A stretch of DNA of 64,000 nucleotides, from IMG/VR virus record IMGVR_UViG_3300045988_183830, positions 65,888 through 129,887 of that record. One strand, written 5' to 3'. Shown piece by piece: positions 1-64,000 of this stretch. The notes beneath the pieces were generated by a model, which saw only the letters and a program-made list of their open reading frames with translations, had not been told where the DNA came from and did no database searches. The translations under genes and the position numbers were made by a program. Every line of letters begins with the position of its first letter. Position 1 is the stretch's first letter. Source of the stretch: a virus.

Positions 1-1
1 G

Positions 2-3000
2 TATGGCTCACCGCAAAACTCTTCTGGTCCGAGGAGGGCTCCCGCTCGTGCATCGGGAACCATTACGACCGGCCTCGATATGGGTTATAACAGGAAGTGG
101 ATGGCTGAGTTTGCCCCCTATTCCAGTGCTGTTGAGAAATTCTTCAATGGACAGCCAGCTTACTGTATTGAGCCTCACAAGGGCGCACCCGGCTCCGGCA
201 CCTCCGTCGATGCCAGCAGCTATTGGGGGGATGATAGAGTTCGCCTTGCGCTTGCCTATGGCTGGGGTGGCGCAGATGACTCGACGTTGCTCTGGTATGC
301 TGGCAACGGCACCTATGCGTGGTGTGCTACGCAGGAGGTTATTTGGGAAATTGTTGGCGGCTACAGTGACCTGAGTGACCTGTTTGTGGGTCCCGGTCAT
401 CAGTATGACCCTGAAGTTGCTGAACCTATCAAGGCTGCTCACGATTACATTTGGAGCATGATTAACCAGCAATCTAAAATCCCCAGCTTTGCTGTATACA
501 GTCCTAAAAACACCGCAAAAGACATCGAACTGACATGGGATGGGTCGAAATGGACGGCGACGAAGTACGACTCTAACAGAGTGTTACCGAATTTCGAAGA
601 TTTCACATTTGGATTGTCTGGATTGACAGCAAGCAGTTCAGGGTACTACTTAACTATTACGGCAACTTCCGCTGCTGCCAAGAGTCTGTTGAATGGATAT
701 GCTTCTTATGCATCAGAAGGGAATGTGATTGACCCCGACAGCGTCAATGCTTACGTTCTCGTCGCAGGTGGCGGCAAGCAGGACTGCGTTGCGCTGAACG
801 GTTGGCCTGACCCCGTTACTTGTTATGTGCGGGCGAAGGTGACGCAAACAACCGGTAATCTGAACATCACAAAGACGTCTGAAAATGGGAAAAACATTTC
901 CAACGTCAGTTTTACTGTAACCGGGCCGAATGGGTATAACCGACTCTTTAAGACAAATGCATCCGGCAAAATCAGCATTACAGACCTGCAGCCCGGAACT
1001 TACACGATTACAGAATCTTCGCCGTTAGGATACTATGCTGTGAATCGGGTTCAGACTGCGACAGTTACGATTGGAGGCACGGCGAGTGTCTCCTTCCAGA
1101 ACAAAGTGTCTCGGTGTACCGTGCAGGTAACGAAGACATCGGAAGATGGAGTTCTGCAAGGGTTCACTTTTACACTGACGGGAACGTCTTACGCGGGAGA
1201 TGCTGTAAATCTGTCTGCGACCACAGATGCGAACGGCAAGGCTACGTTCTCCAATGTCCCCTTGGGTTCCAACTATGTTCTTGCCGAGGTAAATACGCCC
1301 GGAAGATATGTAGCCCCTGTCAGCCAGACGTTTACGCTTTCGACGCCTAATACGTCTGTAACCAAAACATTCGAAAATAAATTGGCTCGCGGCAACGTGA
1401 CTGTCACAAAGACCTCCGAAGATGGAAAAGTAAGCGGAGTTCAGTTTAATCTGAAGGGCACATCTTTGTCTGGACAGACAGTAAACCTTACTGAAACAAC
1501 CAACGCCAGCGGCGTGGCCACATTCTCCAATGTGCTTGTTGGTACATATACGCTGACGGAAGTAAATACAGGTAGGCAGTACGCCCCCGTGTCCGCGCAA
1601 AATGTCACGGTGCAGTATAACTCGACTGCGCGGGCGACTGTCAGCAACAAGTTGGCGCGTGGTTCGGTTCAAGTTACGAAGTCTTCTGAGGACGGGAAAG
1701 TTGCCAATGTGAAGTTCCGCTTGCAGGGAACATCCATTGACGGCACCGCTGTTGACCTGTATGCTGTGACCAATGCCTCCGGTGTTGCGACCTTCTCCAA
1801 TGTTCTTATCGGCAGCTACACAGTGTCCGAGGTCAATGCACCGGCCTACTATCAGGTGGTCAACCCTGTTAATGTTACCGTAACCATCAACAATAAGACT
1901 TCGGTGTCTATCCAGAATAAGCTCAAGGTCGGAGCTGTTCAGGTAACGAAGACCTCCGAAGATGGTGTTGTGAGTAACCTCACATTCACACTGACCGGCA
2001 CTTCCGATGCTGGTACGACCGTCAACATGACCGCTAAGACAGATGCCAAGGGTGTAGCGACATTCTCCAACGTGCCTATCGGTTCGAAGTATACGGTGCA
2101 GGAAGCCAACACTCCGGCTCGCTATGTGGTTCCTGCGGTTCAGGCTGGCGTGACTGTAAAGGTCAACGATACGACCAAGCTGTCGTTCCGTAACGACCTT
2201 GCTCGTGGTAATCTCCGTGTCACCAAGACCTCCGAGGATGGTTTGGTTTCCGGTGTGAAGTTCCATCTGGAAGGCACATCAACCTCCGGTGCGAAAGTGT
2301 CTCTGGATGCGACTACTAACGCACAGGGTATTGCCGAGTTTAAGGATGTGCTGGTTGGCAACAGCTATGTGCTGACCGAGGTCGGCACGGCTGCCCGCTA
2401 TGTGGTTCCGGCAGCACAGAATGGTATCACCATTACTGTGGGTAAGACTACTGATGCCGCCGTCTACAACAAGCTGGCTCGTGGAACTGTCACAGTCACC
2501 AAGACTGCTGAAGACGGTTTGGTGTCCGGCATCAAGTTCCGCTTGACCGGCACGGCTGGCAACGGAGACGCAGTGGACATGACCGCCACTACAAACGCCA
2601 AGGGTATTGCGACCTTCTCTAACGTCCTGATTGGTGAAAATTACACCGTTCAGGAGGTCGGCACTGCTGAGAAGTACATTGTGCCCGATGTCGTTTCCGG
2701 TATCGTAGTCACTCTGAATAAAACCACAAATGCCAACGTGTATAATAAGCTGGCCCGTGGTACAGTGAGTGTCACTAAAACCTCTGAAGATGGTATCGTT
2801 GAGGGCATCAAATTTCGCCTGACAGGAACTTCCGCACAGGGACAGGCCGTTGATATGACCGCCGTGACCAACGCTGCTGGCGTGGCGACCTTCGAGAACG
2901 TGTTGGTCGGTTATAATTACTCTCTGGAAGAAGTTGATACTGCCGCCCGCTACGTCATTCCCGCCGTCAAGGACGGTATCGACGTCAAGTTGGATAAGAC

Positions 3001-6000
3001 CACGACCGCATCTATCCATAACGTGCTGAAGAAGTGGTCTGTGACCGTCACAAAGCGCGATAACGAAACGACTACAGCACAGGGTAATGCCACGCTGAAA
3101 GGTGCCATTTACGGTCTGTATGATGGTGATGAGCTGGTGAAACAGTACACTACTGACGCCAATGGCAAGTTCACTACGGACGTCTACATCTGCGGTGATA
3201 ACTGGACCATCAAGGAAATCGTTCCTTCCGTTGGTTATCTGCTGGATGACAGCGTGTATCACGTCGGTGCTGAGGCAAAGAACTATGTTATTGAAATCAA
3301 TGCAGCTCCTGACTTGGGCGTTACCGAGCGCGTTATCAAGGGCTACATCAAGATTTTCAAGCACTCCGATGTGGGGGCTACCGGCGTTGAGGAGGCTCTC
3401 CCGACCGGCAAGGTGACTCCCGAAGTTGGAGCTGAGTTCGACGTCTACCTGAAGGCTGCTGGCAGCTACGCCAAAGCAAAGACTACCGACCGAGACCATA
3501 TCGTTGTGGGCGAGGACGGTTATGCTACCACCAAGGCTCTGCCTTACGGTACATACATCATTGACCAGACGAAGGACTTTGAAAGCGCGGATATGCTCCA
3601 TGGTTTTGAGGTCACTATTTCCGAGAACGGCAAGACATACTTCTATGTTTTGAACGACCGTCCTTACTATGCTTCTGTTCGCATTGTCAAGCTCGATGCG
3701 ATGGATAACACCCTGATTCCTTACAGTGGTGCGGAGTTCCAAATCTACGACCCTGAGGGCGCTTTGGTTTCTCTCAAGAATGGCCTTTCAACTGTCTCTA
3801 CATTTAAGACCGATGCCGAAGGTAAGCTGATTACTCCTGAGGAGCTGCCGTTTGGTTGCGGCTATACGCTGGTCGAGGTAACGGCGCCCAAGGGTTACAA
3901 GCTGGATTCCACTCCCATCGAGTTCAATGTTGACGCAGAGAACACTACGATGGAAGGTGATAAGAAGGTCATCGTGGTTACGGCAAAGGATAGTCCTGTG
4001 ACACCGGAAATCAAGACCATGGCAAAGGGAGCTGCTGGGGAGAAGACTATGGAGCCCCTGACATCTGTGACTATCAAGGATACAGTATCCTGCACAGATG
4101 TAATCCCCGGCAAGACCTACACCGTGAATGGATATCTTGTGCTGAAGTCTACAGGTGAACCTTTGCTGGATGGCAGCGGTAAGCGCATCACTGCAACAAA
4201 CACATTTGTTGCAGGTGACAACTTCAATGGTTCCACGGAGCTGACCTTTACCTTTGATGCTTCTCTGATTGCCGGCGATGCTGTTGTTGTTTTCGATACG
4301 CTGCATCGTGATGGTGTTGAGGTAGCAAGCCACAAGGATATTGTGGATACCGACCAGACCGTAGCTTTCTACGCTCCTGAAATCAAGACCTCAGCGAATA
4401 ACCCTGATGGTAACGTGAAGGTTGTTGACCCCTCCGTTGGTGTTTCTATCGTTGATACCGTATCCTATAAGCACCTGACACCCGGCCATAAATATGTACT
4501 GAGTGGGCAGATGATGGATAAGGACACACAGCAGCCCGCAAAGGATGACAATGGTAATTTCATTGTTGGCGAGACAACCTTTACGCCGTCCACCACTTCA
4601 GGTACGGTGGATGTGGTCTTTACCTTCGACGCCACTGAGATTGCCGGCGTCCAGCTCGTTGCTTTCGAGAAACTCTACCATGTTGCTATCAGCGCAGAAG
4701 TGCCTGTTGCGACGCATGAGGACATTGACGATGCTGACCAGACCGTGACGGTCGAGGCTCCTGAGATAACAACCAACGCAGTGAATGCTGCTGACGGAAC
4801 GAAGTTCCTTGAGGCGCAGTACAGCGTAAAAATCAAGGATACCGTCTCTTATGAGAAGGTCGTTGAAGGGCATACCTATCTGCTGACTGGCAAGGTCTTT
4901 GATAAAACTACGGGCGAGTTCCTGAAAGATACTGCCGGCAATGACATTACCGGCACGACGACGTTTACGCCTACGGCAAAGACCGGTACAGTAGATGTCG
5001 AGTTCATCTTTGATGCTTCCGAGTTGTATGGGCATACGCTGGTTATCTTCGAGAAGCTGTCCTACCGTGGTACGGTGCTGACGGTTCACGAAGATGATGC
5101 AGATGCCAACCAGACCGTGAAGGTATATAACCCCGAAATCGGCACTACCGCTATTGACGGTGAGGGTACTGGAAAGTTCATTGACCCTGCAAAGAATGTT
5201 GTCATCAAGGATACGATTGCATACGAGCACCTTACCATCGGTCAGGAGTACACCATCACTGGTACGGTGATGAATAAGCGCACCGGTGAGCCTGTGGTTT
5301 CTGGCGGGCGTACCGTAACCGTGACGAACACGTTTACGCCTACCGCCTCTAAGGGCAGCACCGAGATGGTATTTACCTTTGATGCTTCCGGCCTTGACGG
5401 TGATTCTCTGGTTGTCTATGAGGAGCTGTATTTCCGCGCTTCTGACACGACTCCTTGCGCTGTCCATAAGGACATCAATGATGAAGGCCAGACTGTCGCT
5501 GTGAATACCCCTTCGGTTCATACGACCATCAACGAAAGCATCTCTCTGAACAACTACTTTGAGCCCCTGAACGAAATCACTATCACGGATACCGTGACCT
5601 ATACCGACCTCGTGCCCGGTCACACGTATAAAGTGATGGGCAACCTCGTTTCCAAGGATACCGGCGATGTCATCCGTGACGGCAACGGTAAATTGGTAGC
5701 TGGCGAGACTGAGTTCGTTCCGACCAGTAAGGATGGCAGCGTTGACGTGACCTTCACGCTGAATGCATCTATTCTGTACGGCCAGAGCGTTATCGCCTTT
5801 GAGTCTCTGTACTATCACAACACCATTATCGCCGAGCACAAAGACCTTACGGACGAGAAGCAGGAAGCCATTTTCTTCGCTCCTGAGTTGAGCACTAAGG
5901 CCCTGAACGATGACGGCAATACCAACCTGATTGACCCCGCTAAGGGGACTCATATCGTGGATACCGTGTATTACCGCCATCTGACTCCCGACCATGAGTA

Positions 6001-9000
6001 CACCATCATCGGTAAGCTGATGGACAAGGATACCGGCAAGGCTCTGCTCGATGCGAAGGGTAATGAGATTACCGGCAAGACCACGTTCACACCTGAGCGT
6101 GTTGCTGGGACTGTGAATGTAGAGTTTACCTTTGATGCCAGCAATATGGCGGGGAAGACCCTCGTGGTGTTTGAGTATCTGTACTTCAATAAAAACGAGG
6201 AGATTCCTGCAGGCAAACACACTGACATTAACGACCTGAAGCAGTCTTTGACCTTTAATACTCCGGAAATCAAGACCAGCGCAAAGAACGCAGAGGGCAA
6301 TTCCAAGTTCTTCGACCCCAAGAGTTCTGTGAAACTGATTGATACCGTCACGTATTCAGGTCTGAGTAAGGGACATGAATATACCGTGTCCGGTACGCTG
6401 ATGAATAAGCAGACTGGCGCTCCTGTGCTGAATTCTAATGGAACTCCCGTAACAGGCAGCACGACCTTTACAGCCCGCAGTGTGAACGGAAAAGTCAATG
6501 TCGAGTTTACCTTCGATGCTTCGCAGCTCTATGGTCAGTCCTTGGTCGTGTTTGAGGAATTGGCTTTCAACGGTACGATTATCGCCGAGCATAAGGACTT
6601 TGAGGACGATAACCAGACCGTGAAAATCAACACGCCAAGCATCTCAACGAGCGCTGAGAACACTGATGGCGGCAACAATTTGGTCGATGCAGCCAAGAAG
6701 GTTTCCATCACTGATACCGTTACCTATTCCCATGTGACACCCGACCACGAGTATACACTGGTTGGACGACTGATGAATGGTGAAACTGGTGAAGAACTGC
6801 CCAACACGGTTGTATCTATCAAGTTTACACCGAAGCGGACTTTTGGCTCCGTGGATATGACATTCACTTTGAATGCCTCTCAGCTCGCAGGCAAGAGTGT
6901 TGTGGTATTTGAGGAACTCTTCTTCAATGAGAACGACGTCGAGCCTTGTGCGAAGCATACAGACCTCCGTGATGAAGCGCAGACCGTGATTGTCACCGAG
7001 CCCAGCATTGGTACGACGATGAACGCAAGCCCTGATAAGAACCAATTCTTCGTCTCTTCGTTGGCTACTGTTCTTGTCGATACCGTGAGCTACCACAACC
7101 TCATTCCCGGTCATACTTACGTTGCTGAAGGCCGCCTGATGGATAAGGCTACTGGCCGAGTGCTGGTCGGAGGAAACGGGGAAATCACGGGCAAGACGAT
7201 ATTTGTGCCCACATCTTCCGACGGTTCTGTTGATGTCTACTTTACGTTTGACTCCTCAGCGCTGTTTGGGAAGACGGTCGTGGCGTTTGAGACTGTTTCC
7301 TATGATGGAAATATCATCGCCAAGCATGAAGACATCGACGATGTTGACCAGTCTGCCACGTTCTATATGCCCGAACTGTCCGATACGACCGCCGAGAATG
7401 GCGAGGGCGGCGGAAAATTCATTGATGCAGCCGGAAATGTCGTAATTCGTGATACTGTCAAGTATGAACACCTGTCAGCAAAACACGACTATAGGCTGCG
7501 TGGGACACTGGTTTATCAGACTTCTGGTGAGCCTGTTCTGCTGAACGGAAAGCCTATTGTCGTTGAGAAATCCTTCACCGCAAAGAAGGCATACGGCAGC
7601 ATCGACATGGAGTTTACTTTCGATGCAATGGGTATGCAGGATAAGGACATCGTTGTATTCGAGGAACTGTTTTACGAGCAGCAGACTGTTGCGGTTGCGT
7701 CCCACAAAGACCTTGACGATGAAGGCCAGACCGTAACGGTAGCGAAGCCCACCGTTAAGACCACGGCTTCCAATAAGGCTGATGGCAGCAAAATGCTTGA
7801 ACCTGAAAAGAAAGTCACGATTCTGGATACCGTTTCCTTCACTGGCCTGATTGACGGTCATACCTATAAGGTCTCCGGAACACTGATGGATAAGGCAACC
7901 GGCAAGCCTGTGGTCGATGCGAATGGTAATACGATTACCGTTGAGAAGACTTTTAAGGCAAAGGATGCCAACGGTAGCATTGATGTTGAGTTTACCTTTA
8001 CTGCTACCGAGCTGTTCGGCAAAGACCTCGTTGTATTCGAGAAGATTTTCTACAACGACACTGAGATTGCATCCCATGAAAACATCAATGATAAGGGACA
8101 GACCGTACAGGTTTACAATCCCAATATCACTGGTACAACAGCAGTTGGAACACTTGATGGCGGTAAGTTCATTGACCCCGCTGCAAACGTGAAAATCACC
8201 GATACTGTAACCTATGAGCATCTCTCCACCGGCCACGAGTACACGCTGCGTGGTACGCTGATGAACAAGGAGACTGGCGAACCTATCAAGAGCGGCGGAA
8301 CAGAGGTTGTATTCGAACAGGTCTTCACGCCTGCGGCAACAAGCGGCTCTGTGGATATGCAGTTCACTTTCAATGCCTCTTTCTTGAAGGGTAAGGATGT
8401 TGTCGTATTCGAGGAAATCTACTTTAACGTTGACGATACCGAACCTGTCGCAGTCCATAAGGATATCGTCGATGGCAGCCAGACCGTTTCTGTGACGAGT
8501 CCTGAAGTACAGACCGTTGCCGTGAACAAAGAGGATAACGGCAAGGTGTTTGAGCCGGATACCACGGTCACGCTGAAGGATACTGTGTTCTACAACAACC
8601 TTATTGTGGGGCACAAGTACACCGTGACCGGAACCCTGATGGATGAGGAAACTGGGAAAGCCATCAAGGATATTGATGGAAACATCGTAACTGCTTCCGT
8701 CGAGTTCGTCCCCGAAGCTGCCTGCGGTACGGTCGATGTCGAGTTTACCTTTGCTGCAACCGAACTGTACGGTAAGACTATCGTGGCATTTGAGAAGCTC
8801 CTGTTTAACGGGACTGTCATTGCATCTCACGAGGATATCAATGATGAGGAGCAAACCACCACGGTCCATAACCCTGAATTTATGCGAACTATCGCGGTGA
8901 GCGCAGTTGATGAGGGCAAGCTCATTGATGCCTCTGAAACCTCTATCATCAACGATACCGTGGTGTATCGCCACCTGTCTACCGGTCACACCTACACGCT

Positions 9001-10915
9001 GAGAAGCAGCTTGGTTGACAAGACCACCGGTGAGCCTGTGCTGAACAACGGTGTGCCTGTTGTTGCGGAGATGCAGTTCGCTCCGGAGAGCACTGCCGGC
9101 TCGGTCGTCGCTGCAATCGAGTTTGACGCCTCCTCCGTAAAGGGACGTGACATCGTGGTATTTGAAGAGCTGTTCTTTAATGCCGACGATAAGAACCCTG
9201 TTGCGGCTCATAAGGATATTGAGGATGCTGACCAGACCGTGACCGTGGTGAAGTCTTCCATCAAGACCTCCGCTGAGAACGCCGCTGATAGCACGAAGGT
9301 GTTTGAGCCTACTGCTGATGTCGTACTGAAGGATACCGTGACCTACGAAGTCCTCATCGTCGGGCATACGTACAAGGTTGTCGGTACTCTGATGGATAAG
9401 GCAACCGGCAAGCCCGTAGAGAACACAGGAGGGAAGACCATCACCGCAGAGACCACCTTTACGCCTGAGGCGGAGAGTGGTTCCGTGGTTGTTGAGTTCA
9501 AGTTCGACGCACGTACTTTCTTTGGACGTACGCTGGTCGTTTTTGAAAACCTGTACTATGGTAATTCCGTTGTTGCATCTCACAAGGATATCAATGACGA
9601 AGACCAGTCTGTTGACGTCAAGGCTCCCATTATTGTTGGTACTACTGCGACCAACAAGGCCGATGGCGGAAAGCTGTTCGACCCTGCAGAAAAGATTGTT
9701 TTGGTCGATACCGTGAAGTATGACCATCTCTCCGCTGCCCACAAGTATACGCTTGTCGGAAAGCTGATGGATAAGGCATCTGGCGAGGCAGTGAATGATA
9801 AGGACGGCAATCCTGTCACAGCTTCTACATCCTTTACTCCCGATGCGCTTTCCGGTTCCGTCGATGTGGTATTCGAGTTCGATGGTAGAGCCCTTGCAGG
9901 TAAGGATGTCGTTGTTTTCGAGTACCTCTTCTATAATGAGGGCGATGAAACCGCACTGACAACTCACGAGGACTTGGAGGATGCTGCTCAGACCGTTACC
10001 TTCACAAACCCGTCTGTCAAGACATCTGCTTCCAATGCCTCCACCGGAAAGAAGACTTTCTCACCGTATGAAAAGGCCGAACTGGTCGATACTGTGACCT
10101 ACACAGGTCTCATTCCCGGCCATGAGTACACACTGGTCGGTACTCTGATGGAGAAGGTGAAGACTGGCGACAAGTTCGAGGGTAAGGCTGTAATGGACAA
10201 GGACAATAAGCCTTTGACCGCTACAGCGACCTTTACTCCTGAAAAGGCTGATGGCACAACGACCGTATCCTTCATCTTCAGCGCTCGTTCCGTGGCAGGG
10301 AAGACCCTTGTCGTCTACGAGGAACTCTTCTACGACAACATGAGTATCGCTGCTCACGCCGACATCACGGATGAGGAGCAGACCGTGACCGTTGACCGTG
10401 TCCATTATCGCAGCGGTCCTACCATGAGCACGACGGCAACGTTTGCCAATGGCGCAAAGTCCAGCGGCTATGCCTCTCGCCTTGTGATTGTGGATACCGT
10501 GAGCTACTCCGGTCTGACTGTCGGCCAGACCTACACGCTGGTTGGTAAGTTGATGGATGCTCAGACGGGCGTGGCGCTCCGCGACACGAACGATAGGGAA
10601 GTGACCTCCACGCTGACATTTACCCCGAAGACCTCCGATGGCTCCGTTGATATGAAGTTCTCCTTTAACGCGGGGAACATCAAGGGTGCGAAGATTGTCG
10701 TATTTGAGGAGATGTACGTCGGTAAGGACGTGGCTGGCACTCCGTACCTGAGCCATACCGATATCAATGATGCTGGTCAGACTGTGACTGTCACCGTTTC
10801 TCCCAAGACCGGCGATAGCGGAATCGGCATCTACATCGCAATCGGAGCGATTGCTCTGGGTGCGGTAGTTGTGGTTGTGGTCGTGTCCACCATCAAGCGC
10901 AAGAAGAACAAATAA
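2..10915 (+). CDS. giant cell-wall-anchored adhesin, 5'-truncated at window edge: thioester domain, Cna B/SpaA-like Ig repeats, 18 Thr-Gln ester-bond repeats, SPKTG sorting signal
   Basis: Single 10.8-kb ORF. The frame stays open upstream of the first Met to nt 2, and the upstream residues (RAPARASGTITTG) match residues 160-175 of adhesin 2, so the N-terminus lies outside the window. Thioester-domain motifs are present: the Cys in AYCIEPHKGAPGSG and the Gln in CATQEVIWEI (TQxA[IV]W-type). The C-terminus is SPKTG followed by a hydrophobic TM segment and an RKKNK tail. Confidence 0.9.
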   Translation, partial: YGSPQNSSGPRRAPARASGTITTGLDMGYNRKWMAEFAPYSSAVEKFFNGQPAYCIEPHKGAPGSGTSVDASSYWGDDRVRLALAYGWGGADDSTLLWYAGNGTYAWCATQEVIWEIVGGYSDLSDLFVGPGHQYDPEVAEPIKAAHDYIWSMINQQSKIPSFAVYSPKNTAKDIELTWDGSKWTATKYDSNRVLPNFEDFTFGLSGLTASSSGYYLTITATSAAAKSLLNGYASYASEGNVIDPDSVNAYVLVAGGGKQDCVALNGWPDPVTCYVRAKVTQTTGNLNITKTSENGKNISNVSFTVTGPNGYNRLFKTNASGKISITDLQPGTYTITESSPLGYYAVNRVQTATVTIGGTASVSFQNKVSRCTVQVTKTSEDGVLQGFTFTLTGTSYAGDAVNLSATTDANGKATFSNVPLGSNYVLAEVNTPGRYVAPVSQTFTLSTPNTSVTKTFENKLARGNVTVTKTSEDGKVSGVQFNLKGTSLSGQTVNLTETTNASGVATFSNVLVGTYTLTEVNTGRQYAPVSAQNVTVQYNSTARATVSNKLARGSVQVTKSSEDGKVANVKFRLQGTSIDGTAVDLYAVTNASGVATFSNVLIGSYTVSEVNAPAYYQVVNPVNVTVTINNKTSVSIQNKLKVGAVQVTKTSEDGVVSNLTFTLTGTSDAGTTVNMTAKTDAKGVATFSNVPIGSKYTVQEANTPARYVVPAVQAGVTVKVNDTTKLSFRNDLARGNLRVTKTSEDGLVSGVKFHLEGTSTSGAKVSLDATTNAQGIAEFKDVLVGNSYVLTEVGTAARYVVPAAQNGITITVGKTTDAAVYNKLARGTVTVTKTAEDGLVSGIKFRLTGTAGNGDAVDMTATTNAKGIATFSNVLIGENYTVQEVGTAEKYIVPDVVSGIVVTLNKTTNANVYNKLARGTVSVTKTSEDGIVEGIKFRLTGTSAQGQAVDMTAVTNAAGVATFENVLVGYNYSLEEVDTAARYVIPAVKDGIDVKLDKTTTASIHNVLKKWSVTVTKRDNETTTAQGNATLKGAIYGLYDGDELVKQYTTDANGKFTTDVYICGDNWTIKEIVPSVGYLLDDSVYHVGAEAKNYVIEINAAPDLGVTERVIKGYIKIFKHSDVGATGVEEALPTGKVTPEVGAEFDVYLKAAGSYAKAKTTDRDHIVVGEDGYATTKALPYGTYIIDQTKDFESADMLHGFEVTISENGKTYFYVLNDRPYYASVRIVKLDAMDNTLIPYSGAEFQIYDPEGALVSLKNGLSTVSTFKTDAEGKLITPEELPFGCGYTLVEVTAPKGYKLDSTPIEFNVDAENTTMEGDKKVIVVTAKDSPVTPEIKTMAKGAAGEKTMEPLTSVTIKDTVSCTDVIPGKTYTVNGYLVLKSTGEPLLDGSGKRITATNTFVAGDNFNGSTELTFTFDASLIAGDAVVVFDTLHRDGVEVASHKDIVDTDQTVAFYAPEIKTSANNPDGNVKVVDPSVGVSIVDTVSYKHLTPGHKYVLSGQMMDKDTQQPAKDDNGNFIVGETTFTPSTTSGTVDVVFTFDATEIAGVQLVAFEKLYHVAISAEVPVATHEDIDDADQTVTVEAPEITTNAVNAADGTKFLEAQYSVKIKDTVSYEKVVEGHTYLLTGKVFDKTTGEFLKDTAGNDITGTTTFTPTAKTGTVDVEFIFDASELYGHTLVIFEKLSYRGTVLTVHEDDADANQTVKVYNPEIGTTAIDGEGTGKFIDPAKNVVIKDTIAYEHLTIGQEYTITGTVMNKRTGEPVVSGGRTVTVTNTFTPTASKGSTEMVFTFDASGLDGDSLVVYEELYFRASDTTPCAVHKDINDEGQTVAVNTPSVHTTINESISLNNYFEPLNEITITDTVTYTDLVPGHTYKVMGNLVSKDTGDVIRDGNGKLVAGETEFVPTSKDGSVDVTFTLNASILYGQSVIAFESLYYHNTIIAEHKDLTDEKQEAIFFAPELSTKALNDDGNTNLIDPAKGTHIVDTVYYRHLTPDHEYTIIGKLMDKDTGKALLDAKGNEITGKTTFTPERVAGTVNVEFTFDASNMAGKTLVVFEYLYFNKNEEIPAGKHTDINDLKQSLTFNTPEIKTSAKNAEGNSKFFDPKSSVKLIDTVTYSGLSKGHEYTVSGTLMNKQTGAPVLNSNGTPVTGSTTFTARSVNGKVNVEFTFDASQLYGQSLVVFEELAFNGTIIAEHKDFEDDNQTVKINTPSISTSAENTDGGNNLVDAAKKVSITDTVTYSHVTPDHEYTLVGRLMNGETGEELPNTVVSIKFTPKRTFGSVDMTFTLNASQLAGKSVVVFEELFFNENDVEPCAKHTDLRDEAQTVIVTEPSIGTTMNASPDKNQFFVSSLATVLVDTVSYHNLIPGHTYVAEGRLMDKATGRVLVGGNGEITGKTIFVPTSSDGSVDVYFTFDSSALFGKTVVAFETVSYDGNIIAKHEDIDDVDQSATFYMPELSDTTAENGEGGGKFIDAAGNVVIRDTVKYEHLSAKHDYRLRGTLVYQTSGEPVLLNGKPIVVEKSFTAKKAYGSIDMEFTFDAMGMQDKDIVVFEELFYEQQTVAVASHKDLDDEGQTVTVAKPTVKTTASNKADGSKMLEPEKKVTILDTVSFTGLIDGHTYKVSGTLMDKATGKPVVDANGNTITVEKTFKAKDANGSIDVEFTFTATELFGKDLVVFEKIFYNDTEIASHENINDKGQTVQVYNPNITGTTAVGTLDGGKFIDPAANVKITDTVTYEHLSTGHEYTLRGTLMNKETGEPIKSGGTEVVFEQVFTPAATSGSVDMQFTFNASFLKGKDVVVFEEIYFNVDDTEPVAVHKDIVDGSQTVSVTSPEVQTVAVNKEDNGKVFEPDTTVTLKDTVFYNNLIVGHKYTVTGTLMDEETGKAIKDIDGNIVTASVEFVPEAACGTVDVEFTFAATELYGKTIVAFEKLLFNGTVIASHEDINDEEQTTTVHNPEFMRTIAVSAVDEGKLIDASETSIINDTVVYRHLSTGHTYTLRSSLVDKTTGEPVLNNGVPVVAEMQFAPESTAGSVVAAIEFDASSVKGRDIVVFEELFFNADDKNPVAAHKDIEDADQTVTVVKSSIKTSAENAADSTKVFEPTADVVLKDTVTYEVLIVGHTYKVVGTLMDKATGKPVENTGGKTITAETTFTPEAESGSVVVEFKFDARTFFGRTLVVFENLYYGNSVVASHKDINDEDQSVDVKAPIIVGTTATNKADGGKLFDPAEKIVLVDTVKYDHLSAAHKYTLVGKLMDKASGEAVNDKDGNPVTASTSFTPDALSGSVDVVFEFDGRALAGKDVVVFEYLFYNEGDETALTTHEDLEDAAQTVTFTNPSVKTSASNASTGKKTFSPYEKAELVDTVTYTGLIPGHEYTLVGTLMEKVKTGDKFEGKAVMDKDNKPLTATATFTPEKADGTTTVSFIFSARSVAGKTLVVYEELFYDNMSIAAHADITDEEQTVTVDRVHYRSGPTMSTTATFANGAKSSGYASRLVIVDTVSYSGLTVGQTYTLVGKLMDAQTGVALRDTNDREVTSTLTFTPKTSDGSVDMKFSFNAGNIKGAKIVVFEEMYVGKDVAGTPYLSHTDINDAGQTVTVTVSPKTGDSGIGIYIAIGAIALGAVVVVVVVSTIKRKKNK
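872..3110 (+). repeat. about 9 tandem Cna B/SpaA-like (prealbumin-fold) repeats of about 92 aa inside adhesin 1, recurring motif V(T/Q)VTKTSEDG...TTDANG.ATFSNV
   Basis: The motif TKTSEDG recurs at about 276-nt spacing, as seen in the translated sequence. Confidence 0.75.
4046..10745 (+). repeat. 18 tandem Ig-like repeats of about 125-135 aa in adhesin 1, each ending in H-x-D-x-x-D-x-x-Q-T-V and containing a VVFE/VAFE (VaFE) motif; Thr-Gln ester-bond domains as in C. perfringens Cpe0147
   Basis: 18 occurrences of the H[KET]D[IL]xDxxQ(T/S)V motif, for example HKDIVDTDQTV and HEDIDDADQTV. The conserved elements are IxDTVxYxxLxxGxxYT at the repeat start, FTFDAS and VVFEEL. Confidence 0.8.
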
Positions 10916-10949
10916 CTTAAATGGGGTCAGCAGACCTCATAGAAACCCA

Positions 10950-10990
10950 AAATTGGGCCGGAGAAAACCTCCGGCTCAATTTTTTTGCAA
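10950..10990 (+). terminator. rho-independent terminator after adhesin 1
   Basis: The stem gggccggag...ctccggctc is followed by aattttttttgc. Confidence 0.6.
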
Positions 10991-11118
10991 AAATTTTTCA
11001 GGAGAAATTTGGAGGGCAGTGGACTGCTGAAGCTGTTGCTACATCAAGGGTTTCAGATTTTTGGAACACAAGACCTTGTGCTTTTTGCACCTCAGATTCA
11101 TATTTTTACAAAATCGAG

Positions 11119-11149
11119 ACTTGACATTTTTTTATATTCGTGTTATAGT
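11119..11149 (+). promoter_or_regulatory. sigma-A-type promoter (TTGACA-17-TATAGT) for the lipoprotein gene; the 31-nt block is duplicated at 30407-30437
   Basis: acTTGACAtttttttatattcgtgtTATAGT. The identical 31-mer is found upstream of the nuclease gene. Confidence 0.55.
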
Positions 11150-11255
11150 CAGCACATCAAAAATAATGTCAAGTTTCCACAGAACAAATCCTCGCGCACT
11201 GGTCATTTATTTGAATACATTCCCTGAGCAAATTTTGAATTTTAAGAAAGGAACT

Positions 11256-12410
11256 ATGACAATGAAAAAGATGAAGAATTTTATGGCCCTGCTGCTGGCT
11301 CTGGTGATGACCATGAGTTTGGTGGCCTGTGGCAACAAGACCAGCGAGGAAACCAAGACCGGCGAGGAAATCGGATGCTACGTGCAGACGACTGAGACCG
11401 GCGAAAAGGTTCTGGTGGACAAGGACGGCAAGGCAGTGACCGACTTCACGCTGGATGCGGACGGCAATGTGCTGGATGCGGATGGCAATGTGGTCGTCAA
11501 GGCGGAGGATATCACCGCTTATGTCGAGCAGTCCGGAAACGTGACAGATGAGAAGGCGGAGGAACCCAAGGTCGATGATGCTCAGAAGACCGAGGATAAG
11601 ACCGATGCCAAGGATGAGGTCAAGGCCGACGACAAGAAGACCGAGACCAAGGTTGACGAGTCCAAGAAGGATGAGAAGAAGCCCGCTGACAATAAGCAGG
11701 ATACCTCCAAGACGGACACGAAGACCGACACGAAGACGGATAACAAGTCTGACAACAAGAGCGATACCAAGACAGAGACTCCCTCTCAGAAGCCCTCTAC
11801 TCCCAGCTATGACAACGGCAGCCTGACTACTGCTCAGGTGAAGGAGCTGCAGCGTTGGTATGGCGTGACCGCTGACGGTCAGTGGGGTGCAGGCTCCAAG
11901 AAGGCCGCCGGTGGCCGCACCGCTGACGAGGCTTGGGCCTACTACCAGAACAACAAGCAGACTACCACGCCTGACAAGCCCTCCGGCGGCAACGGTGGCA
12001 GCACTACTCCCAGCAAGCCCTCTGACGACAACAGCGGTTCCACTGGTGGTGGTTCTACTACTCCCACCGAGCCCACCAAGCCCACAAAGCCGACTAAGGC
12101 TGACATCGACTGTGCGGCTGCAATGTCCGTTGGTAACTCTTATGCAGAGGGTTATGGCTTTACTGTAGACTCTGCTTGCAGAAGTTATTTCCCTCCCATC
12201 TATCTGGAACGCGATTGCCCTGAGTCCTGCTGGAATCAGGAATGGGTTGAGTCCGCAATCAAACAGAAAGTTGACTATGTTAAGAGTGCTCTTGAGCGCA
12301 ACGGTGAATGGTATCCCGAAATTGAGGGATGGTATGTTGGTATCAACTGTGTTGTTCGCTGGAATGCATCTGCGGGCTATCATGAAATCTTCGTTTACTA
12401 CGGTGGCTAA
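11256..12410 (+). CDS. lipoprotein with a Lys/Asp/Thr-rich low-complexity linker and a putative peptidoglycan-binding (PG_binding_1-like) domain
   Basis: ATG follows the RBS aagaaaggaac. The signal peptide with lipobox is MKKMKNFMALLLALVMTMSLVAC. The PG-binding-like segment is TTAQVKELQRWYGVTADGQWGAGSKKAA. The C-terminal domain is Cys-containing. Confidence 0.75.
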   Translation: MTMKKMKNFMALLLALVMTMSLVACGNKTSEETKTGEEIGCYVQTTETGEKVLVDKDGKAVTDFTLDADGNVLDADGNVVVKAEDITAYVEQSGNVTDEKAEEPKVDDAQKTEDKTDAKDEVKADDKKTETKVDESKKDEKKPADNKQDTSKTDTKTDTKTDNKSDNKSDTKTETPSQKPSTPSYDNGSLTTAQVKELQRWYGVTADGQWGAGSKKAAGGRTADEAWAYYQNNKQTTTPDKPSGGNGGSTTPSKPSDDNSGSTGGGSTTPTEPTKPTKPTKADIDCAAAMSVGNSYAEGYGFTVDSACRSYFPPIYLERDCPESCWNQEWVESAIKQKVDYVKSALERNGEWYPEIEGWYVGINCVVRWNASAGYHEIFVYYGG

Positions 12411-12429
12411 CTAATAACGGTAATTCAAG

Positions 12430-12465
12430 AAGGCAGCGGCAAAAAGCCGCTGCCTTCTTCTTGCC
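12430..12465 (+). terminator. rho-independent terminator after the lipoprotein gene
   Basis: gaaggcagcggc aaaaa gccgctgccttc is followed by ttcttg. Confidence 0.6.
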
Positions 12466-12671
12466 CATGAACTATTTGACAAATTCGTTGTGTTTAGAAA
12501 TTTGTGTCTCCGGATGTGTTGACAATATAATCGAATATGCTACTATGGGATTATGGAGAGCGTCGGTCTCCTGCCTTTTTTGCATCTCGAACTTGGCAAA
12601 ATATCATATTCATGTAAAGGTAGAAAGGCCGGTTAATCTTCAAAAATTTTTGAAAGGAGATTTCAAAAACC

Positions 12672-15600
12672 ATGAAACACAAGAAGCTGCGTGGCGTAGT
12701 AGCTATGTTGCTGACGCTGGTGATGGTGGTCGGATTGCTCCCGACATCCGTGTATGCAGCGGATGCGGATGGCGGCAGCAATTCGGTCGTTATCGAAAGT
12801 GTTTCTGACCCTGTAGAGGTTGGGAAGACTGATTCTGGCGATGGCGATTTGGTCTATAACGCCACAGAAGACGCGAAGACTCCCGATGATGGTAAGAAGG
12901 ATGCCGAGGCTCCTGCCGTTGAGGGTAAGAGCGACGCTGATAAGGATGTCGCAAGCAATGGAGACGAAGAAAAAAAGGACGTTTCCAAGGATAACTCTTC
13001 TAAGGATGAGCAGCCTGTTCAGTCTAACGCTGGAAAGGCTGAGGACGGAAAGAAGGAATCTGATAAGGTTTCTGTAAGCGAAGAAGTTTCCGACCCTTAT
13101 GCGGGTGGGGACACTCCCGTGAGCGTTTCCGTCCTTTACGGGTCAGCGCAGAACGCACCCAGAGCTATCAGTGCCATGAGAGCACCCGCTCGTTCCTCCG
13201 GAACCATTACGACCGGTGACGATATGAGTTACAACAGTACGTGGCTGTCAGCATTTGAGCCGTATACAAGTGCTGTTGTAAAATATTTCAACGGCCAGCC
13301 CGCTTATTGTATCGAACCTCACAAGGGAGCTCCCGGTAGTGGCACTTCTGTTGATGCAAATACTTTTTGGGGTAGCGATGATGTCCGTCTTGCTCTTGCC
13401 TACGGATATGGTGGTGTGGATGATAGAACACTTCTATCTTATGCCGGCAATGGCACGTATGCATGGTGCGCTACTCAGGAAGTAATTTGGGAGATTGTTG
13501 GCCCTTACTCAGACTTGAGCGACCTCTTTGTTGGACCCGGACACTCTTATGATTCTGATGTTGCACCTTATATCAAGGCTGCTCACGATTACATTTGGAG
13601 CATGATTAACCAGCAATCTAAAATCCCCAGCTTTGCTGTATACAGTCCTAAAAACACCGCAAAGGATATTGAGCTTGAATGGGATGGCACCAAATGGACA
13701 GCGACTGAATATGACTCCAACAGGGTTCTGCCGAACTTCGAGGACTTTACGTTCAATCTGGCCGGCGTCGAAACAATTCAGAGTGGCTACAATCTGACAA
13801 TCAGCGCCACAGCCGAGGCAGCAAAGAGTATGTTGAATGGCATTGCGTCAAATCCTGCCGAGGGTAATGTGATTGACCCTGATAGTGTCAATGCCTATGT
13901 TCTTGTTGCTGGCGGAGGTAAGCAAGATTGTGTTGCTCTGAATGGTTGGCCTGACCCTGTTACGGCTTACGTCAGAGCAAAGGTCACGAAGACCACCGGA
14001 GACCTGACCATTGCCAAGACCTCTGAGGATGGCAAGGCTGGCGGCGTGAGCTTCACCGTGACCGGTCCCAACGGCTTCAGCAAAACCGTGACAACTGCTG
14101 CCAACGGCAAAATCACCATTGCTGACCTGCAGCCCGGTACGTACACTGTGACAGAGAAGACGTCGGAAAACTACATTCCGACGACATCTCAGACTGTGAC
14201 CATCGCAATCGGAGACGTCAAAACAGTGAGCTTCAACAACGTTCTGAAGAAGGGCACTGTCAAGATTACGAAGATGTCTGAGGATGGTCAGGTTGCCGGT
14301 CATACCTTCCGGCTGTCCGGCACTTCCGCTGCCGGTACGTCCGTAAATATGACCGCTACTACCGATGCGAACGGCGTTGCCACCTTCAACAACGTTCCTA
14401 TTGGTAAAAACTACAAACTTGAGGAAATCAATACCGCTGCAAAGTATGTGGTTCCTGAAGTTCAGGCTGGTGTTGTCGTTGAGTACAACGCCGCCACTGA
14501 AGCCAAGTTCGAGAATAAGCTGGCTCGCGGTAATCTGAAAATCACGAAGACTTCCGAGGATGGCTTCGTGTCCGGTATGACTTTCCGCCTGTCCGGTACT
14601 TCCATCTCCGGTGCGGCTGTCAACGAGACGGCTACCACCGATGAGAACGGTGTGATTCTGTTTAAGGATATCCTTATCGGTAACAACTACACCGTGCAGG
14701 AAATCAACACCGCTGAGAGATATGTCGTTCCCACCATTCAGGAGGGCGTGACTATTTCTCTGAACAAAACGACCAACCTGCAGTTCGAGAACAAGCTGGC
14801 TCGCGGTGCCGTTGAGGTCAAGAAGACCTCTGAGGACGGCAAGACCGCCGGTATCACGTTCCGGCTGTACGGTACGGCCATCAACGGTGAGACCGTTGAC
14901 ATGACCGCTGTTACTGACGCAAACGGTATCGCTACTTTCAATAACGTTCTGATTGGTAACAATTACAGCGTTGAGGAAGTCAACACCGCTGCGAAGTACG
15001 TTGTTCCTGAGGTGAAGGCTGGTGTCAAGGTGACGCTGGGCAACACCACTGATGTGGAAGTCTACAACAAGCTCAAGCGCGGCGACCTGCGCGTGACCAA
15101 GACCTCCGAGGATGGTTTAGTCGAGGGCATTACTTTCCGTCTGTACGGCACTGCCATTTCCGGCGATGCTGTGGATATGACCGCTACCACCAACGCTGAC
15201 GGCGTTGCCATCTTCAAGGATGTCCTGATTGGCAACAACTACACGCTGGAAGAGGTCGATACCGCTGTGAAGTACGTCATCCCCGCTGTTCAGGAAGGTC
15301 TTGTGGTCGAGTACCAGAAGACGACCGATACGGCTGTGAGCAACGTACTGAAGAAGTGGAAGGTCACTGTCAAGAAGACCGACTCCGAGACCGTTGACAT
15401 TCCTCGCGGCGATGGCGTTTTCGAGGGTGCTGTGTATGGTCTGTATAAGGGCGACGAGCTGGTGAAGGAGTACGTCATCGGTAAGGACGGCACGTTCACG
15501 ACCGACGAGTACATCTGCGGCTACGATTACACCATCCGTGAAATCAAGGCTCCTACCGGCTATCAGATTGACGAGACCGTGTATCCCGTTGGTTCTGAGC

Positions 15601-18365
15601 CTGAGAACTACACCATTGAGCACAACTCTGCTCCTCTGATTACCTCTGTTGAGGTCATCAACCGTGGTACGTTCGCTATCACCAAGTTCATCTCCGATGG
15701 CACTTCCGGCCCCGCTAAGTTCGAGGGCGGCGCTGAGTTCATCTACTGGCTGCAGTCTGCTGGCTCCTATGAGAACTCCAAGGAGGACGAGCGTGGTACG
15801 CTGACCACCAATGAGCTGGGTTACAGCGGCAAGTCCATCGAGCTGCCTTACGGCACCTATGTGGTGCGTCAGACCAAGGCCGGCGACAAGGGCGCAGGCC
15901 TCGCACCTGAGTTCACCGTTCTGGTTGGCGAAGTTGACCGTGACCATCATGATTTGGCTGTCAACAACGGCCCCATCACTGCGTATCTGCGCGTTGTGAA
16001 GGTCGATGAGTTCGATGGCGAAGTCATTCCTTGGGGCGGCGCTGAGTTCCAGATTTATGACCCCGATGGCAACAAGGTGTCTCAGAAGGTCACTTATCCC
16101 ACTGTCAAGTATATTGATACATTCGTGACCAATGATGAGGGTTACTTTGTGACTCCTCTGGTTCTGCCTTATGGTGAGGGCTATCATCTGGTCGAGACCA
16201 AGGCCCCCAAGGGCTACGAGCTGATGGACACTCCCATCCGCTTCGACGTCACTCCCGACACCATCTCTCTGGACGCTGAGACCGGTCTTGTGACCGTGAG
16301 CATCGTCGCTGAGGATGAGGCTGTGACCCCCAAGGTCAAGACCACTGCCACCGATAAGGACGGCAACAAGGAAATCATTCCTTCCACCTCCGTCACTATC
16401 ATTGATAAGGTGGAATGCACTGATGTCATCCCCAACAAGACCTATACGGTCGAGGGCTATCTGGTGGTTAAGTCCACTGGTGAGCCTCTGCTGGATGCTC
16501 AGGGCAACCGCATCACTGCTTCCAAGACCTTCAAGGCCGAGGCCGACTTTACCGGCTATGTGGAGCTGGAGTTCACCTTCGATGCTTCTCTGCTGGGCGG
16601 CGAGTCCCTCGTTGCTTTCGAGGACCTGAAGCGTGGTGAGAAGGTCGTTGCGACTCATGCCGACATCAACGATGTTGACCAGACCGTTGTAATCCTGAAC
16701 CCCAAGATTGGCACCACGGCCAAGAACGCTGTTGGCGGCAAGGAGTTCATGCCTCTGGCTGATGTGATTCTGGTGGATACCATCTCCTACGAGAATATGC
16801 CCGTGGGTAAGGAGTTCATCGCTATCGGTACGCTGATGGATAAGGCCACCGGCAAGCCCGTTACCGATGCCAACGGCGACCCCGTTACCTCTTACAAGGT
16901 GTTCACTCCCGAAGCTGCCACTGGTACGGTGGATGTGAAGTTCGTCTTTGACGCTTCCAAGCTGGCCGGCAAGTCGCTGGTGGTATTCGAGCGTGTGTAT
17001 CTGGGCAACGAGATTGTTCCCGGCGACTCCAATAAACCCGTGTTTGTGAGTCACGAGGATATCAACGATGAGGGGCAGACCGTCACCATCGGCGTTCCCG
17101 AAATCGGTACAAAGGCCGTGAACAACGCCACCAACGGCAAGACCCTCGACCCCGAAGCCCGCGCTGAAATCAAGGATACCGTGTCCTATAAGGGCCTGAT
17201 TGCTGGCGAGAAGTACACTGTTTCCGGTAAGCTGATGAACAAGGCTACCAACGAGCCCCTGAAGGATAAGGACGGAAAGGAAATTACCTCCTCCGTTACT
17301 TTCACCGCTGAGGCGTCCAATGGCACTGTTGACGTGTTCTTCGTGCTCGATGCATCTCTGCTGCGGGGCCAGTCCATCGTTGTGTTCGAGTCCCTGCAGT
17401 ACAAGGACATTGAAATCGCAGTTCACGCCGACATCGACGATGTTGACCAGACTGTGACTGTCAACAGCCCTGAAATCAAGACCACCGCTAAGAACGCTGC
17501 TGATGGCAAGAAGGAATTCTGGGCCTACAGCAAGGTCGAGCTGGTCGATACCGTGTCCTATAAGGGCCTGATTGCCGGCAATAAGTACACCGTAATTGGT
17601 AAGCTGATGGACAAGGCGACGGGTGAGCCTATTCTGGGCCGCAACAACAAGGAAATCACCGCCACTACCGAGTTCGAGGCCAAGTCCTCTGACGGTACTG
17701 TGGATGTGAGCTTCGTGTTCGATGCCTCCATTCTGGGTGGCAAGACGCTGGTCGTGTTCGAGACTCTGACCCGCAATGGCACTACGGTCGCTACGCACAC
17801 CGACATCAACGATGTTGACCAGACCGTGACTGTCAAGCGCATCCCGACCTATTCCGGTCCGAGCATCTCTACGACTGCCACCTTCGACGGCAAGGACAAG
17901 AAGAACTCCGTGGCTGGCAAGAACGTGAAAATCGTGGATACCGTCAACTACACCGGCCTGACCGTGGGTAAGACCTACGTGCTGGTTGGTACGCTGATGG
18001 ATAAGGATACCGGCGTTGCCCTGAAGGACAACAACGGCAACCTGATTACCGCGTCCACTACCTTCACTCCCAAGTCCGCCAATGGCGCTGTGAACGTTAC
18101 GTTCAAGTTCGACGCATCCAAGCTGAAGGACCACGCTATCGTTGTGTTCGAGACACTGTACGAAGGCAAGGCCGAAGCCGGCAATGTCATCGCAACGCAC
18201 AACGACCTGATGGACGGCGCTCAGACGGTGTACTTCCGCGATAGCGTCCAGACCGGCGATGAAGGCATCGGCTTGTGGGCCATGCTGGGTACGTTCAGTA
18301 CCATCGCTTGCTGCGCTACGGCGATGTTCATGTTCCGTCGCAAGAAGGAGCAGTTCGCCGAGTAA
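12672..18365 (+). CDS. sortase-anchored adhesin 2 (1897 aa): signal peptide, acidic low-complexity region, thioester domain, Cna B-like repeats, 5 Thr-Gln ester-bond repeats, C-terminal anchor
   Basis: RBS aaaggagatttcaaaaacc precedes the ATG. The signal peptide is MKHKKLRGVVAMLLTLVMVVGLLPTSVYA. The thioester-domain motifs are YCIEPHKGAPGSG and CATQEVIWEIVG. The 5 ester-bond motifs include HADINDVDQTV and HNDLMDGAQTV. The C-terminus is SVQTGDEG (LPxTG-like) plus a TM segment and RRKKEQ. Confidence 0.9.
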   Translation: MKHKKLRGVVAMLLTLVMVVGLLPTSVYAADADGGSNSVVIESVSDPVEVGKTDSGDGDLVYNATEDAKTPDDGKKDAEAPAVEGKSDADKDVASNGDEEKKDVSKDNSSKDEQPVQSNAGKAEDGKKESDKVSVSEEVSDPYAGGDTPVSVSVLYGSAQNAPRAISAMRAPARSSGTITTGDDMSYNSTWLSAFEPYTSAVVKYFNGQPAYCIEPHKGAPGSGTSVDANTFWGSDDVRLALAYGYGGVDDRTLLSYAGNGTYAWCATQEVIWEIVGPYSDLSDLFVGPGHSYDSDVAPYIKAAHDYIWSMINQQSKIPSFAVYSPKNTAKDIELEWDGTKWTATEYDSNRVLPNFEDFTFNLAGVETIQSGYNLTISATAEAAKSMLNGIASNPAEGNVIDPDSVNAYVLVAGGGKQDCVALNGWPDPVTAYVRAKVTKTTGDLTIAKTSEDGKAGGVSFTVTGPNGFSKTVTTAANGKITIADLQPGTYTVTEKTSENYIPTTSQTVTIAIGDVKTVSFNNVLKKGTVKITKMSEDGQVAGHTFRLSGTSAAGTSVNMTATTDANGVATFNNVPIGKNYKLEEINTAAKYVVPEVQAGVVVEYNAATEAKFENKLARGNLKITKTSEDGFVSGMTFRLSGTSISGAAVNETATTDENGVILFKDILIGNNYTVQEINTAERYVVPTIQEGVTISLNKTTNLQFENKLARGAVEVKKTSEDGKTAGITFRLYGTAINGETVDMTAVTDANGIATFNNVLIGNNYSVEEVNTAAKYVVPEVKAGVKVTLGNTTDVEVYNKLKRGDLRVTKTSEDGLVEGITFRLYGTAISGDAVDMTATTNADGVAIFKDVLIGNNYTLEEVDTAVKYVIPAVQEGLVVEYQKTTDTAVSNVLKKWKVTVKKTDSETVDIPRGDGVFEGAVYGLYKGDELVKEYVIGKDGTFTTDEYICGYDYTIREIKAPTGYQIDETVYPVGSEPENYTIEHNSAPLITSVEVINRGTFAITKFISDGTSGPAKFEGGAEFIYWLQSAGSYENSKEDERGTLTTNELGYSGKSIELPYGTYVVRQTKAGDKGAGLAPEFTVLVGEVDRDHHDLAVNNGPITAYLRVVKVDEFDGEVIPWGGAEFQIYDPDGNKVSQKVTYPTVKYIDTFVTNDEGYFVTPLVLPYGEGYHLVETKAPKGYELMDTPIRFDVTPDTISLDAETGLVTVSIVAEDEAVTPKVKTTATDKDGNKEIIPSTSVTIIDKVECTDVIPNKTYTVEGYLVVKSTGEPLLDAQGNRITASKTFKAEADFTGYVELEFTFDASLLGGESLVAFEDLKRGEKVVATHADINDVDQTVVILNPKIGTTAKNAVGGKEFMPLADVILVDTISYENMPVGKEFIAIGTLMDKATGKPVTDANGDPVTSYKVFTPEAATGTVDVKFVFDASKLAGKSLVVFERVYLGNEIVPGDSNKPVFVSHEDINDEGQTVTIGVPEIGTKAVNNATNGKTLDPEARAEIKDTVSYKGLIAGEKYTVSGKLMNKATNEPLKDKDGKEITSSVTFTAEASNGTVDVFFVLDASLLRGQSIVVFESLQYKDIEIAVHADIDDVDQTVTVNSPEIKTTAKNAADGKKEFWAYSKVELVDTVSYKGLIAGNKYTVIGKLMDKATGEPILGRNNKEITATTEFEAKSSDGTVDVSFVFDASILGGKTLVVFETLTRNGTTVATHTDINDVDQTVTVKRIPTYSGPSISTTATFDGKDKKNSVAGKNVKIVDTVNYTGLTVGKTYVLVGTLMDKDTGVALKDNNGNLITASTTFTPKSANGAVNVTFKFDASKLKDHAIVVFETLYEGKAEAGNVIATHNDLMDGAQTVYFRDSVQTGDEGIGLWAMLGTFSTIACCATAMFMFRRKKEQFAE
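14013..15387 (+). repeat. Cna B/SpaA-like Ig repeats (about 5) in adhesin 2
   Basis: The (I/V)TKTSEDG motif recurs at about 92-aa intervals. Confidence 0.7.
16302..18160 (+). repeat. 5 Thr-Gln ester-bond (HxDxxDxxQ / VaFE) repeats in adhesin 2
   Basis: The H[AENT]D[IL]xDxxQTV motif occurs 5 times, together with VAFEDL, VVFERV, VVFESL and VVFETL. Confidence 0.75.
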
Positions 18366-18401
18366 GCACATCCCCACCTGAGCAATCACTCAAAGTGAAT
18401 T

Positions 18402-18440
18402 CAGGGGCGCAGGCACAAGGTCTGCGCCCCTGTTTTTGCA
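18402..18440 (+). terminator. rho-independent terminator after adhesin 2
   Basis: ggggcgcaggcacaaggtctgcgcccc is followed by tgtttttgc. Confidence 0.7.
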
Positions 18441-18487
18441 AAAAAATAAAAGCAGGGGAGTAGCCCTCCCCGGAAAGAGAGAACAAT

Positions 18488-18826
18488 ATGAAATACTGCA
18501 ATAACTGTGGTAAAGAAGTCGATGATAACGCCGTCATCTGCCCCTCCTGCGGCTGCGCCGTGGCGAGCAAGAATGTCGAGGTGGACAAGCCTTCTACCGG
18601 TCTGAACATCCTGTCGTTCCTCATCCCGCTGGTTGGCCTGATTCTGTATCTGTCGTGGCAGAATTCGACCCCTATTAAGGCAAAGGCTGTGGGGAAGTGG
18701 GCCCTGATTGGATTCTGCGTGGCAGTCGGTCTGAGTATCCTCGGCACCATCCTTTCCGGCGCACTGATTTCCAGTGTGGTTGGTGGATGGTATTCTGCTG
18801 TTGACACGGCATCAGTGTTTAGCTGA
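18488..18826 (+). CDS. zinc-ribbon domain membrane protein
   Basis: RBS gaaagagagaacaat precedes the ATG. The N-terminal zinc ribbon is CNNCGK...CPSCGC, followed by two TM helices. Confidence 0.65.
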   Translation: MKYCNNCGKEVDDNAVICPSCGCAVASKNVEVDKPSTGLNILSFLIPLVGLILYLSWQNSTPIKAKAVGKWALIGFCVAVGLSILGTILSGALISSVVGGWYSAVDTASVFS

Positions 18827-18930
18827 GATTTCGGTTCGCGGCTTGAAGACGAAAACAGTAGGGGAGAAGGTGGAACTTCTCCCCTGCTGTTTATTGAAAA
18901 CTTGTAAGAAGGAAAAAAAGAGAGGTAAAA

Positions 18931-19626
18931 ATGATATTTGTTGCTCCAGTCGTACTATCTGTCTCGTTGATTGAAGTTGTTAGACTTATAGCAGACGTTG
19001 CGACGGTTTTAGTCGCAGCATTTTCGTTATTTATTTCTTATTCCATGTTGAAAACAACACAAAAGCAGGTGAATGAGAGTGTATCAATACAGTATAAGCG
19101 TGATTTGGCAGGCCTTTTTCTTTGCTTACAAGACGCAATGTATAATGTGGAGAGGTTTAGCGAAATTATGTCACCTTTTACTGAAGATGCAGGGAGCCTT
19201 GCCAAGCGGCAAATATCTGATGTTGAGGACAAAATAATTAACGTTCTTTCTCCTGTAAGGCTTGATGAGAATTCCTCTTTTGTGATTCACACAATGAGAG
19301 ATAAACTTAGCAAACTGGAAGAATATGAACTAATGGCCGTGTCATTACTTGAGCAGCAACAGCGCATTGGGAAAGATAATGCAAAGATTGTTTCTTGCTT
19401 TATTCATACATATCGCTTATTTATTATAGCTGTCTGGAACAAAAGATGTTTCACAGCCGCACTCTGTAACAGTGTAAAAAAATGCAGGGAAGACAATATA
19501 AACATTTATCCGCTTGGTAATTGTGAAAAATCAATCTACGGTCTATTTATGGATTTGGATAAATTGAAAAAAGCAGTAACCTCTGGTGAGATATTAGACA
19601 AAATTGGGAACATCTTATACGGGTAA
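18931..19626 (+). CDS. hypothetical protein (N-terminal TM helix), markedly AT-rich gene
   Basis: RBS agagaggtaaaa precedes the ATG. Composition is AT-rich over 18.85-19.70 kb compared with the flanks, suggesting recent acquisition. Confidence 0.5.
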   Translation: MIFVAPVVLSVSLIEVVRLIADVATVLVAAFSLFISYSMLKTTQKQVNESVSIQYKRDLAGLFLCLQDAMYNVERFSEIMSPFTEDAGSLAKRQISDVEDKIINVLSPVRLDENSSFVIHTMRDKLSKLEEYELMAVSLLEQQQRIGKDNAKIVSCFIHTYRLFIIAVWNKRCFTAALCNSVKKCREDNINIYPLGNCEKSIYGLFMDLDKLKKAVTSGEILDKIGNILYG

Positions 19627-19697
19627 CAATTAGCTGGAAATGTTTTTCGGGATGTTGTAAAATAGAATAAACTTATGAACAAGGGGGACTGTTCACA

Positions 19698-21218
19698 ATG
19701 GCTCTGGATGCCGATTACGCGCTCTTGAAAAAGTGGAGCAACTGGTTCGACCGGAAATACGGCGACGGTTATGGGCCAGCAAACCTATTGCAGCGGAGAA
19801 CGATGAATACTGCAGTTGTCACTGTAAGTACGCTGCAAAACATTCCGTTTGCTGAGTTATCTTCTTCTCTGTACTTCTTCTGCAGTGACATCGAGAGCAA
19901 GGCGTTTTCTCGGCTATACGAGTCTCAGGTAGAGCTGGCCGGCGCCAATCCTGACAAATTTATCAAGGGACTGCACAGCTTCTTCAATGCTACGGCTCAC
20001 AAAATCAAGAAGGAATCCGAGTACGCCTTGTTCTTTGATTTCCTCATGGCCGCATCTCGGCTCCTCTTTACCGCAAAGGAAGAGAATCAATCGAACATCA
20101 ATATTGATGTGGTGTACTGTTACTTCAGTATCCTCCTGCAACAGACGGAATACCTGCGCCCTGACAAGTTCGATTTGACCAAGGTCGTCTGCGGTATGAA
20201 AACAACCGGTGAACTGCTGGTCATGGAAGATACCTACCCCTTTTTGGACAAACCATCCTTTGAACTGGAGCGTCGTCATCTCGACGGGAAAATCCGTTCC
20301 CCATTGGAACTGAATGCTCAAATCAAGGAAATCTACGGTAAGTGGGGATATGACTATATCCAAAACACAGATGATTTGGAACTCTATACGCAAGTAGACA
20401 GAATTTTTTCCAATCAGATTGCGGGCATGGCTGCGCTCATCAACGAATACACCTTCGACATACTCCCACAACACCGCTTTTCTGCTATCGCAAATAAGTT
20501 CTTTTCTATTGTTGCGCTGCCCGTGATGATGCCTGATGAGATGCATGAGCTGCTGCGGACGAAACGAAGTTCGACGCTTCCTGCCAACGGCGCAGTTTTT
20601 GAATTTGCAAGCGAGAAGGATATCATCCGGAAAGTCTTGCTCAAGGAAACTCTATACGGCGATTCCATCTATATGCTTTACCGTCTGGACACCTGTGAGG
20701 GAGACTTGAGCGGGTACTATGATACTAAGACAGGGTTCTTCTTTTCGGTTTTCCTCGATTCAGAGGACAGAGTCATCTACGGGAACATAAGGCGGCTCGT
20801 TTTAACTCTCTATGCCTGTGCCGTAACGCGCAAAGGTCCAGAGCTGCTGGCGCACCTAAGCGACCATATCAAGTACCTGTCCCTCGATGATAAGGGTATC
20901 CGGAAGTTTGATGATGTTTCCATAAGCTACTACGGTTGCGGAGGACGCCTCAGGAACGTCTACGACGGCGCGGAAGCGACAGGGAAGGGTGGATACACCC
21001 GCAAGGGCGACGAAGCCTATGAGGAGGCTCCCAGAGCCATTCAGGGCTTTATCCGTAAGGTGGGTGAGGGGAGAACCCCCTCCCGCGAAGCGGTGGAGTA
21101 CGCGGAGGCACTTGGCTACTCTCTTGCGCCTGATGAGACTTATGTCCGCCCATTCATCCGGCGTGTTTTGCGTTTGCGGCAGAAGCCTGATAGAGAGGAT
21201 ACGATAACAATAAAATGA
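19698..21218 (+). CDS. hypothetical protein (506 aa)
   Basis: RBS aagggggac precedes the ATG. The ORF is long and no motif is recognised. Confidence 0.55.
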   Translation: MALDADYALLKKWSNWFDRKYGDGYGPANLLQRRTMNTAVVTVSTLQNIPFAELSSSLYFFCSDIESKAFSRLYESQVELAGANPDKFIKGLHSFFNATAHKIKKESEYALFFDFLMAASRLLFTAKEENQSNINIDVVYCYFSILLQQTEYLRPDKFDLTKVVCGMKTTGELLVMEDTYPFLDKPSFELERRHLDGKIRSPLELNAQIKEIYGKWGYDYIQNTDDLELYTQVDRIFSNQIAGMAALINEYTFDILPQHRFSAIANKFFSIVALPVMMPDEMHELLRTKRSSTLPANGAVFEFASEKDIIRKVLLKETLYGDSIYMLYRLDTCEGDLSGYYDTKTGFFFSVFLDSEDRVIYGNIRRLVLTLYACAVTRKGPELLAHLSDHIKYLSLDDKGIRKFDDVSISYYGCGGRLRNVYDGAEATGKGGYTRKGDEAYEEAPRAIQGFIRKVGEGRTPSREAVEYAEALGYSLAPDETYVRPFIRRVLRLRQKPDREDTITIK

Positions 21219-21227
21219 AACAAGGAG

Positions 21228-21262
21228 AGCAATCCGGTCGGGTTGCTCTCCTTTATTTTGAA
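21228..21262. terminator. bidirectional terminator between convergent genes
   Basis: ggagagcaatccggtcgggttgctctcc is flanked by T/A runs. Confidence 0.6.
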
Positions 21263-21312
21263 AACAATGTATTCATATAATATATCACATTATTAAGTTG
21301 TTAAAAAAAAGG

Positions 21313-21897
21313 TCAATCGTCTTTTTCGTATACGATTACACCGATACTTGAGATATCCTGAGCGAAGTTCGCGTATTCGTTCTGGATGTACGTTTCAGCC
21401 TTCTGGCGAGACCAGTTGAACTCGTTGCAGACATCCGTCACAAAGTCAGCACGATTGAGGTAAATCCGGCTAATCGGAGTGACGACGAGATTCTTGCGGC
21501 GAAAATCCCACATAAGCAGGATTTCTCTTGCGGAGAAGGGCCGCCCAATCCCTTCCTCCTCAGGTGTGAGTTTATGCTTTGAGCTCACGCCATAAATCTC
21601 TTGGTTCTTGGTTAGTGTCTTTAACCGGAGTTCAATCATATCAAGAAGACGTTTGACTTCTTCGGGGTCTTCATCGGTGGAAAACTCAATCACGGACAGG
21701 CCAATGTCCATGAGGGAAAGAGAGTCTTTCACGGATGCTTTGATTGACTCGCGTACAGCCGGCTCGTCCGACCCAGTAAATTTAGCGAGGTCATCGACGA
21801 GCGCATCGTGGGGTGCATCGCTTGAATGTTTTCCGTTGTTTGCTTGGTGTCGCGGGGTTCCATGTCCGTTGTTCATACTGCTGTTATTCTGCGCCAT
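21313..21897 (-). CDS. hypothetical protein
   Basis: ATG follows the RBS aggaggagg. The listed ORF start at 21921 is a TTG that lies inside the SD. Confidence 0.5.
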   Translation of the reverse strand: MAQNNSSMNNGHGTPRHQANNGKHSSDAPHDALVDDLAKFTGSDEPAVRESIKASVKDSLSLMDIGLSVIEFSTDEDPEEVKRLLDMIELRLKTLTKNQEIYGVSSKHKLTPEEEGIGRPFSAREILLMWDFRRKNLVVTPISRIYLNRADFVTDVCNEFNWSRQKAETYIQNEYANFAQDISSIGVIVYEKDD

Positions 21898-22434
21898 CTT
21901 AATTCCAACCTCCTCCTGCAATTCATGTGTCAGCGCGTTTGTTCCTCTCTACCCAATACCGATGCCACACATTTGAAATGCGGACATTCGAACTCCAAAT
22001 CTGTCTGCTGGAAGATTTGGTGAAATATTAAAAACAGTGCTGGTACGGCCTTGTTTTCTCTGCCGCAAAAAGAATCCGTTCAGTGTCTCGGTGCATCTGC
22101 GGCAGGAAAAGCGGCCTGCCAACACTGTTTTTTGTTCTCGCACACTATACCACAATGCAATAATAATGTCAAGCCTTTACGCACAAAAATGTTGTGAAAT
22201 TCAACAATTACGCCTTGTCGTCTTGACGAATAAACGTGAGATTTTATTGTGCAGAATGACGTTAAATTGTGCGGGCCCCCGTCATTTCAAGCCGCTTTTT
22301 CCTCCACTTTTCCCCACTTTTTTACTAATTTTGCTACAAAAAAATATTTTTCATTTTCGGCTGCTCGTACCTTTGTTTTGTCTTGTGTGTTGTTTTTCCT
22401 TACCCACTATATATTGATATGCCGTCTCAATAAC

Positions 22435-22463
22435 TTGACATTTTTTTACACTCATGCTAATAT
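22435..22463 (+). promoter_or_regulatory. promoter TTGACA-17-TAATAT upstream of the topoisomerase gene, in an AT-rich 0.5-kb leader region
   Basis: aacTTGACAtttttttacactcatgcTAATATagag. Confidence 0.45.
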
Positions 22464-22507
22464 AGAGTTACAGATAGCGATAGAAGGCGAAAAAAGTCGT
22501 CACATTT

Positions 22508-24805
22508 ATGGAAAGGTCGTGTTCTCACATTAAACTAATACTGGCTGAGAAGAAACAGCTTGGTGATTTGATTGCTCAAGCTATCCCCGGCACGGCACGT
22601 TCCGACCGTGGCGCTACCGTAAAAGGTGAGTATGTCATCGTGTGTTCTCAGGGACACCTATTGTCTTTGAAAGAACCTGAAGATTACGATGCCGCTTTTG
22701 GTAAGTGGGATTTGTCTGCACTGCCCATATACTTTCCCAACTGGCAGACCAAAATCAAAGAATATAATGGCAGGGGAGTGAACCCCAATGAGCGCGTTGC
22801 CCGCATTGGCGAGCTGCTAAAACAGTGTAGCTGTGTTATACACGCTGGCGACCCTGACGAAGAGGGACAGCTCCTTATTGATGAACTGCTTCGCTGGCAT
22901 CACTATCGAGGGCCTGTCTACCGTCTGGCGACAGGTGACACATCCATTCCTGCGTTGCAGCGTGCGCTCAATAACCTCAAAGATAACCGTTCCTTTGAGA
23001 ACATGGGGTGGTCTGCCTATGCCCGCAGCGTTGCGGACCTGATGGTTGGCGTCAATATGAGCCGCTATTATTCTTTGGTCAATAATGCTTCGCTGACGGT
23101 TGGCCGTGTGCAGTCCCCGACGCTGGGGCTCGTGGTAGAGCGTGATAAGCTCATTGAGAACCACGTAAAGACGAAATACTATGAAGTCATGGCAAACACC
23201 TCCGTTGCGGGTAAAGTCATTGAAGCGAAGTACAAGCCAAAGAAGGATGACCCTCATCTGGCCGACGGGCTTATCTTGGATAAGCCTTACGCAGAGAGTA
23301 AGGCTGCGATGGTTGCGGGAAAGCAGTTCTCTGGAGCGACTATCACGAAGAAGGTCTCCAAAGAGCAGCCGCCGCTGCCGTTCGATATGTTGGAATTGCA
23401 GGGCTACTGTCTGAAGAACTTCGGCTATAAGCTGGATGACACAATGGAAATCACACAGTCCTTGCGTGATAACTATAATGCCATTACCTACAACAGAACT
23501 CAGGTGCGCTACCTCCCCGAAAACTACTTTGCGGAAGCACCTGCCACGTCCCGTACTGTCATCGCAAACATCAACACGGTAGGGAAGGGCAACTTCAATC
23601 CCATTCAGGGCATGGACTTCAAGACGAAGGGCCGCTGCTTCGATGACTCTAAAATCGAAGCCCATTTTGGAATCATCCCTCAGAATGTAAGCCTCGACCT
23701 CAATAAGATGACGGAGCGGGAACGGAACGTATATCTTGCAATCTGCAAGTATTACCTTATCCAGTTCTTCCCGCCTGCCGAGAAGGAAACTACAAAGCTG
23801 GCCGTTCCCCTGCCGGACGGCGCCACATTGGAGGCTTCCAGCACTGGCGTCCTGAAGCCCGGTTATCTGGTGATGATGCGCGAGGGTGTTGATACACCTA
23901 CGGCATTGAGTATGATACCTGCCGGCAGCTACGACGCCTTTGTTTCTGATGCTCAGGTTTTGGAGAAGGAGACCAATCCGCCTCCGCGTTATACCCAGTA
24001 CACGCTGGCGAAGGACATGAGCCGTATCGCCAAATATGTGACCGACCCTTTCATCAAAAGCACGCTTCTCAAGAAAGATGCTGACGTGGAGGAGAATAAC
24101 GGTGCCATCGGAACCAGTGCGACCCGCGACCAGATAATCTCCGGACTTATCTCCAGAGGTTTTTTACAGGAAAAAGGGAAGTCCCTTATCTCGACACCTC
24201 TCGGACGCGAGCTGTATCGCATTCTTCCTGACGCTCTTCGTGGTCCTGACCTTACCGCTTTGTGGTGGGTCATTCAGGAAGAGATACATGAGGGGAAGGC
24301 AACACCGGAAAAGCTGGAACAGAACGTTCTCGCTATGCTCAAGGATTTCTTGCAGCAGCCGCATCCGAAAGTTGACCCCAGCATTATCCCGACTCGAAAG
24401 GGCTATACACCGATTGGTGTGTGTCCCCGCTGTGGCGGGAACATCATCGAAGGAAAGATTGGCTTCGGTTGCTCCAACTGGAAAAACGGTTGTAAGTTTA
24501 CCATCTGGAAGAAGCCCAAACCTTCACTGTTCCAGCACATTACCTTTACCGAGAAGGATGTCAAGAACTTTCTCGACGGCAAGCCCGTCCACAAGACGAA
24601 GCTGACCAAGAAGGACGGCGGCACGTTCGCCGCAGACCTCGTGATGGATGATAGCCAGCGCAGCGATTGGGGACCGAACTTCACGCTTCAGTTCAACAAT
24701 ACCAAGCCTGCAGGTACGTCCTCGCGTTCTGGCAGCGGCAGCCGTTCCGGTAGCCGCAGCACATCGCGCAGCAGCTCTCGTGGCCGGCGTTCCGGTCGTA
24801 GGTAA
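22508..24805 (+). CDS. topB: DNA topoisomerase III (type IA; Toprim + topo IA core + C-terminal zinc-ribbon region + Ser/Arg-rich tail)
   Basis: The N-terminus IKLILAEKKQLG is like the topo IA MKLIIAEKPS. The sequence also contains IHAGDPDEEGQLL (Toprim DxD), TVGRVQSPTLGLVVERD, and the Cys clusters CPRCGG and GCSNWKNGC. The RBS is weak. Confidence 0.85.
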   Translation: MERSCSHIKLILAEKKQLGDLIAQAIPGTARSDRGATVKGEYVIVCSQGHLLSLKEPEDYDAAFGKWDLSALPIYFPNWQTKIKEYNGRGVNPNERVARIGELLKQCSCVIHAGDPDEEGQLLIDELLRWHHYRGPVYRLATGDTSIPALQRALNNLKDNRSFENMGWSAYARSVADLMVGVNMSRYYSLVNNASLTVGRVQSPTLGLVVERDKLIENHVKTKYYEVMANTSVAGKVIEAKYKPKKDDPHLADGLILDKPYAESKAAMVAGKQFSGATITKKVSKEQPPLPFDMLELQGYCLKNFGYKLDDTMEITQSLRDNYNAITYNRTQVRYLPENYFAEAPATSRTVIANINTVGKGNFNPIQGMDFKTKGRCFDDSKIEAHFGIIPQNVSLDLNKMTERERNVYLAICKYYLIQFFPPAEKETTKLAVPLPDGATLEASSTGVLKPGYLVMMREGVDTPTALSMIPAGSYDAFVSDAQVLEKETNPPPRYTQYTLAKDMSRIAKYVTDPFIKSTLLKKDADVEENNGAIGTSATRDQIISGLISRGFLQEKGKSLISTPLGRELYRILPDALRGPDLTALWWVIQEEIHEGKATPEKLEQNVLAMLKDFLQQPHPKVDPSIIPTRKGYTPIGVCPRCGGNIIEGKIGFGCSNWKNGCKFTIWKKPKPSLFQHITFTEKDVKNFLDGKPVHKTKLTKKDGGTFAADLVMDDSQRSDWGPNFTLQFNNTKPAGTSSRSGSGSRSGSRSTSRSSSRGRRSGRR

Positions 24806-24842
24806 TCTGCGTTCCTATCAATGCTGTATCGTCATATCGTGA

Positions 24843-24915
24843 TTGACATTCTATCATACTTTGTGGTATAGTACAAGTGTTCCAATTAACAAAAATTCAC
24901 CAGAACATTTGTTCA
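24843..24915 (+). promoter_or_regulatory. promoter (TTGACA-18-TATAGT) followed by a LexA/Cheo-type SOS box aGAACatttGTTCa at 24902-24915, then the direct/inverted repeat cttgttatt / aataacaag / cttgttatt
   Basis: The GAAC-N4-GTTC core matches the Firmicutes LexA consensus. It is located about +30 from the predicted TSS, upstream of the ydjM-like gene. Confidence 0.5.
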
Positions 24916-25006
24916 AGATGCTTGTTATTTTCCTGCAATTTTCGATAGGAATAACAAGATTCTTGTTATTGTGCTGTACCCCGTCCTCTTTTATAGGAGG
25001 TGAACT

Positions 25007-25555
25007 ATGGACGGGCGAACCCATACTTTTGCCGGTTACACGGCTGGCCTGCTGCTTGTGCAGGCACAAATCAACGGATTGTTCGAGCTTCCGGCGCCGG
25101 AGGGGTTACTTCCGGCCCTCGGAGTGGTCGGGCTGTCCATGGCAGGCTCTCTCGCGCCTGACATCGACCTTCCGTGCAGCAAGGCGGGGCGTAAGAATAA
25201 ACCCGTCTCCGCTGCCGTAAACGCCCTCTTTGGGCATAGGGGTATCACTCATGCTCCTTTCATTTGGGCGGCCTTGTACGCAGCCCTGAGGCTGTTTCTG
25301 GGCATTGAATGGCTGCCCTATATCCTCGCGTTTGTAATTGGTGGAGCAACTCATATCTTGCTCGACCTTTTCAACAAAGCCGGCGTTCCTCTTCTTTGGC
25401 CGATTTCCCACCGCTTCTGGATTTTCGGCATCAAGACCGATGGTGCATCTGGACATACTTTCTCGTTCATTTTGGCGTGTGTTGCCATTCTCTGTACTGT
25501 CAGTTTTGTCTACGAGTCCGGCGATTTTTTCAAGGAGGCGATTAGATTTGTGTGA
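25007..25555 (+). CDS. membrane-bound metal-dependent hydrolase, YdjM/DUF457 family
   Basis: RBS aggaggtga. The motifs APDIDLP, GHRGITHAPF and KAGVPLLWPISHRF match YdjM (PDIDH, GHRGFTHS, PAGVPLLWP). Confidence 0.7.
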   Translation: MDGRTHTFAGYTAGLLLVQAQINGLFELPAPEGLLPALGVVGLSMAGSLAPDIDLPCSKAGRKNKPVSAAVNALFGHRGITHAPFIWAALYAALRLFLGIEWLPYILAFVIGGATHILLDLFNKAGVPLLWPISHRFWIFGIKTDGASGHTFSFILACVAILCTVSFVYESGDFFKEAIRFV

Positions 25556-25604
25556 GTCAACAAATGATACACGTAAGTCAGAAAACGTGCAGTGGGGCGA
25601 GCGC

Positions 25605-26255
25605 ATGGCGACCTATGTAGGTCTTATGAGGTGGAACGGCTACTCTGTTCAGGAGATTGCCGAAAATCTCAACATCTCTCGCCAGCAGGTGTATCTGCAC
25701 CTGCAGAAAATTCCCTTTCCCAACGAGAAGGCAAGGCGGTATCCCCGTCCTGTTCTGGATGAGGAGCAGGTACGTGCTGTCATCAGTTACTTTGCCACCA
25801 ACAAAGATTCATCTGTCACCGCTGCTGCGGAGGCAACTGGAATTTCCCTGTCCGATGTTACGATGCTCTGCAACAACATTCGTGGCGCACACTCATGGTA
25901 TTTCAGCGAAGGGTATCCCCTCATTGCGGATTATCTGAACAAGGAGGGAGTCACGCTGGATTATCTGGAGCAGCTTGCAGGCGTGCAGGGCCTTGCTCAG
26001 TATTTGTTCTCCACATACCCCTATAAGGAGATGCCCCAGTCCCGTGCAAAGGCAGTTGCGGCGGTTATCGACGTTCCTGTGGAGAAGATGATGGCAGTCG
26101 CATTTGCATCCTGCAACATGGCAAATGGAATGGCTACTCCTGAGGAAATGGCCTTGGTTATTGGTTCCGTGACTGGTCGTGAAGCGAATACTCGTCTGTT
26201 CTATCGCGGACGCCGCATCGCACCCTCGCGGTCTCGTATTGGAGGTGATGCATAA
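25605..26255 (+). CDS. helix-turn-helix DNA-binding protein
   Basis: The HTH-like segment is YSVQEIAENLNISRQQVYLHLQKI. The start could be ATG 25605 or upstream TTG 25548. Confidence 0.5.
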   Translation: MATYVGLMRWNGYSVQEIAENLNISRQQVYLHLQKIPFPNEKARRYPRPVLDEEQVRAVISYFATNKDSSVTAAAEATGISLSDVTMLCNNIRGAHSWYFSEGYPLIADYLNKEGVTLDYLEQLAGVQGLAQYLFSTYPYKEMPQSRAKAVAAVIDVPVEKMMAVAFASCNMANGMATPEEMALVIGSVTGREANTRLFYRGRRIAPSRSRIGGDA

Positions 26256-26791
26256 TGTCCGACAAAAACTCCGTGTGCAATTATGACGAGCACCTCGACG
26301 AAGAACACCCTTATCCCGCAGCTCTGCAGCAGATGACGACCAAAGGCCTGTTGATGGCTGGAGCTATTGTAGTCATTCTGATTGCGACCCTCGTACTTCA
26401 GAAAACACATTTTGCATCCATGATTCCTTTTGCCTGTGCCATTCTTCTGCTGGCCGCATATGTGGTCTACACTGCACTGCACCTGCGGACAGAATGGGAG
26501 AACGGTGATATCATCTGCCATGTGGCTACGTGCCGTTCTGTACGGTCGCGGAATTGGCCGCGTGACAGCAAGGAAGTCATCTTTGTAACTGGAGAGGACG
26601 AGGAACAGGAAGCTCATGTGTTCAATCTTCCTGACCGGAAGAACAAAGACCTGTTCCCCGGCTTCAAATATACCATCTACGTCCGCGCCAAAGATGCTAC
26701 GCGCCTTCTGGCCTATCAGGAAATTTACGTTCCTGCGGATGCCAAGGATACCGAGGAAGTCAAAGCGGAACTGAACTCTCGTGACAACTAA
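26255..26791 (+). CDS. membrane protein (2 TM), hypothetical
   Basis: The ATG overlaps the preceding stop codon (ATAATG). There are two hydrophobic helices. Confidence 0.55.
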   Translation: MSDKNSVCNYDEHLDEEHPYPAALQQMTTKGLLMAGAIVVILIATLVLQKTHFASMIPFACAILLLAAYVVYTALHLRTEWENGDIICHVATCRSVRSRNWPRDSKEVIFVTGEDEEQEAHVFNLPDRKNKDLFPGFKYTIYVRAKDATRLLAYQEIYVPADAKDTEEVKAELNSRDN

Positions 26792-26794
26792 ACA

Positions 26795-26822
26795 GCCGGC
26801 CCTAAAGGGCCGGCTTTCTTCA
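26795..26822. terminator. bidirectional terminator between convergent genes
   Basis: cagccggccctaaagggccggctttcttc. Confidence 0.7.
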
Positions 26823-26872
26823 AGCATATAAAAGAAAAGCCCCCGCCGATAGGCGAGGGCTTCCGATTTGGC

Positions 26873-27325
26873 TTAATACAGTGTGTAGGGATTGGCGTTT
26901 TCGGGAGTCTCTGTAGGTTCATCGGCTTCCGCGATTTCCTCTGCGGATTCGCCGTCAGCGGTATCGTCCTCATCGGCATCGGAAGCCTCGGCGGTGTCCT
27001 CGACGGGTTCTGCTGCGGAAGTACCAACGCCCCAGTTGAGAATTGCCTCGTCCTCATCGGACAAAGCAATACGCTGTTTGTCGGCTGTATCACGAATCTT
27101 CTTGACCATCTTATCGCGGTACGCCTTAATAGCGCCCTGAATACGGGTGGCAGCCTGTTCATCAACGACGATTGCGGGCTTCTTGCGGCTTTTTGCGGAC
27201 ACTGTAAAGGCGTTATCCTTCGCGGCAATATCCAGCATAGTGTTGATGTCGGAGACAGCTTTCAGACCGTCCATGACCTGCTGAAGTGCCTGCTGCTGCT
27301 TGGAATCACTGATAATAGCGGGCAT
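26873..27325 (-). CDS. hypothetical protein with strongly acidic C-terminal tail
   Basis: RBS gaaaggagaacaaat precedes the ATG. The C-terminus (...EASDADEDDTADGESAEEIAEADEPTETPE) is D/E-rich. Confidence 0.55.
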   Translation of the reverse strand: MPAIISDSKQQQALQQVMDGLKAVSDINTMLDIAAKDNAFTVSAKSRKKPAIVVDEQAATRIQGAIKAYRDKMVKKIRDTADKQRIALSDEDEAILNWGVGTSAAEPVEDTAEASDADEDDTADGESAEEIAEADEPTETPENANPYTLY

Positions 27326-27344
27326 ATTTGTTCTCCTTTCTTTT

Positions 27345-28034
27345 TTATGTCGCAGGAACTGTGGTGTCAACAGCACCGTCGGCGTTTTCGATGACCTCGC
27401 TCATATCGGCGAGGAAGTAGATGTCATTCTCAGCATCATAGTCGATGTGGGCAACGACTGTTCCCAGCTCTTCGCCAGTAACCTTATCGCAGACCTTGAT
27501 GGTCAGCGTTTCAGAACCGGAGTCGCCATCCACAAGGCTGGAGTCCTGCCATGCCACGCCGTAGTTATCTACGTCGTGATAGACGGCATCCACACCCATG
27601 ATGTCTTCATACCACTGGAAAGCAGCGATGCTGTTGGTATCCATGGCGGGGAAGTCGGCCAGCTTAACAGTGGCGAGTTCCATCGGGGTAGAATACTGAG
27701 GGAACATCATGCGCTCGGCTTCGATATAGAAAACCGCGCCGTTGGGGTTGGAACAGGTGGGGTTCAGGTAGACGGCGTTGGAGCCTGCGTCCTTGTCGCC
27801 CATGCCCAGCGTGACCTCGTAGCCAGACTGCAGGGTGCAGGTCAGCTTCACGTCGTTGCGGTACTTTCCATCACCGATATAGCCCTTGGTATCCTCCATA
27901 CCATCGGGAATAGGTTCGGGATTTTCCAGATTGTACTTCGGGTCGTCAGCGGGATTGTCTCCGTTCTTCTTTCCGCAGCCGGCGATAGTCAGCAGCATCA
28001 GCGCAGCCAGCACCAAGACAAGATACTTTTTCAT
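27345..28034 (-). CDS. lipoprotein
   Basis: RBS gaggaggacaaaaac. The signal peptide with lipobox is MKKYLVLVLAALMLLTIAGC. Confidence 0.7.
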   Translation of the reverse strand: MKKYLVLVLAALMLLTIAGCGKKNGDNPADDPKYNLENPEPIPDGMEDTKGYIGDGKYRNDVKLTCTLQSGYEVTLGMGDKDAGSNAVYLNPTCSNPNGAVFYIEAERMMFPQYSTPMELATVKLADFPAMDTNSIAAFQWYEDIMGVDAVYHDVDNYGVAWQDSSLVDGDSGSETLTIKVCDKVTGEELGTVVAHIDYDAENDIYFLADMSEVIENADGAVDTTVPAT

Positions 28035-28056
28035 GTTTTTGTCCTCCTCAAAACTT

Positions 28057-29550
28057 TTACTGCACAGGGTCAGTGTTCTGTACGGTGTTATCTCCGCAGA
28101 GGATACGGTCTACGAACTGGCAGATGTTGAGCTGTGCGGCACGTTCGGGAGTGTTGGCTTCCAGTTCCTCCAGCAGCTCCACGGTCGTTACTGTGCCGCT
28201 GGTGAGCGTCACATCAGCGCCCGTGACCATTGCTGCATCATACACGGTGGCAGCCTTCTCTGTCATACGGAAGCGTACGATGGTGGGAACCATCTTTGCA
28301 ACACTGACATGGTTCTTCACATACTGGCTCAGTTCGCCCTGCGGGATAGCACCCAACTTGGCGTATACATCATACAACAGGGTGCCGTCGGAGTTCAAGA
28401 GGTCACTGACAACAGCTTTCAGCTTGATGGTCTCATGCCGACGATTATGCTCGTCTTTCTCGCTGATGGTGTACTCGATAGTGGGGTCATCTGCATACAG
28501 CTCCTCGCGGAGAGCGGCGTTGTTATCGTCCACAGTGCGGGTGATAGTGATGACCGCCTCACGACCGAACATCAGGAAACTGGTATCATCTTCCCACAGG
28601 TAATCGCGGACATCCTCGCCATCCTCAGCCAGCCAAGGATTTGCAGCAACGGAAGCTCCTGTAGTGCTGTTGACGCTGAACTGGTCGATACGAAGGATTT
28701 GACCGGCGCCGATATACTCGGTGGCATACTTCCCGACGACTGTGTTCGCCATTTCAACGTTGCACAACTTGGAGCCGATAGCTACAGCACAGTTGTAGAC
28801 GTCAGCGGGAATGGTAGCCACGGCCAGATTGTCCTTGGAGAACTGCGTCCCCGGCAGGACATCGTCCGTGACCTGAATGACCTGAACACTGTCGCCGTGT
28901 ACGTAAGACGTGGTAACGGTCGTACCATCGGAACGCTGAAGCACTGTGGGGTACTGATAGCCGATAGGCGTAGACCGGTTTGCCAAAATGGAATATACAC
29001 AGAAAGCGATAGCTCCACAGGCGACTACAGCCACGACGGGCAGGACAACCTTCTTCATAAAACGCTTGAACGGGCTTACAGGCACCATACTGGTTCCAGC
29101 AGCATCACTGGCGGATACGGTAGGCTTACGCTTTTTCTTCTCCTCACGTTCCCGCTGCTTCTCGGCTTTCAGACGCTCCTCCTCCTGCCGCTTCAGCTCA
29201 CGCCAGTCAGGGGCGTCAGCCGTACCTGAGGAGGGAGGCGTCGGTTCAGACTTCGGAGGTTCAGGCTTCTTTGCGGGCTCTTTCTTGGGAGGTTCCTTCT
29301 TTTCAGGGGGAGCAGGGGGAGGGTCATCTCCTCCATTGGTTGCGGGTACAACGATGGTCGTCTGCTTCTTTGCGCTGCCGACACGTCCGGTCAGCTTACC
29401 GTTATCGTCGCACTCATAGAAGCGACTGTTGGCATCATCGAAATATCCGGTGCAGACGTTGCCGGCGCCCAGCTTGAACTGACGTTTGGGCAACTTGGTG
29501 ATTTGTGCGACTTCCTCTGCAGTGAAAGTCCACGTGTTATCTCGTGCCAC
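28057..29550 (-). CDS. membrane protein with SAF (CpaB/RcpC/FlgA-like) domain and Pro/Lys/Glu-rich cytoplasmic N-terminus
   Basis: GTG start after aaggaag. A TM helix (VVLPVVAVVACGAIAFCVYSIL) is followed by a SAF-like segment (VQVIQVTDDVLPGTQFSKDNL...VVGKYATEYIGAGQILRIDQF). Confidence 0.45.
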   Translation of the reverse strand: MARDNTWTFTAEEVAQITKLPKRQFKLGAGNVCTGYFDDANSRFYECDDNGKLTGRVGSAKKQTTIVVPATNGGDDPPPAPPEKKEPPKKEPAKKPEPPKSEPTPPSSGTADAPDWRELKRQEEERLKAEKQREREEKKKRKPTVSASDAAGTSMVPVSPFKRFMKKVVLPVVAVVACGAIAFCVYSILANRSTPIGYQYPTVLQRSDGTTVTTSYVHGDSVQVIQVTDDVLPGTQFSKDNLAVATIPADVYNCAVAIGSKLCNVEMANTVVGKYATEYIGAGQILRIDQFSVNSTTGASVAANPWLAEDGEDVRDYLWEDDTSFLMFGREAVITITRTVDDNNAALREELYADDPTIEYTISEKDEHNRRHETIKLKAVVSDLLNSDGTLLYDVYAKLGAIPQGELSQYVKNHVSVAKMVPTIVRFRMTEKAATVYDAAMVTGADVTLTSGTVTTVELLEELEANTPERAAQLNICQFVDRILCGDNTVQNTDPVQ

Positions 29551-29577
29551 GGGTATCTACTTCCTTTCTTTCTGGTT

Positions 29578-30015
29578 TTACATATTCTGACCGCCGTTGC
29601 TTCCAGCGGAGGGAAGAGGATTTTTCCGGAACGGGTCAGGGCCGGGGTAGGGGCCTTTGTACTCTGTGGGGTCAAAAGCCAAAATCGCATAGACGATAGC
29701 AGGGAACAGAGCCATCCAGAGTACCATTTTCGGCCTGTGGTAGCTGGTAAACCCCTGATAGTCCACACCAAACATGGATACGAACTTCACCCACGTTACG
29801 ATGGTCAGGACGATGTTTACGATAGGCACCAGCATCAGCCACACGTAACGGGTATGTCCATAAGTGGAATAGAACAGGCAGAAGATATTGTAAATCGGCG
29901 TAAAGCCGGCCCAGATGGGATACCCTGCCTTCTTCAAAATGAATGCGTTGAGGAGGTAGATAACGATGATGTTACCTACGGTCCACACCGTTTTGAATTT
30001 TTCATAGCTGCTCAT
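29578..30015 (-). CDS. integral membrane protein (4 TM), hypothetical
   Basis: The ORF is hydrophobic and lies in the same operon as the lipoprotein and SAF-domain genes. Confidence 0.5.
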   Translation of the reverse strand: MSSYEKFKTVWTVGNIIVIYLLNAFILKKAGYPIWAGFTPIYNIFCLFYSTYGHTRYVWLMLVPIVNIVLTIVTWVKFVSMFGVDYQGFTSYHRPKMVLWMALFPAIVYAILAFDPTEYKGPYPGPDPFRKNPLPSAGSNGGQNM

Positions 30016-30045
30016 AGTAATTGTCCTTTCAATAGTTGGTTAAGT

Positions 30046-30279
30046 TTAGAATAGCGTGGTGAGCCAGCCGATGATTGTGTAGAAAATGTTGGGTACGAGG
30101 AAATACAGACCAGCCAGCACTGCAACGATGGTCAGCGCAATAGACAGTCCCTTCCTGACGACCTTACGTGCCACATACAGAGCGGCAATCAGTACCAGCA
30201 GGCTCACAATTTGCGAAGGTGTAAGTGACAAAACCCAGTCTCTTACAATTTCAAATTTTTTGACAAGTTTTTCAAGCAT
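30046..30279 (-). CDS. small membrane protein (77 aa)
   Basis: ATG follows the RBS gcggaggtgcttattt. The ORF-track start at 30327 is an upstream Met with no SD. Confidence 0.5.
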   Translation of the reverse strand: MLEKLVKKFEIVRDWVLSLTPSQIVSLLVLIAALYVARKVVRKGLSIALTIVAVLAGLYFLVPNIFYTIIGWLTTLF

Positions 30280-30345
30280 AAATAAGCACCTCCGCTTGCA
30301 GGTATCTTTAAGGACAACATTCCCCAAATGCCCTTATTACCTGCA

Positions 30346-30388
30346 TTTATTACATATTCTATATTACCACATTCGAACATATTGTCAA
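30346..30388 (-). promoter_or_regulatory. promoter of the minus-strand envelope operon: TTGACA-16-TGgTAATATagaat (extended -10), same architecture as the module promoters
   Basis: The minus-strand read is TTGACAatatgttcgaatgTGGTAATATagaatatg. Compare the module read TTGACAaaatatcaaactgTGGTAGTATagaattat. Confidence 0.45.
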
Positions 30389-30406
30389 GCAATTTAGCCT
30401 GAGTTG

Positions 30407-30437
30407 ACTTGACATTTTTTTATATTCGTGTTATAGT
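30407..30437 (+). promoter_or_regulatory. promoter TTGACA-17-TATAGT for the nuclease gene; 31-nt duplicate of 11119-11149, preceded by an extra TTGAC
   Basis: gagTTGACTTGACAtttttttatattcgtgtTATAGTagaat. Confidence 0.55.
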
Positions 30438-30482
30438 AGAATCATAAAAACACCTCTTGCAGAAAGGACGAATTAGGACATT

Positions 30483-31274
30483 ATGGCTAAGAAACCAAAG
30501 AAGAAACAGACAAACATGAATGTCGTTCGCGGCTTGCTCGCCTTCTTGGTAGCAATCGCAGTGTTCTATGGTGCGAAGCTGATTCCTCAGCTTACGAACA
30601 CTGCCAATCCCGATACCAACCCTCCGTATAGCGATACGCAAGGGAGTACCCAGACAGGGTATTCGACGGAGTTCTCGTTGGACGACATAGAGCCATTCAG
30701 CGGAGAGCCGTACACCGTTGTGAACGGTGATGTACCGTACTTCACCGAGGACGACATCACTACCGAGCCTTTCGAGCTGTTTACTGACTTGGACGACCTC
30801 GGACGCTGCGGACCGGCCTACGCAAATGTGTGCCAAGAGCTGATGCCTACGGAAGAACGCGGGTCTATCGGTTCCGTGAAGCCGTCAGGCTGGCACCTGA
30901 ACAAATACGACTGCGTGGATGGCAAGTACCTCTACAATCGTTGTCATCTGCTGGGCTATCAGCTTACCGGCGAGAACGCCAACGTCAAGAACCTCATCAC
31001 CGGAACCCGCTACCTCAATGTAACTGGTATGCTGCCGTTTGAAAACGAGATTGCTGATTATGTTCACGAGACAAACAACCACGTTCTGTATCGTGTGACT
31101 CCCGTTTTTGAAGGCGACAACCTTGTGGCAAACGGCGTCTTGATGGAAGCTCTCTCCGTTGAGGATGATACCATCGAGTTCTGTGTGTTTTGCTACAACG
31201 TGCAGCCCGGTGTCAAGATTGATTACGGCACCGGCCTCAACTGGGCGGACGCGGAATACTCCGCTGAAAACTGA
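30483..31274 (+). CDS. membrane-anchored secreted DNA/RNA non-specific endonuclease (streptodornase/Endonuclease_NS_2-like)
   Basis: RBS aggac. The N-terminus is a Lys-rich region with a TM anchor. The core SGWHLNKYD...YNRCHLLGYQLTGENANVKNLITGTRYLN...MLPFENEIADYV resembles Gram-positive secreted nucleases. The family assignment comes from recall and is not certain. Confidence 0.5.
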   Translation: MAKKPKKKQTNMNVVRGLLAFLVAIAVFYGAKLIPQLTNTANPDTNPPYSDTQGSTQTGYSTEFSLDDIEPFSGEPYTVVNGDVPYFTEDDITTEPFELFTDLDDLGRCGPAYANVCQELMPTEERGSIGSVKPSGWHLNKYDCVDGKYLYNRCHLLGYQLTGENANVKNLITGTRYLNVTGMLPFENEIADYVHETNNHVLYRVTPVFEGDNLVANGVLMEALSVEDDTIEFCVFCYNVQPGVKIDYGTGLNWADAEYSAEN

Positions 31275-31300
31275 CTATAAAGAACAAAGGAGAAAGAACT

Positions 31301-32737
31301 ATGTTTGACCTGCTCTTTGGGAACAAGGCTGTTCTCGTTCCCGCAATTATCGTGATTGCGGTCCTCATCATCTGTATTCTGGGGTACATCAAGGCACCGC
31401 CCGATATGGCGTATATTATCTCTGGTCTCCGCAAGAAGCCCAAAATCCTCATTGGTCGTGCTGGTGTCCGTGTTCCGTTTCTGGAGCGCGTCGATAAGCT
31501 GATTGTCCGTCAGATTTCCGTGGATATCAAATCCGATGGCTACATTCCCACACTGGACTTCATCGGCGTTGATGTGGATGCCGTTGCCAAGGTCCGTGTT
31601 CGGACGGATGATGAAGGCATTAAGCTGGCTATGCGGAATTTCCTGAACATCACTGATGCCCGTGGCTTTGAGCAGGCGATTTCGGACTCTCTTCAGGGAA
31701 ACATGAGAGAGATTATCGGTACTATAACGCTCAAGGAAATCTGCAATGACCGCAAGAAATTCGGTGATGAAATCCAGTCAAAGGCGCAGGTTGACATGAA
31801 TGCGTTGGGTATCGAGATTATCTCCTGTAACATCCAGCGTGTAACCGACGAGAAGGGTCTTATCAATGCTCTGGGTCAGGACAATATGAGTCAAATCCAG
31901 AAAAATGCTTCTATCGCCAAAGCCGAAGCGGAGCGCGATATTCAGATTGCTCAGGCGGAAGCGGCTCGTCAGGCGAACGAGGCGCAGGTTGCATCCGATA
32001 CACAGATTTCTATTCGGAAGACCGAGCTGGCTATGAAGCAGGCCGAGCTGAAGGAGACCTCCGACATCAAGAAGGCTGCTGCCGATGCTGCCTATAAGAT
32101 TGAGGAGCAGAAGCAGCGCCGGAGCCTCGATATTGCTTCTACCGATGCCGACATTGCGAAGCGCGAGAAGGAAGCAGAGCTGGCCGAGCGCGAAATCACG
32201 CTGCAGGAGCGTCGGCTGGATGCTGATATTCGCAAGAAGGCAGATGCCGATAAGTACGCTGCCGAAAAGAAGGCCGAAGCAGAGCTGTACGCTCGCAAGC
32301 AGGAAGCCGAGGCCAAGCGCTTCGAGCAGGAGCAGATTGCCGAAGGTATCAAGGCCGTTGGTGCCGCAGAAGCCGAGGCTATCAAGGCCAAGGCTCTGGC
32401 CGAAGCGGAGGGTATCGACCGTAAGGCTGAGGCCATGAAGAAGTATGGTGAGGCCGCAGTGGTCGAGATGATTATGAACGCGCTTCCCGAAATCGCCAAG
32501 AACGTGGCTGCACCTCTCACTAATGTGGATTCTATTACCATGTACGGCGAGGGCAACAGCACCAAGCTGATTGAGGACATCGTTTCTTCTACCACTCAGG
32601 TCTCCAACGGTATGCTGAATGGTCTGGGTATCGACCTGCGGAGCCTGCTGGCCGGCTTTGTCGGTGGTAAGGTCGCAGTTCCCGCATCTGCTTCCAGTGT
32701 TGAGCCTACTGCCGTTACTGAGGGCGACACCGAGTAA
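31301..32737 (+). CDS. flotillin-like SPFH/band-7 protein (FloT/YuaG-like)
   Basis: RBS aaaggagaaag. An N-terminal TM helix is followed by an SPFH domain and a long Ala/Glu/Lys-rich coiled coil (AKAEAERDIQIAQAEAARQ...). Confidence 0.8.
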   Translation: MFDLLFGNKAVLVPAIIVIAVLIICILGYIKAPPDMAYIISGLRKKPKILIGRAGVRVPFLERVDKLIVRQISVDIKSDGYIPTLDFIGVDVDAVAKVRVRTDDEGIKLAMRNFLNITDARGFEQAISDSLQGNMREIIGTITLKEICNDRKKFGDEIQSKAQVDMNALGIEIISCNIQRVTDEKGLINALGQDNMSQIQKNASIAKAEAERDIQIAQAEAARQANEAQVASDTQISIRKTELAMKQAELKETSDIKKAAADAAYKIEEQKQRRSLDIASTDADIAKREKEAELAEREITLQERRLDADIRKKADADKYAAEKKAEAELYARKQEAEAKRFEQEQIAEGIKAVGAAEAEAIKAKALAEAEGIDRKAEAMKKYGEAAVVEMIMNALPEIAKNVAAPLTNVDSITMYGEGNSTKLIEDIVSSTTQVSNGMLNGLGIDLRSLLAGFVGGKVAVPASASSVEPTAVTEGDTE

Positions 32738-32779
32738 GTATAATATCCCGCCGTAGGCACTCCCTGCGGCGGGTCATAC

Positions 32780-32868
32780 GGAGAGATGGCTGAGTGGTCG
32801 AAAGCACCGGCCTTGAAATCCGGCGATGTCAAAAGCATCCGTGGGTTCGAATCCCACTCTCTCCGCCA
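32780..32868 (+). tRNA. tRNA-Ser (anticodon TGA), type II with long variable arm, CCA encoded
   Basis: GGAGAGATGGCTGAGTGGTCGAAAGCACCGGCCTTGAAATCCGGCGATGTCAAAAGCATCCGTGGGTTCGAATCCCACTCTCTCCGCCA. The 7-bp acceptor stem pairs GGAGAGA with TCTCTCC. The anticodon loop is CTTGAAA and the discriminator base is G. Confidence 0.8.
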
Positions 32869-33049
32869 AAGAAAATAAGTACGGACGGTATAACCGGAAT
32901 TTACGTCTGTGGAGACAAAATCTGTCGCTGAAGCAGGAACTTGCCATGGCTGAACACCGCGTGAGAGGCGGTACAGCACCGAGGCAGGAGTGCCGTGGGG
33001 GAACATGAGCAAGCGTACAAAAATCGGTGGAATGGCAGGTGACTTATGA

Positions 33050-33448
33050 ATGGCAGACTATTTCAAAGTTGTATATTCGCGGGAGCTTTCCTCAGAATAT
33101 GAGCCGCGTTACATTGTCATACAGCCTAAGACCGGTGCGGTACTGGACGATGCCCAAGGTTTCGGCTACACAAGCCGCGAGAAGGCGGCAAAGGCGTACA
33201 CCTATAAGAAGATGCCGCATCCCGAACAGCGGTCTCTGGCGGCCCGCAAACGCCGCGTAGAGAAGTGGTGTCTGGAGCACCTTGATGTGGTAGATGGTTA
33301 TGCTGACATCTGCTTGCAACATATGAAGGCATCTGGTGATGGACGTATCAGTATGAGCTCTGCTGTTGTTTCCCGTTATTTGAAGGACTGCGGATACGAT
33401 AACCTGCCGTTCTCGGCGCAGGACTTTATCCGCTACTGCAAAACTTAA
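33050..33448 (+). CDS. hypothetical protein
   Basis: RBS ggcaggtga precedes the ATG. This is the first gene after the tRNA. Confidence 0.55.
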   Translation: MADYFKVVYSRELSSEYEPRYIVIQPKTGAVLDDAQGFGYTSREKAAKAYTYKKMPHPEQRSLAARKRRVEKWCLEHLDVVDGYADICLQHMKASGDGRISMSSAVVSRYLKDCGYDNLPFSAQDFIRYCKT

Positions 33449-33472
33449 AATCAAAAAAGAGGTGAAAGGACA

Positions 33473-35650
33473 ATGAAGAACACCATTTTGGGGAAGGTGC
33501 GCTTCAATGACATCGAGGCGTACAAGGATGAGTGGGCAGCGAGAAGCCGTGAATGGCGCTTTGAAAAGGCCCGACAGGAAGAAATTCGCATTATCAGAGA
33601 GAATGACAGAGACGATGCAACGCTCTTTTTGGGGCTTACGGACCTGTCCAGTCTCTCACAAGATAGTGACACCAATGCGAGATGGTGGCGGAAACACATT
33701 GAGGACTATCTCAAGAACCTTTCTGAGTTCATCGACTACTGTAAGACCTATGAGCAGCCCGCCAACGTATATAGCATTTATGAGGGCATCGGTATGGTCG
33801 TCGGTCTCGGCAGCCGCAGATTCTTTCTCTACCAGCCGGACTCTCTGGTGGCGGAGTATGTGCCGGTCAAGGACTATTCCGCAATGTCCGTGGGCGAGAT
33901 GCGAGCCCTCGCAACGCACGGCGCTTCATCGACGCTGCCGGCATCCGTGCCTGAGTCTCTTTCGGTCTCTCAGGTGCGTGAAGGCCTGTCTGACCGTGAA
34001 GCGGAGCTGAACTCGCTCAAGGCCGATATTGAGGCAACGAGAAATGGCACCAGCGAAGAACTTCGCGCCCTCAAGGAAGAGGTCGAGCGTGCTATGGCCG
34101 CGCTGGAAGAGAAGAAGTCTAAGCTGATGGACGAACTATCTGCCAAGCGTGAGGCGCTGGAAGAGCAGGTTGAGATGATGAATAATCAGATTTACCTGCT
34201 GGAGTCCCAGATTTATGCTATCCGCTGCTACATGGGTGAGACAATCAATTTTACCCGTATCCGCACTGGCCGGAATGCACCGGAGAAAGAACCGGTCGTC
34301 CTGTTCCAGAAGCTCCGTTTCCTTGATGAAGAGATGGGGCGCCTTGCTTCCATTTACAACATGAAAGAAAGCAAGCTGAAGTATTTCGAGGAGTTCCTCG
34401 CAGCGTCTCCTGTTGCGCTGGATACCTTTGCTCCCAGCGAGAAGTGTGTTGCGCTGGTTCGCCTCAGCAAGACTGGCAAGCACTTCTTTGGTCATGAGAC
34501 GTGGAGCAATATGCTGGACAGCTACAATATCTATCACGGTAACACCATCGGTATTGTCATTCGTAATGGCGAGAACGTCTATATAGGCTGGACTGACCCT
34601 GAGGAAGTTCATGTAACGGACGATTTCATCATGGACGTGAACCCCAAGGATTTCCGTGTGAATACGGAATATATCGGTCAGGAGGATGAGCACCAGCGCA
34701 AACAGCGTGTGAAGGAAGAGCGTACACAGGCCCGCAGCATGGTCGTGGAGATGGTATCCCGCATCTTTCTGTTCAATATTCTGCAGGGTGTGGTGGATAG
34801 CTCCAACATCCTTTCTCTGCCGGCTGGCGTCAAAATCTCCAAATCCTCCGAGTATGTCGTGTTTTCCATGGCTGACCGCTGGTTGACCGACAACCGATAC
34901 GGCAGCTTTGTAGACATCGTGGAGCGATGCAACAAGCCTGATGCAAAGAAGGGTGATAGTATTTTGACCGTCCTTTCTTTGACTCCGGAGAGAGAATACA
35001 GGTATAGGCCTTACTGGAATGACCGTGGCAGGGGAGACCGCAACCGCACCCACGACTGTTCCGTTTCTGACTGCGCCATCTATCCCATCAATCTGGTGGA
35101 GTATGACGCACCGGAGCAGCGCACCTACTATCTCTTTAATGGCATTCGCTATGCCACATATGGCGATGGCAGCAATCTCGGCGACGACGCTGAAATCATT
35201 GAAACTGTCATGGAGACTAAGCCGCATTTCTTCGTATCTGTGGAGAAGGGCGAGTCCATAAACCGCCGTTGGTATGATGACGAGGGCAAGAAACGCGCCC
35301 GTTCTAATTTTGAGGTATTCCGCGACGAATATATCAACCTCGCTTTTATGAACTCTGAGTGGCTGACTTACGCCATCAATACCAAGAACCTCGGTGGATG
35401 GATTATCGGCGGCAAGTGCGTGGATTACGCATATGGTATTAAGTACCTGAACGTGGCCCTGCAGCACATCCGCCAGCGCGAGACATCCGAGAAAGAGTAC
35501 ATTGACCATGCTTGCCCCGGCTTTACGGAGAAGCACCCTTCTTGGATGGTAGACCTGTCAGAATGGAAGCTCGTCGAAGATGTCCATAGCCTCCATTCCC
35601 GCAATGTATCGAAATTTGTGAGATGGTATGCTCAGAAGGAGGCGTCCTAA
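33473..35650 (+). CDS. hypothetical protein (725 aa) with central coiled-coil
   Basis: RBS aagaggtgaaaggac. The coiled-coil segment is ELRALKEEVERAMAALEEKKSKLMDELSAKREALEEQVEMMNNQ. Confidence 0.6.
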   Translation: MKNTILGKVRFNDIEAYKDEWAARSREWRFEKARQEEIRIIRENDRDDATLFLGLTDLSSLSQDSDTNARWWRKHIEDYLKNLSEFIDYCKTYEQPANVYSIYEGIGMVVGLGSRRFFLYQPDSLVAEYVPVKDYSAMSVGEMRALATHGASSTLPASVPESLSVSQVREGLSDREAELNSLKADIEATRNGTSEELRALKEEVERAMAALEEKKSKLMDELSAKREALEEQVEMMNNQIYLLESQIYAIRCYMGETINFTRIRTGRNAPEKEPVVLFQKLRFLDEEMGRLASIYNMKESKLKYFEEFLAASPVALDTFAPSEKCVALVRLSKTGKHFFGHETWSNMLDSYNIYHGNTIGIVIRNGENVYIGWTDPEEVHVTDDFIMDVNPKDFRVNTEYIGQEDEHQRKQRVKEERTQARSMVVEMVSRIFLFNILQGVVDSSNILSLPAGVKISKSSEYVVFSMADRWLTDNRYGSFVDIVERCNKPDAKKGDSILTVLSLTPEREYRYRPYWNDRGRGDRNRTHDCSVSDCAIYPINLVEYDAPEQRTYYLFNGIRYATYGDGSNLGDDAEIIETVMETKPHFFVSVEKGESINRRWYDDEGKKRARSNFEVFRDEYINLAFMNSEWLTYAINTKNLGGWIIGGKCVDYAYGIKYLNVALQHIRQRETSEKEYIDHACPGFTEKHPSWMVDLSEWKLVEDVHSLHSRNVSKFVRWYAQKEAS

Positions 35651-35869
35651 ATGGAAGCTACACCTGCCATAACCTCACGGTTGCCTTATAGACATTGTGC
35701 CAAGTGCGTCAACCGTATCGTACTTCACGCATTCTCCGAAAGCCATTGTCTCGAATGCGGCAAAGTCATCATCTGCTTTAATACCCCTGCAGACTTGCTC
35801 TGCCCTGAGTGTGCCATCAAATTGAACCGCTGCATCCATTGCGGCGTTGAATTGGATAAGGAGGATTAA
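35651..35869 (+). CDS. small Cys-rich zinc-ribbon protein
   Basis: RBS aggagg. The Cys pairs are CAKC...CLEC...CPEC...CIHC. Confidence 0.5.
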   Translation: MEATPAITSRLPYRHCAKCVNRIVLHAFSESHCLECGKVIICFNTPADLLCPECAIKLNRCIHCGVELDKED

Positions 35870-35872
35870 ATT

Positions 35873-36145
35873 ATGAGCAATGTCGTCATCATCAAGCACC
35901 CCAAATGCCCGCAGACCTTCCTGTTCTCCGTCCCTGACGGTTGTGCGCTCCATACCGGCGATTTCGTGACGGTGGACACAAAGAAGGGCAAGACCGTTGG
36001 CATCTGTGCCTCGGACAGCTTCTCCGTTCCTGAGAGTGCTTTGAAGCACATCGTTGCTGCTTTTGGCGGTTCTGAGCCTCTGCGTACAGTTGTCGGGATG
36101 TTGGATGAGCGTCCGCTGGTCAGCGCTGTTAAGGAGGCATCTTAA
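35873..36145 (+). CDS. hypothetical protein
   Basis: RBS aaggagg precedes the ATG. Confidence 0.55.
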   Translation: MSNVVIIKHPKCPQTFLFSVPDGCALHTGDFVTVDTKKGKTVGICASDSFSVPESALKHIVAAFGGSEPLRTVVGMLDERPLVSAVKEAS

Positions 36146-36348
36146 TGGCCGCCGGCAAACAGCGTGCAGGTGCAGACCGGCGCTACATCGTCTTTTGCAC
36201 TGCCTGCGGGCAGGTTGCCCCGCTGACCGACAAGGTTGATGTCGATGGGCACGTCATGTATGACTGGCACCGCCCTTGTCCCCGTTGCGGCAAAGAGGAG
36301 TGGGCGACGCGGTTCATCGACACTCTCGGCTCCACAGGAAAGAAATAA
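36145..36348 (+). CDS. small zinc-ribbon protein
   Basis: RBS aaggagg. The start overlaps the preceding stop codon. The Cys pairs are CTACGQ...CPRCG. Confidence 0.5.
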   Translation: MAAGKQRAGADRRYIVFCTACGQVAPLTDKVDVDGHVMYDWHRPCPRCGKEEWATRFIDTLGSTGKK

Positions 36349-36351
36349 TCA

Positions 36352-36385
36352 AAAGCGGCTCTGCATCTGGCGGAGCCGCTTTTCC
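36352..36385. terminator. terminator after the plus-strand block
   Basis: aaaagcggctctgcatctggcggagccgcttttcc. Confidence 0.65.
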
Positions 36386-36600
36386 ACTTTGTTCACAAAG
36401 TTTTCCACAACATATTGTGTATCTGTTGGTTCTCAACACAATATGCTATATATTTCCATTTCCCGCAAACGTCTGCAGTTTGCAAACGCCAAGAGCAAAA
36501 TGCAAACTATAGTTTGCAAATCTCTTAGTTCAATCCAGTTGCGACTTTGCATCCTTTAGTAGTAAGTTGGTCGCAAGTTAGTTGCAACTTGAAAGTAACA
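36386..36600. other. non-coding palindrome/iteron-rich region between convergent operon ends
   Basis: The region contains a GTTTGCAAAC perfect palindrome, TGCAAACTATAGTTTGCA, gtcgcaagttagttgcaact, and at least 7 TTGCAA-like half-sites in about 110 bp. There is also the inverted repeat cacaacatattgtgt / acacaatatgctat and a DnaA-box-like TTTTCCACA. Confidence 0.4.
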
Positions 36601-36603
36601 TAA

Positions 36604-36640
36604 CAAAAAAAGCACCTCTCTTTCGAGAGGTGCTTTCAGT
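36604..36640 (-). terminator. terminator of the minus-strand operon A
   Basis: aaaaaaagcacctctctttcgagaggtgctttcag. Confidence 0.65.
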
Positions 36641-38005
36641 TTAGAATTTCAGTTGGTCATCAGTTATTTTTGCGATTTGCGGCAGCTTGCGAGCTTCTTC
36701 GGTACGAAGCTGGAACATATCCAACTCATAATTACCGAGCCGCACGCGGTCAAGACCATCGGCATCCTTGAAGATGTCAAAGAGGCTTTTGACGCGCAGC
36801 GCATCTTGCTTATCCAACCAATGTTTCTCGATGAAGTCGTATCCTTCCTTATCGGGGCGGCAGTGATACTCCATCAGAAACAGTGTGATGGGGTCCGTAT
36901 CAGGATATGCTTCCTGCAGCATCTTCGCACTCTCGGCGCCGTGGGTGTTGTCCTCTGAATCACTGCATCTACCTGTGTCATGGTACAGTGCGGCATCAAT
37001 CAAAATCTCCTTGTCTTCCAAGTCCAGACCCTTCATATATGCCAACAGCATACACATGAACAGGACACGGCCAGCATGAGCCTTTCCGTGTAGTTTGCTT
37101 GCCATTTGGAAAGGAACGGCATCATAGTCGGCAGTCCTCTGATAGAGCCAGAAGTCATCTATCGCGCCGTCATCCACGGCCTCATTGAGCCAGTCGATAC
37201 CATAGAAGGGGAAGTCTTCAACCTCCTTGATGTCATCGGGAGATACAATAACTTCAGCCTCCACACCTTCGAAATACTCAATGACAGAGGCTTTTTCGAC
37301 TGTAGCCCGAAATACCTTCGCATTGTCAGACGGGAAGCGTGTGGCGAAGAACACGGCCACGGCAGGGTCCAGCGTCCAAGAGAATGCCTCCTCCAGACTT
37401 GCGCTTTCATCGCCGGCGCCACGGTAGACCGTCAGGGTGTCGGGATACTTCTTGAGTCCCTCCTCCGTTGCCTGAATCTGTTCCGGTGTTTTCATGCTCT
37501 TGAGCTTCAGTATGCCGTCCCGTCCAAGTGCGGAGCATCCGTAATCGGAAAAAGGGTAGACATCATAGAACAGTTTGTAAGCGCCATCAAAACCCTCATC
37601 AACGAGCTTCTTCAGATACTCTATCCGCATCCGGTCGTTGAGTGCCGTGATGATGAAGCTACAGTTGCCTGAAGCAATTTTCTCCTTCAGTTGCTCAACA
37701 GCCCCTCGGATTTCAGGTGTTTTATCCTCGCCGTCGGCTGCCATTGTGAGACTGTGGCAGGGGAATATGACCTTATCCTTATCCCAGTAATAGAACGGGG
37801 TGAAGCCGCAGCCATAGTAGAGGTTTTCAATGATGTCGTCGGTCAGATGAAACTTCTTCCGCAGTTCATCGGCTGTATAGAGCGCCATATAGCCGTTCCG
37901 ACTGGCAATCGCCTTTGCTTTCTCTGATGTGACAGACGCAGCAGGGAGGAGGTTGCTGAACGATTCGACATTGCGGGATTTCATTACCACATCAGCGATG
38001 TTCAA
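36641..38005 (-). CDS. HD-domain phosphohydrolase with an unrecognised N-terminal domain of about 300 aa
   Basis: The HD motifs HGKAHAGRV...AALYHDTGR...DADGLDR are in the C-terminal third. The likely start is the TTG 9 nt after GGAGG. The ORF-track start at 38014 abuts the SD. Confidence 0.6.
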   Translation of the reverse strand: MNIADVVMKSRNVESFSNLLPAASVTSEKAKAIASRNGYMALYTADELRKKFHLTDDIIENLYYGCGFTPFYYWDKDKVIFPCHSLTMAADGEDKTPEIRGAVEQLKEKIASGNCSFIITALNDRMRIEYLKKLVDEGFDGAYKLFYDVYPFSDYGCSALGRDGILKLKSMKTPEQIQATEEGLKKYPDTLTVYRGAGDESASLEEAFSWTLDPAVAVFFATRFPSDNAKVFRATVEKASVIEYFEGVEAEVIVSPDDIKEVEDFPFYGIDWLNEAVDDGAIDDFWLYQRTADYDAVPFQMASKLHGKAHAGRVLFMCMLLAYMKGLDLEDKEILIDAALYHDTGRCSDSEDNTHGAESAKMLQEAYPDTDPITLFLMEYHCRPDKEGYDFIEKHWLDKQDALRVKSLFDIFKDADGLDRVRLGNYELDMFQLRTEEARKLPQIAKITDDQLKF

Positions 38006-38201
38006 ACTTTTCAACCTCCTTCAACAATTTCTCTATCACTTCGGCAGCATCAGCTTCAAGGCTGTTAATGTTGCAGGCACCGTCCACATCTCGGTACTTG
38101 CACCGCTTATCGCCGCAGCCGAAGTTGTCTTCAGCGTCCGTGCCATAGCAACGGAGTCTCTTGACAACTCTCAACGCATCACTTTTCAGCTTGGCTGTCA
38201 T
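37992..38201 (-). CDS. small Cys-containing hypothetical protein (69 aa)
   Basis: RBS aagaaaggagaaagcaca precedes the ATG. Confidence 0.5.
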   Translation of the reverse strand: MTAKLKSDALRVVKRLRCYGTDAEDNFGCGDKRCKYRDVDGACNINSLEADAAEVIEKLLKEVEKFEHR

Positions 38202-38236
38202 TGTGCTTTCTCCTTTCTTGTCTAAATAGACTTTAA

Positions 38237-39283
38237 TCAGGCTCTAACATATCGTGCCTTCTTGGACATTCCGATACGTTTAATGCTCCCTTCCTTCACC
38301 ATGCGTCCAAGCACAGCCTCCACGGTGGACGGGCTTACATCAGGATGAATGGCGCATATCTCCGCTTTGGAAATTGGCATCAGGCTGCCAAGTACCGTAG
38401 CTTCGATTCGCGTCATCTTCGTGATTTTCTTCCCATTGACGACTGCAAACCGCTTATCCAACTCCTTATAGCACTGATACAGTATGGACAAGAAGTTTTG
38501 AATAAATGGCACATAGTCGTTGTTGTTCTCCATCCAGCCCTTCGAGGATTGCTCCAGTGCGTCGTAATAATACGCCTTGTGATGGTTGATTTGTTCCTCG
38601 AAAGAAATGTACTTTCCTACATCGAAGCCGTTTTTGTAGAGCAGCAGAAGTGAGAGCAATCTCGACATTCTGCCGTTACCGTCGCGGAAAGGATGGATAC
38701 ACAGGAAGTCCAAAATAACGCAGGGAATAAGAAGAAGCTGGTTGATATTGGAGTTGGAACAGGCATCCAAATAGGCCAGTTCCAGTTGCTCCATAGTAGC
38801 CGGTGTCTCTGCCGCAGGTGTGGGACGAAACCTCACACGCCGCGTGCCATCCGCCGCGACTTCCAGAATCACATTGTCATCCGTTTTGTACTGCCCACCG
38901 TTCTCGTCGCCTGCGACTGCCATCATGGTTTCATGGAGCCGCAGAATGTCAGGAACGCCGAAAGACAGGTACTCATATCCTGAATGCACAGCGTTGAGTG
39001 CATCTCTGTATCCGGCAATTTCCGCCTCATCATGGTTCAGAGGCGCACTGCTGTGGTTTACGATTTCCGCAATGCGCTTGTCGCTGGTCACAATGCCCTC
39101 AATGGCGTTGGAGCTCTTTACTGACTGAACTCGCGCAATGGATTCCAGTTCAGTGAAGACTTTTCCAAACTCCTGCTTACGGAAGCCGGCTTCAGTACGA
39201 AGAGAGTAGATTTTGCTCGTGATGTTCACAAGGCTTGCAGGAAGCAGCCCGTTATCGAGGAAAGAATAATCAAACTTTCTCAT
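38237..39283 (-). CDS. Fic/DOC family protein
   Basis: The Fic motif is HPFRDGNGRMSRLL. ATG follows the RBS aaaggagctggtgtt. An internal promoter-like TTGATT-17-TATAAT lies at 39308-39336. Confidence 0.75.
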   Translation of the reverse strand: MRKFDYSFLDNGLLPASLVNITSKIYSLRTEAGFRKQEFGKVFTELESIARVQSVKSSNAIEGIVTSDKRIAEIVNHSSAPLNHDEAEIAGYRDALNAVHSGYEYLSFGVPDILRLHETMMAVAGDENGGQYKTDDNVILEVAADGTRRVRFRPTPAAETPATMEQLELAYLDACSNSNINQLLLIPCVILDFLCIHPFRDGNGRMSRLLSLLLLYKNGFDVGKYISFEEQINHHKAYYYDALEQSSKGWMENNNDYVPFIQNFLSILYQCYKELDKRFAVVNGKKITKMTRIEATVLGSLMPISKAEICAIHPDVSPSTVEAVLGRMVKEGSIKRIGMSKKARYVRA

Positions 39284-39358
39284 AACACCAGCTCCTTTCT
39301 GCACATTATTATACATCTTTATATGCAGAAAATCAACTCCTTCCTGCAGCAAATGGGC

Positions 39359-39595
39359 TTAAAGAACAACATCAGCAAGAACTTCCTTGGAAACCGTGTT
39401 GTTCCACATCCGCACACTTTTCCTGATACTGCTGGCATAGATTTTTGTGCCGGCATAGGTCTTCAGGTTTGCGTGGAACGGAAACCCCTTTTTGCAACTC
39501 TGACATACAGCCTTACAATCGGGCTTGCCACAGTGGGAATACAGCTTGATTTTGCCACCACACACGGGGCAGGGAGCAATGTAACCTAAATCCAT
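39359..39595 (-). CDS. Lar-family-like zinc-ribbon protein (possible restriction-alleviation protein)
   Basis: RBS gaaaggagataatact. The zinc ribbon is CPVCGG...CGKPDC...CQSC and the protein is about 79 aa. The resemblance to the Lar family (CPFCGG...WN) comes from recall and is low-confidence. Confidence 0.4.
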   Translation of the reverse strand: MDLGYIAPCPVCGGKIKLYSHCGKPDCKAVCQSCKKGFPFHANLKTYAGTKIYASSIRKSVRMWNNTVSKEVLADVVL

Positions 39596-39649
39596 AGTAT
39601 TATCTCCTTTCAAGAAGAGCCACCCCGAAGGGTGGCTCTTTAGTTGTAG

Positions 39650-41878
39650 TTAGACCTTCAACCGTTTCTTGACGATTTTGACCATTGCCTTGGGGAAGGT
39701 GGACAGGTCAGTAATGTCAAGGAACTGGTCGCCGTAAATCTTCTTGAGGTACGCTTTGTCGTCGCCGATAGCTGCTGCAACAATCTCAACACCGCGCCGG
39801 CGATTGCGGGCTACGATGTCTTTGATGTCCTTCGCCGCAGAATCTCCACCATAGGAATCATCATTCGGCTTGCCATCCGAAATGATAATGAGGAGCTTCG
39901 TGCGCTCAGGTCTCGCATTCAGCAGGTTCGCAACGACCTCCAGAGCTGCACCATCACGGTTACAACCTCCGGTGGAGAGCTTGGCAAGGCGATACTTGTC
40001 ACGCTTACCAGCCTTCAGGAAGTCCGTATAGACGAACAGGTTGACCCTACCATGCATGGTCACGTTGTGGCCGTACACAGCGACAGGAACATGAACACGC
40101 TCTGCATAGTCATGCAGGAGCATGGTGGCCTTCATAGCGGCGCCCATGCGCTGTCCGCACATGGAGCCGGACTGGTCAACGAGAACAGCCACGGCCATGT
40201 CAGGCAGGTCCTGCGGCAGCTTGGTGTCGCTGAAGTACCGGCAGTCGGGACGCCACATATCATTGGCTACGATATCTCTACCGTACATCCGATTTCTGCG
40301 GACATCGCCATCTTGCAGGTCTTTCAGTTCCTGCTGCATCAGCTTCGCCAAACGCTTGGAATACTGTTTCACATCCTCCATCATTTCTCCGTAGAGCTTG
40401 ATGTTTGCGGGTGTTACTTCAACCTCGCGTTTGACGTCGATTTTATGACCCTTGTGCGTGGAGCTGCGGTCCATGATGTCAACATCAGCGATGATTTGGG
40501 ACTTCAAATCCTGTTCCATCTGAGCTTCGGCCATGTCACCGGCAACGGAGGAAATGATGGTCTGCAGGACATTTGCCAACATATTGTCAGCCTGCTCCTG
40601 CTTCTCATTCTTATCCTTTCCATCGCCGTTCTTACCAGCCACAGCAGCGGGAACGTTGCCCTTATTGGCATCATTACCGCCGGAACCGCTGCCGCCCTTT
40701 TTGCCCTTTTTCTTACCAGCAGACTGAGCATCCTTGGTAGCTTGCTTGGCTACGTTGGAAGCCTTCTGGTTCTTGGGTATCTGAGAGCCGCCGCCATTCT
40801 GTGCGCCCTGAGCGATTTGCTGGAGCACCTGCTGAATGGCATTTGCGCTGGGCTGGGAGACACCTCCGCCGCCCTGCTGGTTCTGGCTGTTTTGACCGCC
40901 GCCGGAGTTGCCGCCGGAAGAGGACTGGCCCTGCTGCCCACCCTGACCGTTCTGGTCGGAGCCGGACTGCTGACCTTGCCCCTGCTGGCCTTGGCCTGCC
41001 TGAGCATTCTGCTGCTTGTCACACTTATCTATTGCATCCTTGATGTAAGGCCACATAAAGAGAAGCATCACATTGATTTGAGCATACAGCTCTTTAGGGT
41101 TATCCGTGTTGGTGGCAAGCTCAATGGCCTGTGAGATGTCTGTCAGCTTCTTGGCGTACTCATTGGTATAGAGCGTCTGCTCATCCGCAACGAGAATTTC
41201 ACCGAAGCGTGCGAACTGGAGAACGAGGCTTGTCATGATAGACAGCGGCTCATTCTTGTTATTCGTATAGCCTTCCAGCGTGTGAAGCTGTCCCTGAAGG
41301 GAAGATGCTGCCATCTCAATACCACGTGCAACAATGCCGCCGTAGTAGTCGCTCATACGCTCCTCGTCGTGTGCGTCGATGATGCAGTTGACGAGTTCGT
41401 CCCGCAGCGACTTGAACACCTTGCGGTATTCAGGATGCTTCAGCGCCTCCTTCATCTCATCCAGTTCTGTCTCGTCGTCCGGTTCAGGCATCCGTCCGTA
41501 GAGTGTGCCGTTCTCTTCCAGTTCCTTGTCTGCCAGCGCATCGGCGCGGAAGTCGTGGAATCGGATGTGGGCCAACTCGTGATAGACGATACCCATAACC
41601 GTTGCGAATCGTGAGGAGGGGAGCTTATACCACGTGATGACACTATTCGCCGTATTCTGATAAAGATTATTCCCATCAGTACAGGCGGTGATGTCTGAGT
41701 TTGGGTTATGCATCAGAGAAACGGAGATGTGCTTGTCAAGGTCCTTCGTCATCGAATCGACTGTCGCCTGCACATGACTCCGAAACGCTTCACTGGTGTA
41801 GATGTCAGCATCCGTGAGCTTCTCGCTCATTTCATTAGCACCCACACGGATTTGCCTCCAGATAGATTTCTGGTCCAT
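39650..41878 (-). CDS. protein with an N-terminal HExxH putative metallopeptidase domain, a Gln/Gly/Ser-rich linker and a C-terminal vWA domain (DUF2201-like architecture)
   Basis: RBS gaaaggagaaatgacgc. The HExxH motif is GIVYHELAHIRFHDF. The low-complexity linker is QNAQAGQGQQGQGQQSGSDQNGQGGQQGQSSSGG. The vWA MIDAS motif is VLVDQSGSMCG. Confidence 0.7.
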   Translation of the reverse strand: MDQKSIWRQIRVGANEMSEKLTDADIYTSEAFRSHVQATVDSMTKDLDKHISVSLMHNPNSDITACTDGNNLYQNTANSVITWYKLPSSRFATVMGIVYHELAHIRFHDFRADALADKELEENGTLYGRMPEPDDETELDEMKEALKHPEYRKVFKSLRDELVNCIIDAHDEERMSDYYGGIVARGIEMAASSLQGQLHTLEGYTNNKNEPLSIMTSLVLQFARFGEILVADEQTLYTNEYAKKLTDISQAIELATNTDNPKELYAQINVMLLFMWPYIKDAIDKCDKQQNAQAGQGQQGQGQQSGSDQNGQGGQQGQSSSGGNSGGGQNSQNQQGGGGVSQPSANAIQQVLQQIAQGAQNGGGSQIPKNQKASNVAKQATKDAQSAGKKKGKKGGSGSGGNDANKGNVPAAVAGKNGDGKDKNEKQEQADNMLANVLQTIISSVAGDMAEAQMEQDLKSQIIADVDIMDRSSTHKGHKIDVKREVEVTPANIKLYGEMMEDVKQYSKRLAKLMQQELKDLQDGDVRRNRMYGRDIVANDMWRPDCRYFSDTKLPQDLPDMAVAVLVDQSGSMCGQRMGAAMKATMLLHDYAERVHVPVAVYGHNVTMHGRVNLFVYTDFLKAGKRDKYRLAKLSTGGCNRDGAALEVVANLLNARPERTKLLIIISDGKPNDDSYGGDSAAKDIKDIVARNRRRGVEIVAAAIGDDKAYLKKIYGDQFLDITDLSTFPKAMVKIVKKRLKV

Positions 41879-41899
41879 GCGTCATTTCTCCTTTCTTAT

Positions 41900-42322
41900 T
41901 TACTTGCGCCGGTTCTTGAAAATTTCAACAGTGAATTCAAGGCAGAAATCTGCCACCTGCAATCTATCACTCGAATTTCCTGTAAATACAGGCTCAACAC
42001 CGTTAGCGGCTGCCATTCTGTTGATGATATTACAGGCCTCTGCTGCAGCGTTGTGAACCGCTGTGCGTCCTCTGTCAATGGTCTCTACTGCATCCCTGAG
42101 GTCCTCGCCTTCGAGTCTATTGTGAGCAATGATGATGCGAGTTTCGCTCATATCAACCGTTTTCACATAGTCGAGAAAGGTCTGAGCACAGGTGTTTTCG
42201 ACGAGGTCATGAATTCTCTCAGCGTTAGGAGCATTGTTTTTCAGACCTTCTCCAATCTTGGCGCAAAGTGTCCTGTAGTTCTCGTAGTTAAAGAACTTGG
42301 CGTTCTTGTAGTTATAAGTCAT
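41900..42322 (-). CDS. hypothetical protein (140 aa)
   Basis: ATG follows the RBS agaaaggagaagacc. Confidence 0.5.
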   Translation of the reverse strand: MTYNYKNAKFFNYENYRTLCAKIGEGLKNNAPNAERIHDLVENTCAQTFLDYVKTVDMSETRIIIAHNRLEGEDLRDAVETIDRGRTAVHNAAAEACNIINRMAAANGVEPVFTGNSSDRLQVADFCLEFTVEIFKNRRK

Positions 42323-42399
42323 GGTCTTCTCCTTTCTTACTTTCGGTCCCGAAAGCAAGAAAAGAGGCCCCATGCCTCTCTTCTCCTTTCAGGACAAGC

Positions 42400-44277
42400 C
42401 TATGCCACCTTGCTGATGACCTGCGCCGCATTGGAACGAATCTCGTTCTGCTCGACGGGGTCATTCGTGCATTTGGCGATGAGGCACGTGTCAATGTAAT
42501 CTTCCAAATGAGCCATGTATCTGTCGTCACACTGCACGCAGCAGACGAGAGACTCCAGCTCGCAAATAGTGCAGGAACCTTCCGTGATTTCCTTGTCGGC
42601 GCAGTAGCTCCGAATCTGCTCAAACACGTCGTACAGAGCGTTCAGCGTCTTGTTGTCACGGCTCCAGCCGGTGTTGTACTTGATGCGCTCCAGCATAGCC
42701 TGCTTTTCGATTTCAGTGCTGTCGAAAATCATCCGGCAACGCCGAATAACAGACTGGTCGATGGGGCGGCAGGAAGCATAGCCGACGTTATCCGTGAATA
42801 CCACAACGGCATCCTTCTGACGATAGGTGAAGCCGCCATCCACCAGCGGAATCATAGCACCCGGCAGGTCGTACTGGTTCAGTGCGACCATAACGCCAGA
42901 GTCCTTGATACGGCTGATTTCCTGAATCTCGCAGATGTAACCGCGAGAAACGGCTTTCACGAAAGCGGACTCGACCACCTTCACAGGGGAAGTGCAGCCG
43001 GCGCGGGCAACCAACAGCTCAGAATACTTTGCGAAGCATTCCTCAGATGTGATGCCCGTGCCATCCTCGCCCGTCATGGTCGTCCACGCGGATTCGGGGT
43101 CGAAGGAAATCTCATCGAACGTGGGAAGTTCTCCACGCGCCGCATCCACGGGATTACAGGGGACGAACTCAGAAATCAGGTCCTTCGCCAGCATATCGGT
43201 ATGGCAGGTCAGCTCCAGCCGAGGAGTGTGCAGGATGCACGCCAGAACCTTCGTGCCGGTAGACTTACCGTAACCGGTAATGCCGCGCCACAGGAAGTTG
43301 CGGAAGGGTACGCGCATATTGGACGTAGCGACGATTTTGTCGGCCATCTCGATAACCTCAGGCTGAACCTTGAAGTCATCATCGAAGGTGGGAATCAGCA
43401 GTTCCTCGTCGGGCGTCCACGGGTGTGCGTCAGCCCACGCTGCGTATCTGAGCTTGGCAGCCTTCACGGTCATGCCCTTGGTAGAGCTTGAGGTGCTGTT
43501 GGCGGCCATTGTGCCACCGATGATGGTAGGTGTGCCGACAATGATGGTGCCGTTGAAAGCGCCGTTGTTGACCTTCTGCCGCGTCAACGTATCCATGTTC
43601 CCGTTCTGGACGTTCAGCGGGACTTTGCCCGTCTCACAGCCATAGTAGAACATATCACTGAAGATATACAGATAGTTGAAGGCGGTAGATGCTTCCACCA
43701 TGTGAGCGCCCCAATCAGCGGGGTACTTGGCGCACAGGGCGAGAATCTCGTCACGGACGGTCTTGAGTTCCGAGTTGTCATCCACGACAGCCAACTCCGG
43801 TGCCTCGTAGTAGAGGGACAGGACTTGGGGTGTCATTGCCAGCATAGCGCCGCTGAGGTCGATGTCGTCAGACTCAGAACCGATAGACGGAGTACCCGCC
43901 CACTGGCCGGAAGGCATCGTCACGGCGGCACCCAGTTTACCGACAGAAGGCGCATTGGTCTGGAACACCGTTTTATAGGTGAACAGCAACGTCTTCACGG
44001 TCGTGCCGGTAGAGTTGTCGCGGAACTCAGCGCTCCACAGATTGTCAGAGACCTGCAGCAGAGCATAGTCCTCGACAAAGCCGGGAATACCCAGATATGC
44101 CAGAAATGCTCTGGTTGCATAGGCGTGCAGCGTAGATTGCCCCTTCATAGACGGTCTCTGCGGCGCATTCCACTTGGAGAACGTCGTCGTGCTGCGGTTA
44201 GGCATTTGGTTCAGCCCGAAGGGGAGGGTACTGATGTCGAACCCTTTCTTACTTCTGAAGAGTACACAATTTGCCAT
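42400..44277 (-). CDS. MoxR/AAA_5-like AAA+ ATPase with an N-terminal extension of about 350 aa
   Basis: The true ATG follows the conserved module RBS gggagaaaggagaaaaagacc (ORF track starts 17 codons too early, inside the leader). Walker A is GITGYGKST. The MoxR-like Walker B/sensor segment is YICEIQEISRIKDSGVMVALNQ, followed by VVVFTDN. Confidence 0.7.
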   Translation of the reverse strand: MANCVLFRSKKGFDISTLPFGLNQMPNRSTTTFSKWNAPQRPSMKGQSTLHAYATRAFLAYLGIPGFVEDYALLQVSDNLWSAEFRDNSTGTTVKTLLFTYKTVFQTNAPSVGKLGAAVTMPSGQWAGTPSIGSESDDIDLSGAMLAMTPQVLSLYYEAPELAVVDDNSELKTVRDEILALCAKYPADWGAHMVEASTAFNYLYIFSDMFYYGCETGKVPLNVQNGNMDTLTRQKVNNGAFNGTIIVGTPTIIGGTMAANSTSSSTKGMTVKAAKLRYAAWADAHPWTPDEELLIPTFDDDFKVQPEVIEMADKIVATSNMRVPFRNFLWRGITGYGKSTGTKVLACILHTPRLELTCHTDMLAKDLISEFVPCNPVDAARGELPTFDEISFDPESAWTTMTGEDGTGITSEECFAKYSELLVARAGCTSPVKVVESAFVKAVSRGYICEIQEISRIKDSGVMVALNQYDLPGAMIPLVDGGFTYRQKDAVVVFTDNVGYASCRPIDQSVIRRCRMIFDSTEIEKQAMLERIKYNTGWSRDNKTLNALYDVFEQIRSYCADKEITEGSCTICELESLVCCVQCDDRYMAHLEDYIDTCLIAKCTNDPVEQNEIRSNAAQVISKVA

Positions 44278-44530
44278 GGTCTTTTTCTCCTTTCTCCCAG
44301 CCTGTAATAAGGACTTACGGGAATCCAAAAAATGTTATATATAGAAAAAGACAGTCACTTCCCAGAAAAGGGAAGTAACTGTCTTGATTCTTTGTGGTGA
44401 CTTGAAAACGGAGATAATCTCCTTTATAAAAATAGCTTCGTAATTATAATTCTATACTACCACAGTTTGATATTTTGTCAATCGCTTTTGCTGTAAAAAA
44501 AGAAGCTCCCGAAGGAGCTTCTTTTGAAAA
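44278..44530 (-). promoter_or_regulatory. regulatory module copy 1: terminator, promoter, operator palindrome, leader hairpin and RBS
   Basis: - Terminator: gaagctcccgaaggagcttc at 44495-44530.
- Promoter: minus-strand TTGACA (44476-81), 16-nt spacer, TGGTAGTAT (44454-62).
- Palindrome: GGAGATAATCTCC (44410-22).
- Leader hairpin: gacagtcacttccc...gggaagtaactgtc (44350-83).
- RBS region: conserved 40-nt block ...ggacttacgggaa. Confidence 0.6.
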
Positions 44531-44557
44531 AATGTGGTTTGTCTTGAAGCGAAAGAA

Positions 44558-45610
44558 TCAAAGGATTTTTGCTCGGACGGTATAGGTGAACGGAGCGACA
44601 CCATCATCCGAACTCGCATCCCACACTTCATGGATTTCGTCGATGGGTACACCTGCCACACGACGCCAAGCGACGTCATCGGCGAAACCATCAATCATCG
44701 GAATGTCCTCCAGAAGCGCATCAAGCGCACCGTCTTGGCGCAAGTCAATGTACTTCGGATTGAGCATAACTGCTCCCTCAGAGAGCAGCATACGCGCCCA
44801 GAGCTGGTATTCCAGCGACCAACGGGACGTTTCCGTCGGCAGGTCGCCATACAGCTCATCCAGTTTCCGCAGGATGGAAGCGCAAATCACACAACCTTCA
44901 GGATGTCCGTGATGCGTACCGAGATACGGCAGCTTTGCAAAGAACAGAGGATTCCCAGAATACTCATCTTCCGCATAGGCGTAAAACGTCAGCTTCATGT
45001 CAGCCGCCGCGAAGAACCGGTCAGGAAGGATGTCCTTCACTTTGCAGTTGCTCCAGACGACATCATCCGAAAGGAATCTGAAGCCGAGAGGCTCCGTTCT
45101 TTCCGGTGTGAGGTACTTCCACGCCATATGGCGAACGAGGGCAACGAAACCCAGCTCATGCCGCAGCGTCGGCACATCGTCAAAGATTCTGCGGATGTTT
45201 GCCCGCAGCTTCTCTTCGCTTCGTTCCACGCACTCGAAAAAGAGCTTGCAGGACGACCCGTTCGTGAACACAACGCTCAGTGTCACGAGCCAAGGTGCGA
45301 AATCGTCGGGTTTCAGAATGTAATCTTTCTGCCCAGTGCAGGCGACCGGCACAAACCAACCGCCCGCCTTAGCCTCGTTATACGAAGCGTCTGCCGCAGC
45401 ATAGGCGGTTGTTCTGAAGGCATCGTCGGTGTCCTTATCAGGAATATCAATGGCATCGCCCATGCAAATGTACTTGAAGGGGACGTACATTTCCACCTCT
45501 CTGACGCCGTCGCCATCTGCATCATCCGTATCGTGGCAGTAGCGCACGATGTGGACCAGTACGTTCTCGTCGCAGTGCTGCTTTCGCTTGTTTGAAATCG
45601 GATTATTCAT
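44558..45610 (-). CDS. hypothetical protein, paralog of 45624-46661
   Basis: RBS gaaaggagagcaaac. It shares the blocks FAKLP(D/Y)LG and LEYQLWARMLL(A/S)EGAVMLNPK with the adjacent gene. The overlapping plus-strand ORF 44534-45595 is rejected. Confidence 0.65.
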   Translation of the reverse strand: MNNPISNKRKQHCDENVLVHIVRYCHDTDDADGDGVREVEMYVPFKYICMGDAIDIPDKDTDDAFRTTAYAAADASYNEAKAGGWFVPVACTGQKDYILKPDDFAPWLVTLSVVFTNGSSCKLFFECVERSEEKLRANIRRIFDDVPTLRHELGFVALVRHMAWKYLTPERTEPLGFRFLSDDVVWSNCKVKDILPDRFFAAADMKLTFYAYAEDEYSGNPLFFAKLPYLGTHHGHPEGCVICASILRKLDELYGDLPTETSRWSLEYQLWARMLLSEGAVMLNPKYIDLRQDGALDALLEDIPMIDGFADDVAWRRVAGVPIDEIHEVWDASSDDGVAPFTYTVRAKIL

Positions 45611-45623
45611 GTTTGCTCTCCTT

Positions 45624-46661
45624 TCAGCCCGTCACGATGCAGGTAAACGCCTCATCGCCGGACTCACTCATATCATTCTCCCACGCCTCGGAGATTACGC
45701 TGATGGGTGTTTTGACAGCCTTGGCCCACGCAATACCGTCACCGCTGTCTTTCAGCATTTTATTGCCAAAAGCCAGCGTCTTGAATTCGTAGGTGCAATC
45801 GAAGAGGTCGAGGTGCTTCGGATTCAGCATGACCGCACCTTCTGCCAGCAGCATACGAGCCCAGAGCTGATACTCCAGTGCCCATTTTGCTGTGTCTTCA
45901 GGCAGGTCGCCGTACATCTCGTCCAGCTTCTGCAGCAGTTCTGCGATTGCGGCACGTCCCTCAGGCTTATTGTACCGTTCGCCCAAATCGGGCAGCTTGG
46001 CAAAGAACAGGGGGGATGCCGCATACTCGCCGTCGGAATAGGCGAAGAACGTCAGCTCCATGGCAGGGGGATTGAAGAACTTATCAGAGAGAATGTCCTT
46101 CACACCGCACTGGGCGAAGTTTACGCTGTCCGAAATGAGCCGGAAGCCGAACTGCTCCGTCCACTCACGAGTGAGGTCTCTCTTCGCCATGGCCGCAACC
46201 GTGTCAGAATGCCGCCCGCAGGTGTTTTCCGGCGCCACACGCGGCTCGAATCTCGCCCGCATATTGTTGACGATAGCTTCAGTGTCGTTGAGGACACTTT
46301 CGAAAAGCAGCCGGCAGCCGCGCCACGCTCCTTCGTCGGTGACGGAAAGGCTGATGATGTAGGGGGCAAAATCGGCGGGATGGAGAACCATTACCGTCTT
46401 GCCGCCGTCCTCAGTGACCTTCACAGACCAACCGCACTCGTTCCCGTATCGCTCGTTCTTCTTGAACGAAGCATTTGTGAGAACGGAAAAGTGCAGCTCG
46501 TGACCATCGCTGAAGACGCTCACAGAATCGCTCTTGCGGATGTCCTTGAAAGGAACGAAGGTGGTCTCGAATCTGTCGTACTTAGGGTTGTGGCGGTAGA
46601 CCTTAACCAACGTGTTCTCGTTGCAGAAGGATGCAGCGGCTCTGATAGATGTATTACCCAT
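45624..46661 (-). CDS. hypothetical protein, paralog of 44558-45610
   Basis: ATG follows the RBS aaagaaaggagaaaaatt. The ORF-track start at 46787 runs through the upstream RBS. Confidence 0.6.
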   Translation of the reverse strand: MGNTSIRAAASFCNENTLVKVYRHNPKYDRFETTFVPFKDIRKSDSVSVFSDGHELHFSVLTNASFKKNERYGNECGWSVKVTEDGGKTVMVLHPADFAPYIISLSVTDEGAWRGCRLLFESVLNDTEAIVNNMRARFEPRVAPENTCGRHSDTVAAMAKRDLTREWTEQFGFRLISDSVNFAQCGVKDILSDKFFNPPAMELTFFAYSDGEYAASPLFFAKLPDLGERYNKPEGRAAIAELLQKLDEMYGDLPEDTAKWALEYQLWARMLLAEGAVMLNPKHLDLFDCTYEFKTLAFGNKMLKDSGDGIAWAKAVKTPISVISEAWENDMSESGDEAFTCIVTG

Positions 46662-46695
46662 AATTTTTCTCCTTTCTTTTTGAAAAAAAAACAGC

Positions 46696-46914
46696 TCAGA
46701 TTTTGTCGAAATCATCGACGCCCGGAACGAGCGGCAGCGTGCGTCCATTATCCCAACGCATATGAATCTGGCCGTTATCGTCCACATAAGTGACTTTACC
46801 GGTCGTGCCGTCTGCCACAGGAAACTTGCTTTCGTCCATGTGTTTCAGTCTGATTCTTGTGCCTTCGGGATACTCTGTCCTGATGGATGCGATTTCCGCA
46901 GTGCTGTATGCCAT
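46696..46914 (-). CDS. DUF4314-like small protein
   Basis: RBS gaaaggagaatttcaa. The pattern GTRIRL..M.D...PV..GTTGKVTYVDDNGQIHMRWDNGRTLPLVPGVDDF matches my recall of DUF4314, which is common on Firmicutes conjugative elements. The match was not checked against a database. Confidence 0.45.
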   Translation of the reverse strand: MAYSTAEIASIRTEYPEGTRIRLKHMDESKFPVADGTTGKVTYVDDNGQIHMRWDNGRTLPLVPGVDDFDKI

Positions 46915-46981
46915 TTGAAATTCTCCTTTCTTTTTTGTGAAAGCAGGGGAGAGGCAGAGTGCCTCTCCCGCTGGCTTTGAT

Positions 46982-47149
46982 TTAACCGGTTATGACCGCT
47001 ACAATAACCAAAACAATGGTGAGCGCAATAGTACCAAAGGCAGCCGGAAGCATTTCTGGCTGGTCTGATTTTTTTGCGGCTATGACTGAGACGACCATTG
47101 CGGCGATGATAAGAACGACATAGGCTATAAACAAGGGGTTCGTCAGCAT
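46982..47149 (-). CDS. small membrane protein (55 aa)
   Basis: ATG lies after aaggac and the peptide is a single TM helix. The start is uncertain; the alternative is the upstream TTG at 47191. Confidence 0.35.
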   Translation of the reverse strand: MLTNPLFIAYVVLIIAAMVVSVIAAKKSDQPEMLPAAFGTIALTIVLVIVAVITG

Positions 47150-47174
47150 TTTGAACACGTCCTTCTCACCTCCG

Positions 47175-47336
47175 TTAATACCACCGAACAAGTGCGAACA
47201 GTTCCACCATAATAACGCCCACAGAAACGCTGCAGATGATTGGCGGTAAGAGGTCCTGTGTGTCCAGTCTCCTTATGCCAAGGAATATGCCGCACATCAC
47301 GAGAATGGTCAGTGCGAAGTAAAGAATAATCGACAT
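47175..47336 (-). CDS. small membrane protein (53 aa)
   Basis: ATG follows the RBS gaggtggagtaactcta. The ORF-track start at 47384 overlaps the upstream gene. Confidence 0.35.
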   Translation of the reverse strand: MSIILYFALTILVMCGIFLGIRRLDTQDLLPPIICSVSVGVIMVELFALVRWY

Positions 47337-47341
47337 TAGAG

Positions 47342-47983
47342 TTACTCCACCTCGCTCTTTTCCAGCTCGGAAAGGTTGTCGCATTCAAATCCGCAGGTCA
47401 TGCAGTGATATGGACCGTAGGGGTCAGACGACTCGTAGATGTTAGATTCGATTTCGTCGTTGATATTTCCGAGGAAATCTCCCGTTTCGATGTCAACCAA
47501 CACATCAATGTGGAGGACCTGATGACCAGAGAAAGATACGCCACCACAGTTGGGGCAGCAGCGGGTATATGCCTTCTGCTCCCGCTCTGATGTATCAGAT
47601 TCGATGTCTTCAAACGCTTCGGCGAGCGTGAGAAGCATCTCGTCGATTTCCTTAGCGTCATCGACAAGAATCGACAGCTTCGGAACGCCGGACTCACCTC
47701 TCATAGAAGCCTCTGCGAACAGTCCAACGTGTTCGTCGATGTCAAAGTCATCGTAGACACGGCGCACCGCAGCAGCCACACCGTCGCTGAAGTCATCGTC
47801 GGCGTACAGGTCGAAGGAATAGTCCTCGCCGGCAGGCGACCCCTGCCTGAAGGTGAATACTCCGCAAACCTTGTCCTCGTTGATGACCCAGCCCAGTGCT
47901 TCTGCCTTTTCGCGGTAGTTGGACGGAATCAGGTCAGGAACGCTGGTCTCGACCTCCGCAGCGTTTTTTTGGTTATTTTCCAT
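47342..47983 (-). CDS. acidic hypothetical protein with C-terminal Zn-ribbon (CPNCGG...CMTCGFEC)
   Basis: RBS gaaaggagaaaaatc. The protein is D/E-rich. Confidence 0.55.
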   Translation of the reverse strand: MENNQKNAAEVETSVPDLIPSNYREKAEALGWVINEDKVCGVFTFRQGSPAGEDYSFDLYADDDFSDGVAAAVRRVYDDFDIDEHVGLFAEASMRGESGVPKLSILVDDAKEIDEMLLTLAEAFEDIESDTSEREQKAYTRCCPNCGGVSFSGHQVLHIDVLVDIETGDFLGNINDEIESNIYESSDPYGPYHCMTCGFECDNLSELEKSEVE

Positions 47984-48007
47984 GATTTTTCTCCTTTCTT
48001 TTTTTCG

Positions 48008-48787
48008 TTAGGCTTCGACACCGAACACCTTTTTGCAGATGGAATGAATAGCCACGAACTGTTCCTGAAGCTGTGCCGGCACGAGGGAGACGGAGAGACC
48101 GGCATCGCGCCATACACTTTGGCCTGCGAATGCTTTGTCCCACAGTTCTCCACGTTCGTGCTGGGCCTCCAAGAGCCTCTCATAGCGTTCTTCTTCCGTC
48201 TTTGCAGCGTCAATGTACTGCCGTGTGTACTCGTTGAAGTCTGAAATATTCATCTCCGTCTGGTCGGTGTACTCAAAGCGGGGATATTGGGAGTCGATGA
48301 AATGGGCCGCTTCTCTGGTGAGATTGAACCCTTTCATGTAGGTACTGCCATTATCGCCCCTAAGGAACAGCAGTGACGCCTGCCAATCACGGGAGACGAT
48401 TTCGTAGATTTCAGTGATAACGTCGAGCAGATTTCTCTTCTGCTCTACTGTCAATGAAATCTTCCGTTTCTGAGCCTCCTTCTGCAGAATCTGTTCCGCA
48501 GAGCTTTTGGCACCATCCGTCATCGTAAAAGACGGCGTCCAGTCGTACATCAGAACACACTTATGGACGACGTTTGCGGCGATTGAAGCAAAAACAGGTC
48601 TGAGTTCCTCAACATCCTCTACAGACTTCTTGGCGAAGATGATGGCGAGCTGGCAGAAATCGAGCGAGTTGTAGACAGCGTCCACGAAAGACTTCCGCTG
48701 CACTTCCCGAATCTCACTGCCGAGCTTGACCAACTCCCCGATGTCGGTAGAGTTGATGCGCCAAGCGTCAAAGATTTTTGTGCTCAT
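48008..48787 (-). CDS. hypothetical protein
   Basis: The ATG at the fourth codon follows aaggaagg. The upstream GTG at 48796 is the alternative start. Confidence 0.5.
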   Translation of the reverse strand: MSTKIFDAWRINSTDIGELVKLGSEIREVQRKSFVDAVYNSLDFCQLAIIFAKKSVEDVEELRPVFASIAANVVHKCVLMYDWTPSFTMTDGAKSSAEQILQKEAQKRKISLTVEQKRNLLDVITEIYEIVSRDWQASLLFLRGDNGSTYMKGFNLTREAAHFIDSQYPRFEYTDQTEMNISDFNEYTRQYIDAAKTEEERYERLLEAQHERGELWDKAFAGQSVWRDAGLSVSLVPAQLQEQFVAIHSICKKVFGVEA

Positions 48788-49152
48788 TTCAGGCACCCGC
48801 CTTCCTTGAGAATGTCCATGACCTTCTCCAACACGGTCAACGGGGCGTTGAAGCCGAAGTCGCCAACGGCTCTGCGAAGAGCTATGAGCAATTCCGCCTG
48901 ATGGTGATAGTCCTTGGCAGCCTGTTCCGTCTGATACAGCCGGTAATCTGTACTCCAGTACATGGAGTTCTGCTGGAAGTAGGGATTTCTGTTCGCATCT
49001 TCGGAAGGAGCCTTGTAGTATCGACAGTCTCTATTGTCTGTCAGCCACTTGGTTCCAACCTTGACCGTGACCTCATCCACCACCTTTCCGTGCCGCCGTT
49101 CGGCATTACTACCGATAATAGGCACGCGGTAGAGTCTCATCTCAACAGCCAT
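48784..49152 (-). CDS. hypothetical protein
   Basis: RBS gaaaggagcaagaaca. Confidence 0.5.
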   Translation of the reverse strand: MAVEMRLYRVPIIGSNAERRHGKVVDEVTVKVGTKWLTDNRDCRYYKAPSEDANRNPYFQQNSMYWSTDYRLYQTEQAAKDYHHQAELLIALRRAVGDFGFNAPLTVLEKVMDILKEGGCLK

Positions 49153-49351
49153 TGTTCTTGCTCCTTTCTTCGTCCGTCAACCCGCCATCCACAGCCATGT
49201 CCGTCAGCGTATTGATGACGCTGGTAAGGCGCTGTGCGAACGGGGTGTAGGGATTCGATAACTCACTGCGGCGTTCCATCAGAATCGCCATAGCGAACTG
49301 AGCGTCATTGACGTTCTTCAGTTCCTCGATAGTCCAACGATGCTTACTCAC
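49142..49351 (-). CDS. hypothetical small protein (GTG start)
   Basis: GTG follows agaggtgag. Confidence 0.4.
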   Translation of the reverse strand: MSKHRWTIEELKNVNDAQFAMAILMERRSELSNPYTPFAQRLTSVINTLTDMAVDGGLTDEERSKNNGC

Positions 49352-49653
49352 TTCTGCTCACCTCTCTTCTTCATTGCTGCCGCATATGCGGCACCCAGTG
49401 CAAACTCCATGGACGTAATCACCTCGGCGACAGTGGGCGCGGGCTTGCTCAAATCACGGGCATAGCCACGCCGGTCGTTCAGGTGGGTGGTCAGGGTATC
49501 GCGCACCTTACCGCAGACCTCCGGCAGCTCCAGTAGCTTGCTCAGTGCGTCGTTGACCTCACGGGCAGGCATCTTGTTGGAAGGGTTGAACAGCAGCTCG
49601 TTCCGATACGTGGACAGAGTGCAGTCGATGAAATGCAGCGTAGATGTATTCAT
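49348..49653 (-). CDS. hypothetical protein
   Basis: RBS gaaaggagaaattatt. Confidence 0.5.
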   Translation of the reverse strand: MNTSTLHFIDCTLSTYRNELLFNPSNKMPAREVNDALSKLLELPEVCGKVRDTLTTHLNDRRGYARDLSKPAPTVAEVITSMEFALGAAYAAAMKKRGEQK

Positions 49654-49686
49654 AATAATTTCTCCTTTCTTTTGAAGTCGATTGCA

Positions 49687-49869
49687 TCAGCAGCCATCAG
49701 CAGGGTAGGGCGGGATGGTAACGGACAGGTTGTAGATGTGGTTGCCGCAGCGAACACACTCGGCATCCTTGTCCCACAACCCACGTTCCTTCATGCCGCG
49801 CACGCTGCCCGTACAGTGAATGGACGGGTGCGTGTCTCGCTCATGTTTGGTGAGCTTCTTGTACTTCAT
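49687..49869 (-). CDS. small zinc-finger protein (60 aa)
   Basis: RBS aaaggagaaacacc. The Cys/His cluster is HCTG...CVRCGNH. This is the first gene after module copy 2. Confidence 0.45.
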   Translation of the reverse strand: MKYKKLTKHERDTHPSIHCTGSVRGMKERGLWDKDAECVRCGNHIYNLSVTIPPYPADGC

Positions 49870-50092
49870 GGTGTTTCTCCTTTCTTTGTTGTCGAAAAAT
49901 GCAATAAATATATAAAAAAAGACAGCTATCCCTGAAATGGGATAACTGTCTGAATTTACGTATGGTGACTTGGAAAACGGAGATAATCTCCTTTATAAAA
50001 ATAGCTTCGTAATTATAATTCTATACTACCACAGTTTGATATTTTGTCAATGATTCTGTGGGTAAAAAAAAGAAGCCCTTTCGGGCCTCTTT
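49870..50092 (-). promoter_or_regulatory. regulatory module copy 2
   Basis: - Terminator: aagaagccctttcgggcctcttt at 50064-92.
- Promoter: TTGACA (50045-50), 16-nt spacer, TGGTAGTAT (50023-31).
- Palindrome: GGAGATAATCTCC (49979-91).
- Leader hairpin: gacagctatccc...gggataactgtc (49921-50).
- The RBS-proximal block is diverged. Confidence 0.6.
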
Positions 50093-50094
50093 AA

Positions 50095-50316
50095 TTACTT
50101 CTTAGAGCGTTTTTCCATCTTTGCCACGAGTTCAGCAAGCTGCTGCTTTGTCTCGCCTCGGACGATTCCTTCGAAAATCTCCCACGCACCATCCTTGCGC
50201 TTGTAAACTGCGGTCTGTGGAGCTTTCTCCTTACGGGCCGTCTCGACCTCATTTTCAGTGAAATCGGGAGGTGAGCCCGCTATTTTGCACCATGCGCGGA
50301 TATATGGATAATCCAT
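50095..50316 (-). CDS. hypothetical protein (73 aa)
   Basis: ATG follows aaaggaag. The ORF-track start at 50493 overlaps the upstream gene. Confidence 0.4.
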   Translation of the reverse strand: MDYPYIRAWCKIAGSPPDFTENEVETARKEKAPQTAVYKRKDGAWEIFEGIVRGETKQQLAELVAKMEKRSKK

Positions 50317-50318
50317 TC

Positions 50319-51029
50319 TCACAGACTTCCTTTCGGTTTGATTTTCGGCGCATACATATCTTTGCCCTGCTTTTCGTAGAAAAGCGTCTGCGTCTTGTTC
50401 GTCCCATCCGGTCTGATATTCTGATACGAAGGATGCTTTGGAAAAGCTGCCATTAGTTTTCTGAACCGCGCCACCGCCTCTGAAGGCTTGCATTTTGCGG
50501 CCACATAGTAGTTCAACGGACTGGCCTGCCCGAATGTCATAACTTCGGAATGGGGACGCTTCATCATCTCGATGACCTCGTCCGTGAAAGCCCCACGGAT
50601 TGAATCCGGTGTCTTGGTTCCATCCTCGTTGGCATAGGCTTCCAGATTCATCTTATCGAATCGAATGAGAGGGTCGATGATATGCTTGCCATCTACGACG
50701 ATGAAGCTGTGGTGGGTAGGGACGGCATCGCCTACGAAGAGCCAGCCGGCATACGGAACGGCGTTCTTCACGCCTGCGGCAACCAGAGCGTCCAGAATGC
50801 GCTGGGTGTTCTGATAGCAGTAGCCGACATCGACCTCCGTGGCATCGAAGGCCTGTCGAATGGTGTCGGTCTCTACACCTGAGGGAAATGGAAGTGTGTT
50901 GCCGTAGCTAAACACTTCCATTGTCCCCGTCAGCGGATACATCTGTGAAGGTATCTTAATAGGCTTTTCGCTGAATGACGGGTTGATGTAGATAGCATGA
51001 GAGCGTAATACCTCAAGGCTACTTGTCAT
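50319..51029 (-). CDS. hypothetical protein
   Basis: The ORF is long and overlaps the stop codon of the zeta-like gene. Confidence 0.5.
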   Translation of the reverse strand: MTSSLEVLRSHAIYINPSFSEKPIKIPSQMYPLTGTMEVFSYGNTLPFPSGVETDTIRQAFDATEVDVGYCYQNTQRILDALVAAGVKNAVPYAGWLFVGDAVPTHHSFIVVDGKHIIDPLIRFDKMNLEAYANEDGTKTPDSIRGAFTDEVIEMMKRPHSEVMTFGQASPLNYYVAAKCKPSEAVARFRKLMAAFPKHPSYQNIRPDGTNKTQTLFYEKQGKDMYAPKIKPKGSL

Positions 51030-51699
51030 TTCTATCTACGTCCTCCTCAGTCTCAGTAGCACTATTAAGTGAATTACAGAGCTTCTTCTCATAGTCGGAA
51101 AGCAGAAGTTCTCCAACATTATTGCTTTTGATGCCTACGAGGTCACAGATTTCCTGTTTGCTCCAGAAAGCATTTTCCCTGCATTTATAGGTGTCGCCAT
51201 GTGCCTTCTTGAATATTCTATCCGTTGAAGAGCCGGAGTTGTCATAAATATGGCAGATGTCGCATAGGTCAACAAAGGCCTGAACCCTTGCCAAAGACTT
51301 TTCGTACCGAGACCGAATCTTTTCTTCAGGTACGTCGTGGCCTCCAGATTGAACACGTTCCCAAACACGAAGTACGTTTACGGATGCGTCTTTCGTAAGA
51401 ACGAAAAAGCCTTTTATGAAATACCCATGCTCTTTTGCATATTTTAGAAATTCCAGTTTTTTATTCGTGGACAAAACTGTCTCGAAGGTAAAATCTTCGC
51501 CCCATTCTACACACTGTAAGCGCATTGCATCAGCCTTCTGTGCCGCTTCCAAATCGCTGCATCCAGTTTCTTTTTTGATGTCGTCTGCGTTGATATACGG
51601 GGGTAGTATATCTACTCTACTTGTAAGTGAGCTTTTACCTGACCCGTTAGGCCCAGCGAAAACGATAATGCAAGGTTTCCGCTGTTTCTCATTTGACAT
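51019..51699 (-). CDS. zeta-toxin/AAA_33-like P-loop kinase
   Basis: Walker A is IIVFAGPNGSGKSS. ATG follows gggagaatcgagt. The alternative start is 51714. Confidence 0.55.
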   Translation of the reverse strand: MSNEKQRKPCIIVFAGPNGSGKSSLTSRVDILPPYINADDIKKETGCSDLEAAQKADAMRLQCVEWGEDFTFETVLSTNKKLEFLKYAKEHGYFIKGFFVLTKDASVNVLRVWERVQSGGHDVPEEKIRSRYEKSLARVQAFVDLCDICHIYDNSGSSTDRIFKKAHGDTYKCRENAFWSKQEICDLVGIKSNNVGELLLSDYEKKLCNSLNSATETEEDVDRNDK

Positions 51700-51904
51700 A
51701 CTCGATTCTCCCATCCGGATACAGTAAATAGGCACACTTTTTCTCTGCATCATAGCGAGCAACAGGAATACCTTTCATTTTTGCCCGTTGATAGGCTTCA
51801 AAGGCTACCGACGAAATCCGACGGTCCATTTCCGCATCCTCTTCGTCACAGTGAGGGTCTTCATATAGGCAAGTTTTGGATACGCCCTTTACGAATTCTT
51901 CCAT
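51689..51904 (-). CDS. small protein upstream of the zeta-like gene (possible antitoxin partner)
   Basis: RBS aaaggaggatacaact. Its position immediately 5' of the toxin-like gene is the basis for the inference. Confidence 0.4.
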   Translation of the reverse strand: MEEFVKGVSKTCLYEDPHCDEEDAEMDRRISSVAFEAYQRAKMKGIPVARYDAEKKCAYLLYPDGRIEYVK

Positions 51905-52037
51905 AGTTGTATCCTCCTTTCAATTTTCAACTCTATTATAGCCCATTTGTACGCTCTCTGTCAAACAGACTATGTATAGAAAGAGAGGACTGCTGCAAAC
52001 AACAGCCCCCTCCAAGGTTATAAAATCTCCTTTCTGC

Positions 52038-52490
52038 TCAAAATGGCAAACCAAGAGGCACATCTGTCGAAGGCAGAGATGTGTTCTCAACAGTGGCCTT
52101 CTGCTGCATCGCCGCCAGAATGGTGTTCTGTTGCTGCAGCAATGCATTCTGTTGGGCAATGAGAGAATTCTGCTTTGCTATGAGCTGCAGCGCCGAGTTG
52201 TAGAAGGCTCGTGCAGGAACAGAGGAATACGCCGCCTCGTCGGGAATGTCTTTTACCTGCTGGGTCTCAGAAAGGCCCAGCAGATAATCAACAGAGACGT
52301 TGTAAACATCTGCGATTTTTGCGAAGCAATCAATGCTCGGCACGATGCGTCCGCGTAGCCATGTTGCGACAGATTCCGGCGCAACACCGATAATCCTCGC
52401 AGCTTCCGTCACGGAGTCACCGTTGTCTTCCATCAATACCGTGAAGCGTTCGACAAAAGACTTCTTGAGCTTTTCCAGAAAGGCATCCAT
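52038..52490 (-). CDS. XRE-family helix-turn-helix transcriptional regulator with Gln-rich C-terminal coiled-coil
   Basis: ATG follows taagggaggtgcccaca. The HTH is NGDSVTEAARIIGVAPESVATWLRG...IADVYNVSVDYLLG. Confidence 0.65.
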   Translation of the reverse strand: MDAFLEKLKKSFVERFTVLMEDNGDSVTEAARIIGVAPESVATWLRGRIVPSIDCFAKIADVYNVSVDYLLGLSETQQVKDIPDEAAYSSVPARAFYNSALQLIAKQNSLIAQQNALLQQQNTILAAMQQKATVENTSLPSTDVPLGLPF

Positions 52491-52504
52491 TGTGGGCACC
52501 TCCC

Positions 52505-53350
52505 TTACAAACGGACGGCTTTGCCGCTGACCCGCATGACATTCAGAGCGGCGAACGCCACTTCAGGATATATCTCCTTCACGGTGTTCCGCAGCTCATC
52601 AAGGCTGCTGACCTCCTTGTCGATAAGCAAAATCGGACCGCTGGAATCACACCAGCTATCCTCATTTGCCACGGAATTGACATCTTCGTTGAGGTTGCCG
52701 CAGTAAATCTGTGCGTCTCGGATGTAGGTGCTGTCCATGAATACCATGTAGCGACCAGCCTCTGAGTTTTCGACCTTTGCGCGGGGAGCGCAGAAGCCAT
52801 TGCCTACGCCACAGAAATCATCGCAACCATCCTCACGGATACGCGGCGCGGCGCCGGTAATGAACGGAGCACGGCAAATACCGGAAGCATCCGCAAAGGC
52901 GCACAACTCAGAGTCGCACTCGCAGCACAGCTCGTTCCGATAAGTCAGAGTAGCGATGGTAGCTGTGTTGTCCTCGCCACGACCGTAAAGCAGCGCAGCG
53001 ATGCCCTTGGAATAGCGTTCGTCGAACCAGTGCCAGATGTCTTCACGAGGAGTGCCGGCGGGGAAGTGGAGGAACGCATCCTCCATCTTCTCGGTGTCCG
53101 GATTCATCGGGACATCCGTGAACTCATCCCACAGTTTTTCCAGCTCGGCGTCTCGCTGCTTCAGCGGCATGAACTTCACCGTCTCAACCTGTCCCTCCAG
53201 CGAAGCGACACGCTTGTTCAGCTTATCGTACTTCACGGCATGGGCGCAGTTGGCATCAGGAACATCCCTATTGTAGCAGACATCGGAGCAAAAACCGGAT
53301 GCGGGGCAAGCCCTACAACGAGTCTTGTTTGTCTTTTTCTTGGAATCCAT
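52505..53350 (-). CDS. Cys-rich hypothetical protein
   Basis: RBS gaaaggagaaaataatc. The N-terminal Cys cluster is CRACPASGFCSDVC. Confidence 0.5.
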   Translation of the reverse strand: MDSKKKTNKTRCRACPASGFCSDVCYNRDVPDANCAHAVKYDKLNKRVASLEGQVETVKFMPLKQRDAELEKLWDEFTDVPMNPDTEKMEDAFLHFPAGTPREDIWHWFDERYSKGIAALLYGRGEDNTATIATLTYRNELCCECDSELCAFADASGICRAPFITGAAPRIREDGCDDFCGVGNGFCAPRAKVENSEAGRYMVFMDSTYIRDAQIYCGNLNEDVNSVANEDSWCDSSGPILLIDKEVSSLDELRNTVKEIYPEVAFAALNVMRVSGKAVRL

Positions 53351-53382
53351 GATTATTTTCTCCTTTCTTTTTTTCAGAGCAT

Positions 53383-53637
53383 TTACGCAAGGTCAGAGTA
53401 GTCGTCCGCGCTCTTCACCACACGAACCGACTGCACCGTGTTCGTGGGGAAATTGTTTTCAGCACAGAAATCGTTGAAAAGCTGCGCCAGCTCTTCAAGA
53501 CCGGCGGAAGTGTCCACGCGGTATACGTCGAATTCCGTCTCATCGTCTTTTCCATCGGCGTCGATGAAGCCAATGGTAACAGACTGCCACTGTCTCATCT
53601 TGCTAACGCATCTCTCTTTACCGTTTTTTTTCAACAA
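53383..53637 (-). CDS. hypothetical small protein; start unclear (TTG) and possibly accessed by +1 slippage from the ATG at 53653 across an A9 tract
   Basis: A good RBS+ATG (gaaaggagaaacagaaATG, 53653) is out of frame with the ORF. The homopolymer T9 on the plus strand (53624-53632) lies between them. Confidence 0.3.
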   Translation of the reverse strand: MLKKNGKERCVSKMRQWQSVTIGFIDADGKDDETEFDVYRVDTSAGLEELAQLFNDFCAENNFPTNTVQSVRVVKSADDYSDLA

Positions 53638-53678
53638 ACTCCTTCAGGGTCATTTCTGTTTCTCCTTTCTTTCAACTG

Positions 53679-53831
53679 TCAACGAATCATCTCAAACATC
53701 TCATCGGGAGAGATATCAAGAAGCTCGGCGCCGACGGACAAAAGCAAATTTCTGACATCCTCGTCTTCGGTTTGGAGGTAAGCCGACTGTACCGCGTTGG
53801 CGACGTCCTCAGGAAAAATCACTGTGTTCAC
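53679..53831 (-). CDS. unlisted small ORF (50 aa), GTG start
   Basis: aaggaggtgtcttca precedes the GTG. The ORF fills the 190-bp gap between flanking genes, and its stop lies 25 nt upstream of the next RBS. Confidence 0.35.
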   Translation of the reverse strand: MNTVIFPEDVANAVQSAYLQTEDEDVRNLLLSVGAELLDISPDEMFEMIR

Positions 53832-53844
53832 TGAAGACACCTCC

Positions 53845-55008
53845 TTACGCCTGCCGGCTTACGATGCTCCGCTCTTTCTCAGTAAGCAGCGCATCATCAT
53901 CGCTCTCACACTGGCCGGCGTTCCAGCTCACACTGGTGGACTCAGTATGCAGGACATTTTCGATGAGGGTGACTGCATTGTCAGCGAAGTTCTCCAAATC
54001 TGCATTGGAGAACGCGAACGGCACCAGCTTCTCAATGATGACATCGAAGGAACCATCATCATAGGTGAATGTGCCGGCACCGCTGCCGAAGTTCGCTTTC
54101 AGTGCCGTACGTACCTCTATCATATCGGCGGGGCGGGGGAAAGCGGCTCTCAGCCAAAAACGCATCTTGTCCTGTCCGGAAGCCTTGTCGTAGTAGACAT
54201 AGCACTGGCACTTATCGCCGCAGATATCCCGCACGCGGATGTCGGCATTTTCGTCAGAGGACGTGTTTTTGGAGGTGGAATCGGTGCTTTTCAGCTCCAC
54301 GAAGGTGGCATCGCTCTCCATGTGCTCACTCAGCCACTCATCAATGTTATCGACCTCGGCAGAGGGAACCTCGACGATGTAGGCAGGACCCACATTGGGG
54401 TAGACCTTAAAGCGCATGGCATCCACATTCCGCCCACCAGCAGGAATCTGTACGGACGCCGGCTTACCGTCGATGGTGCCGAACTGTGCCTCGAACATAC
54501 TGATATAACTGCTGACGTGCTGGAACTGATAGCCGATTTCGGCAGTGTAGTTGGAGGTGAAGCAGTAGAGTGCGTGGCCGATACCCTGACGGGAAATCCA
54601 CCACGAAATCTTCTTGTTCGCACCGTTACGCACCGGCGTAAAGTTGTAGAGTCCGTAGACAAAGGGGATGCCGACACGGACAGTACCACTCTGCGCCTGA
54701 CCCTTGACGGGCAGCTCGTCCCACGCACCGTTCGCGTTCACGAAACGCCCCACGAGGACGTCCGCGCTGCACGTTGCGATGAGATTAGCTTCGCAGGATT
54801 CGATGCCGACCAGCTTCGCATACACAGCCTCATCAGCAGCGTTCACCTCATGGAGACCGACAACAGCCGGTACGAATGTGCCATCGCCGTTGGTAGCTGC
54901 CATCATTACAGCAAAACCATCCTTAGTGATTTCGCCGTTGACGATGACTTCCTCACGGATAGCCTCCATGTTTTTGCCAGTGCGCTCGAAGATAACTTTG
55001 GTTTTCAC
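53845..55008 (-). CDS. hypothetical protein (388 aa)
   Basis: GTG start follows the module RBS gggagaaaggagaaacaa. The ORF-track N-terminus is translated leader. Confidence 0.55.
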   Translation of the reverse strand: MKTKVIFERTGKNMEAIREEVIVNGEITKDGFAVMMAATNGDGTFVPAVVGLHEVNAADEAVYAKLVGIESCEANLIATCSADVLVGRFVNANGAWDELPVKGQAQSGTVRVGIPFVYGLYNFTPVRNGANKKISWWISRQGIGHALYCFTSNYTAEIGYQFQHVSSYISMFEAQFGTIDGKPASVQIPAGGRNVDAMRFKVYPNVGPAYIVEVPSAEVDNIDEWLSEHMESDATFVELKSTDSTSKNTSSDENADIRVRDICGDKCQCYVYYDKASGQDKMRFWLRAAFPRPADMIEVRTALKANFGSGAGTFTYDDGSFDVIIEKLVPFAFSNADLENFADNAVTLIENVLHTESTSVSWNAGQCESDDDALLTEKERSIVSRQA

Positions 55009-55250
55009 TTGTTTCTCCTTTCTCCCAGCCTTGAAGGACTTACGGGAACACAAAAATGTATGTATATATATAAAAAAAGACAGCCATCCCAAGATTGGGA
55101 TAACTGTCTTGATTCTTTATGGTGACTTGAAAACGGAGATAATCTCCTTTATAAAAATAGCTTCGTAATTATAATTCTATACTACCACAGTTTGATATTT
55201 TGTCAACGTTTTCAGATAAAGAAAAAGCTCCCCGAAGGGAGCTTTTTTCA
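55009..55250 (-). promoter_or_regulatory. regulatory module copy 3
   Basis: - Terminator: aaagctccccgaagggagcttttttc at 55222-50.
- Promoter: TTGACA (55201-06), 16-nt spacer, TGGTAGTAT (55179-87).
- Palindrome: GGAGATAATCTCC (55135-47).
- Leader hairpin: gacagccatccc...gggataactgtc (55079-108).
- RBS region: conserved block ...ggacttacgggaa. Confidence 0.6.
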
Positions 55251-55254
55251 CAGT

Positions 55255-55599
55255 TCAAGAACAAGAAAAAATATCACAGAGAACAGAACGCACCTTGGCG
55301 AGAACCTCATCGGGCAGATGGCCGACAACATCGTACTTGTTCGCCATGATGTTGAAATAGCTTACATACTCACACAGGACGGTTCCGCTACGAGGAGGAC
55401 ACGTCTTCTCATCGAGTATAACATGGTATGGGCCGTGCTCAGTTTCGTAGGACAACGGACACACCCAGACGAAATCTGTTACTCCGTGCAGCGTATCGTT
55501 GCTTACAACGAGCAGGGTACTTGTGACACCAAACTTCATCGCGCCGTCGGTGGGGTCGAATTTGGCGATGATGATATCGCCTCTTTTCGGTCTACTCAT
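55255..55599 (-). CDS. PemK/MazF-family toxin-like protein
   Basis: RBS gaggaggg. The segment RGDIIIAKFDPTDG...TLLVVSND...VWVCPLSYE...GPYHVIL fits the MazF/Kid fold pattern. Confidence 0.55.
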   Translation of the reverse strand: MSRPKRGDIIIAKFDPTDGAMKFGVTSTLLVVSNDTLHGVTDFVWVCPLSYETEHGPYHVILDEKTCPPRSGTVLCEYVSYFNIMANKYDVVGHLPDEVLAKVRSVLCDIFSCS

Positions 55600-56830
55600 T
55601 CGAACCCTCCTCGCTGACGAACTGCTCGCGCAGTTCCTTCACGGTTTCGTCGATAGCCTCCTGTGCCAGCACATCAATGCGGGCAATGGCATTGATATAA
55701 TCAATAACCATATCACCTTTCTTGGTCAGGAAAACACGGGCAATGACCTCGCCTTCAGCGTCATCGTCGGGAGTACGCCAGCCATCAATGGAAACGGCGG
55801 TGATAACATCGCCGTAGCCAACGGGAGAATCTTCGCGGAAATCGTGACGGATTTCCGTCCAGTATCCCTGCTTCTCGTCGCTGGGTGCCGGCTCGTCTGT
55901 GATTGTGACCTCGTAGGTGCCGTTGCCGTAGTTGAACCTGCTGGTACACAGCAACAAACGGTCATCATCCATGTTCCAGACGTTGATGCCGTTCGCATCA
56001 TACAGTGCGAGATTCGCAACAACTTTAGCTTCCCTTCGGATAATCTGAAGGACGGCGGTGAAGCCGTTGTCAAACTTGTTGGTATATTCAGCGATAACGA
56101 CATTTGTTGCATAGATGATATTGTTGGGAACATTCTCGCCCTGCATATAGCTGATATACTTCGTTGCGACCACAGCAGGAATTCTGATAGTAGTTGCGTG
56201 GAGCGCCGGTGTGGACGTATCTTTGACGACTTCCATGACATACACATTGTCGCAGTAATCAAAGGTGTAGATGCCCTCCAGCTCGCTTTCAGAAGCCAGA
56301 CACATGACATCAGACATTTCCTCATTCCAGAGGACGGGATTGACATAGAATCCCTTGTCATCAGAGCAAACAGTGACGGTTGCGGTATAGCCATCAGGGA
56401 ACGTCAGGCCGAAGCAACGAACACCGGCATACTTGCCAATACCGGACTCCACAGCGGGAATATGCTCCTCGCCACAAGGCATATCCAGCAGTTCCTGACA
56501 CATTTCGGCATCCTTGGAAGGGACAAGAAGGGTAGCCTTATACCGCGTAGACACGGCAGGCTCATTCTTCTTGAAGCACATCTCAGGATGCTCCTTCAGC
56601 CACGCGGTGATTTTCTCACGGTTCTGCGGCGTGTCAATGTACGTCCAGTCCGGTACGTTGGGCATATCATGGATGATTTTGATACCATCCTTTTCTGCCT
56701 TACGCGCCGCCGCACGGTTTGGGAGGTCGCTCGAATCACTTCTCCGAATGTGCTCCACGTTGGGCACAAAGGGCAGGTCGCTCCCGGTGGGTGTGACACA
56801 GATAACATAACCCTTGTCGTTCTTGTTCAT
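55592..56830 (-). CDS. hypothetical protein (412 aa), overlaps the start of the MazF-like gene by 8 nt
   Basis: ATG follows gaaaggagtatatttt. The ORF-track start is a TTG inside the SD. Confidence 0.55.
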   Translation of the reverse strand: MNKNDKGYVICVTPTGSDLPFVPNVEHIRRSDSSDLPNRAAARKAEKDGIKIIHDMPNVPDWTYIDTPQNREKITAWLKEHPEMCFKKNEPAVSTRYKATLLVPSKDAEMCQELLDMPCGEEHIPAVESGIGKYAGVRCFGLTFPDGYTATVTVCSDDKGFYVNPVLWNEEMSDVMCLASESELEGIYTFDYCDNVYVMEVVKDTSTPALHATTIRIPAVVATKYISYMQGENVPNNIIYATNVVIAEYTNKFDNGFTAVLQIIRREAKVVANLALYDANGINVWNMDDDRLLLCTSRFNYGNGTYEVTITDEPAPSDEKQGYWTEIRHDFREDSPVGYGDVITAVSIDGWRTPDDDAEGEVIARVFLTKKGDMVIDYINAIARIDVLAQEAIDETVKELREQFVSEEGSNE

Positions 56831-56866
56831 AAAATATACTCCTTTCAATTTCGGAAACTCACTTGC

Positions 56867-57772
56867 TTACTCAGGAATGTCGTCAATGTGCAGCACAACG
56901 CCAACGCTGGAAACATATCCCTCATCATCGAGAATGTCGAACTTCCGATGGGGGAGATTGCAGATGACAGACCACGGGCAAACAGAATCGCCAGAGTTGT
57001 CATCGCACCAACGAAACTCGATGTCCGGCTCGCCAGCGGCTGTCTCGTAGAAACCTTGAGCTTTACTCGCAGTCAGCTTGACACCAATAAAGGCGCCGAT
57101 TTCCTGCGTCATAGCGCCCTCGATTTCCACGAGGTCGTCCGATGCGGCATACACCACTACGAGGCCCTTGACGGCCCCCAGAGCCGCAGGAACAACGCTC
57201 CGTTCGTTTCTGTTGTTCAGCTCCGCAGCCCAACGTTCCAGAAACTCGGCATGGGTGACGTCTTTGACCTCCTTGGACTGAGACGCAGCCTCTTTCTCTA
57301 TCAGCTCTTTCAGCTTCGGGCAATGAGCAGCAGGAACAGCCGTACAGAAACCGCCGACAGCGGTACAGTTGAAGTTGTCCTTGTGCATATGCTCACAGTT
57401 GACGCAGTTCGGACGATAGGTAGACTTGAGCACATCCAGCTCATGCCGAAGCGCATAGATGGTCGCATCCGTCTCTCGCATTTTGTCGCTGAGAGCTCCG
57501 ACCAGTTCAGGTACGGAGGCATCGGGGCCGGGGCCAAACCTCTCGCCCAGAATGCGGCGGAGGGTCTCGTTCTCCTGCCTGAGCGTCAGCAGCTCTTCAG
57601 GGTCAAGGAAGGTGTCCTCGAAAGCCGCCAGCCGGTCTTTCAGCCGGTTGCGGCAATAGAGTGTAGAGCACATCTCCTTTACAGCGTCGGATTCGCCCGT
57701 GCGCTCAGACTTACACCGGTTGCAGTCCACACAGGCCTGTCCATCAGGAAGGCGGATGGTGAGTCGTTCCAT
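56867..57772 (-). CDS. hypothetical protein with N-terminal Cys cluster and coiled-coil
   Basis: RBS gagaaaggagactgaaa. The Cys clusters are CVDCNRC...CSTLYC and CVNCEHMHKDNFNC. Confidence 0.5.
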   Translation of the reverse strand: MERLTIRLPDGQACVDCNRCKSERTGESDAVKEMCSTLYCRNRLKDRLAAFEDTFLDPEELLTLRQENETLRRILGERFGPGPDASVPELVGALSDKMRETDATIYALRHELDVLKSTYRPNCVNCEHMHKDNFNCTAVGGFCTAVPAAHCPKLKELIEKEAASQSKEVKDVTHAEFLERWAAELNNRNERSVVPAALGAVKGLVVVYAASDDLVEIEGAMTQEIGAFIGVKLTASKAQGFYETAAGEPDIEFRWCDDNSGDSVCPWSVICNLPHRKFDILDDEGYVSSVGVVLHIDDIPE

Positions 57773-57774
57773 TT

Positions 57775-58437
57775 TCAGTCTCCTTTCTCGTCATTATCAT
57801 TGTCCACGATAAACGCCGTCATAAACTCGATATTGAGGCCTGTGAACGGCGGCATCCTGTTGAGCGTTTCGGACATCGCACGCTCACCGTGCAGCATCTC
57901 CAGAAATTCCTTTGCAGGAATGAACTCCTTATAGCGTTCTTTCTTGGGATACACGATAGAGGTGGACACGGCCACAACGCTCTCGCTGCGGCAGTAGGAC
58001 ACATAACAGCGGCGCTCGAAGTCGTCAAACTCCTGTGCCAACATGACACGGAACGTGACAGGCTTTTCTTCCTCTGTCAGTCGGGTTCTGTCAGAATAGA
58101 TGCGCTGATAGACACCCAGCCGTGTGTCGAACTTTTCAGGACGATAGGTACAGCCGCGCATGGACTCCATACGCTCGACGAACTGGTCGTGATGATACGG
58201 CCAAGAACCCTCGCCCTTTGCGGCCAGCTTGAAGTGCGACTCGTCGATGAACCGGCAGGTGTAGACTTTGGGTTCAGCACGAGGCCCATCGGTAATCAGC
58301 AGTTTCCCGCCATTGGGCAGGGTGAACACGGGATTACCTCGCCGGTCACGGAAGATGATGGTCTTGTCGTAGTCCACGACCAAACTATTCGGCACAATGC
58401 AGTACCGCCCGACAGGTCTGTCAGACTTAAAGGTCAT
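57775..58437 (-). CDS. hypothetical protein
   Basis: RBS gaaaggagaatacatt. Confidence 0.5.
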   Translation of the reverse strand: MTFKSDRPVGRYCIVPNSLVVDYDKTIIFRDRRGNPVFTLPNGGKLLITDGPRAEPKVYTCRFIDESHFKLAAKGEGSWPYHHDQFVERMESMRGCTYRPEKFDTRLGVYQRIYSDRTRLTEEEKPVTFRVMLAQEFDDFERRCYVSYCRSESVVAVSTSIVYPKKERYKEFIPAKEFLEMLHGERAMSETLNRMPPFTGLNIEFMTAFIVDNDNDEKGD

Positions 58438-58499
58438 AATGTATTCTCCTTTCTTTTTTTTCGGGAGAGGGCGGGGAAGTCCCCGCCCTCATTTGGGCC

Positions 58500-59162
58500 T
58501 CAGTAGTCGATGCACTCGTCCATCACGTCCGCTACGGCCTTGATGTCCTCAAAGGTGACATTCTCCGTCACGGGGATGGCGACATACAGTTCCCACTGGC
58601 AGAACGGGGTGTCCGTGTCCTTGGGGAACAGCACATCTGCGTGCAGTTTCCTCAGCTTCTCGTCCGCATTCAGCTTCTCAGCCAGCTTGCGGCCAGAGTC
58701 CATCAGTGCCACGCGGACACCGACATCGCGCTTTCCTTTTTTGCTGGACATCTCCTCGCCGGCCTCTGCGATGACCAGCAAACACGGCTGGCCGTTCACA
58801 GTGGCGATGTAGGTGGGGAAGTTCAGGCTGTCGGTCCAGCAGGTGAAATAACCCCAGCGCAGCAGGGGCGGCACCTTCGTGTACCAGTCCATGTCTTCCA
58901 CAGGAGGCTGATATTCGCCTTTCAGGAAGGCTTCGTACTTCGCCTTATCGTATTCGGCGAGCTTGGTATCGAAGCCGGCGGGGTACAGTCCGGGCACGCC
59001 ACGATAATCGGGAACGTTGATGCTGCACAGGGAAGCGGTGTCGTACCGCCCATCCCAGTCCTTAGGGGGCTTCTTGTCGGGGGTGTTAAACTCCCACACG
59101 AATACCTCCCCGCAGCCGTTGCAGAAAAACTGAGTTTCGTCGATGCTGATGATTTTGAACAT
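58500..59162 (-). CDS. hypothetical protein
   Basis: RBS gaaaggagaaaaaaaca. There is an N-terminal CNGCG motif. Confidence 0.5.
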   Translation of the reverse strand: MFKIISIDETQFFCNGCGEVFVWEFNTPDKKPPKDWDGRYDTASLCSINVPDYRGVPGLYPAGFDTKLAEYDKAKYEAFLKGEYQPPVEDMDWYTKVPPLLRWGYFTCWTDSLNFPTYIATVNGQPCLLVIAEAGEEMSSKKGKRDVGVRVALMDSGRKLAEKLNADEKLRKLHADVLFPKDTDTPFCQWELYVAIPVTENVTFEDIKAVADVMDECIDY

Positions 59163-59190
59163 TGTTTTTTTCTCCTTTCATTTTTTTGAC

Positions 59191-59439
59191 TTACAAATCC
59201 ATGAACGGGCCTTCGACCCGACATTGGTCCCATCTGCGATTGCGCGGCTCGTTGTGCCGCATAGCGTCGAGATAGCTCTGCGCCTGAGCCCTATCGCCGA
59301 AGACGATGGGCTGCACGCCATCATGGTCGATTTTCGACCAGTAATAGGCGTAGCCGGATGCTCTGGGGTCAGCACAAAGCGTATAACCATCGCTATCGCG
59401 GATAACAAACTTCCATGTGAGAACTCGTCCAATACCCAT
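59191..59439 (-). CDS. hypothetical small protein
   Basis: The RBS (gagagg) is weak. Confidence 0.4.
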   Translation of the reverse strand: MGIGRVLTWKFVIRDSDGYTLCADPRASGYAYYWSKIDHDGVQPIVFGDRAQAQSYLDAMRHNEPRNRRWDQCRVEGPFMDL

Positions 59440-59448
59440 AGCAGCCTC

Positions 59449-60033
59449 TCAATCCGCCGCAGACTCGCGGTAGACCAACACGTCGTGGCCGGCGTAAATA
59501 GCCTGCAGCTCGTCCTTGGTGATGCTCAGGCTGCTGAACAGCCAATCGTCGGCATCCTTCCAGTCGGAGAACTTGGGGCCGATTTCCTTCCGGAACAGCT
59601 CCAGCGTCTCAAACAGGAGGTCCTTGGCACGGGGGGAGAGGTCTTCCTCAGGGTCAGGTGCGGGCATCTTGAAGTCGTTGCAGTCGTTGATATCTACCTC
59701 ATCCGTGGAAGTCTCGTAGTCCTTCCAGAGATGGGCATTGTCCTCGAACCGCTTGACGATTTCGGCGATGGCGATGTCGGTCGTCGGCTTATCCGTGGTC
59801 TCCTCAAAGTAGCAAAACTCAAAGAAGGGATGGTCGGCCTCCGTCTCACTGCCGAAACGCTCGTCGTTCAGACCGAGAGGACCGGGGATGAAGTATTCGC
59901 CGGCATCGAGACTGGCGATAATACGCATCTTTTCTTCCTCCGACATCTGGCCGGCGAAAACGACCTCATGATGGACTTTGTAGTTGTCCGCATCACGATA
60001 GAGATAGGCGAGTCGGGTGTTGATGACACTCAT
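59449..60033 (-). CDS. highly acidic hypothetical protein (194 aa)
   Basis: Module RBS gggagaaaggagaaaaaca. D+E content is about 25%. This is the first gene after module copy 4. Confidence 0.55.
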   Translation of the reverse strand: MSVINTRLAYLYRDADNYKVHHEVVFAGQMSEEEKMRIIASLDAGEYFIPGPLGLNDERFGSETEADHPFFEFCYFEETTDKPTTDIAIAEIVKRFEDNAHLWKDYETSTDEVDINDCNDFKMPAPDPEEDLSPRAKDLLFETLELFRKEIGPKFSDWKDADDWLFSSLSITKDELQAIYAGHDVLVYRESAAD

Positions 60034-60280
60034 TGTTTTTCTCCTTTCTCCCTGCCTGTAATAAGGACTTACGGGAACTCAAAATGTATGAAAATATATA
60101 AAAAAGACAGCTACCCCAAGATTGGGATAACTGTCTGAATTTACGTATGGTGACTTGGAAAACGGAGATAATCTCCTTTATAAAAATTAGCTTCGTAATT
60201 ATAATTCTATACTACCACAGTTTGATATTTTGTCAATCGTTTTAGTCGAAAAGAAAAGCGCCCCGTCAGGGACGCTTTTC
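60034..60280 (-). promoter_or_regulatory. regulatory module copy 4
   Basis: - Terminator: aaagcgccccgtcagggacgctttt at 60255-80.
- Promoter: TTGACA (60231-36), 16-nt spacer, TGGTAGTAT (60209-17).
- Palindrome: GGAGATAATCTCC (60164-76).
- Leader hairpin: gacagctacccc...gggataactgtc (60106-35).
- RBS region: conserved block ...ggacttacgggaa. Confidence 0.6.
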
Positions 60281-60305
60281 GCAGTAGATGATTCTCCTTT
60301 CACAA

Positions 60306-62318
60306 TTAACGCGCTTCAAACAGCTTCTCAATGTCGAAATCCTTGATGATGTACTCATCAGGATTTGCAACGACTGCATCATACTCCTCACGGCTCTGGA
60401 AACTGTCGATGACTTTCTTCTCGGCGCTACTCAACGCATCATACGGCTTGGTGCCATAGTCAGCAGGCAGCCAACCGCGATTCATTCCGACGAAGATATT
60501 GAGCCGGTCGATGAGCCGCTTGGCAGAGCTCTTGAACTTCAACTTCATTGTTCCGTTCTTGTAGAAGGAACCAGTGAAGAATGTGAAGGTAATGCTTTTG
60601 CCAATGCTCTTTCCGCAAATGGCGTTGTCCGTTACAGCACTCATCGGGTCGATAGCCTTGGATGCTTCTTTTCCTCCGTTGAGCAGGTAAAGGGCGCACT
60701 CAATGTCATGCACTACGTGTGCGGCTTTATCCTGGTTGAAGTCGTCTCTATAGCGGTCGAAGACGTAGGAATACATAGAGAGCTTCGGGAACGCCAAACG
60801 GAACCCAGCGGTCTGTTTCTTGTCGAAAGAGCAATATTTCTGGGTGTTCTCACTTGATAGCGCGTCCGCATCGTAATCGTACACATCATACCGTTGCCTA
60901 CTTCCCATGCTCCCCAGCCTATCGAACAGGTTCAGCAGGGAAGTGGTGCAACCTCTACGCAGCTCCCGCCGAATATCCTCCATTACAGTCCTCACAGTGT
61001 AGTCGTTGAGGTCGTAATCCTTCAATTCAGCGCGACGACGCTTGTAGTCTTCTTCCATGTTGGCAGGCATCAGACCGATGTTCGCGGCTTTGTGGATGAA
61101 AGTGTCCCAGTACCTTGAGCGAACGCCTTCCAAGCACGCCATTCGAAGTTCAACGCCGGAGTCCCTCCAAGGATGGTCGTCCACAGCCAGTTTGACATAG
61201 GGCTGGTCGTAACACTCAGAGCCTCTCATTATAAAGGGCTTAACCTCTTCGTAGGAGCTAATGAAGGAGTTGCAAATACGAGCCTTGAGCTTAAACTCCT
61301 CAATGATGTCCTGCGGAAACTTCTTCCGCCAGTCGGATAGGAACGGCTTGACCGTCTCATAGTCCTTCAGGTCGCAGATGCTCTCGCTCAGAATATCCGC
61401 CTCGTTCCGACTGTCTCTGCGCGTAGGCTTAATGTTGGCGTAAATGATAGCCCACTCAGGAGCCGTCCGCTTCGCCCTATCGCGCTTAAACGCCTTCTCC
61501 ACGAGAAAGACAGAAGAGTCCGTCTTTTTCAGTATGAAGGACAGGCTCGCATCTACAGCCAGTGTAGAGTAGGGAACAATGGCAAGAAGCTGACCGCCGT
61601 ATTTCTGCAGCATGGTTACAGCCTTACCAATCCATCGCGCAGCGAAAGCAGGGGAAACCGCTGCTGTGTGGGCGAACATAATGAGAGGGTAGGGCTTCAA
61701 CGTGTCGAACTTCGAGAAATCGTCATAAACGACACGGATGCCTTCTTCCCGCAGTGTCTCCGCCACACCAACGTCCTCGACCACAGTGTCCAAATAGTTT
61801 TCGCCTTGGTAAGCTCTCTCGTGCTGCCAAACCTTGTTGGTGTTCCTGTAACAGCCGGCAAAGCGGCGGAAGCATTCATGGAGCTGAAGCTCGCTCATGT
61901 CGCCGCAGATTGGGTTCAGGATGTCTCCGCCGCGCACGAGGGACCAGTCCACCATGCGAAACGCCTTACCACAGACGTAGGGGGTAAGGGCCTCAGGTGT
62001 GGTTGCGTACCGCCGCCTGACTTTAGGGGCGGATACCTTGTAAGTGTCTACGCCCTTGCTCTCGAACCATTCTCTGAATTTCTCCTTTGCCCCTGCAAGG
62101 TTGGCTGACGTACTTCCATAGATGTGCGTGGTTCGCGTCCAGTAGTCATTGAGGCAATCACCAAAGTATCCATAGGCCTCATAGGTTCCGTTACCGCCTC
62201 GGATGATATCGGGGTCCTTGCAAATACACCCGACGTTCTTGCCCTTGTAGTAGATATCAACTACCGTTCTTCCGGCATCCTTTCCGGGGGCAACAAATGA
62301 AAGCTGCGCTCTGCTCAT
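60306..62318 (-). CDS. hypothetical protein (670 aa)
   Basis: ATG follows the module-type RBS gggagaaaggagaaaaact. No motif is recognised. Confidence 0.6.
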   Translation of the reverse strand: MSRAQLSFVAPGKDAGRTVVDIYYKGKNVGCICKDPDIIRGGNGTYEAYGYFGDCLNDYWTRTTHIYGSTSANLAGAKEKFREWFESKGVDTYKVSAPKVRRRYATTPEALTPYVCGKAFRMVDWSLVRGGDILNPICGDMSELQLHECFRRFAGCYRNTNKVWQHERAYQGENYLDTVVEDVGVAETLREEGIRVVYDDFSKFDTLKPYPLIMFAHTAAVSPAFAARWIGKAVTMLQKYGGQLLAIVPYSTLAVDASLSFILKKTDSSVFLVEKAFKRDRAKRTAPEWAIIYANIKPTRRDSRNEADILSESICDLKDYETVKPFLSDWRKKFPQDIIEEFKLKARICNSFISSYEEVKPFIMRGSECYDQPYVKLAVDDHPWRDSGVELRMACLEGVRSRYWDTFIHKAANIGLMPANMEEDYKRRRAELKDYDLNDYTVRTVMEDIRRELRRGCTTSLLNLFDRLGSMGSRQRYDVYDYDADALSSENTQKYCSFDKKQTAGFRLAFPKLSMYSYVFDRYRDDFNQDKAAHVVHDIECALYLLNGGKEASKAIDPMSAVTDNAICGKSIGKSITFTFFTGSFYKNGTMKLKFKSSAKRLIDRLNIFVGMNRGWLPADYGTKPYDALSSAEKKVIDSFQSREEYDAVVANPDEYIIKDFDIEKLFEAR

Positions 62319-62372
62319 AGTTTTTCTCCTTTCTCCCTGCCTTGAAGGACTTACGGGAAATAAAATGTATTT
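62319..62372 (-). promoter_or_regulatory. partial module (copy 5): only the RBS-proximal conserved leader block, no promoter or hairpin
   Basis: tctcctttctccctgccttgaaggacttacgggaaataaaatgtat matches the proximal part of copies 1, 3, 4 and 6 and then diverges into the upstream gene. Confidence 0.5.
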
Positions 62373-62606
62373 TTACTGATGAAGTGGGCTGATAGGGCAT
62401 TGGATGGAAATAATGACCACCAATGCCAGCCCGCTGCCAAAGATAATGATGAGTGCAAGGTAGGCCAGAAAACTGCCGGTACGTCCCTTAAACTTTTCGC
62501 CGATGAAAGCGACGTGATGAAGGCCGAGCCACAACGAGCCGACCAGCAGGAACGCCACAAACAGCATCACACCAACACCTCTGACAGCGCCTAAGAATGT
62601 CTGCAT
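62373..62606 (-). CDS. small membrane protein (2 TM)
   Basis: The ORF is hydrophobic and has the RBS agaaaggagaatacc. Confidence 0.5.
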   Translation of the reverse strand: MQTFLGAVRGVGVMLFVAFLLVGSLWLGLHHVAFIGEKFKGRTGSFLAYLALIIIFGSGLALVVIISIQCPISPLHQ

Positions 62607-62620
62607 GGGTATTCTCCTTT

Positions 62621-63652
62621 CTATTGATTTCTGCGTTCCGCAGCAATCACGGCCAAAACGTTTTCTAACCGCTGCTTGCTCACCTTACCGGCCATTGGAC
62701 CGTCCTCATCCACACACCGTACCACGAATGGGTAGGTATGGGCCTTTGGCTGGATACCGATGATGATGAAGTCATGTCCATCAAACGAGTACATCTCACG
62801 GTAAGAGATGTCGATACCATAGCGTTCAAGTCGATACCGGATATACTCTTTGTTGCGGTAGAATGCGGCTTCTTCGTCCTTGGCATTTTCTAAGGCCAGA
62901 GCATCCTTGTCTGTGCATTGCAGCTCGTAGCAAATCTGCTCCATCTCCTCACGGGGAATGAGGATTTCCTTGCCAGTAGAGACTTCGCCGATTCGCTTTC
63001 CAACAACGTACTTCCACGGACGGTACTTGTAGACACCAACGAGTTCGTACTCATATCGTCCCTTCTTGAAGGTGATGCCGAAATCGTTCGGATTCAGCAA
63101 ACGTTTTGGCGGAACGTCCCGTGGCAAAGTCGCACAGTGAGCACAGTAGGCATCCCACTCGATTTTCTCGGTCGGAACTTGCGCTTCGTCATGGAATACC
63201 GTGCGGTAAAATCTGCACTCAAACAGATTGATGAGAACATTTCGCCTGATTGTTTTGTCCTCCAGCTCCGCATCGAAGAGTTTCGAACTCCGTTCCACAA
63301 CGGTTGCCCTTACGCCGAACTGTGCTGCCACACGCTGCACAGCAGGAAGCATATCCTGACGAATAAGCTCGCGGGACACGTCTGAATCGTAATTCGTATC
63401 CATCACAATACGGATACCAATACCGATGATGTAGCTGCCACTTTTCTGAATGTAGCCACAGTTATGGCGCTTGATGCCGAAGCGTTCTGCGCCGAAAGGG
63501 TCGTAGCCGCAGTTGGCATTGCCTTTCAGTGCTTCCTCCACAGCATCCATCAGCTTGTCACGAATCTGTCTGTCCATGTCGGTATCAAATGGTACGGCCA
63601 GACTAATATCGCTCCATCTGCCGGGTGTGCCGTTGAGAGATTTCACATCCAT
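62621..63652 (-). CDS. hypothetical protein (343 aa)
   Basis: ATG follows the module RBS gggagaaaggagaaaaac. The ORF-track N-terminus is translated leader. Confidence 0.55.
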   Translation of the reverse strand: MDVKSLNGTPGRWSDISLAVPFDTDMDRQIRDKLMDAVEEALKGNANCGYDPFGAERFGIKRHNCGYIQKSGSYIIGIGIRIVMDTNYDSDVSRELIRQDMLPAVQRVAAQFGVRATVVERSSKLFDAELEDKTIRRNVLINLFECRFYRTVFHDEAQVPTEKIEWDAYCAHCATLPRDVPPKRLLNPNDFGITFKKGRYEYELVGVYKYRPWKYVVGKRIGEVSTGKEILIPREEMEQICYELQCTDKDALALENAKDEEAAFYRNKEYIRYRLERYGIDISYREMYSFDGHDFIIIGIQPKAHTYPFVVRCVDEDGPMAGKVSKQRLENVLAVIAAERRNQ

Positions 63653-63897
63653 GTTTTTCTCCTTTCTCCCTGCCTGTAAAGAGGACTTATGGGAACATAT
63701 AATGTATAAAAATATATAAAAAAAGACAGCCACCCCAAGATTGGGATAACTGTCTGAATTCATGTGGTGACTTGAAAACGGAGATAATCTCCTTTATAAA
63801 AATAGCTTCGTAATTATAATTCTATACTACCACAAACAGATACTTTGTCAATGAATTTAGCACGAAAAAAAAGAAGCTCCCGAAGGAGCTTCTTTCA
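63653..63897 (-). promoter_or_regulatory. regulatory module copy 6
   Basis: - Terminator: gaagctcccgaaggagcttc at 63866-97.
- Promoter: TTGACA (63846-51), 16-nt spacer of different sequence, TGGTAGTAT (63824-32).
- Palindrome: GGAGATAATCTCC (63780-92).
- Leader hairpin: gacagccacccc...gggataactgtc (63725-54).
- RBS region: conserved block ...ggacttatgggaa. Confidence 0.6.
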
Positions 63898-63910
63898 AAA
63901 TTGTGGTAAT

Positions 63911-64000
63911 TATTCGGTTTTCACAGCCGGCGTGGTGACACCATCGAAGATATTTCCGATGACACGGTATTTAGTGCCGAACAGCTTGCAGAACGGTACG
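63911..64000 (-). CDS. 3' end of a further minus-strand gene (C-terminus ...AVKTE), truncated by window edge
   Basis: The open frame runs to the window end and stops 14 nt before the copy-6 terminator, consistent with the operon pattern. Confidence 0.35.

Follow-up and report, generated by a model that had tools for sequence, protein, structure and literature searches.

The window analysed here is a stretch of 64,000 nt from IMG/VR record IMGVR_UViG_3300045988_183830 (positions 65,888 to 129,887). The element to which it belongs carries RepL, ParAB, TrbC, a coupling protein, a CHAP hydrolase and TQ adhesins. Hence, it is a ~175-kb conjugative plasmid of human-gut Firmicutes and not a phage; an earlier note made from the sequence alone had likened the cassette described here to phage early-promoter sets or P1-like dispersed operators. 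Between 44 and 64 kb, the minus strand carries operons ~3.5–5.6 kb long, each entered from an AT-rich cassette of ~250 bp that is the control region of that operon. The order of elements in the cassette is operon-end terminator, predicted sigma-A promoter, invariant TATAATTACGAAG box, GGAG/CUCC hairpin (hairpin 1), AGUCAC box, leader terminator, and RUAAG hairpin (hairpin 3) abutting the Shine-Dalgarno (SD) sequence. The features of the five full cassettes and of one partial copy are as follows.

Cassette 5
63869–63896, minus: operon-end terminator of the upstream operon, GC-rich hairpin and T-run
63824–63851, minus: promoter TTGACA-16 nt-(TGG)TAGTAT, spacer of the same length as in other copies and unlike them in sequence
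63806–63818, minus: invariant TATAATTACGAAG box around the predicted start site, -10-like element
63766–63792, minus: hairpin 1 GGAGA-UUA-UCUCC (63780–63792), GUUUU, CAAGUCACC box (63766–63774)
63716–63754, minus: leader intrinsic terminator, stem 63725–63754 (-19.3 kcal/mol), U-tract 63716–63724
63650–63695, minus: hairpin 3 (UUCCC-AUAAG-inner stem-GGGAG), SD AAAGGAGAAA, ATG 63650–63652
Partial copy
62314–62371, minus: hairpin 3 and SD only, inside an operon between a 77-aa gene and a DUF4942 gene
Cassette 4
60253–60280, minus: operon-end terminator of the upstream operon
60209–60236, minus: promoter TTGACA-16-(TGG)TAGTAT
60149–60203, minus: TATAATTACGAAG box (60191–60203), hairpin 1 (60164–60176), CAAGUCACC box (60149–60157)
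60098–60135, minus: leader intrinsic terminator, stem 60106–60135, U-tract 60098–60105
60031–60077, minus: hairpin 3, SD, ATG 60031–60033
Cassette 3
55222–55247, minus: operon-end terminator, A-run/hairpin/T-run, looks bidirectional
55179–55206, minus: promoter TTGACA-16-(TGG)TAGTAT
55121–55173, minus: TATAATTACGAAG box (55161–55173), hairpin 1 (55135–55147), CAAGUCACC box (55121–55129)
55070–55108, minus: leader intrinsic terminator, stem 55079–55108, U-tract 55070–55078
55006–55048, minus: hairpin 3 (short-loop form), SD, GTG 55006–55008
Cassette 2
50069–50092, minus: operon-end terminator of the upstream operon
50023–50050, minus: promoter TTGACA-16-(TGG)TAGTAT
49964–50017, minus: TATAATTACGAAG box, hairpin 1 (49979–49991), CAAGUCACC box
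49912–49950, minus: leader intrinsic terminator, stem 49921–49950, U-tract 49912–49920
49867–49883, minus: SD AAAGGAGAAA and start ATG, without hairpin 3
Cassette 1
44498–44525, minus: operon-end terminator of the upstream operon
44454–44481, minus: promoter TTGACA-16-(TGG)TAGTAT
44396–44448, minus: TATAATTACGAAG box, hairpin 1 (44410–44422), CAAGUCACC box
44343–44383, minus: leader intrinsic terminator of 16 pairs (-24.2 kcal/mol), upper stem CACUUCCC/GGGAAGUG unlike that of the other copies, U-tract 44343–44349
44275–44323, minus: hairpin 3, SD, ATG 44275–44277, start of the AAA-ATPase/CobT-VWA operon

The six copies lie where the earlier note had placed them, far above chance. GGAGATAATCTCC occurs exactly five times (at 44410, 49979, 55135, 60164 and 63780), and with up to 2 mismatches 15 matches were found versus 1.37 expected from shuffles. 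The 28-nt promoter TTGACAAAATATCAAACTGTGGTAGTAT occurs exactly four times versus 0 expected, and a repeat search revealed a 127-nt family of five copies with spacings of 5569, 5156, 5030 and 3615 nt. All copies share one orientation, as claimed for a dispersed regulatory unit at the head of successive operons, and the start codons behind the full cassettes are at 44277, 49869, 55008 (GTG), 60033 and 63652. The partial copy contains the RBS-proximal block only.

Transcription is predicted to start behind a near-consensus extended -10 sigma-A promoter, TTGACA-16 nt-TGnTAGTAT. The fifth full copy (63824–63851) retains TTGACA-16 nt-TAGTAT with a spacer altered in sequence and not in length, as described before, and the 16-nt length is likewise kept across homologous copies in other elements. 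In 124 unique copies the -35 hexamer, the 16-nt spacer length and TGG-TAGTAT are all kept, while the spacer sequence varies. With the hexamers and spacer length fixed and the spacer sequence drifting, the promoter carries the signature of selection. A scan of 44–64 kb found no promoter-like site between a leader terminator and its gene.

The leader hairpin of the earlier note runs straight into T5–T8 and ATATAT. Hence, it is predicted to be an intrinsic terminator with a long stem (13–16 bp), located about 100 nt past the predicted start site, and the unit would be a promoter-attenuator rather than a promoter-operator-leader. When the terminator-like sites in 44–64 kb are ranked, the leader hairpins take the first five places (13–16 pairs, stem energies of -19 to -24 kcal/mol), as compared with typical B. 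subtilis terminator stems of 9±2 bp (PMC10325885). Given the operon-end terminator ahead of each cassette, the downstream genes would depend on read-through.

That this hairpin is an RNA structure of the sense transcript, with G-U wobbles in the minus-sense RNA only, was borne out, and the compensatory changes reported between copies were confirmed and much extended by homologues. Among 59 distinct leaders, the terminator hairpin is the sole conserved fold, with double changes at 8 of 14 pairs. In its stem 95.5% of cells pair, versus 41–55% with partners slid, and none of 500 shuffles came up to the observed score. The numerous G.U pairs show that the relevant strand is the sense RNA. In diverged copies, the stem sequence is wholly replaced, and the hairpin and U-run are retained. 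No conserved alternative (antiterminator) fold was found upstream of the leader terminator, which makes a riboswitch-type switch unlikely and suggests that a factor is needed.

In every clade, nearly all copies have the TATAATTACGAAG box, which is replaced by TATAATCACGAAG at four loci. The putative operator, described as a perfect palindrome, is an inverted repeat but has a 6+1+6 form, whose reverse complement differs at the centre base. Its behaviour suggests a hairpin in RNA rather than an operator in DNA: GGAG/CUCC alone is fixed, the fifth position pairs as A-U, C-G or G.U, and the arms are 5 or 6 nt apart, with both spacings inside one plasmid (L001). Thus, hairpin 1 varies in the manner of an RNA. 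Hairpin 3 shows clear covariation and includes an invariant RUAAG internal loop lying directly against the SD of the first gene. It probably governs translation, or else the stability or processing of the mRNA, and the module can work alone inside an operon, as in the partial copy. The 40-nt block reported ahead of the start codons was found in four of the five full copies; at 49.9 kb, only AAAGGAGAAA is present.

A database search revealed the cassette in many related elements, with >200 copies in human-gut contigs of 110–220 kb and at least 13 per element. No sequence similarity to any PLSDB plasmid and no Rfam relative of the leader RNA were found. The transfer operon is headed by a diverged cassette, in which the hairpin and the terminator stem are different. 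Cassette variants are plasmid-specific, being common to the copies within one plasmid, and the transfer-operon copy differs, which fits specificity for a trans-acting factor. The cassette operons include toxin-antitoxin pairs, DUF4942, DUF3846, nucleases, helicases and many unknowns, a content reminiscent of the establishment regulons that span several operons in pLS20-family plasmids (PMC8708921). An XRE gene (52038–52499) lies just upstream of a zeta-toxin module with its own consensus promoter.

Among known systems, the EGeRS "establishment regulon" sequences of pLS20 and p576 come nearest, but the cassette lacks the defining features of both types. EGeRS2 of Bacillus p576 (Val-Calvo et al. 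2021, PMC8708921) is likewise a conserved sequence repeated ahead of several operons of establishment genes, which are variable and mostly of unknown function, on a Gram-positive conjugative plasmid, and it contains a strong sigma-A promoter and defines a regulon. However, it occurs in 4 copies of 50–68% identity with an RHH repressor at TTATCCCnnTTATCCC operators, whereas the cassette occurs in at least 13 copies, nearly identical over a ~100-nt core, and has a leader terminator, and no TTATCCCnnTTATCCC-type operators were found. EGeRS1 of the pLS20 family lies ahead of 4–5 establishment operons, directly before the RBS, and stops transcription from upstream in one orientation (PMC8708921). 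It is 420–750 bp long and GC-rich, with many inverted repeats and no constitutive promoter, in contrast to the ~250-bp AT-rich cassette with its obvious promoter and single canonical terminator. Leader-encoded processive antitermination is represented in Firmicutes conjugative elements by conAn (pLS20) and canT (Tn916), and the diverged cassette heading the transfer operon has the same location as conAn (PMC8191782, PMC11658703). However, conAn2 is a 260–600-nt RNA that works with ConAn1, in cis and once per element, as compared with a 65-nt leader, many repeats and an immediately downstream terminator here.

The resemblance to lambda pL/pR-nut-tL1/tR1 (N) and PR'-tR' (Q) is architectural only. 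These also have a strong promoter, a short leader and an intrinsic terminator to override before a long operon; the small 5-bp leader hairpin of the cassette, beside a linear box, is nut-like, and the -10-like TATAAT at the start site of the cassette resembles the sigma-dependent pause element of PR'. However, lambda-type control involves two or three sites per phage, whereas each element here has at least 13; neither a boxA consensus nor an N or Q homologue was identified, and the cassette belongs to a plasmid of a Gram-positive host. In Firmicutes, the NusG paralogue LoaP is a specialised elongation factor whose target is a small hairpin in the leader RNA, ahead of intrinsic terminators, an arrangement like that in the cassette. 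However, LoaP acts on a single gene cluster and not on dispersed units. A phmmer search of 1.79 Mb of sequence with E. coli NusG and RfaH as queries, a weak test, gave no match and hence no NusG-like counterpart. In mycobacteriophages, the phage repressor binds stoperators, which are asymmetric DNA sites, and SAS lies at the RBS itself, with the ESAS hairpin immediately before it. These are also many co-oriented copies of short motifs at gene starts, with SAS/ESAS placed like hairpin 3, but their sequences and hosts are different and they include no promoter or terminator module.

The best reading, to which we assign a probability of about 0.5, is a plasmid-wide promoter-attenuator regulon gated by a putative antitermination factor. 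Host sigma-A RNA polymerase would initiate at the extended -10 promoter and transcribe a largely unstructured leader of ~65 nt. Three signals in this leader are conserved: TATAATTACGAAG, located at the start site, the GGAG/CUCC hairpin of 4–5 bp near +26, and GUUUU(C)AAGUCAC. The polymerase would then reach the unusually long-stem terminator at about +70 to +100, where by default most transcripts would stop as a ~100-nt RNA. Operon entry would require read-through, granted by one trans-acting factor, plasmid-encoded or possibly host-encoded, that recognises the invariant leader and acts by antitermination of the N/nut, LoaP or Q kind. The accessory operons, at least 13 in number, would thereby switch together and, with the unit also present before the transfer operon, about half of the plasmid could be under the simultaneous control of one putative factor. 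No candidate antiterminator emerged from two weak tests, the phmmer search above and a Pfam search, in which a NusG or Q match was absent from the 25 families listed of 46. Gene conversion, rather than factor binding, could be much of the cause of the near-identity of the core among copies. Long-stem terminators are resistant to conAn antitermination in pLS20; hence, the leader hairpins may be hard stops rather than regulated ones. Establishment genes are expected to be on in a naive recipient and off afterwards, which a default-off attenuator alone does not bring about.

A constitutive attenuator or insulator is a rather unlikely alternative. A strong promoter with a leaky leader terminator would give a fixed low output and isolate the operons with no dedicated factor. 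The conserved leader would then serve in promoter escape and processing and, through an SD-like AAAGGAG close to the 5' end as in STAB-SD elements, would stabilise the 5' end of the mRNA. This agrees with the terminators on both sides of the promoter, the absence of a regulator from the Pfam and phmmer results above, the perfect SD-like AAAGGAG within hairpin 1 with no start codon behind it, and the block to read-through in one orientation that is also exerted by EGeRS1 of pLS20. However, ~100 near-invariant nucleotides, including TATAATTACGAAG and the AGUCAC box, in >200 copies of several clades exceed the needs of damping, and a 13–16-bp stem with U7 is expected to terminate strongly, so that a near-consensus promoter would be wasted.

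Control at the DNA level, as proposed in the earlier note, is unlikely but may coexist with the gated attenuator. A plasmid repressor bound to the double-stranded GGAG-N5/6-CTCC palindrome and/or the TATAATTACGAAG box would silence all promoters, with zygotic induction after transfer as for Reg of p576 or phage stoperators, and the terminator would be secondary. The inverted repeat at about +26, the invariant box overlapping the start site, the HTH proteins encoded in the window and the known regulation of p576 establishment promoters are in line with this. However, the arms are 5 or 6 bp apart even within one plasmid, the loop sequence varies freely, and G.U-type changes (GGAGG..AUCUCC, GGAGA..AUCUCU) spoil the DNA palindrome and preserve RNA pairing. 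The Reg dual heptamer was searched for and is absent, and nothing ties the XRE gene, a suggested regulator, to the cassette.

It is highly improbable that the complete promoter-to-terminator unit, with its extremely conserved core, encodes in at least 13 copies a ~100-nt trans-acting RNA (e.g. a decoy or antisense regulator), downstream expression being a read-through by-product: no RNA structure is conserved beyond the 5-bp hairpin and the terminator, Rfam has no relative, the downstream genes have no other promoter, and each copy lies exactly ahead of an operon in the same orientation with a conserved RBS module. A selfish repeat (MITE/IS remnant or recombination scar) without a regulatory role, which the many similar-sized copies might suggest, is already contradicted and hardly tenable, as the unit has no terminal inverted repeats, its copies are always intergenic, co-oriented with genes and end at the start codon, and they are syntenic between diverged plasmids and conserved element by element with covariation.

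The cassette occurs in the window in five full copies and one partial copy. The 13-mer GGAGATAATCTCC has five exact matches (at 44410, 49979, 55135, 60164 and 63780), and at ≤2 mismatches 15 matches were found, as compared with 1.37 expected from shuffled sequences. A 28-nt promoter string gave four exact matches in the window versus 0 expected; the promoter of the fifth cassette retains TTGACA, the 16-nt spacing and TGGTAGTAT, with a spacer sequence other than that of the remaining copies. A repeat search of the window returned a 127-nt family of five copies, with spacings of 5569, 5156, 5030 and 3615 nt. These counts, which are far above shuffle expectation, confirmed the copy number given in the earlier note, and the proposal of a dispersed, co-regulating cassette is likewise supported. 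Two details required amendment: the 13-mer, described as a perfect palindrome, is made up of 6+1+6 nt and so is not strictly palindromic, and the 40-nt block ahead of the ribosome-binding site (RBS), listed for each full copy, is present in four of them and missing from the copy at 49.9 kb.

Cassette operons and partial copy in the window
44277, minus strand: start codon of the first gene (this and the next four, corrected positions)
49869, minus strand: start codon of the first gene
55008, minus strand: start codon (GTG) of the first gene
60033, minus strand: start codon of the first gene
63652, minus strand: start codon of the first gene
62314–62371, minus strand: partial sixth copy, RBS-proximal block only

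Parts of the cassette (all on the minus strand)
Operon-end terminator: GC-rich hairpin and T-run that closes the preceding operon; sequence varies from copy to copy
Promoter (predicted): TTGACA, 16 nt, TG-G-TAGTAT, with TG at -15/-14
Start-site box: TATAATTACGAAG, with a -10-like hexamer, perfect in sequence, spanning about -1 to +5 relative to the predicted start
Spacer and hairpin 1: A/U-rich stretch followed by GGAGA-UUA-UCUCC near +26
Linear box: GUUUU(C)CAAGUCACC
Leader terminator: after 8–12 variable nt, a 13–16-bp hairpin (-19 to -24 kcal/mol), then a U-tract
Hairpin 3: ~20 nt past the leader terminator; outer stem UUCCC/GGGAG, 5'-side internal loop RUAAG, short inner stem-loop

With -35 and -10 hexamers at 16 nt and a TG extension, a sigma-A-type promoter is predicted. 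The -35 hexamer, the 16-nt spacer length and TGG-TAGTAT are constant among the clades of related cassettes (clade 1 being the type in the window), and the spacer sequence differs. Retention of the hexamers and spacer length with drift of the spacer sequence is a functional signature, and this conservation indicates a selected, working promoter. The start-site box TATAATTACGAAG was found in every clade, the most diverged copies included, with TATAATCACGAAG in its place at four loci, and TATAAT lies at about -1 to +5 in every copy. Scanning of the window gave no promoter-like sites between the leader terminator and the start codon.

The leader hairpin had been interpreted as a functional RNA structure. 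Covariation and sense-strand G·U pairs bear this out; its nature as a terminator, indicated by T5–T8 and ATATAT directly after the stem, had been missed. In a consensus scan of 44–64 kb, the five leader hairpins were the top five terminator-like sites, above the operon-end terminators. U5–U8 directly follows the stem in all five window copies and likewise in 59 distinct homologues. Across 59 distinct leaders, this terminator is the sole conserved fold, with compensatory double changes in 8 of its 14 pairs. Pairing was retained in 95.5% of terminator cells, as compared with 41–55% when the partners were slid by 1–3 columns, and the observed covariation score was reached by none of 500 shuffles. 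In the most diverged copies (loci L054 and L056), the stem is wholly replaced (GAGACCAUCAUC/GAUGAUGGUCUC), and the hairpin and U-run are kept. The hairpin is a structure of the sense RNA, as its abundant G·U pairs would become A–C mismatches on the opposite strand. Judged by its stem and U-tract and by the conservation of its structure, it is predicted to be an intrinsic (Rho-independent) terminator; RNA ended there would measure ~100 nt, and the leader before it ~65 nt.

In hairpin 1, GGAG/CUCC alone is invariant. The fifth pair is A-U, C-G or G·U, and mismatched in some copies; loops of UUA, UUUA, AUAA, AGAA or AAAA occur, and the arms are 5 or 6 nt apart, both distances being found within one plasmid. 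Such variation modestly favours a small RNA hairpin over a dimer-binding DNA operator. Hairpin 3, the 3' arm of which is in contact with the Shine-Dalgarno sequence AAAGGAGAAA, has five distinct, mutually complementary outer stems (UUCCC/GGGAG, GGACA/UGUCC, UGAGC/GCUCA, GUGC/GCAC and GUCUU/AAGAC) around invariant RUAAG. The partial copy at 62.3 kb indicates that this module can act alone within an operon. Comparison of the copies marks the promoter, the leader terminator and the RBS-adjacent hairpin as the selected features of the cassette, with operon-end terminators upstream.

Copies with conserved spacer length and hairpin pairing were found in many related contigs. Exact-pattern scans revealed IMG/VR contigs of 181–192 kb, each with 13 or more co-oriented copies over about 90 kb, and a second clade in which a variant of the cassette occurs many times. 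A metagenome scan contributed another 35 loci, nearly all from human-gut assemblies, on contigs of up to 134 kb; one chance match from a non-gut sample was set aside. An nhmmer search of the window and 169 loci gave 201 full copies, of which 124 are distinct. A 174,496-bp ENA contig, k141_110154 of ERZ27274281, in which the window corresponds to positions 70642–134641, is identical (100%) to the window over 49449–64000, and a 174,547-bp JGI contig, with a 100% match over 50167–64000, carries the region too. No blastn match to a cassette was obtained in phage and plasmid collections (72,556 plasmids searched), the promoter-plus-box pattern had 0 matches in 185,579 species genomes, and a literature search for the cassette motifs as text returned nothing relevant. 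Rfam at the gathering score gave only a tRNA for the whole window, and at permissive E-values one cassette gave only sub-threshold matches driven by the terminator hairpins.

The element had been assumed to be of phage type; conjugative plasmid genes were found instead. Products of the plus-strand genes in the window include two giant TQ-ester/thioester/SpaA adhesins, a type IA topoisomerase (Topoisom_bac and Toprim), a nuclease, a flotillin and tRNA-Ser. The T-Q ester-bond domain matched 18 stretches in the larger surface protein and five in the smaller; both proteins are probably mating adhesins of the plasmid.

Plus-strand features of the window
80–10915, plus strand: giant surface protein (3611 aa) with thioester and SpaA domains
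12672–18365, plus strand: giant surface protein (1897 aa) with thioester and SpaA domains
32780–32868, plus strand: plasmid-borne tRNA-Ser, anticodon TGA

A primase gene adjoins a diverged version of the cassette, and in contigs of 113–118 kb a relative of this primase sits between two gene blocks. One comprises a TQ adhesin, ParB, ParA and two RepL-like genes, and the other two TrbC/VirB2 pilins, a large membrane protein, a CHAP/lysozyme hydrolase and a type IV secretion coupling protein. The presence of replication/partition and transfer genes identifies the element as a conjugative plasmid and the IMG/VR "viral" label as misleading. A phage origin was rejected, as RepL, ParAB, TrbC, the coupling protein and the CHAP hydrolase are present and head, tail and terminase families were not found among the Pfam families listed for 140 ORF clusters. 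Contigs UViG_3300045988_183936, 3300029310_000398, 3300030040_000294 and others, of up to 192 kb, are also catalogued as viral. The cassette-bearing IMG/VR contigs are likely misclassified conjugative plasmids, given the replication, partition and type IV secretion genes of their relatives.

For most genes of the cassette operons, no function is known. Pfam analysis of 140 ORF clusters from the cassette-strand operons revealed toxin-antitoxin pairs (RelB and MazE antitoxins occur in cassette operons), DUF4942, DUF3846, RRXRR, CobT-VWA, YopX, YhcG and YqaJ nucleases, and RecD2 and RecG helicases. Most clusters had no match, and no virion genes were present among the 25 of 46 Pfam families listed.

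The diverged cassette lies directly beside the replication region, where it heads the transfer operon. It has the hairpin GGAGC-AUAA/AGAA-GCUCC, its own terminator stem and its own hairpin-3 stem. Each plasmid thus carries one cassette of the transfer type and, on the same strand, 13 or more of the accessory type. Promoter-only relatives of the cassette (TTGACAAAATATCCAATTTTGGTAGGGT), which lack leader and terminator, were observed within the transfer region at L054:6718–6771 and L210:20306–20358, before TrbC-like genes and after the coupling-protein gene.

The best inference for the mechanism of the cassette is factor-gated attenuation, to which a probability of about one half is assigned. 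Transcription from the cassette promoter would halt at the leader terminator unless something intervenes. As neither a competing RNA fold nor a leader peptide was found, a factor that reads the invariant leader (start-site box, hairpin 1 and linear box) is the expected agent. The accessory cassettes of one plasmid have plasmid-specific variants in common, and the transfer-operon cassette differs from them, as expected if the cassettes evolved together with trans-acting specificity factors; gene conversion is another process that could make the copies within a plasmid alike. Two weak tests, the Pfam families listed for the ORF clusters and a phmmer search for NusG/RfaH paralogues, gave no candidate factor; in the latter, approximate E. 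coli NusG and RfaH queries had no match at E≤1 among all ORFs of 1.79 Mb of sequence, in which the plasmid is covered in part.

A default-off attenuator by itself leaves transient expression after transfer unexplained, which counts against factor-gated attenuation as the whole mechanism. A DNA-level repressor that acts at the start-site box or at the palindrome may coexist with the attenuator. As regards the second site, the palindrome was probably mislabelled as a DNA operator in the earlier note, since its arm distance of 5 or 6 nt and its RNA-like variation argue modestly for a hairpin. Control by Reg operators as in plasmid p576 was rejected because the Reg heptamers are absent: a search for the operators that flank the p576 promoter (TTATCCCnnTTATCCC) yielded nothing better than chance-like matches, at 3 mismatches. 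The Reg heptamer TTATCCC does occur in the 5' arm of the clade-1 terminator, at 55093–55099 and at equivalent positions in other copies. It is single there, with an imperfect inverted partner, and is not retained in clade 2; the likeness is probably coincidental.

Attenuation by a riboswitch or alternative fold was rejected since RNAalifold found no conserved structure upstream of the leader terminator, and leader-peptide attenuation because the SD-like AAAGGAG has no start codon after it and the clades do not share a reading frame. In some copies the 3' arm of the terminator could pair with the AGUCACC box, but by inspection this pairing shows no covariation. An Frpo-like single-strand promoter was dismissed, as the -35 and -10 hexamers do not lie within a long inverted repeat. 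Nor are the copies MITE/IS remnants, since they have internal hairpins only, with no terminal inverted repeats, and are flanked by syntenic genes.

A wider scheme built on factor-gated attenuation, which must be regarded as tentative and less likely than not, is a plasmid-wide antitermination regulon of a new type. One RNA-binding factor would read the GGAG/CUCC hairpin and flanking boxes in at least 13 leaders, in effect a nut-like site more than six times as numerous as in lambda, and would let RNA polymerase through long-stem terminators that are otherwise antitermination-proof. The transfer operon would answer to a second specificity (GGAGC-AUAA-GCUCC), and the RUAAG hairpin would serve as a separate distributed translational or processing operator, giving two-layer control of about 100 kb of the gut megaplasmid.

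The nearest described system is the paired establishment gene regulatory sequences (EGeRS) of pLS20-family plasmids, conserved sequences found ahead of four or five operons whose genes vary and are for the most part unknown (PMC8708921). EGeRS2 of p576 consists of a strong sigma-A promoter with Reg operators, one copy serving the RHH repressor gene reg, and EGeRS1 of pLS20 is a GC-rich, structured region of 420–750 bp with multiple inverted repeats and no promoter, which blocks read-through in one orientation (PMC8708921). The cassette unites a strong promoter with a read-through block, yet has the defining features of neither. Against the >60% identity that defines EGeRS2, blastn of the cassette gave no match in the 72,556 plasmids, and unlike EGeRS1 the cassette is AT-rich, measures ~250 bp and has one main hairpin and a near-consensus promoter. 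It does agree with the concept of an establishment regulon, in that, on a conjugative plasmid, several operons with variable accessory genes begin with a repeated sequence, of which each element has 13 or more copies.

In architecture, the cassette resembles lambda pL/pR-nut-terminator and PR'-tR'. Its TATAAT at the start site is reminiscent of the sigma-dependent pause element that Q uses at PR', although neither Q nor its binding element was identified, and the small hairpin with a linear box recalls lambda nut and the LoaP leader hairpin. As compared with nut, a 4–5-bp hairpin and an adjacent linear box are present, and a boxA (CGCUCUUA-like) consensus is not; N-like proteins are not recognisable by homology. 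Formally, the dispersed motif and hairpin 3 are analogous to mycobacteriophage stoperators and SAS/ESAS.

Leader antiterminators are known from Gram-positive conjugative elements (conAn of pLS20, canT of Tn916), but these are long, single-copy, cis-acting RNAs. The conAn2 RNA of pLS20 measures 260–600 nt, lies beside conAn1 and occurs once per conjugation operon (PMC8191782, PMC11658703), whereas ~65 nt of leader precede the terminator of the cassette, of which each element has 13 or more copies. In pLS20, conAn antitermination did not overcome stems of ≥14 bp (PMC10325885), a caveat for factor-gated attenuation. The cassette is filed as a dispersed, regulon-defining control sequence of conjugative plasmids with transcription attenuation, a clean, modular, abundant and undescribed system.

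One easily recognised cassette would thus define a regulon of at least 13 operons and the transfer operon, by the same logic that revealed the establishment regulons of pLS20 and p576 from upstream sequences, and could control about half of a gut megaplasmid. To our knowledge, hardly any work exists on the large conjugative plasmids of gut Firmicutes. The cassette offers a direct route to genes that the plasmid switches together, with likely establishment, anti-defence and DNA-handling functions. Screens with cassette reporters could reveal the factor, and the leaders provide a compact natural system for how RNA polymerase gets past very long-stem terminators. The promoter, attenuator and RBS hairpin are modular parts that could serve expression engineering in Clostridia.

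Some further features of the window were observed.

Minor features
22433–22466 and 30407–30440, plus strand: shared promoter
44423–44450, 49992–50019, 55148–55175, 60177–60205 and 63793–63820, plus strand: promoter-like sites within cassettes
44558–45610 and 45624–46787, minus strand: paralogous gene pair
51935–51964, minus strand: perfect consensus promoter TTGACA-18-TATAAT (12/12)

GC skew and gene orientation switch at about 35–36 kb, which fits genes co-directional with replication. At ~35000–36600, gene orientations converge and the cumulative GC skew is at its peak; this suggests a replication terminus, with the genes of both arms co-directional with replication. The plus-strand topoisomerase and NS-endonuclease genes share a different promoter (ACTTGACATTTTTTTA...TG.TA.A.T, 79% identical over 34 nt), and the other replichore may have its own promoter class. 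The paralogous genes are adjacent, encode proteins of 350 and 387 aa with no Pfam match and represent a tandem duplication within a cassette operon (DNA repeats 1063 nt apart, 72–75% identical). The consensus promoter, also within a cassette operon, is just past an XRE gene and ahead of a 71-aa gene and a zeta-toxin gene; this neighbourhood is probably an autonomous toxin-antitoxin module.

Each clade-1 cassette further includes a plus-strand promoter-like site, TTTATA-16/17-TATAAT, built on palindromic AATTATAATT and reading back across the main promoter into the apparently bidirectional operon-end terminator. An antisense RNA of ~70 nt is therefore conceivable; the site may be incidental, as its -35 is not retained in diverged cassettes.
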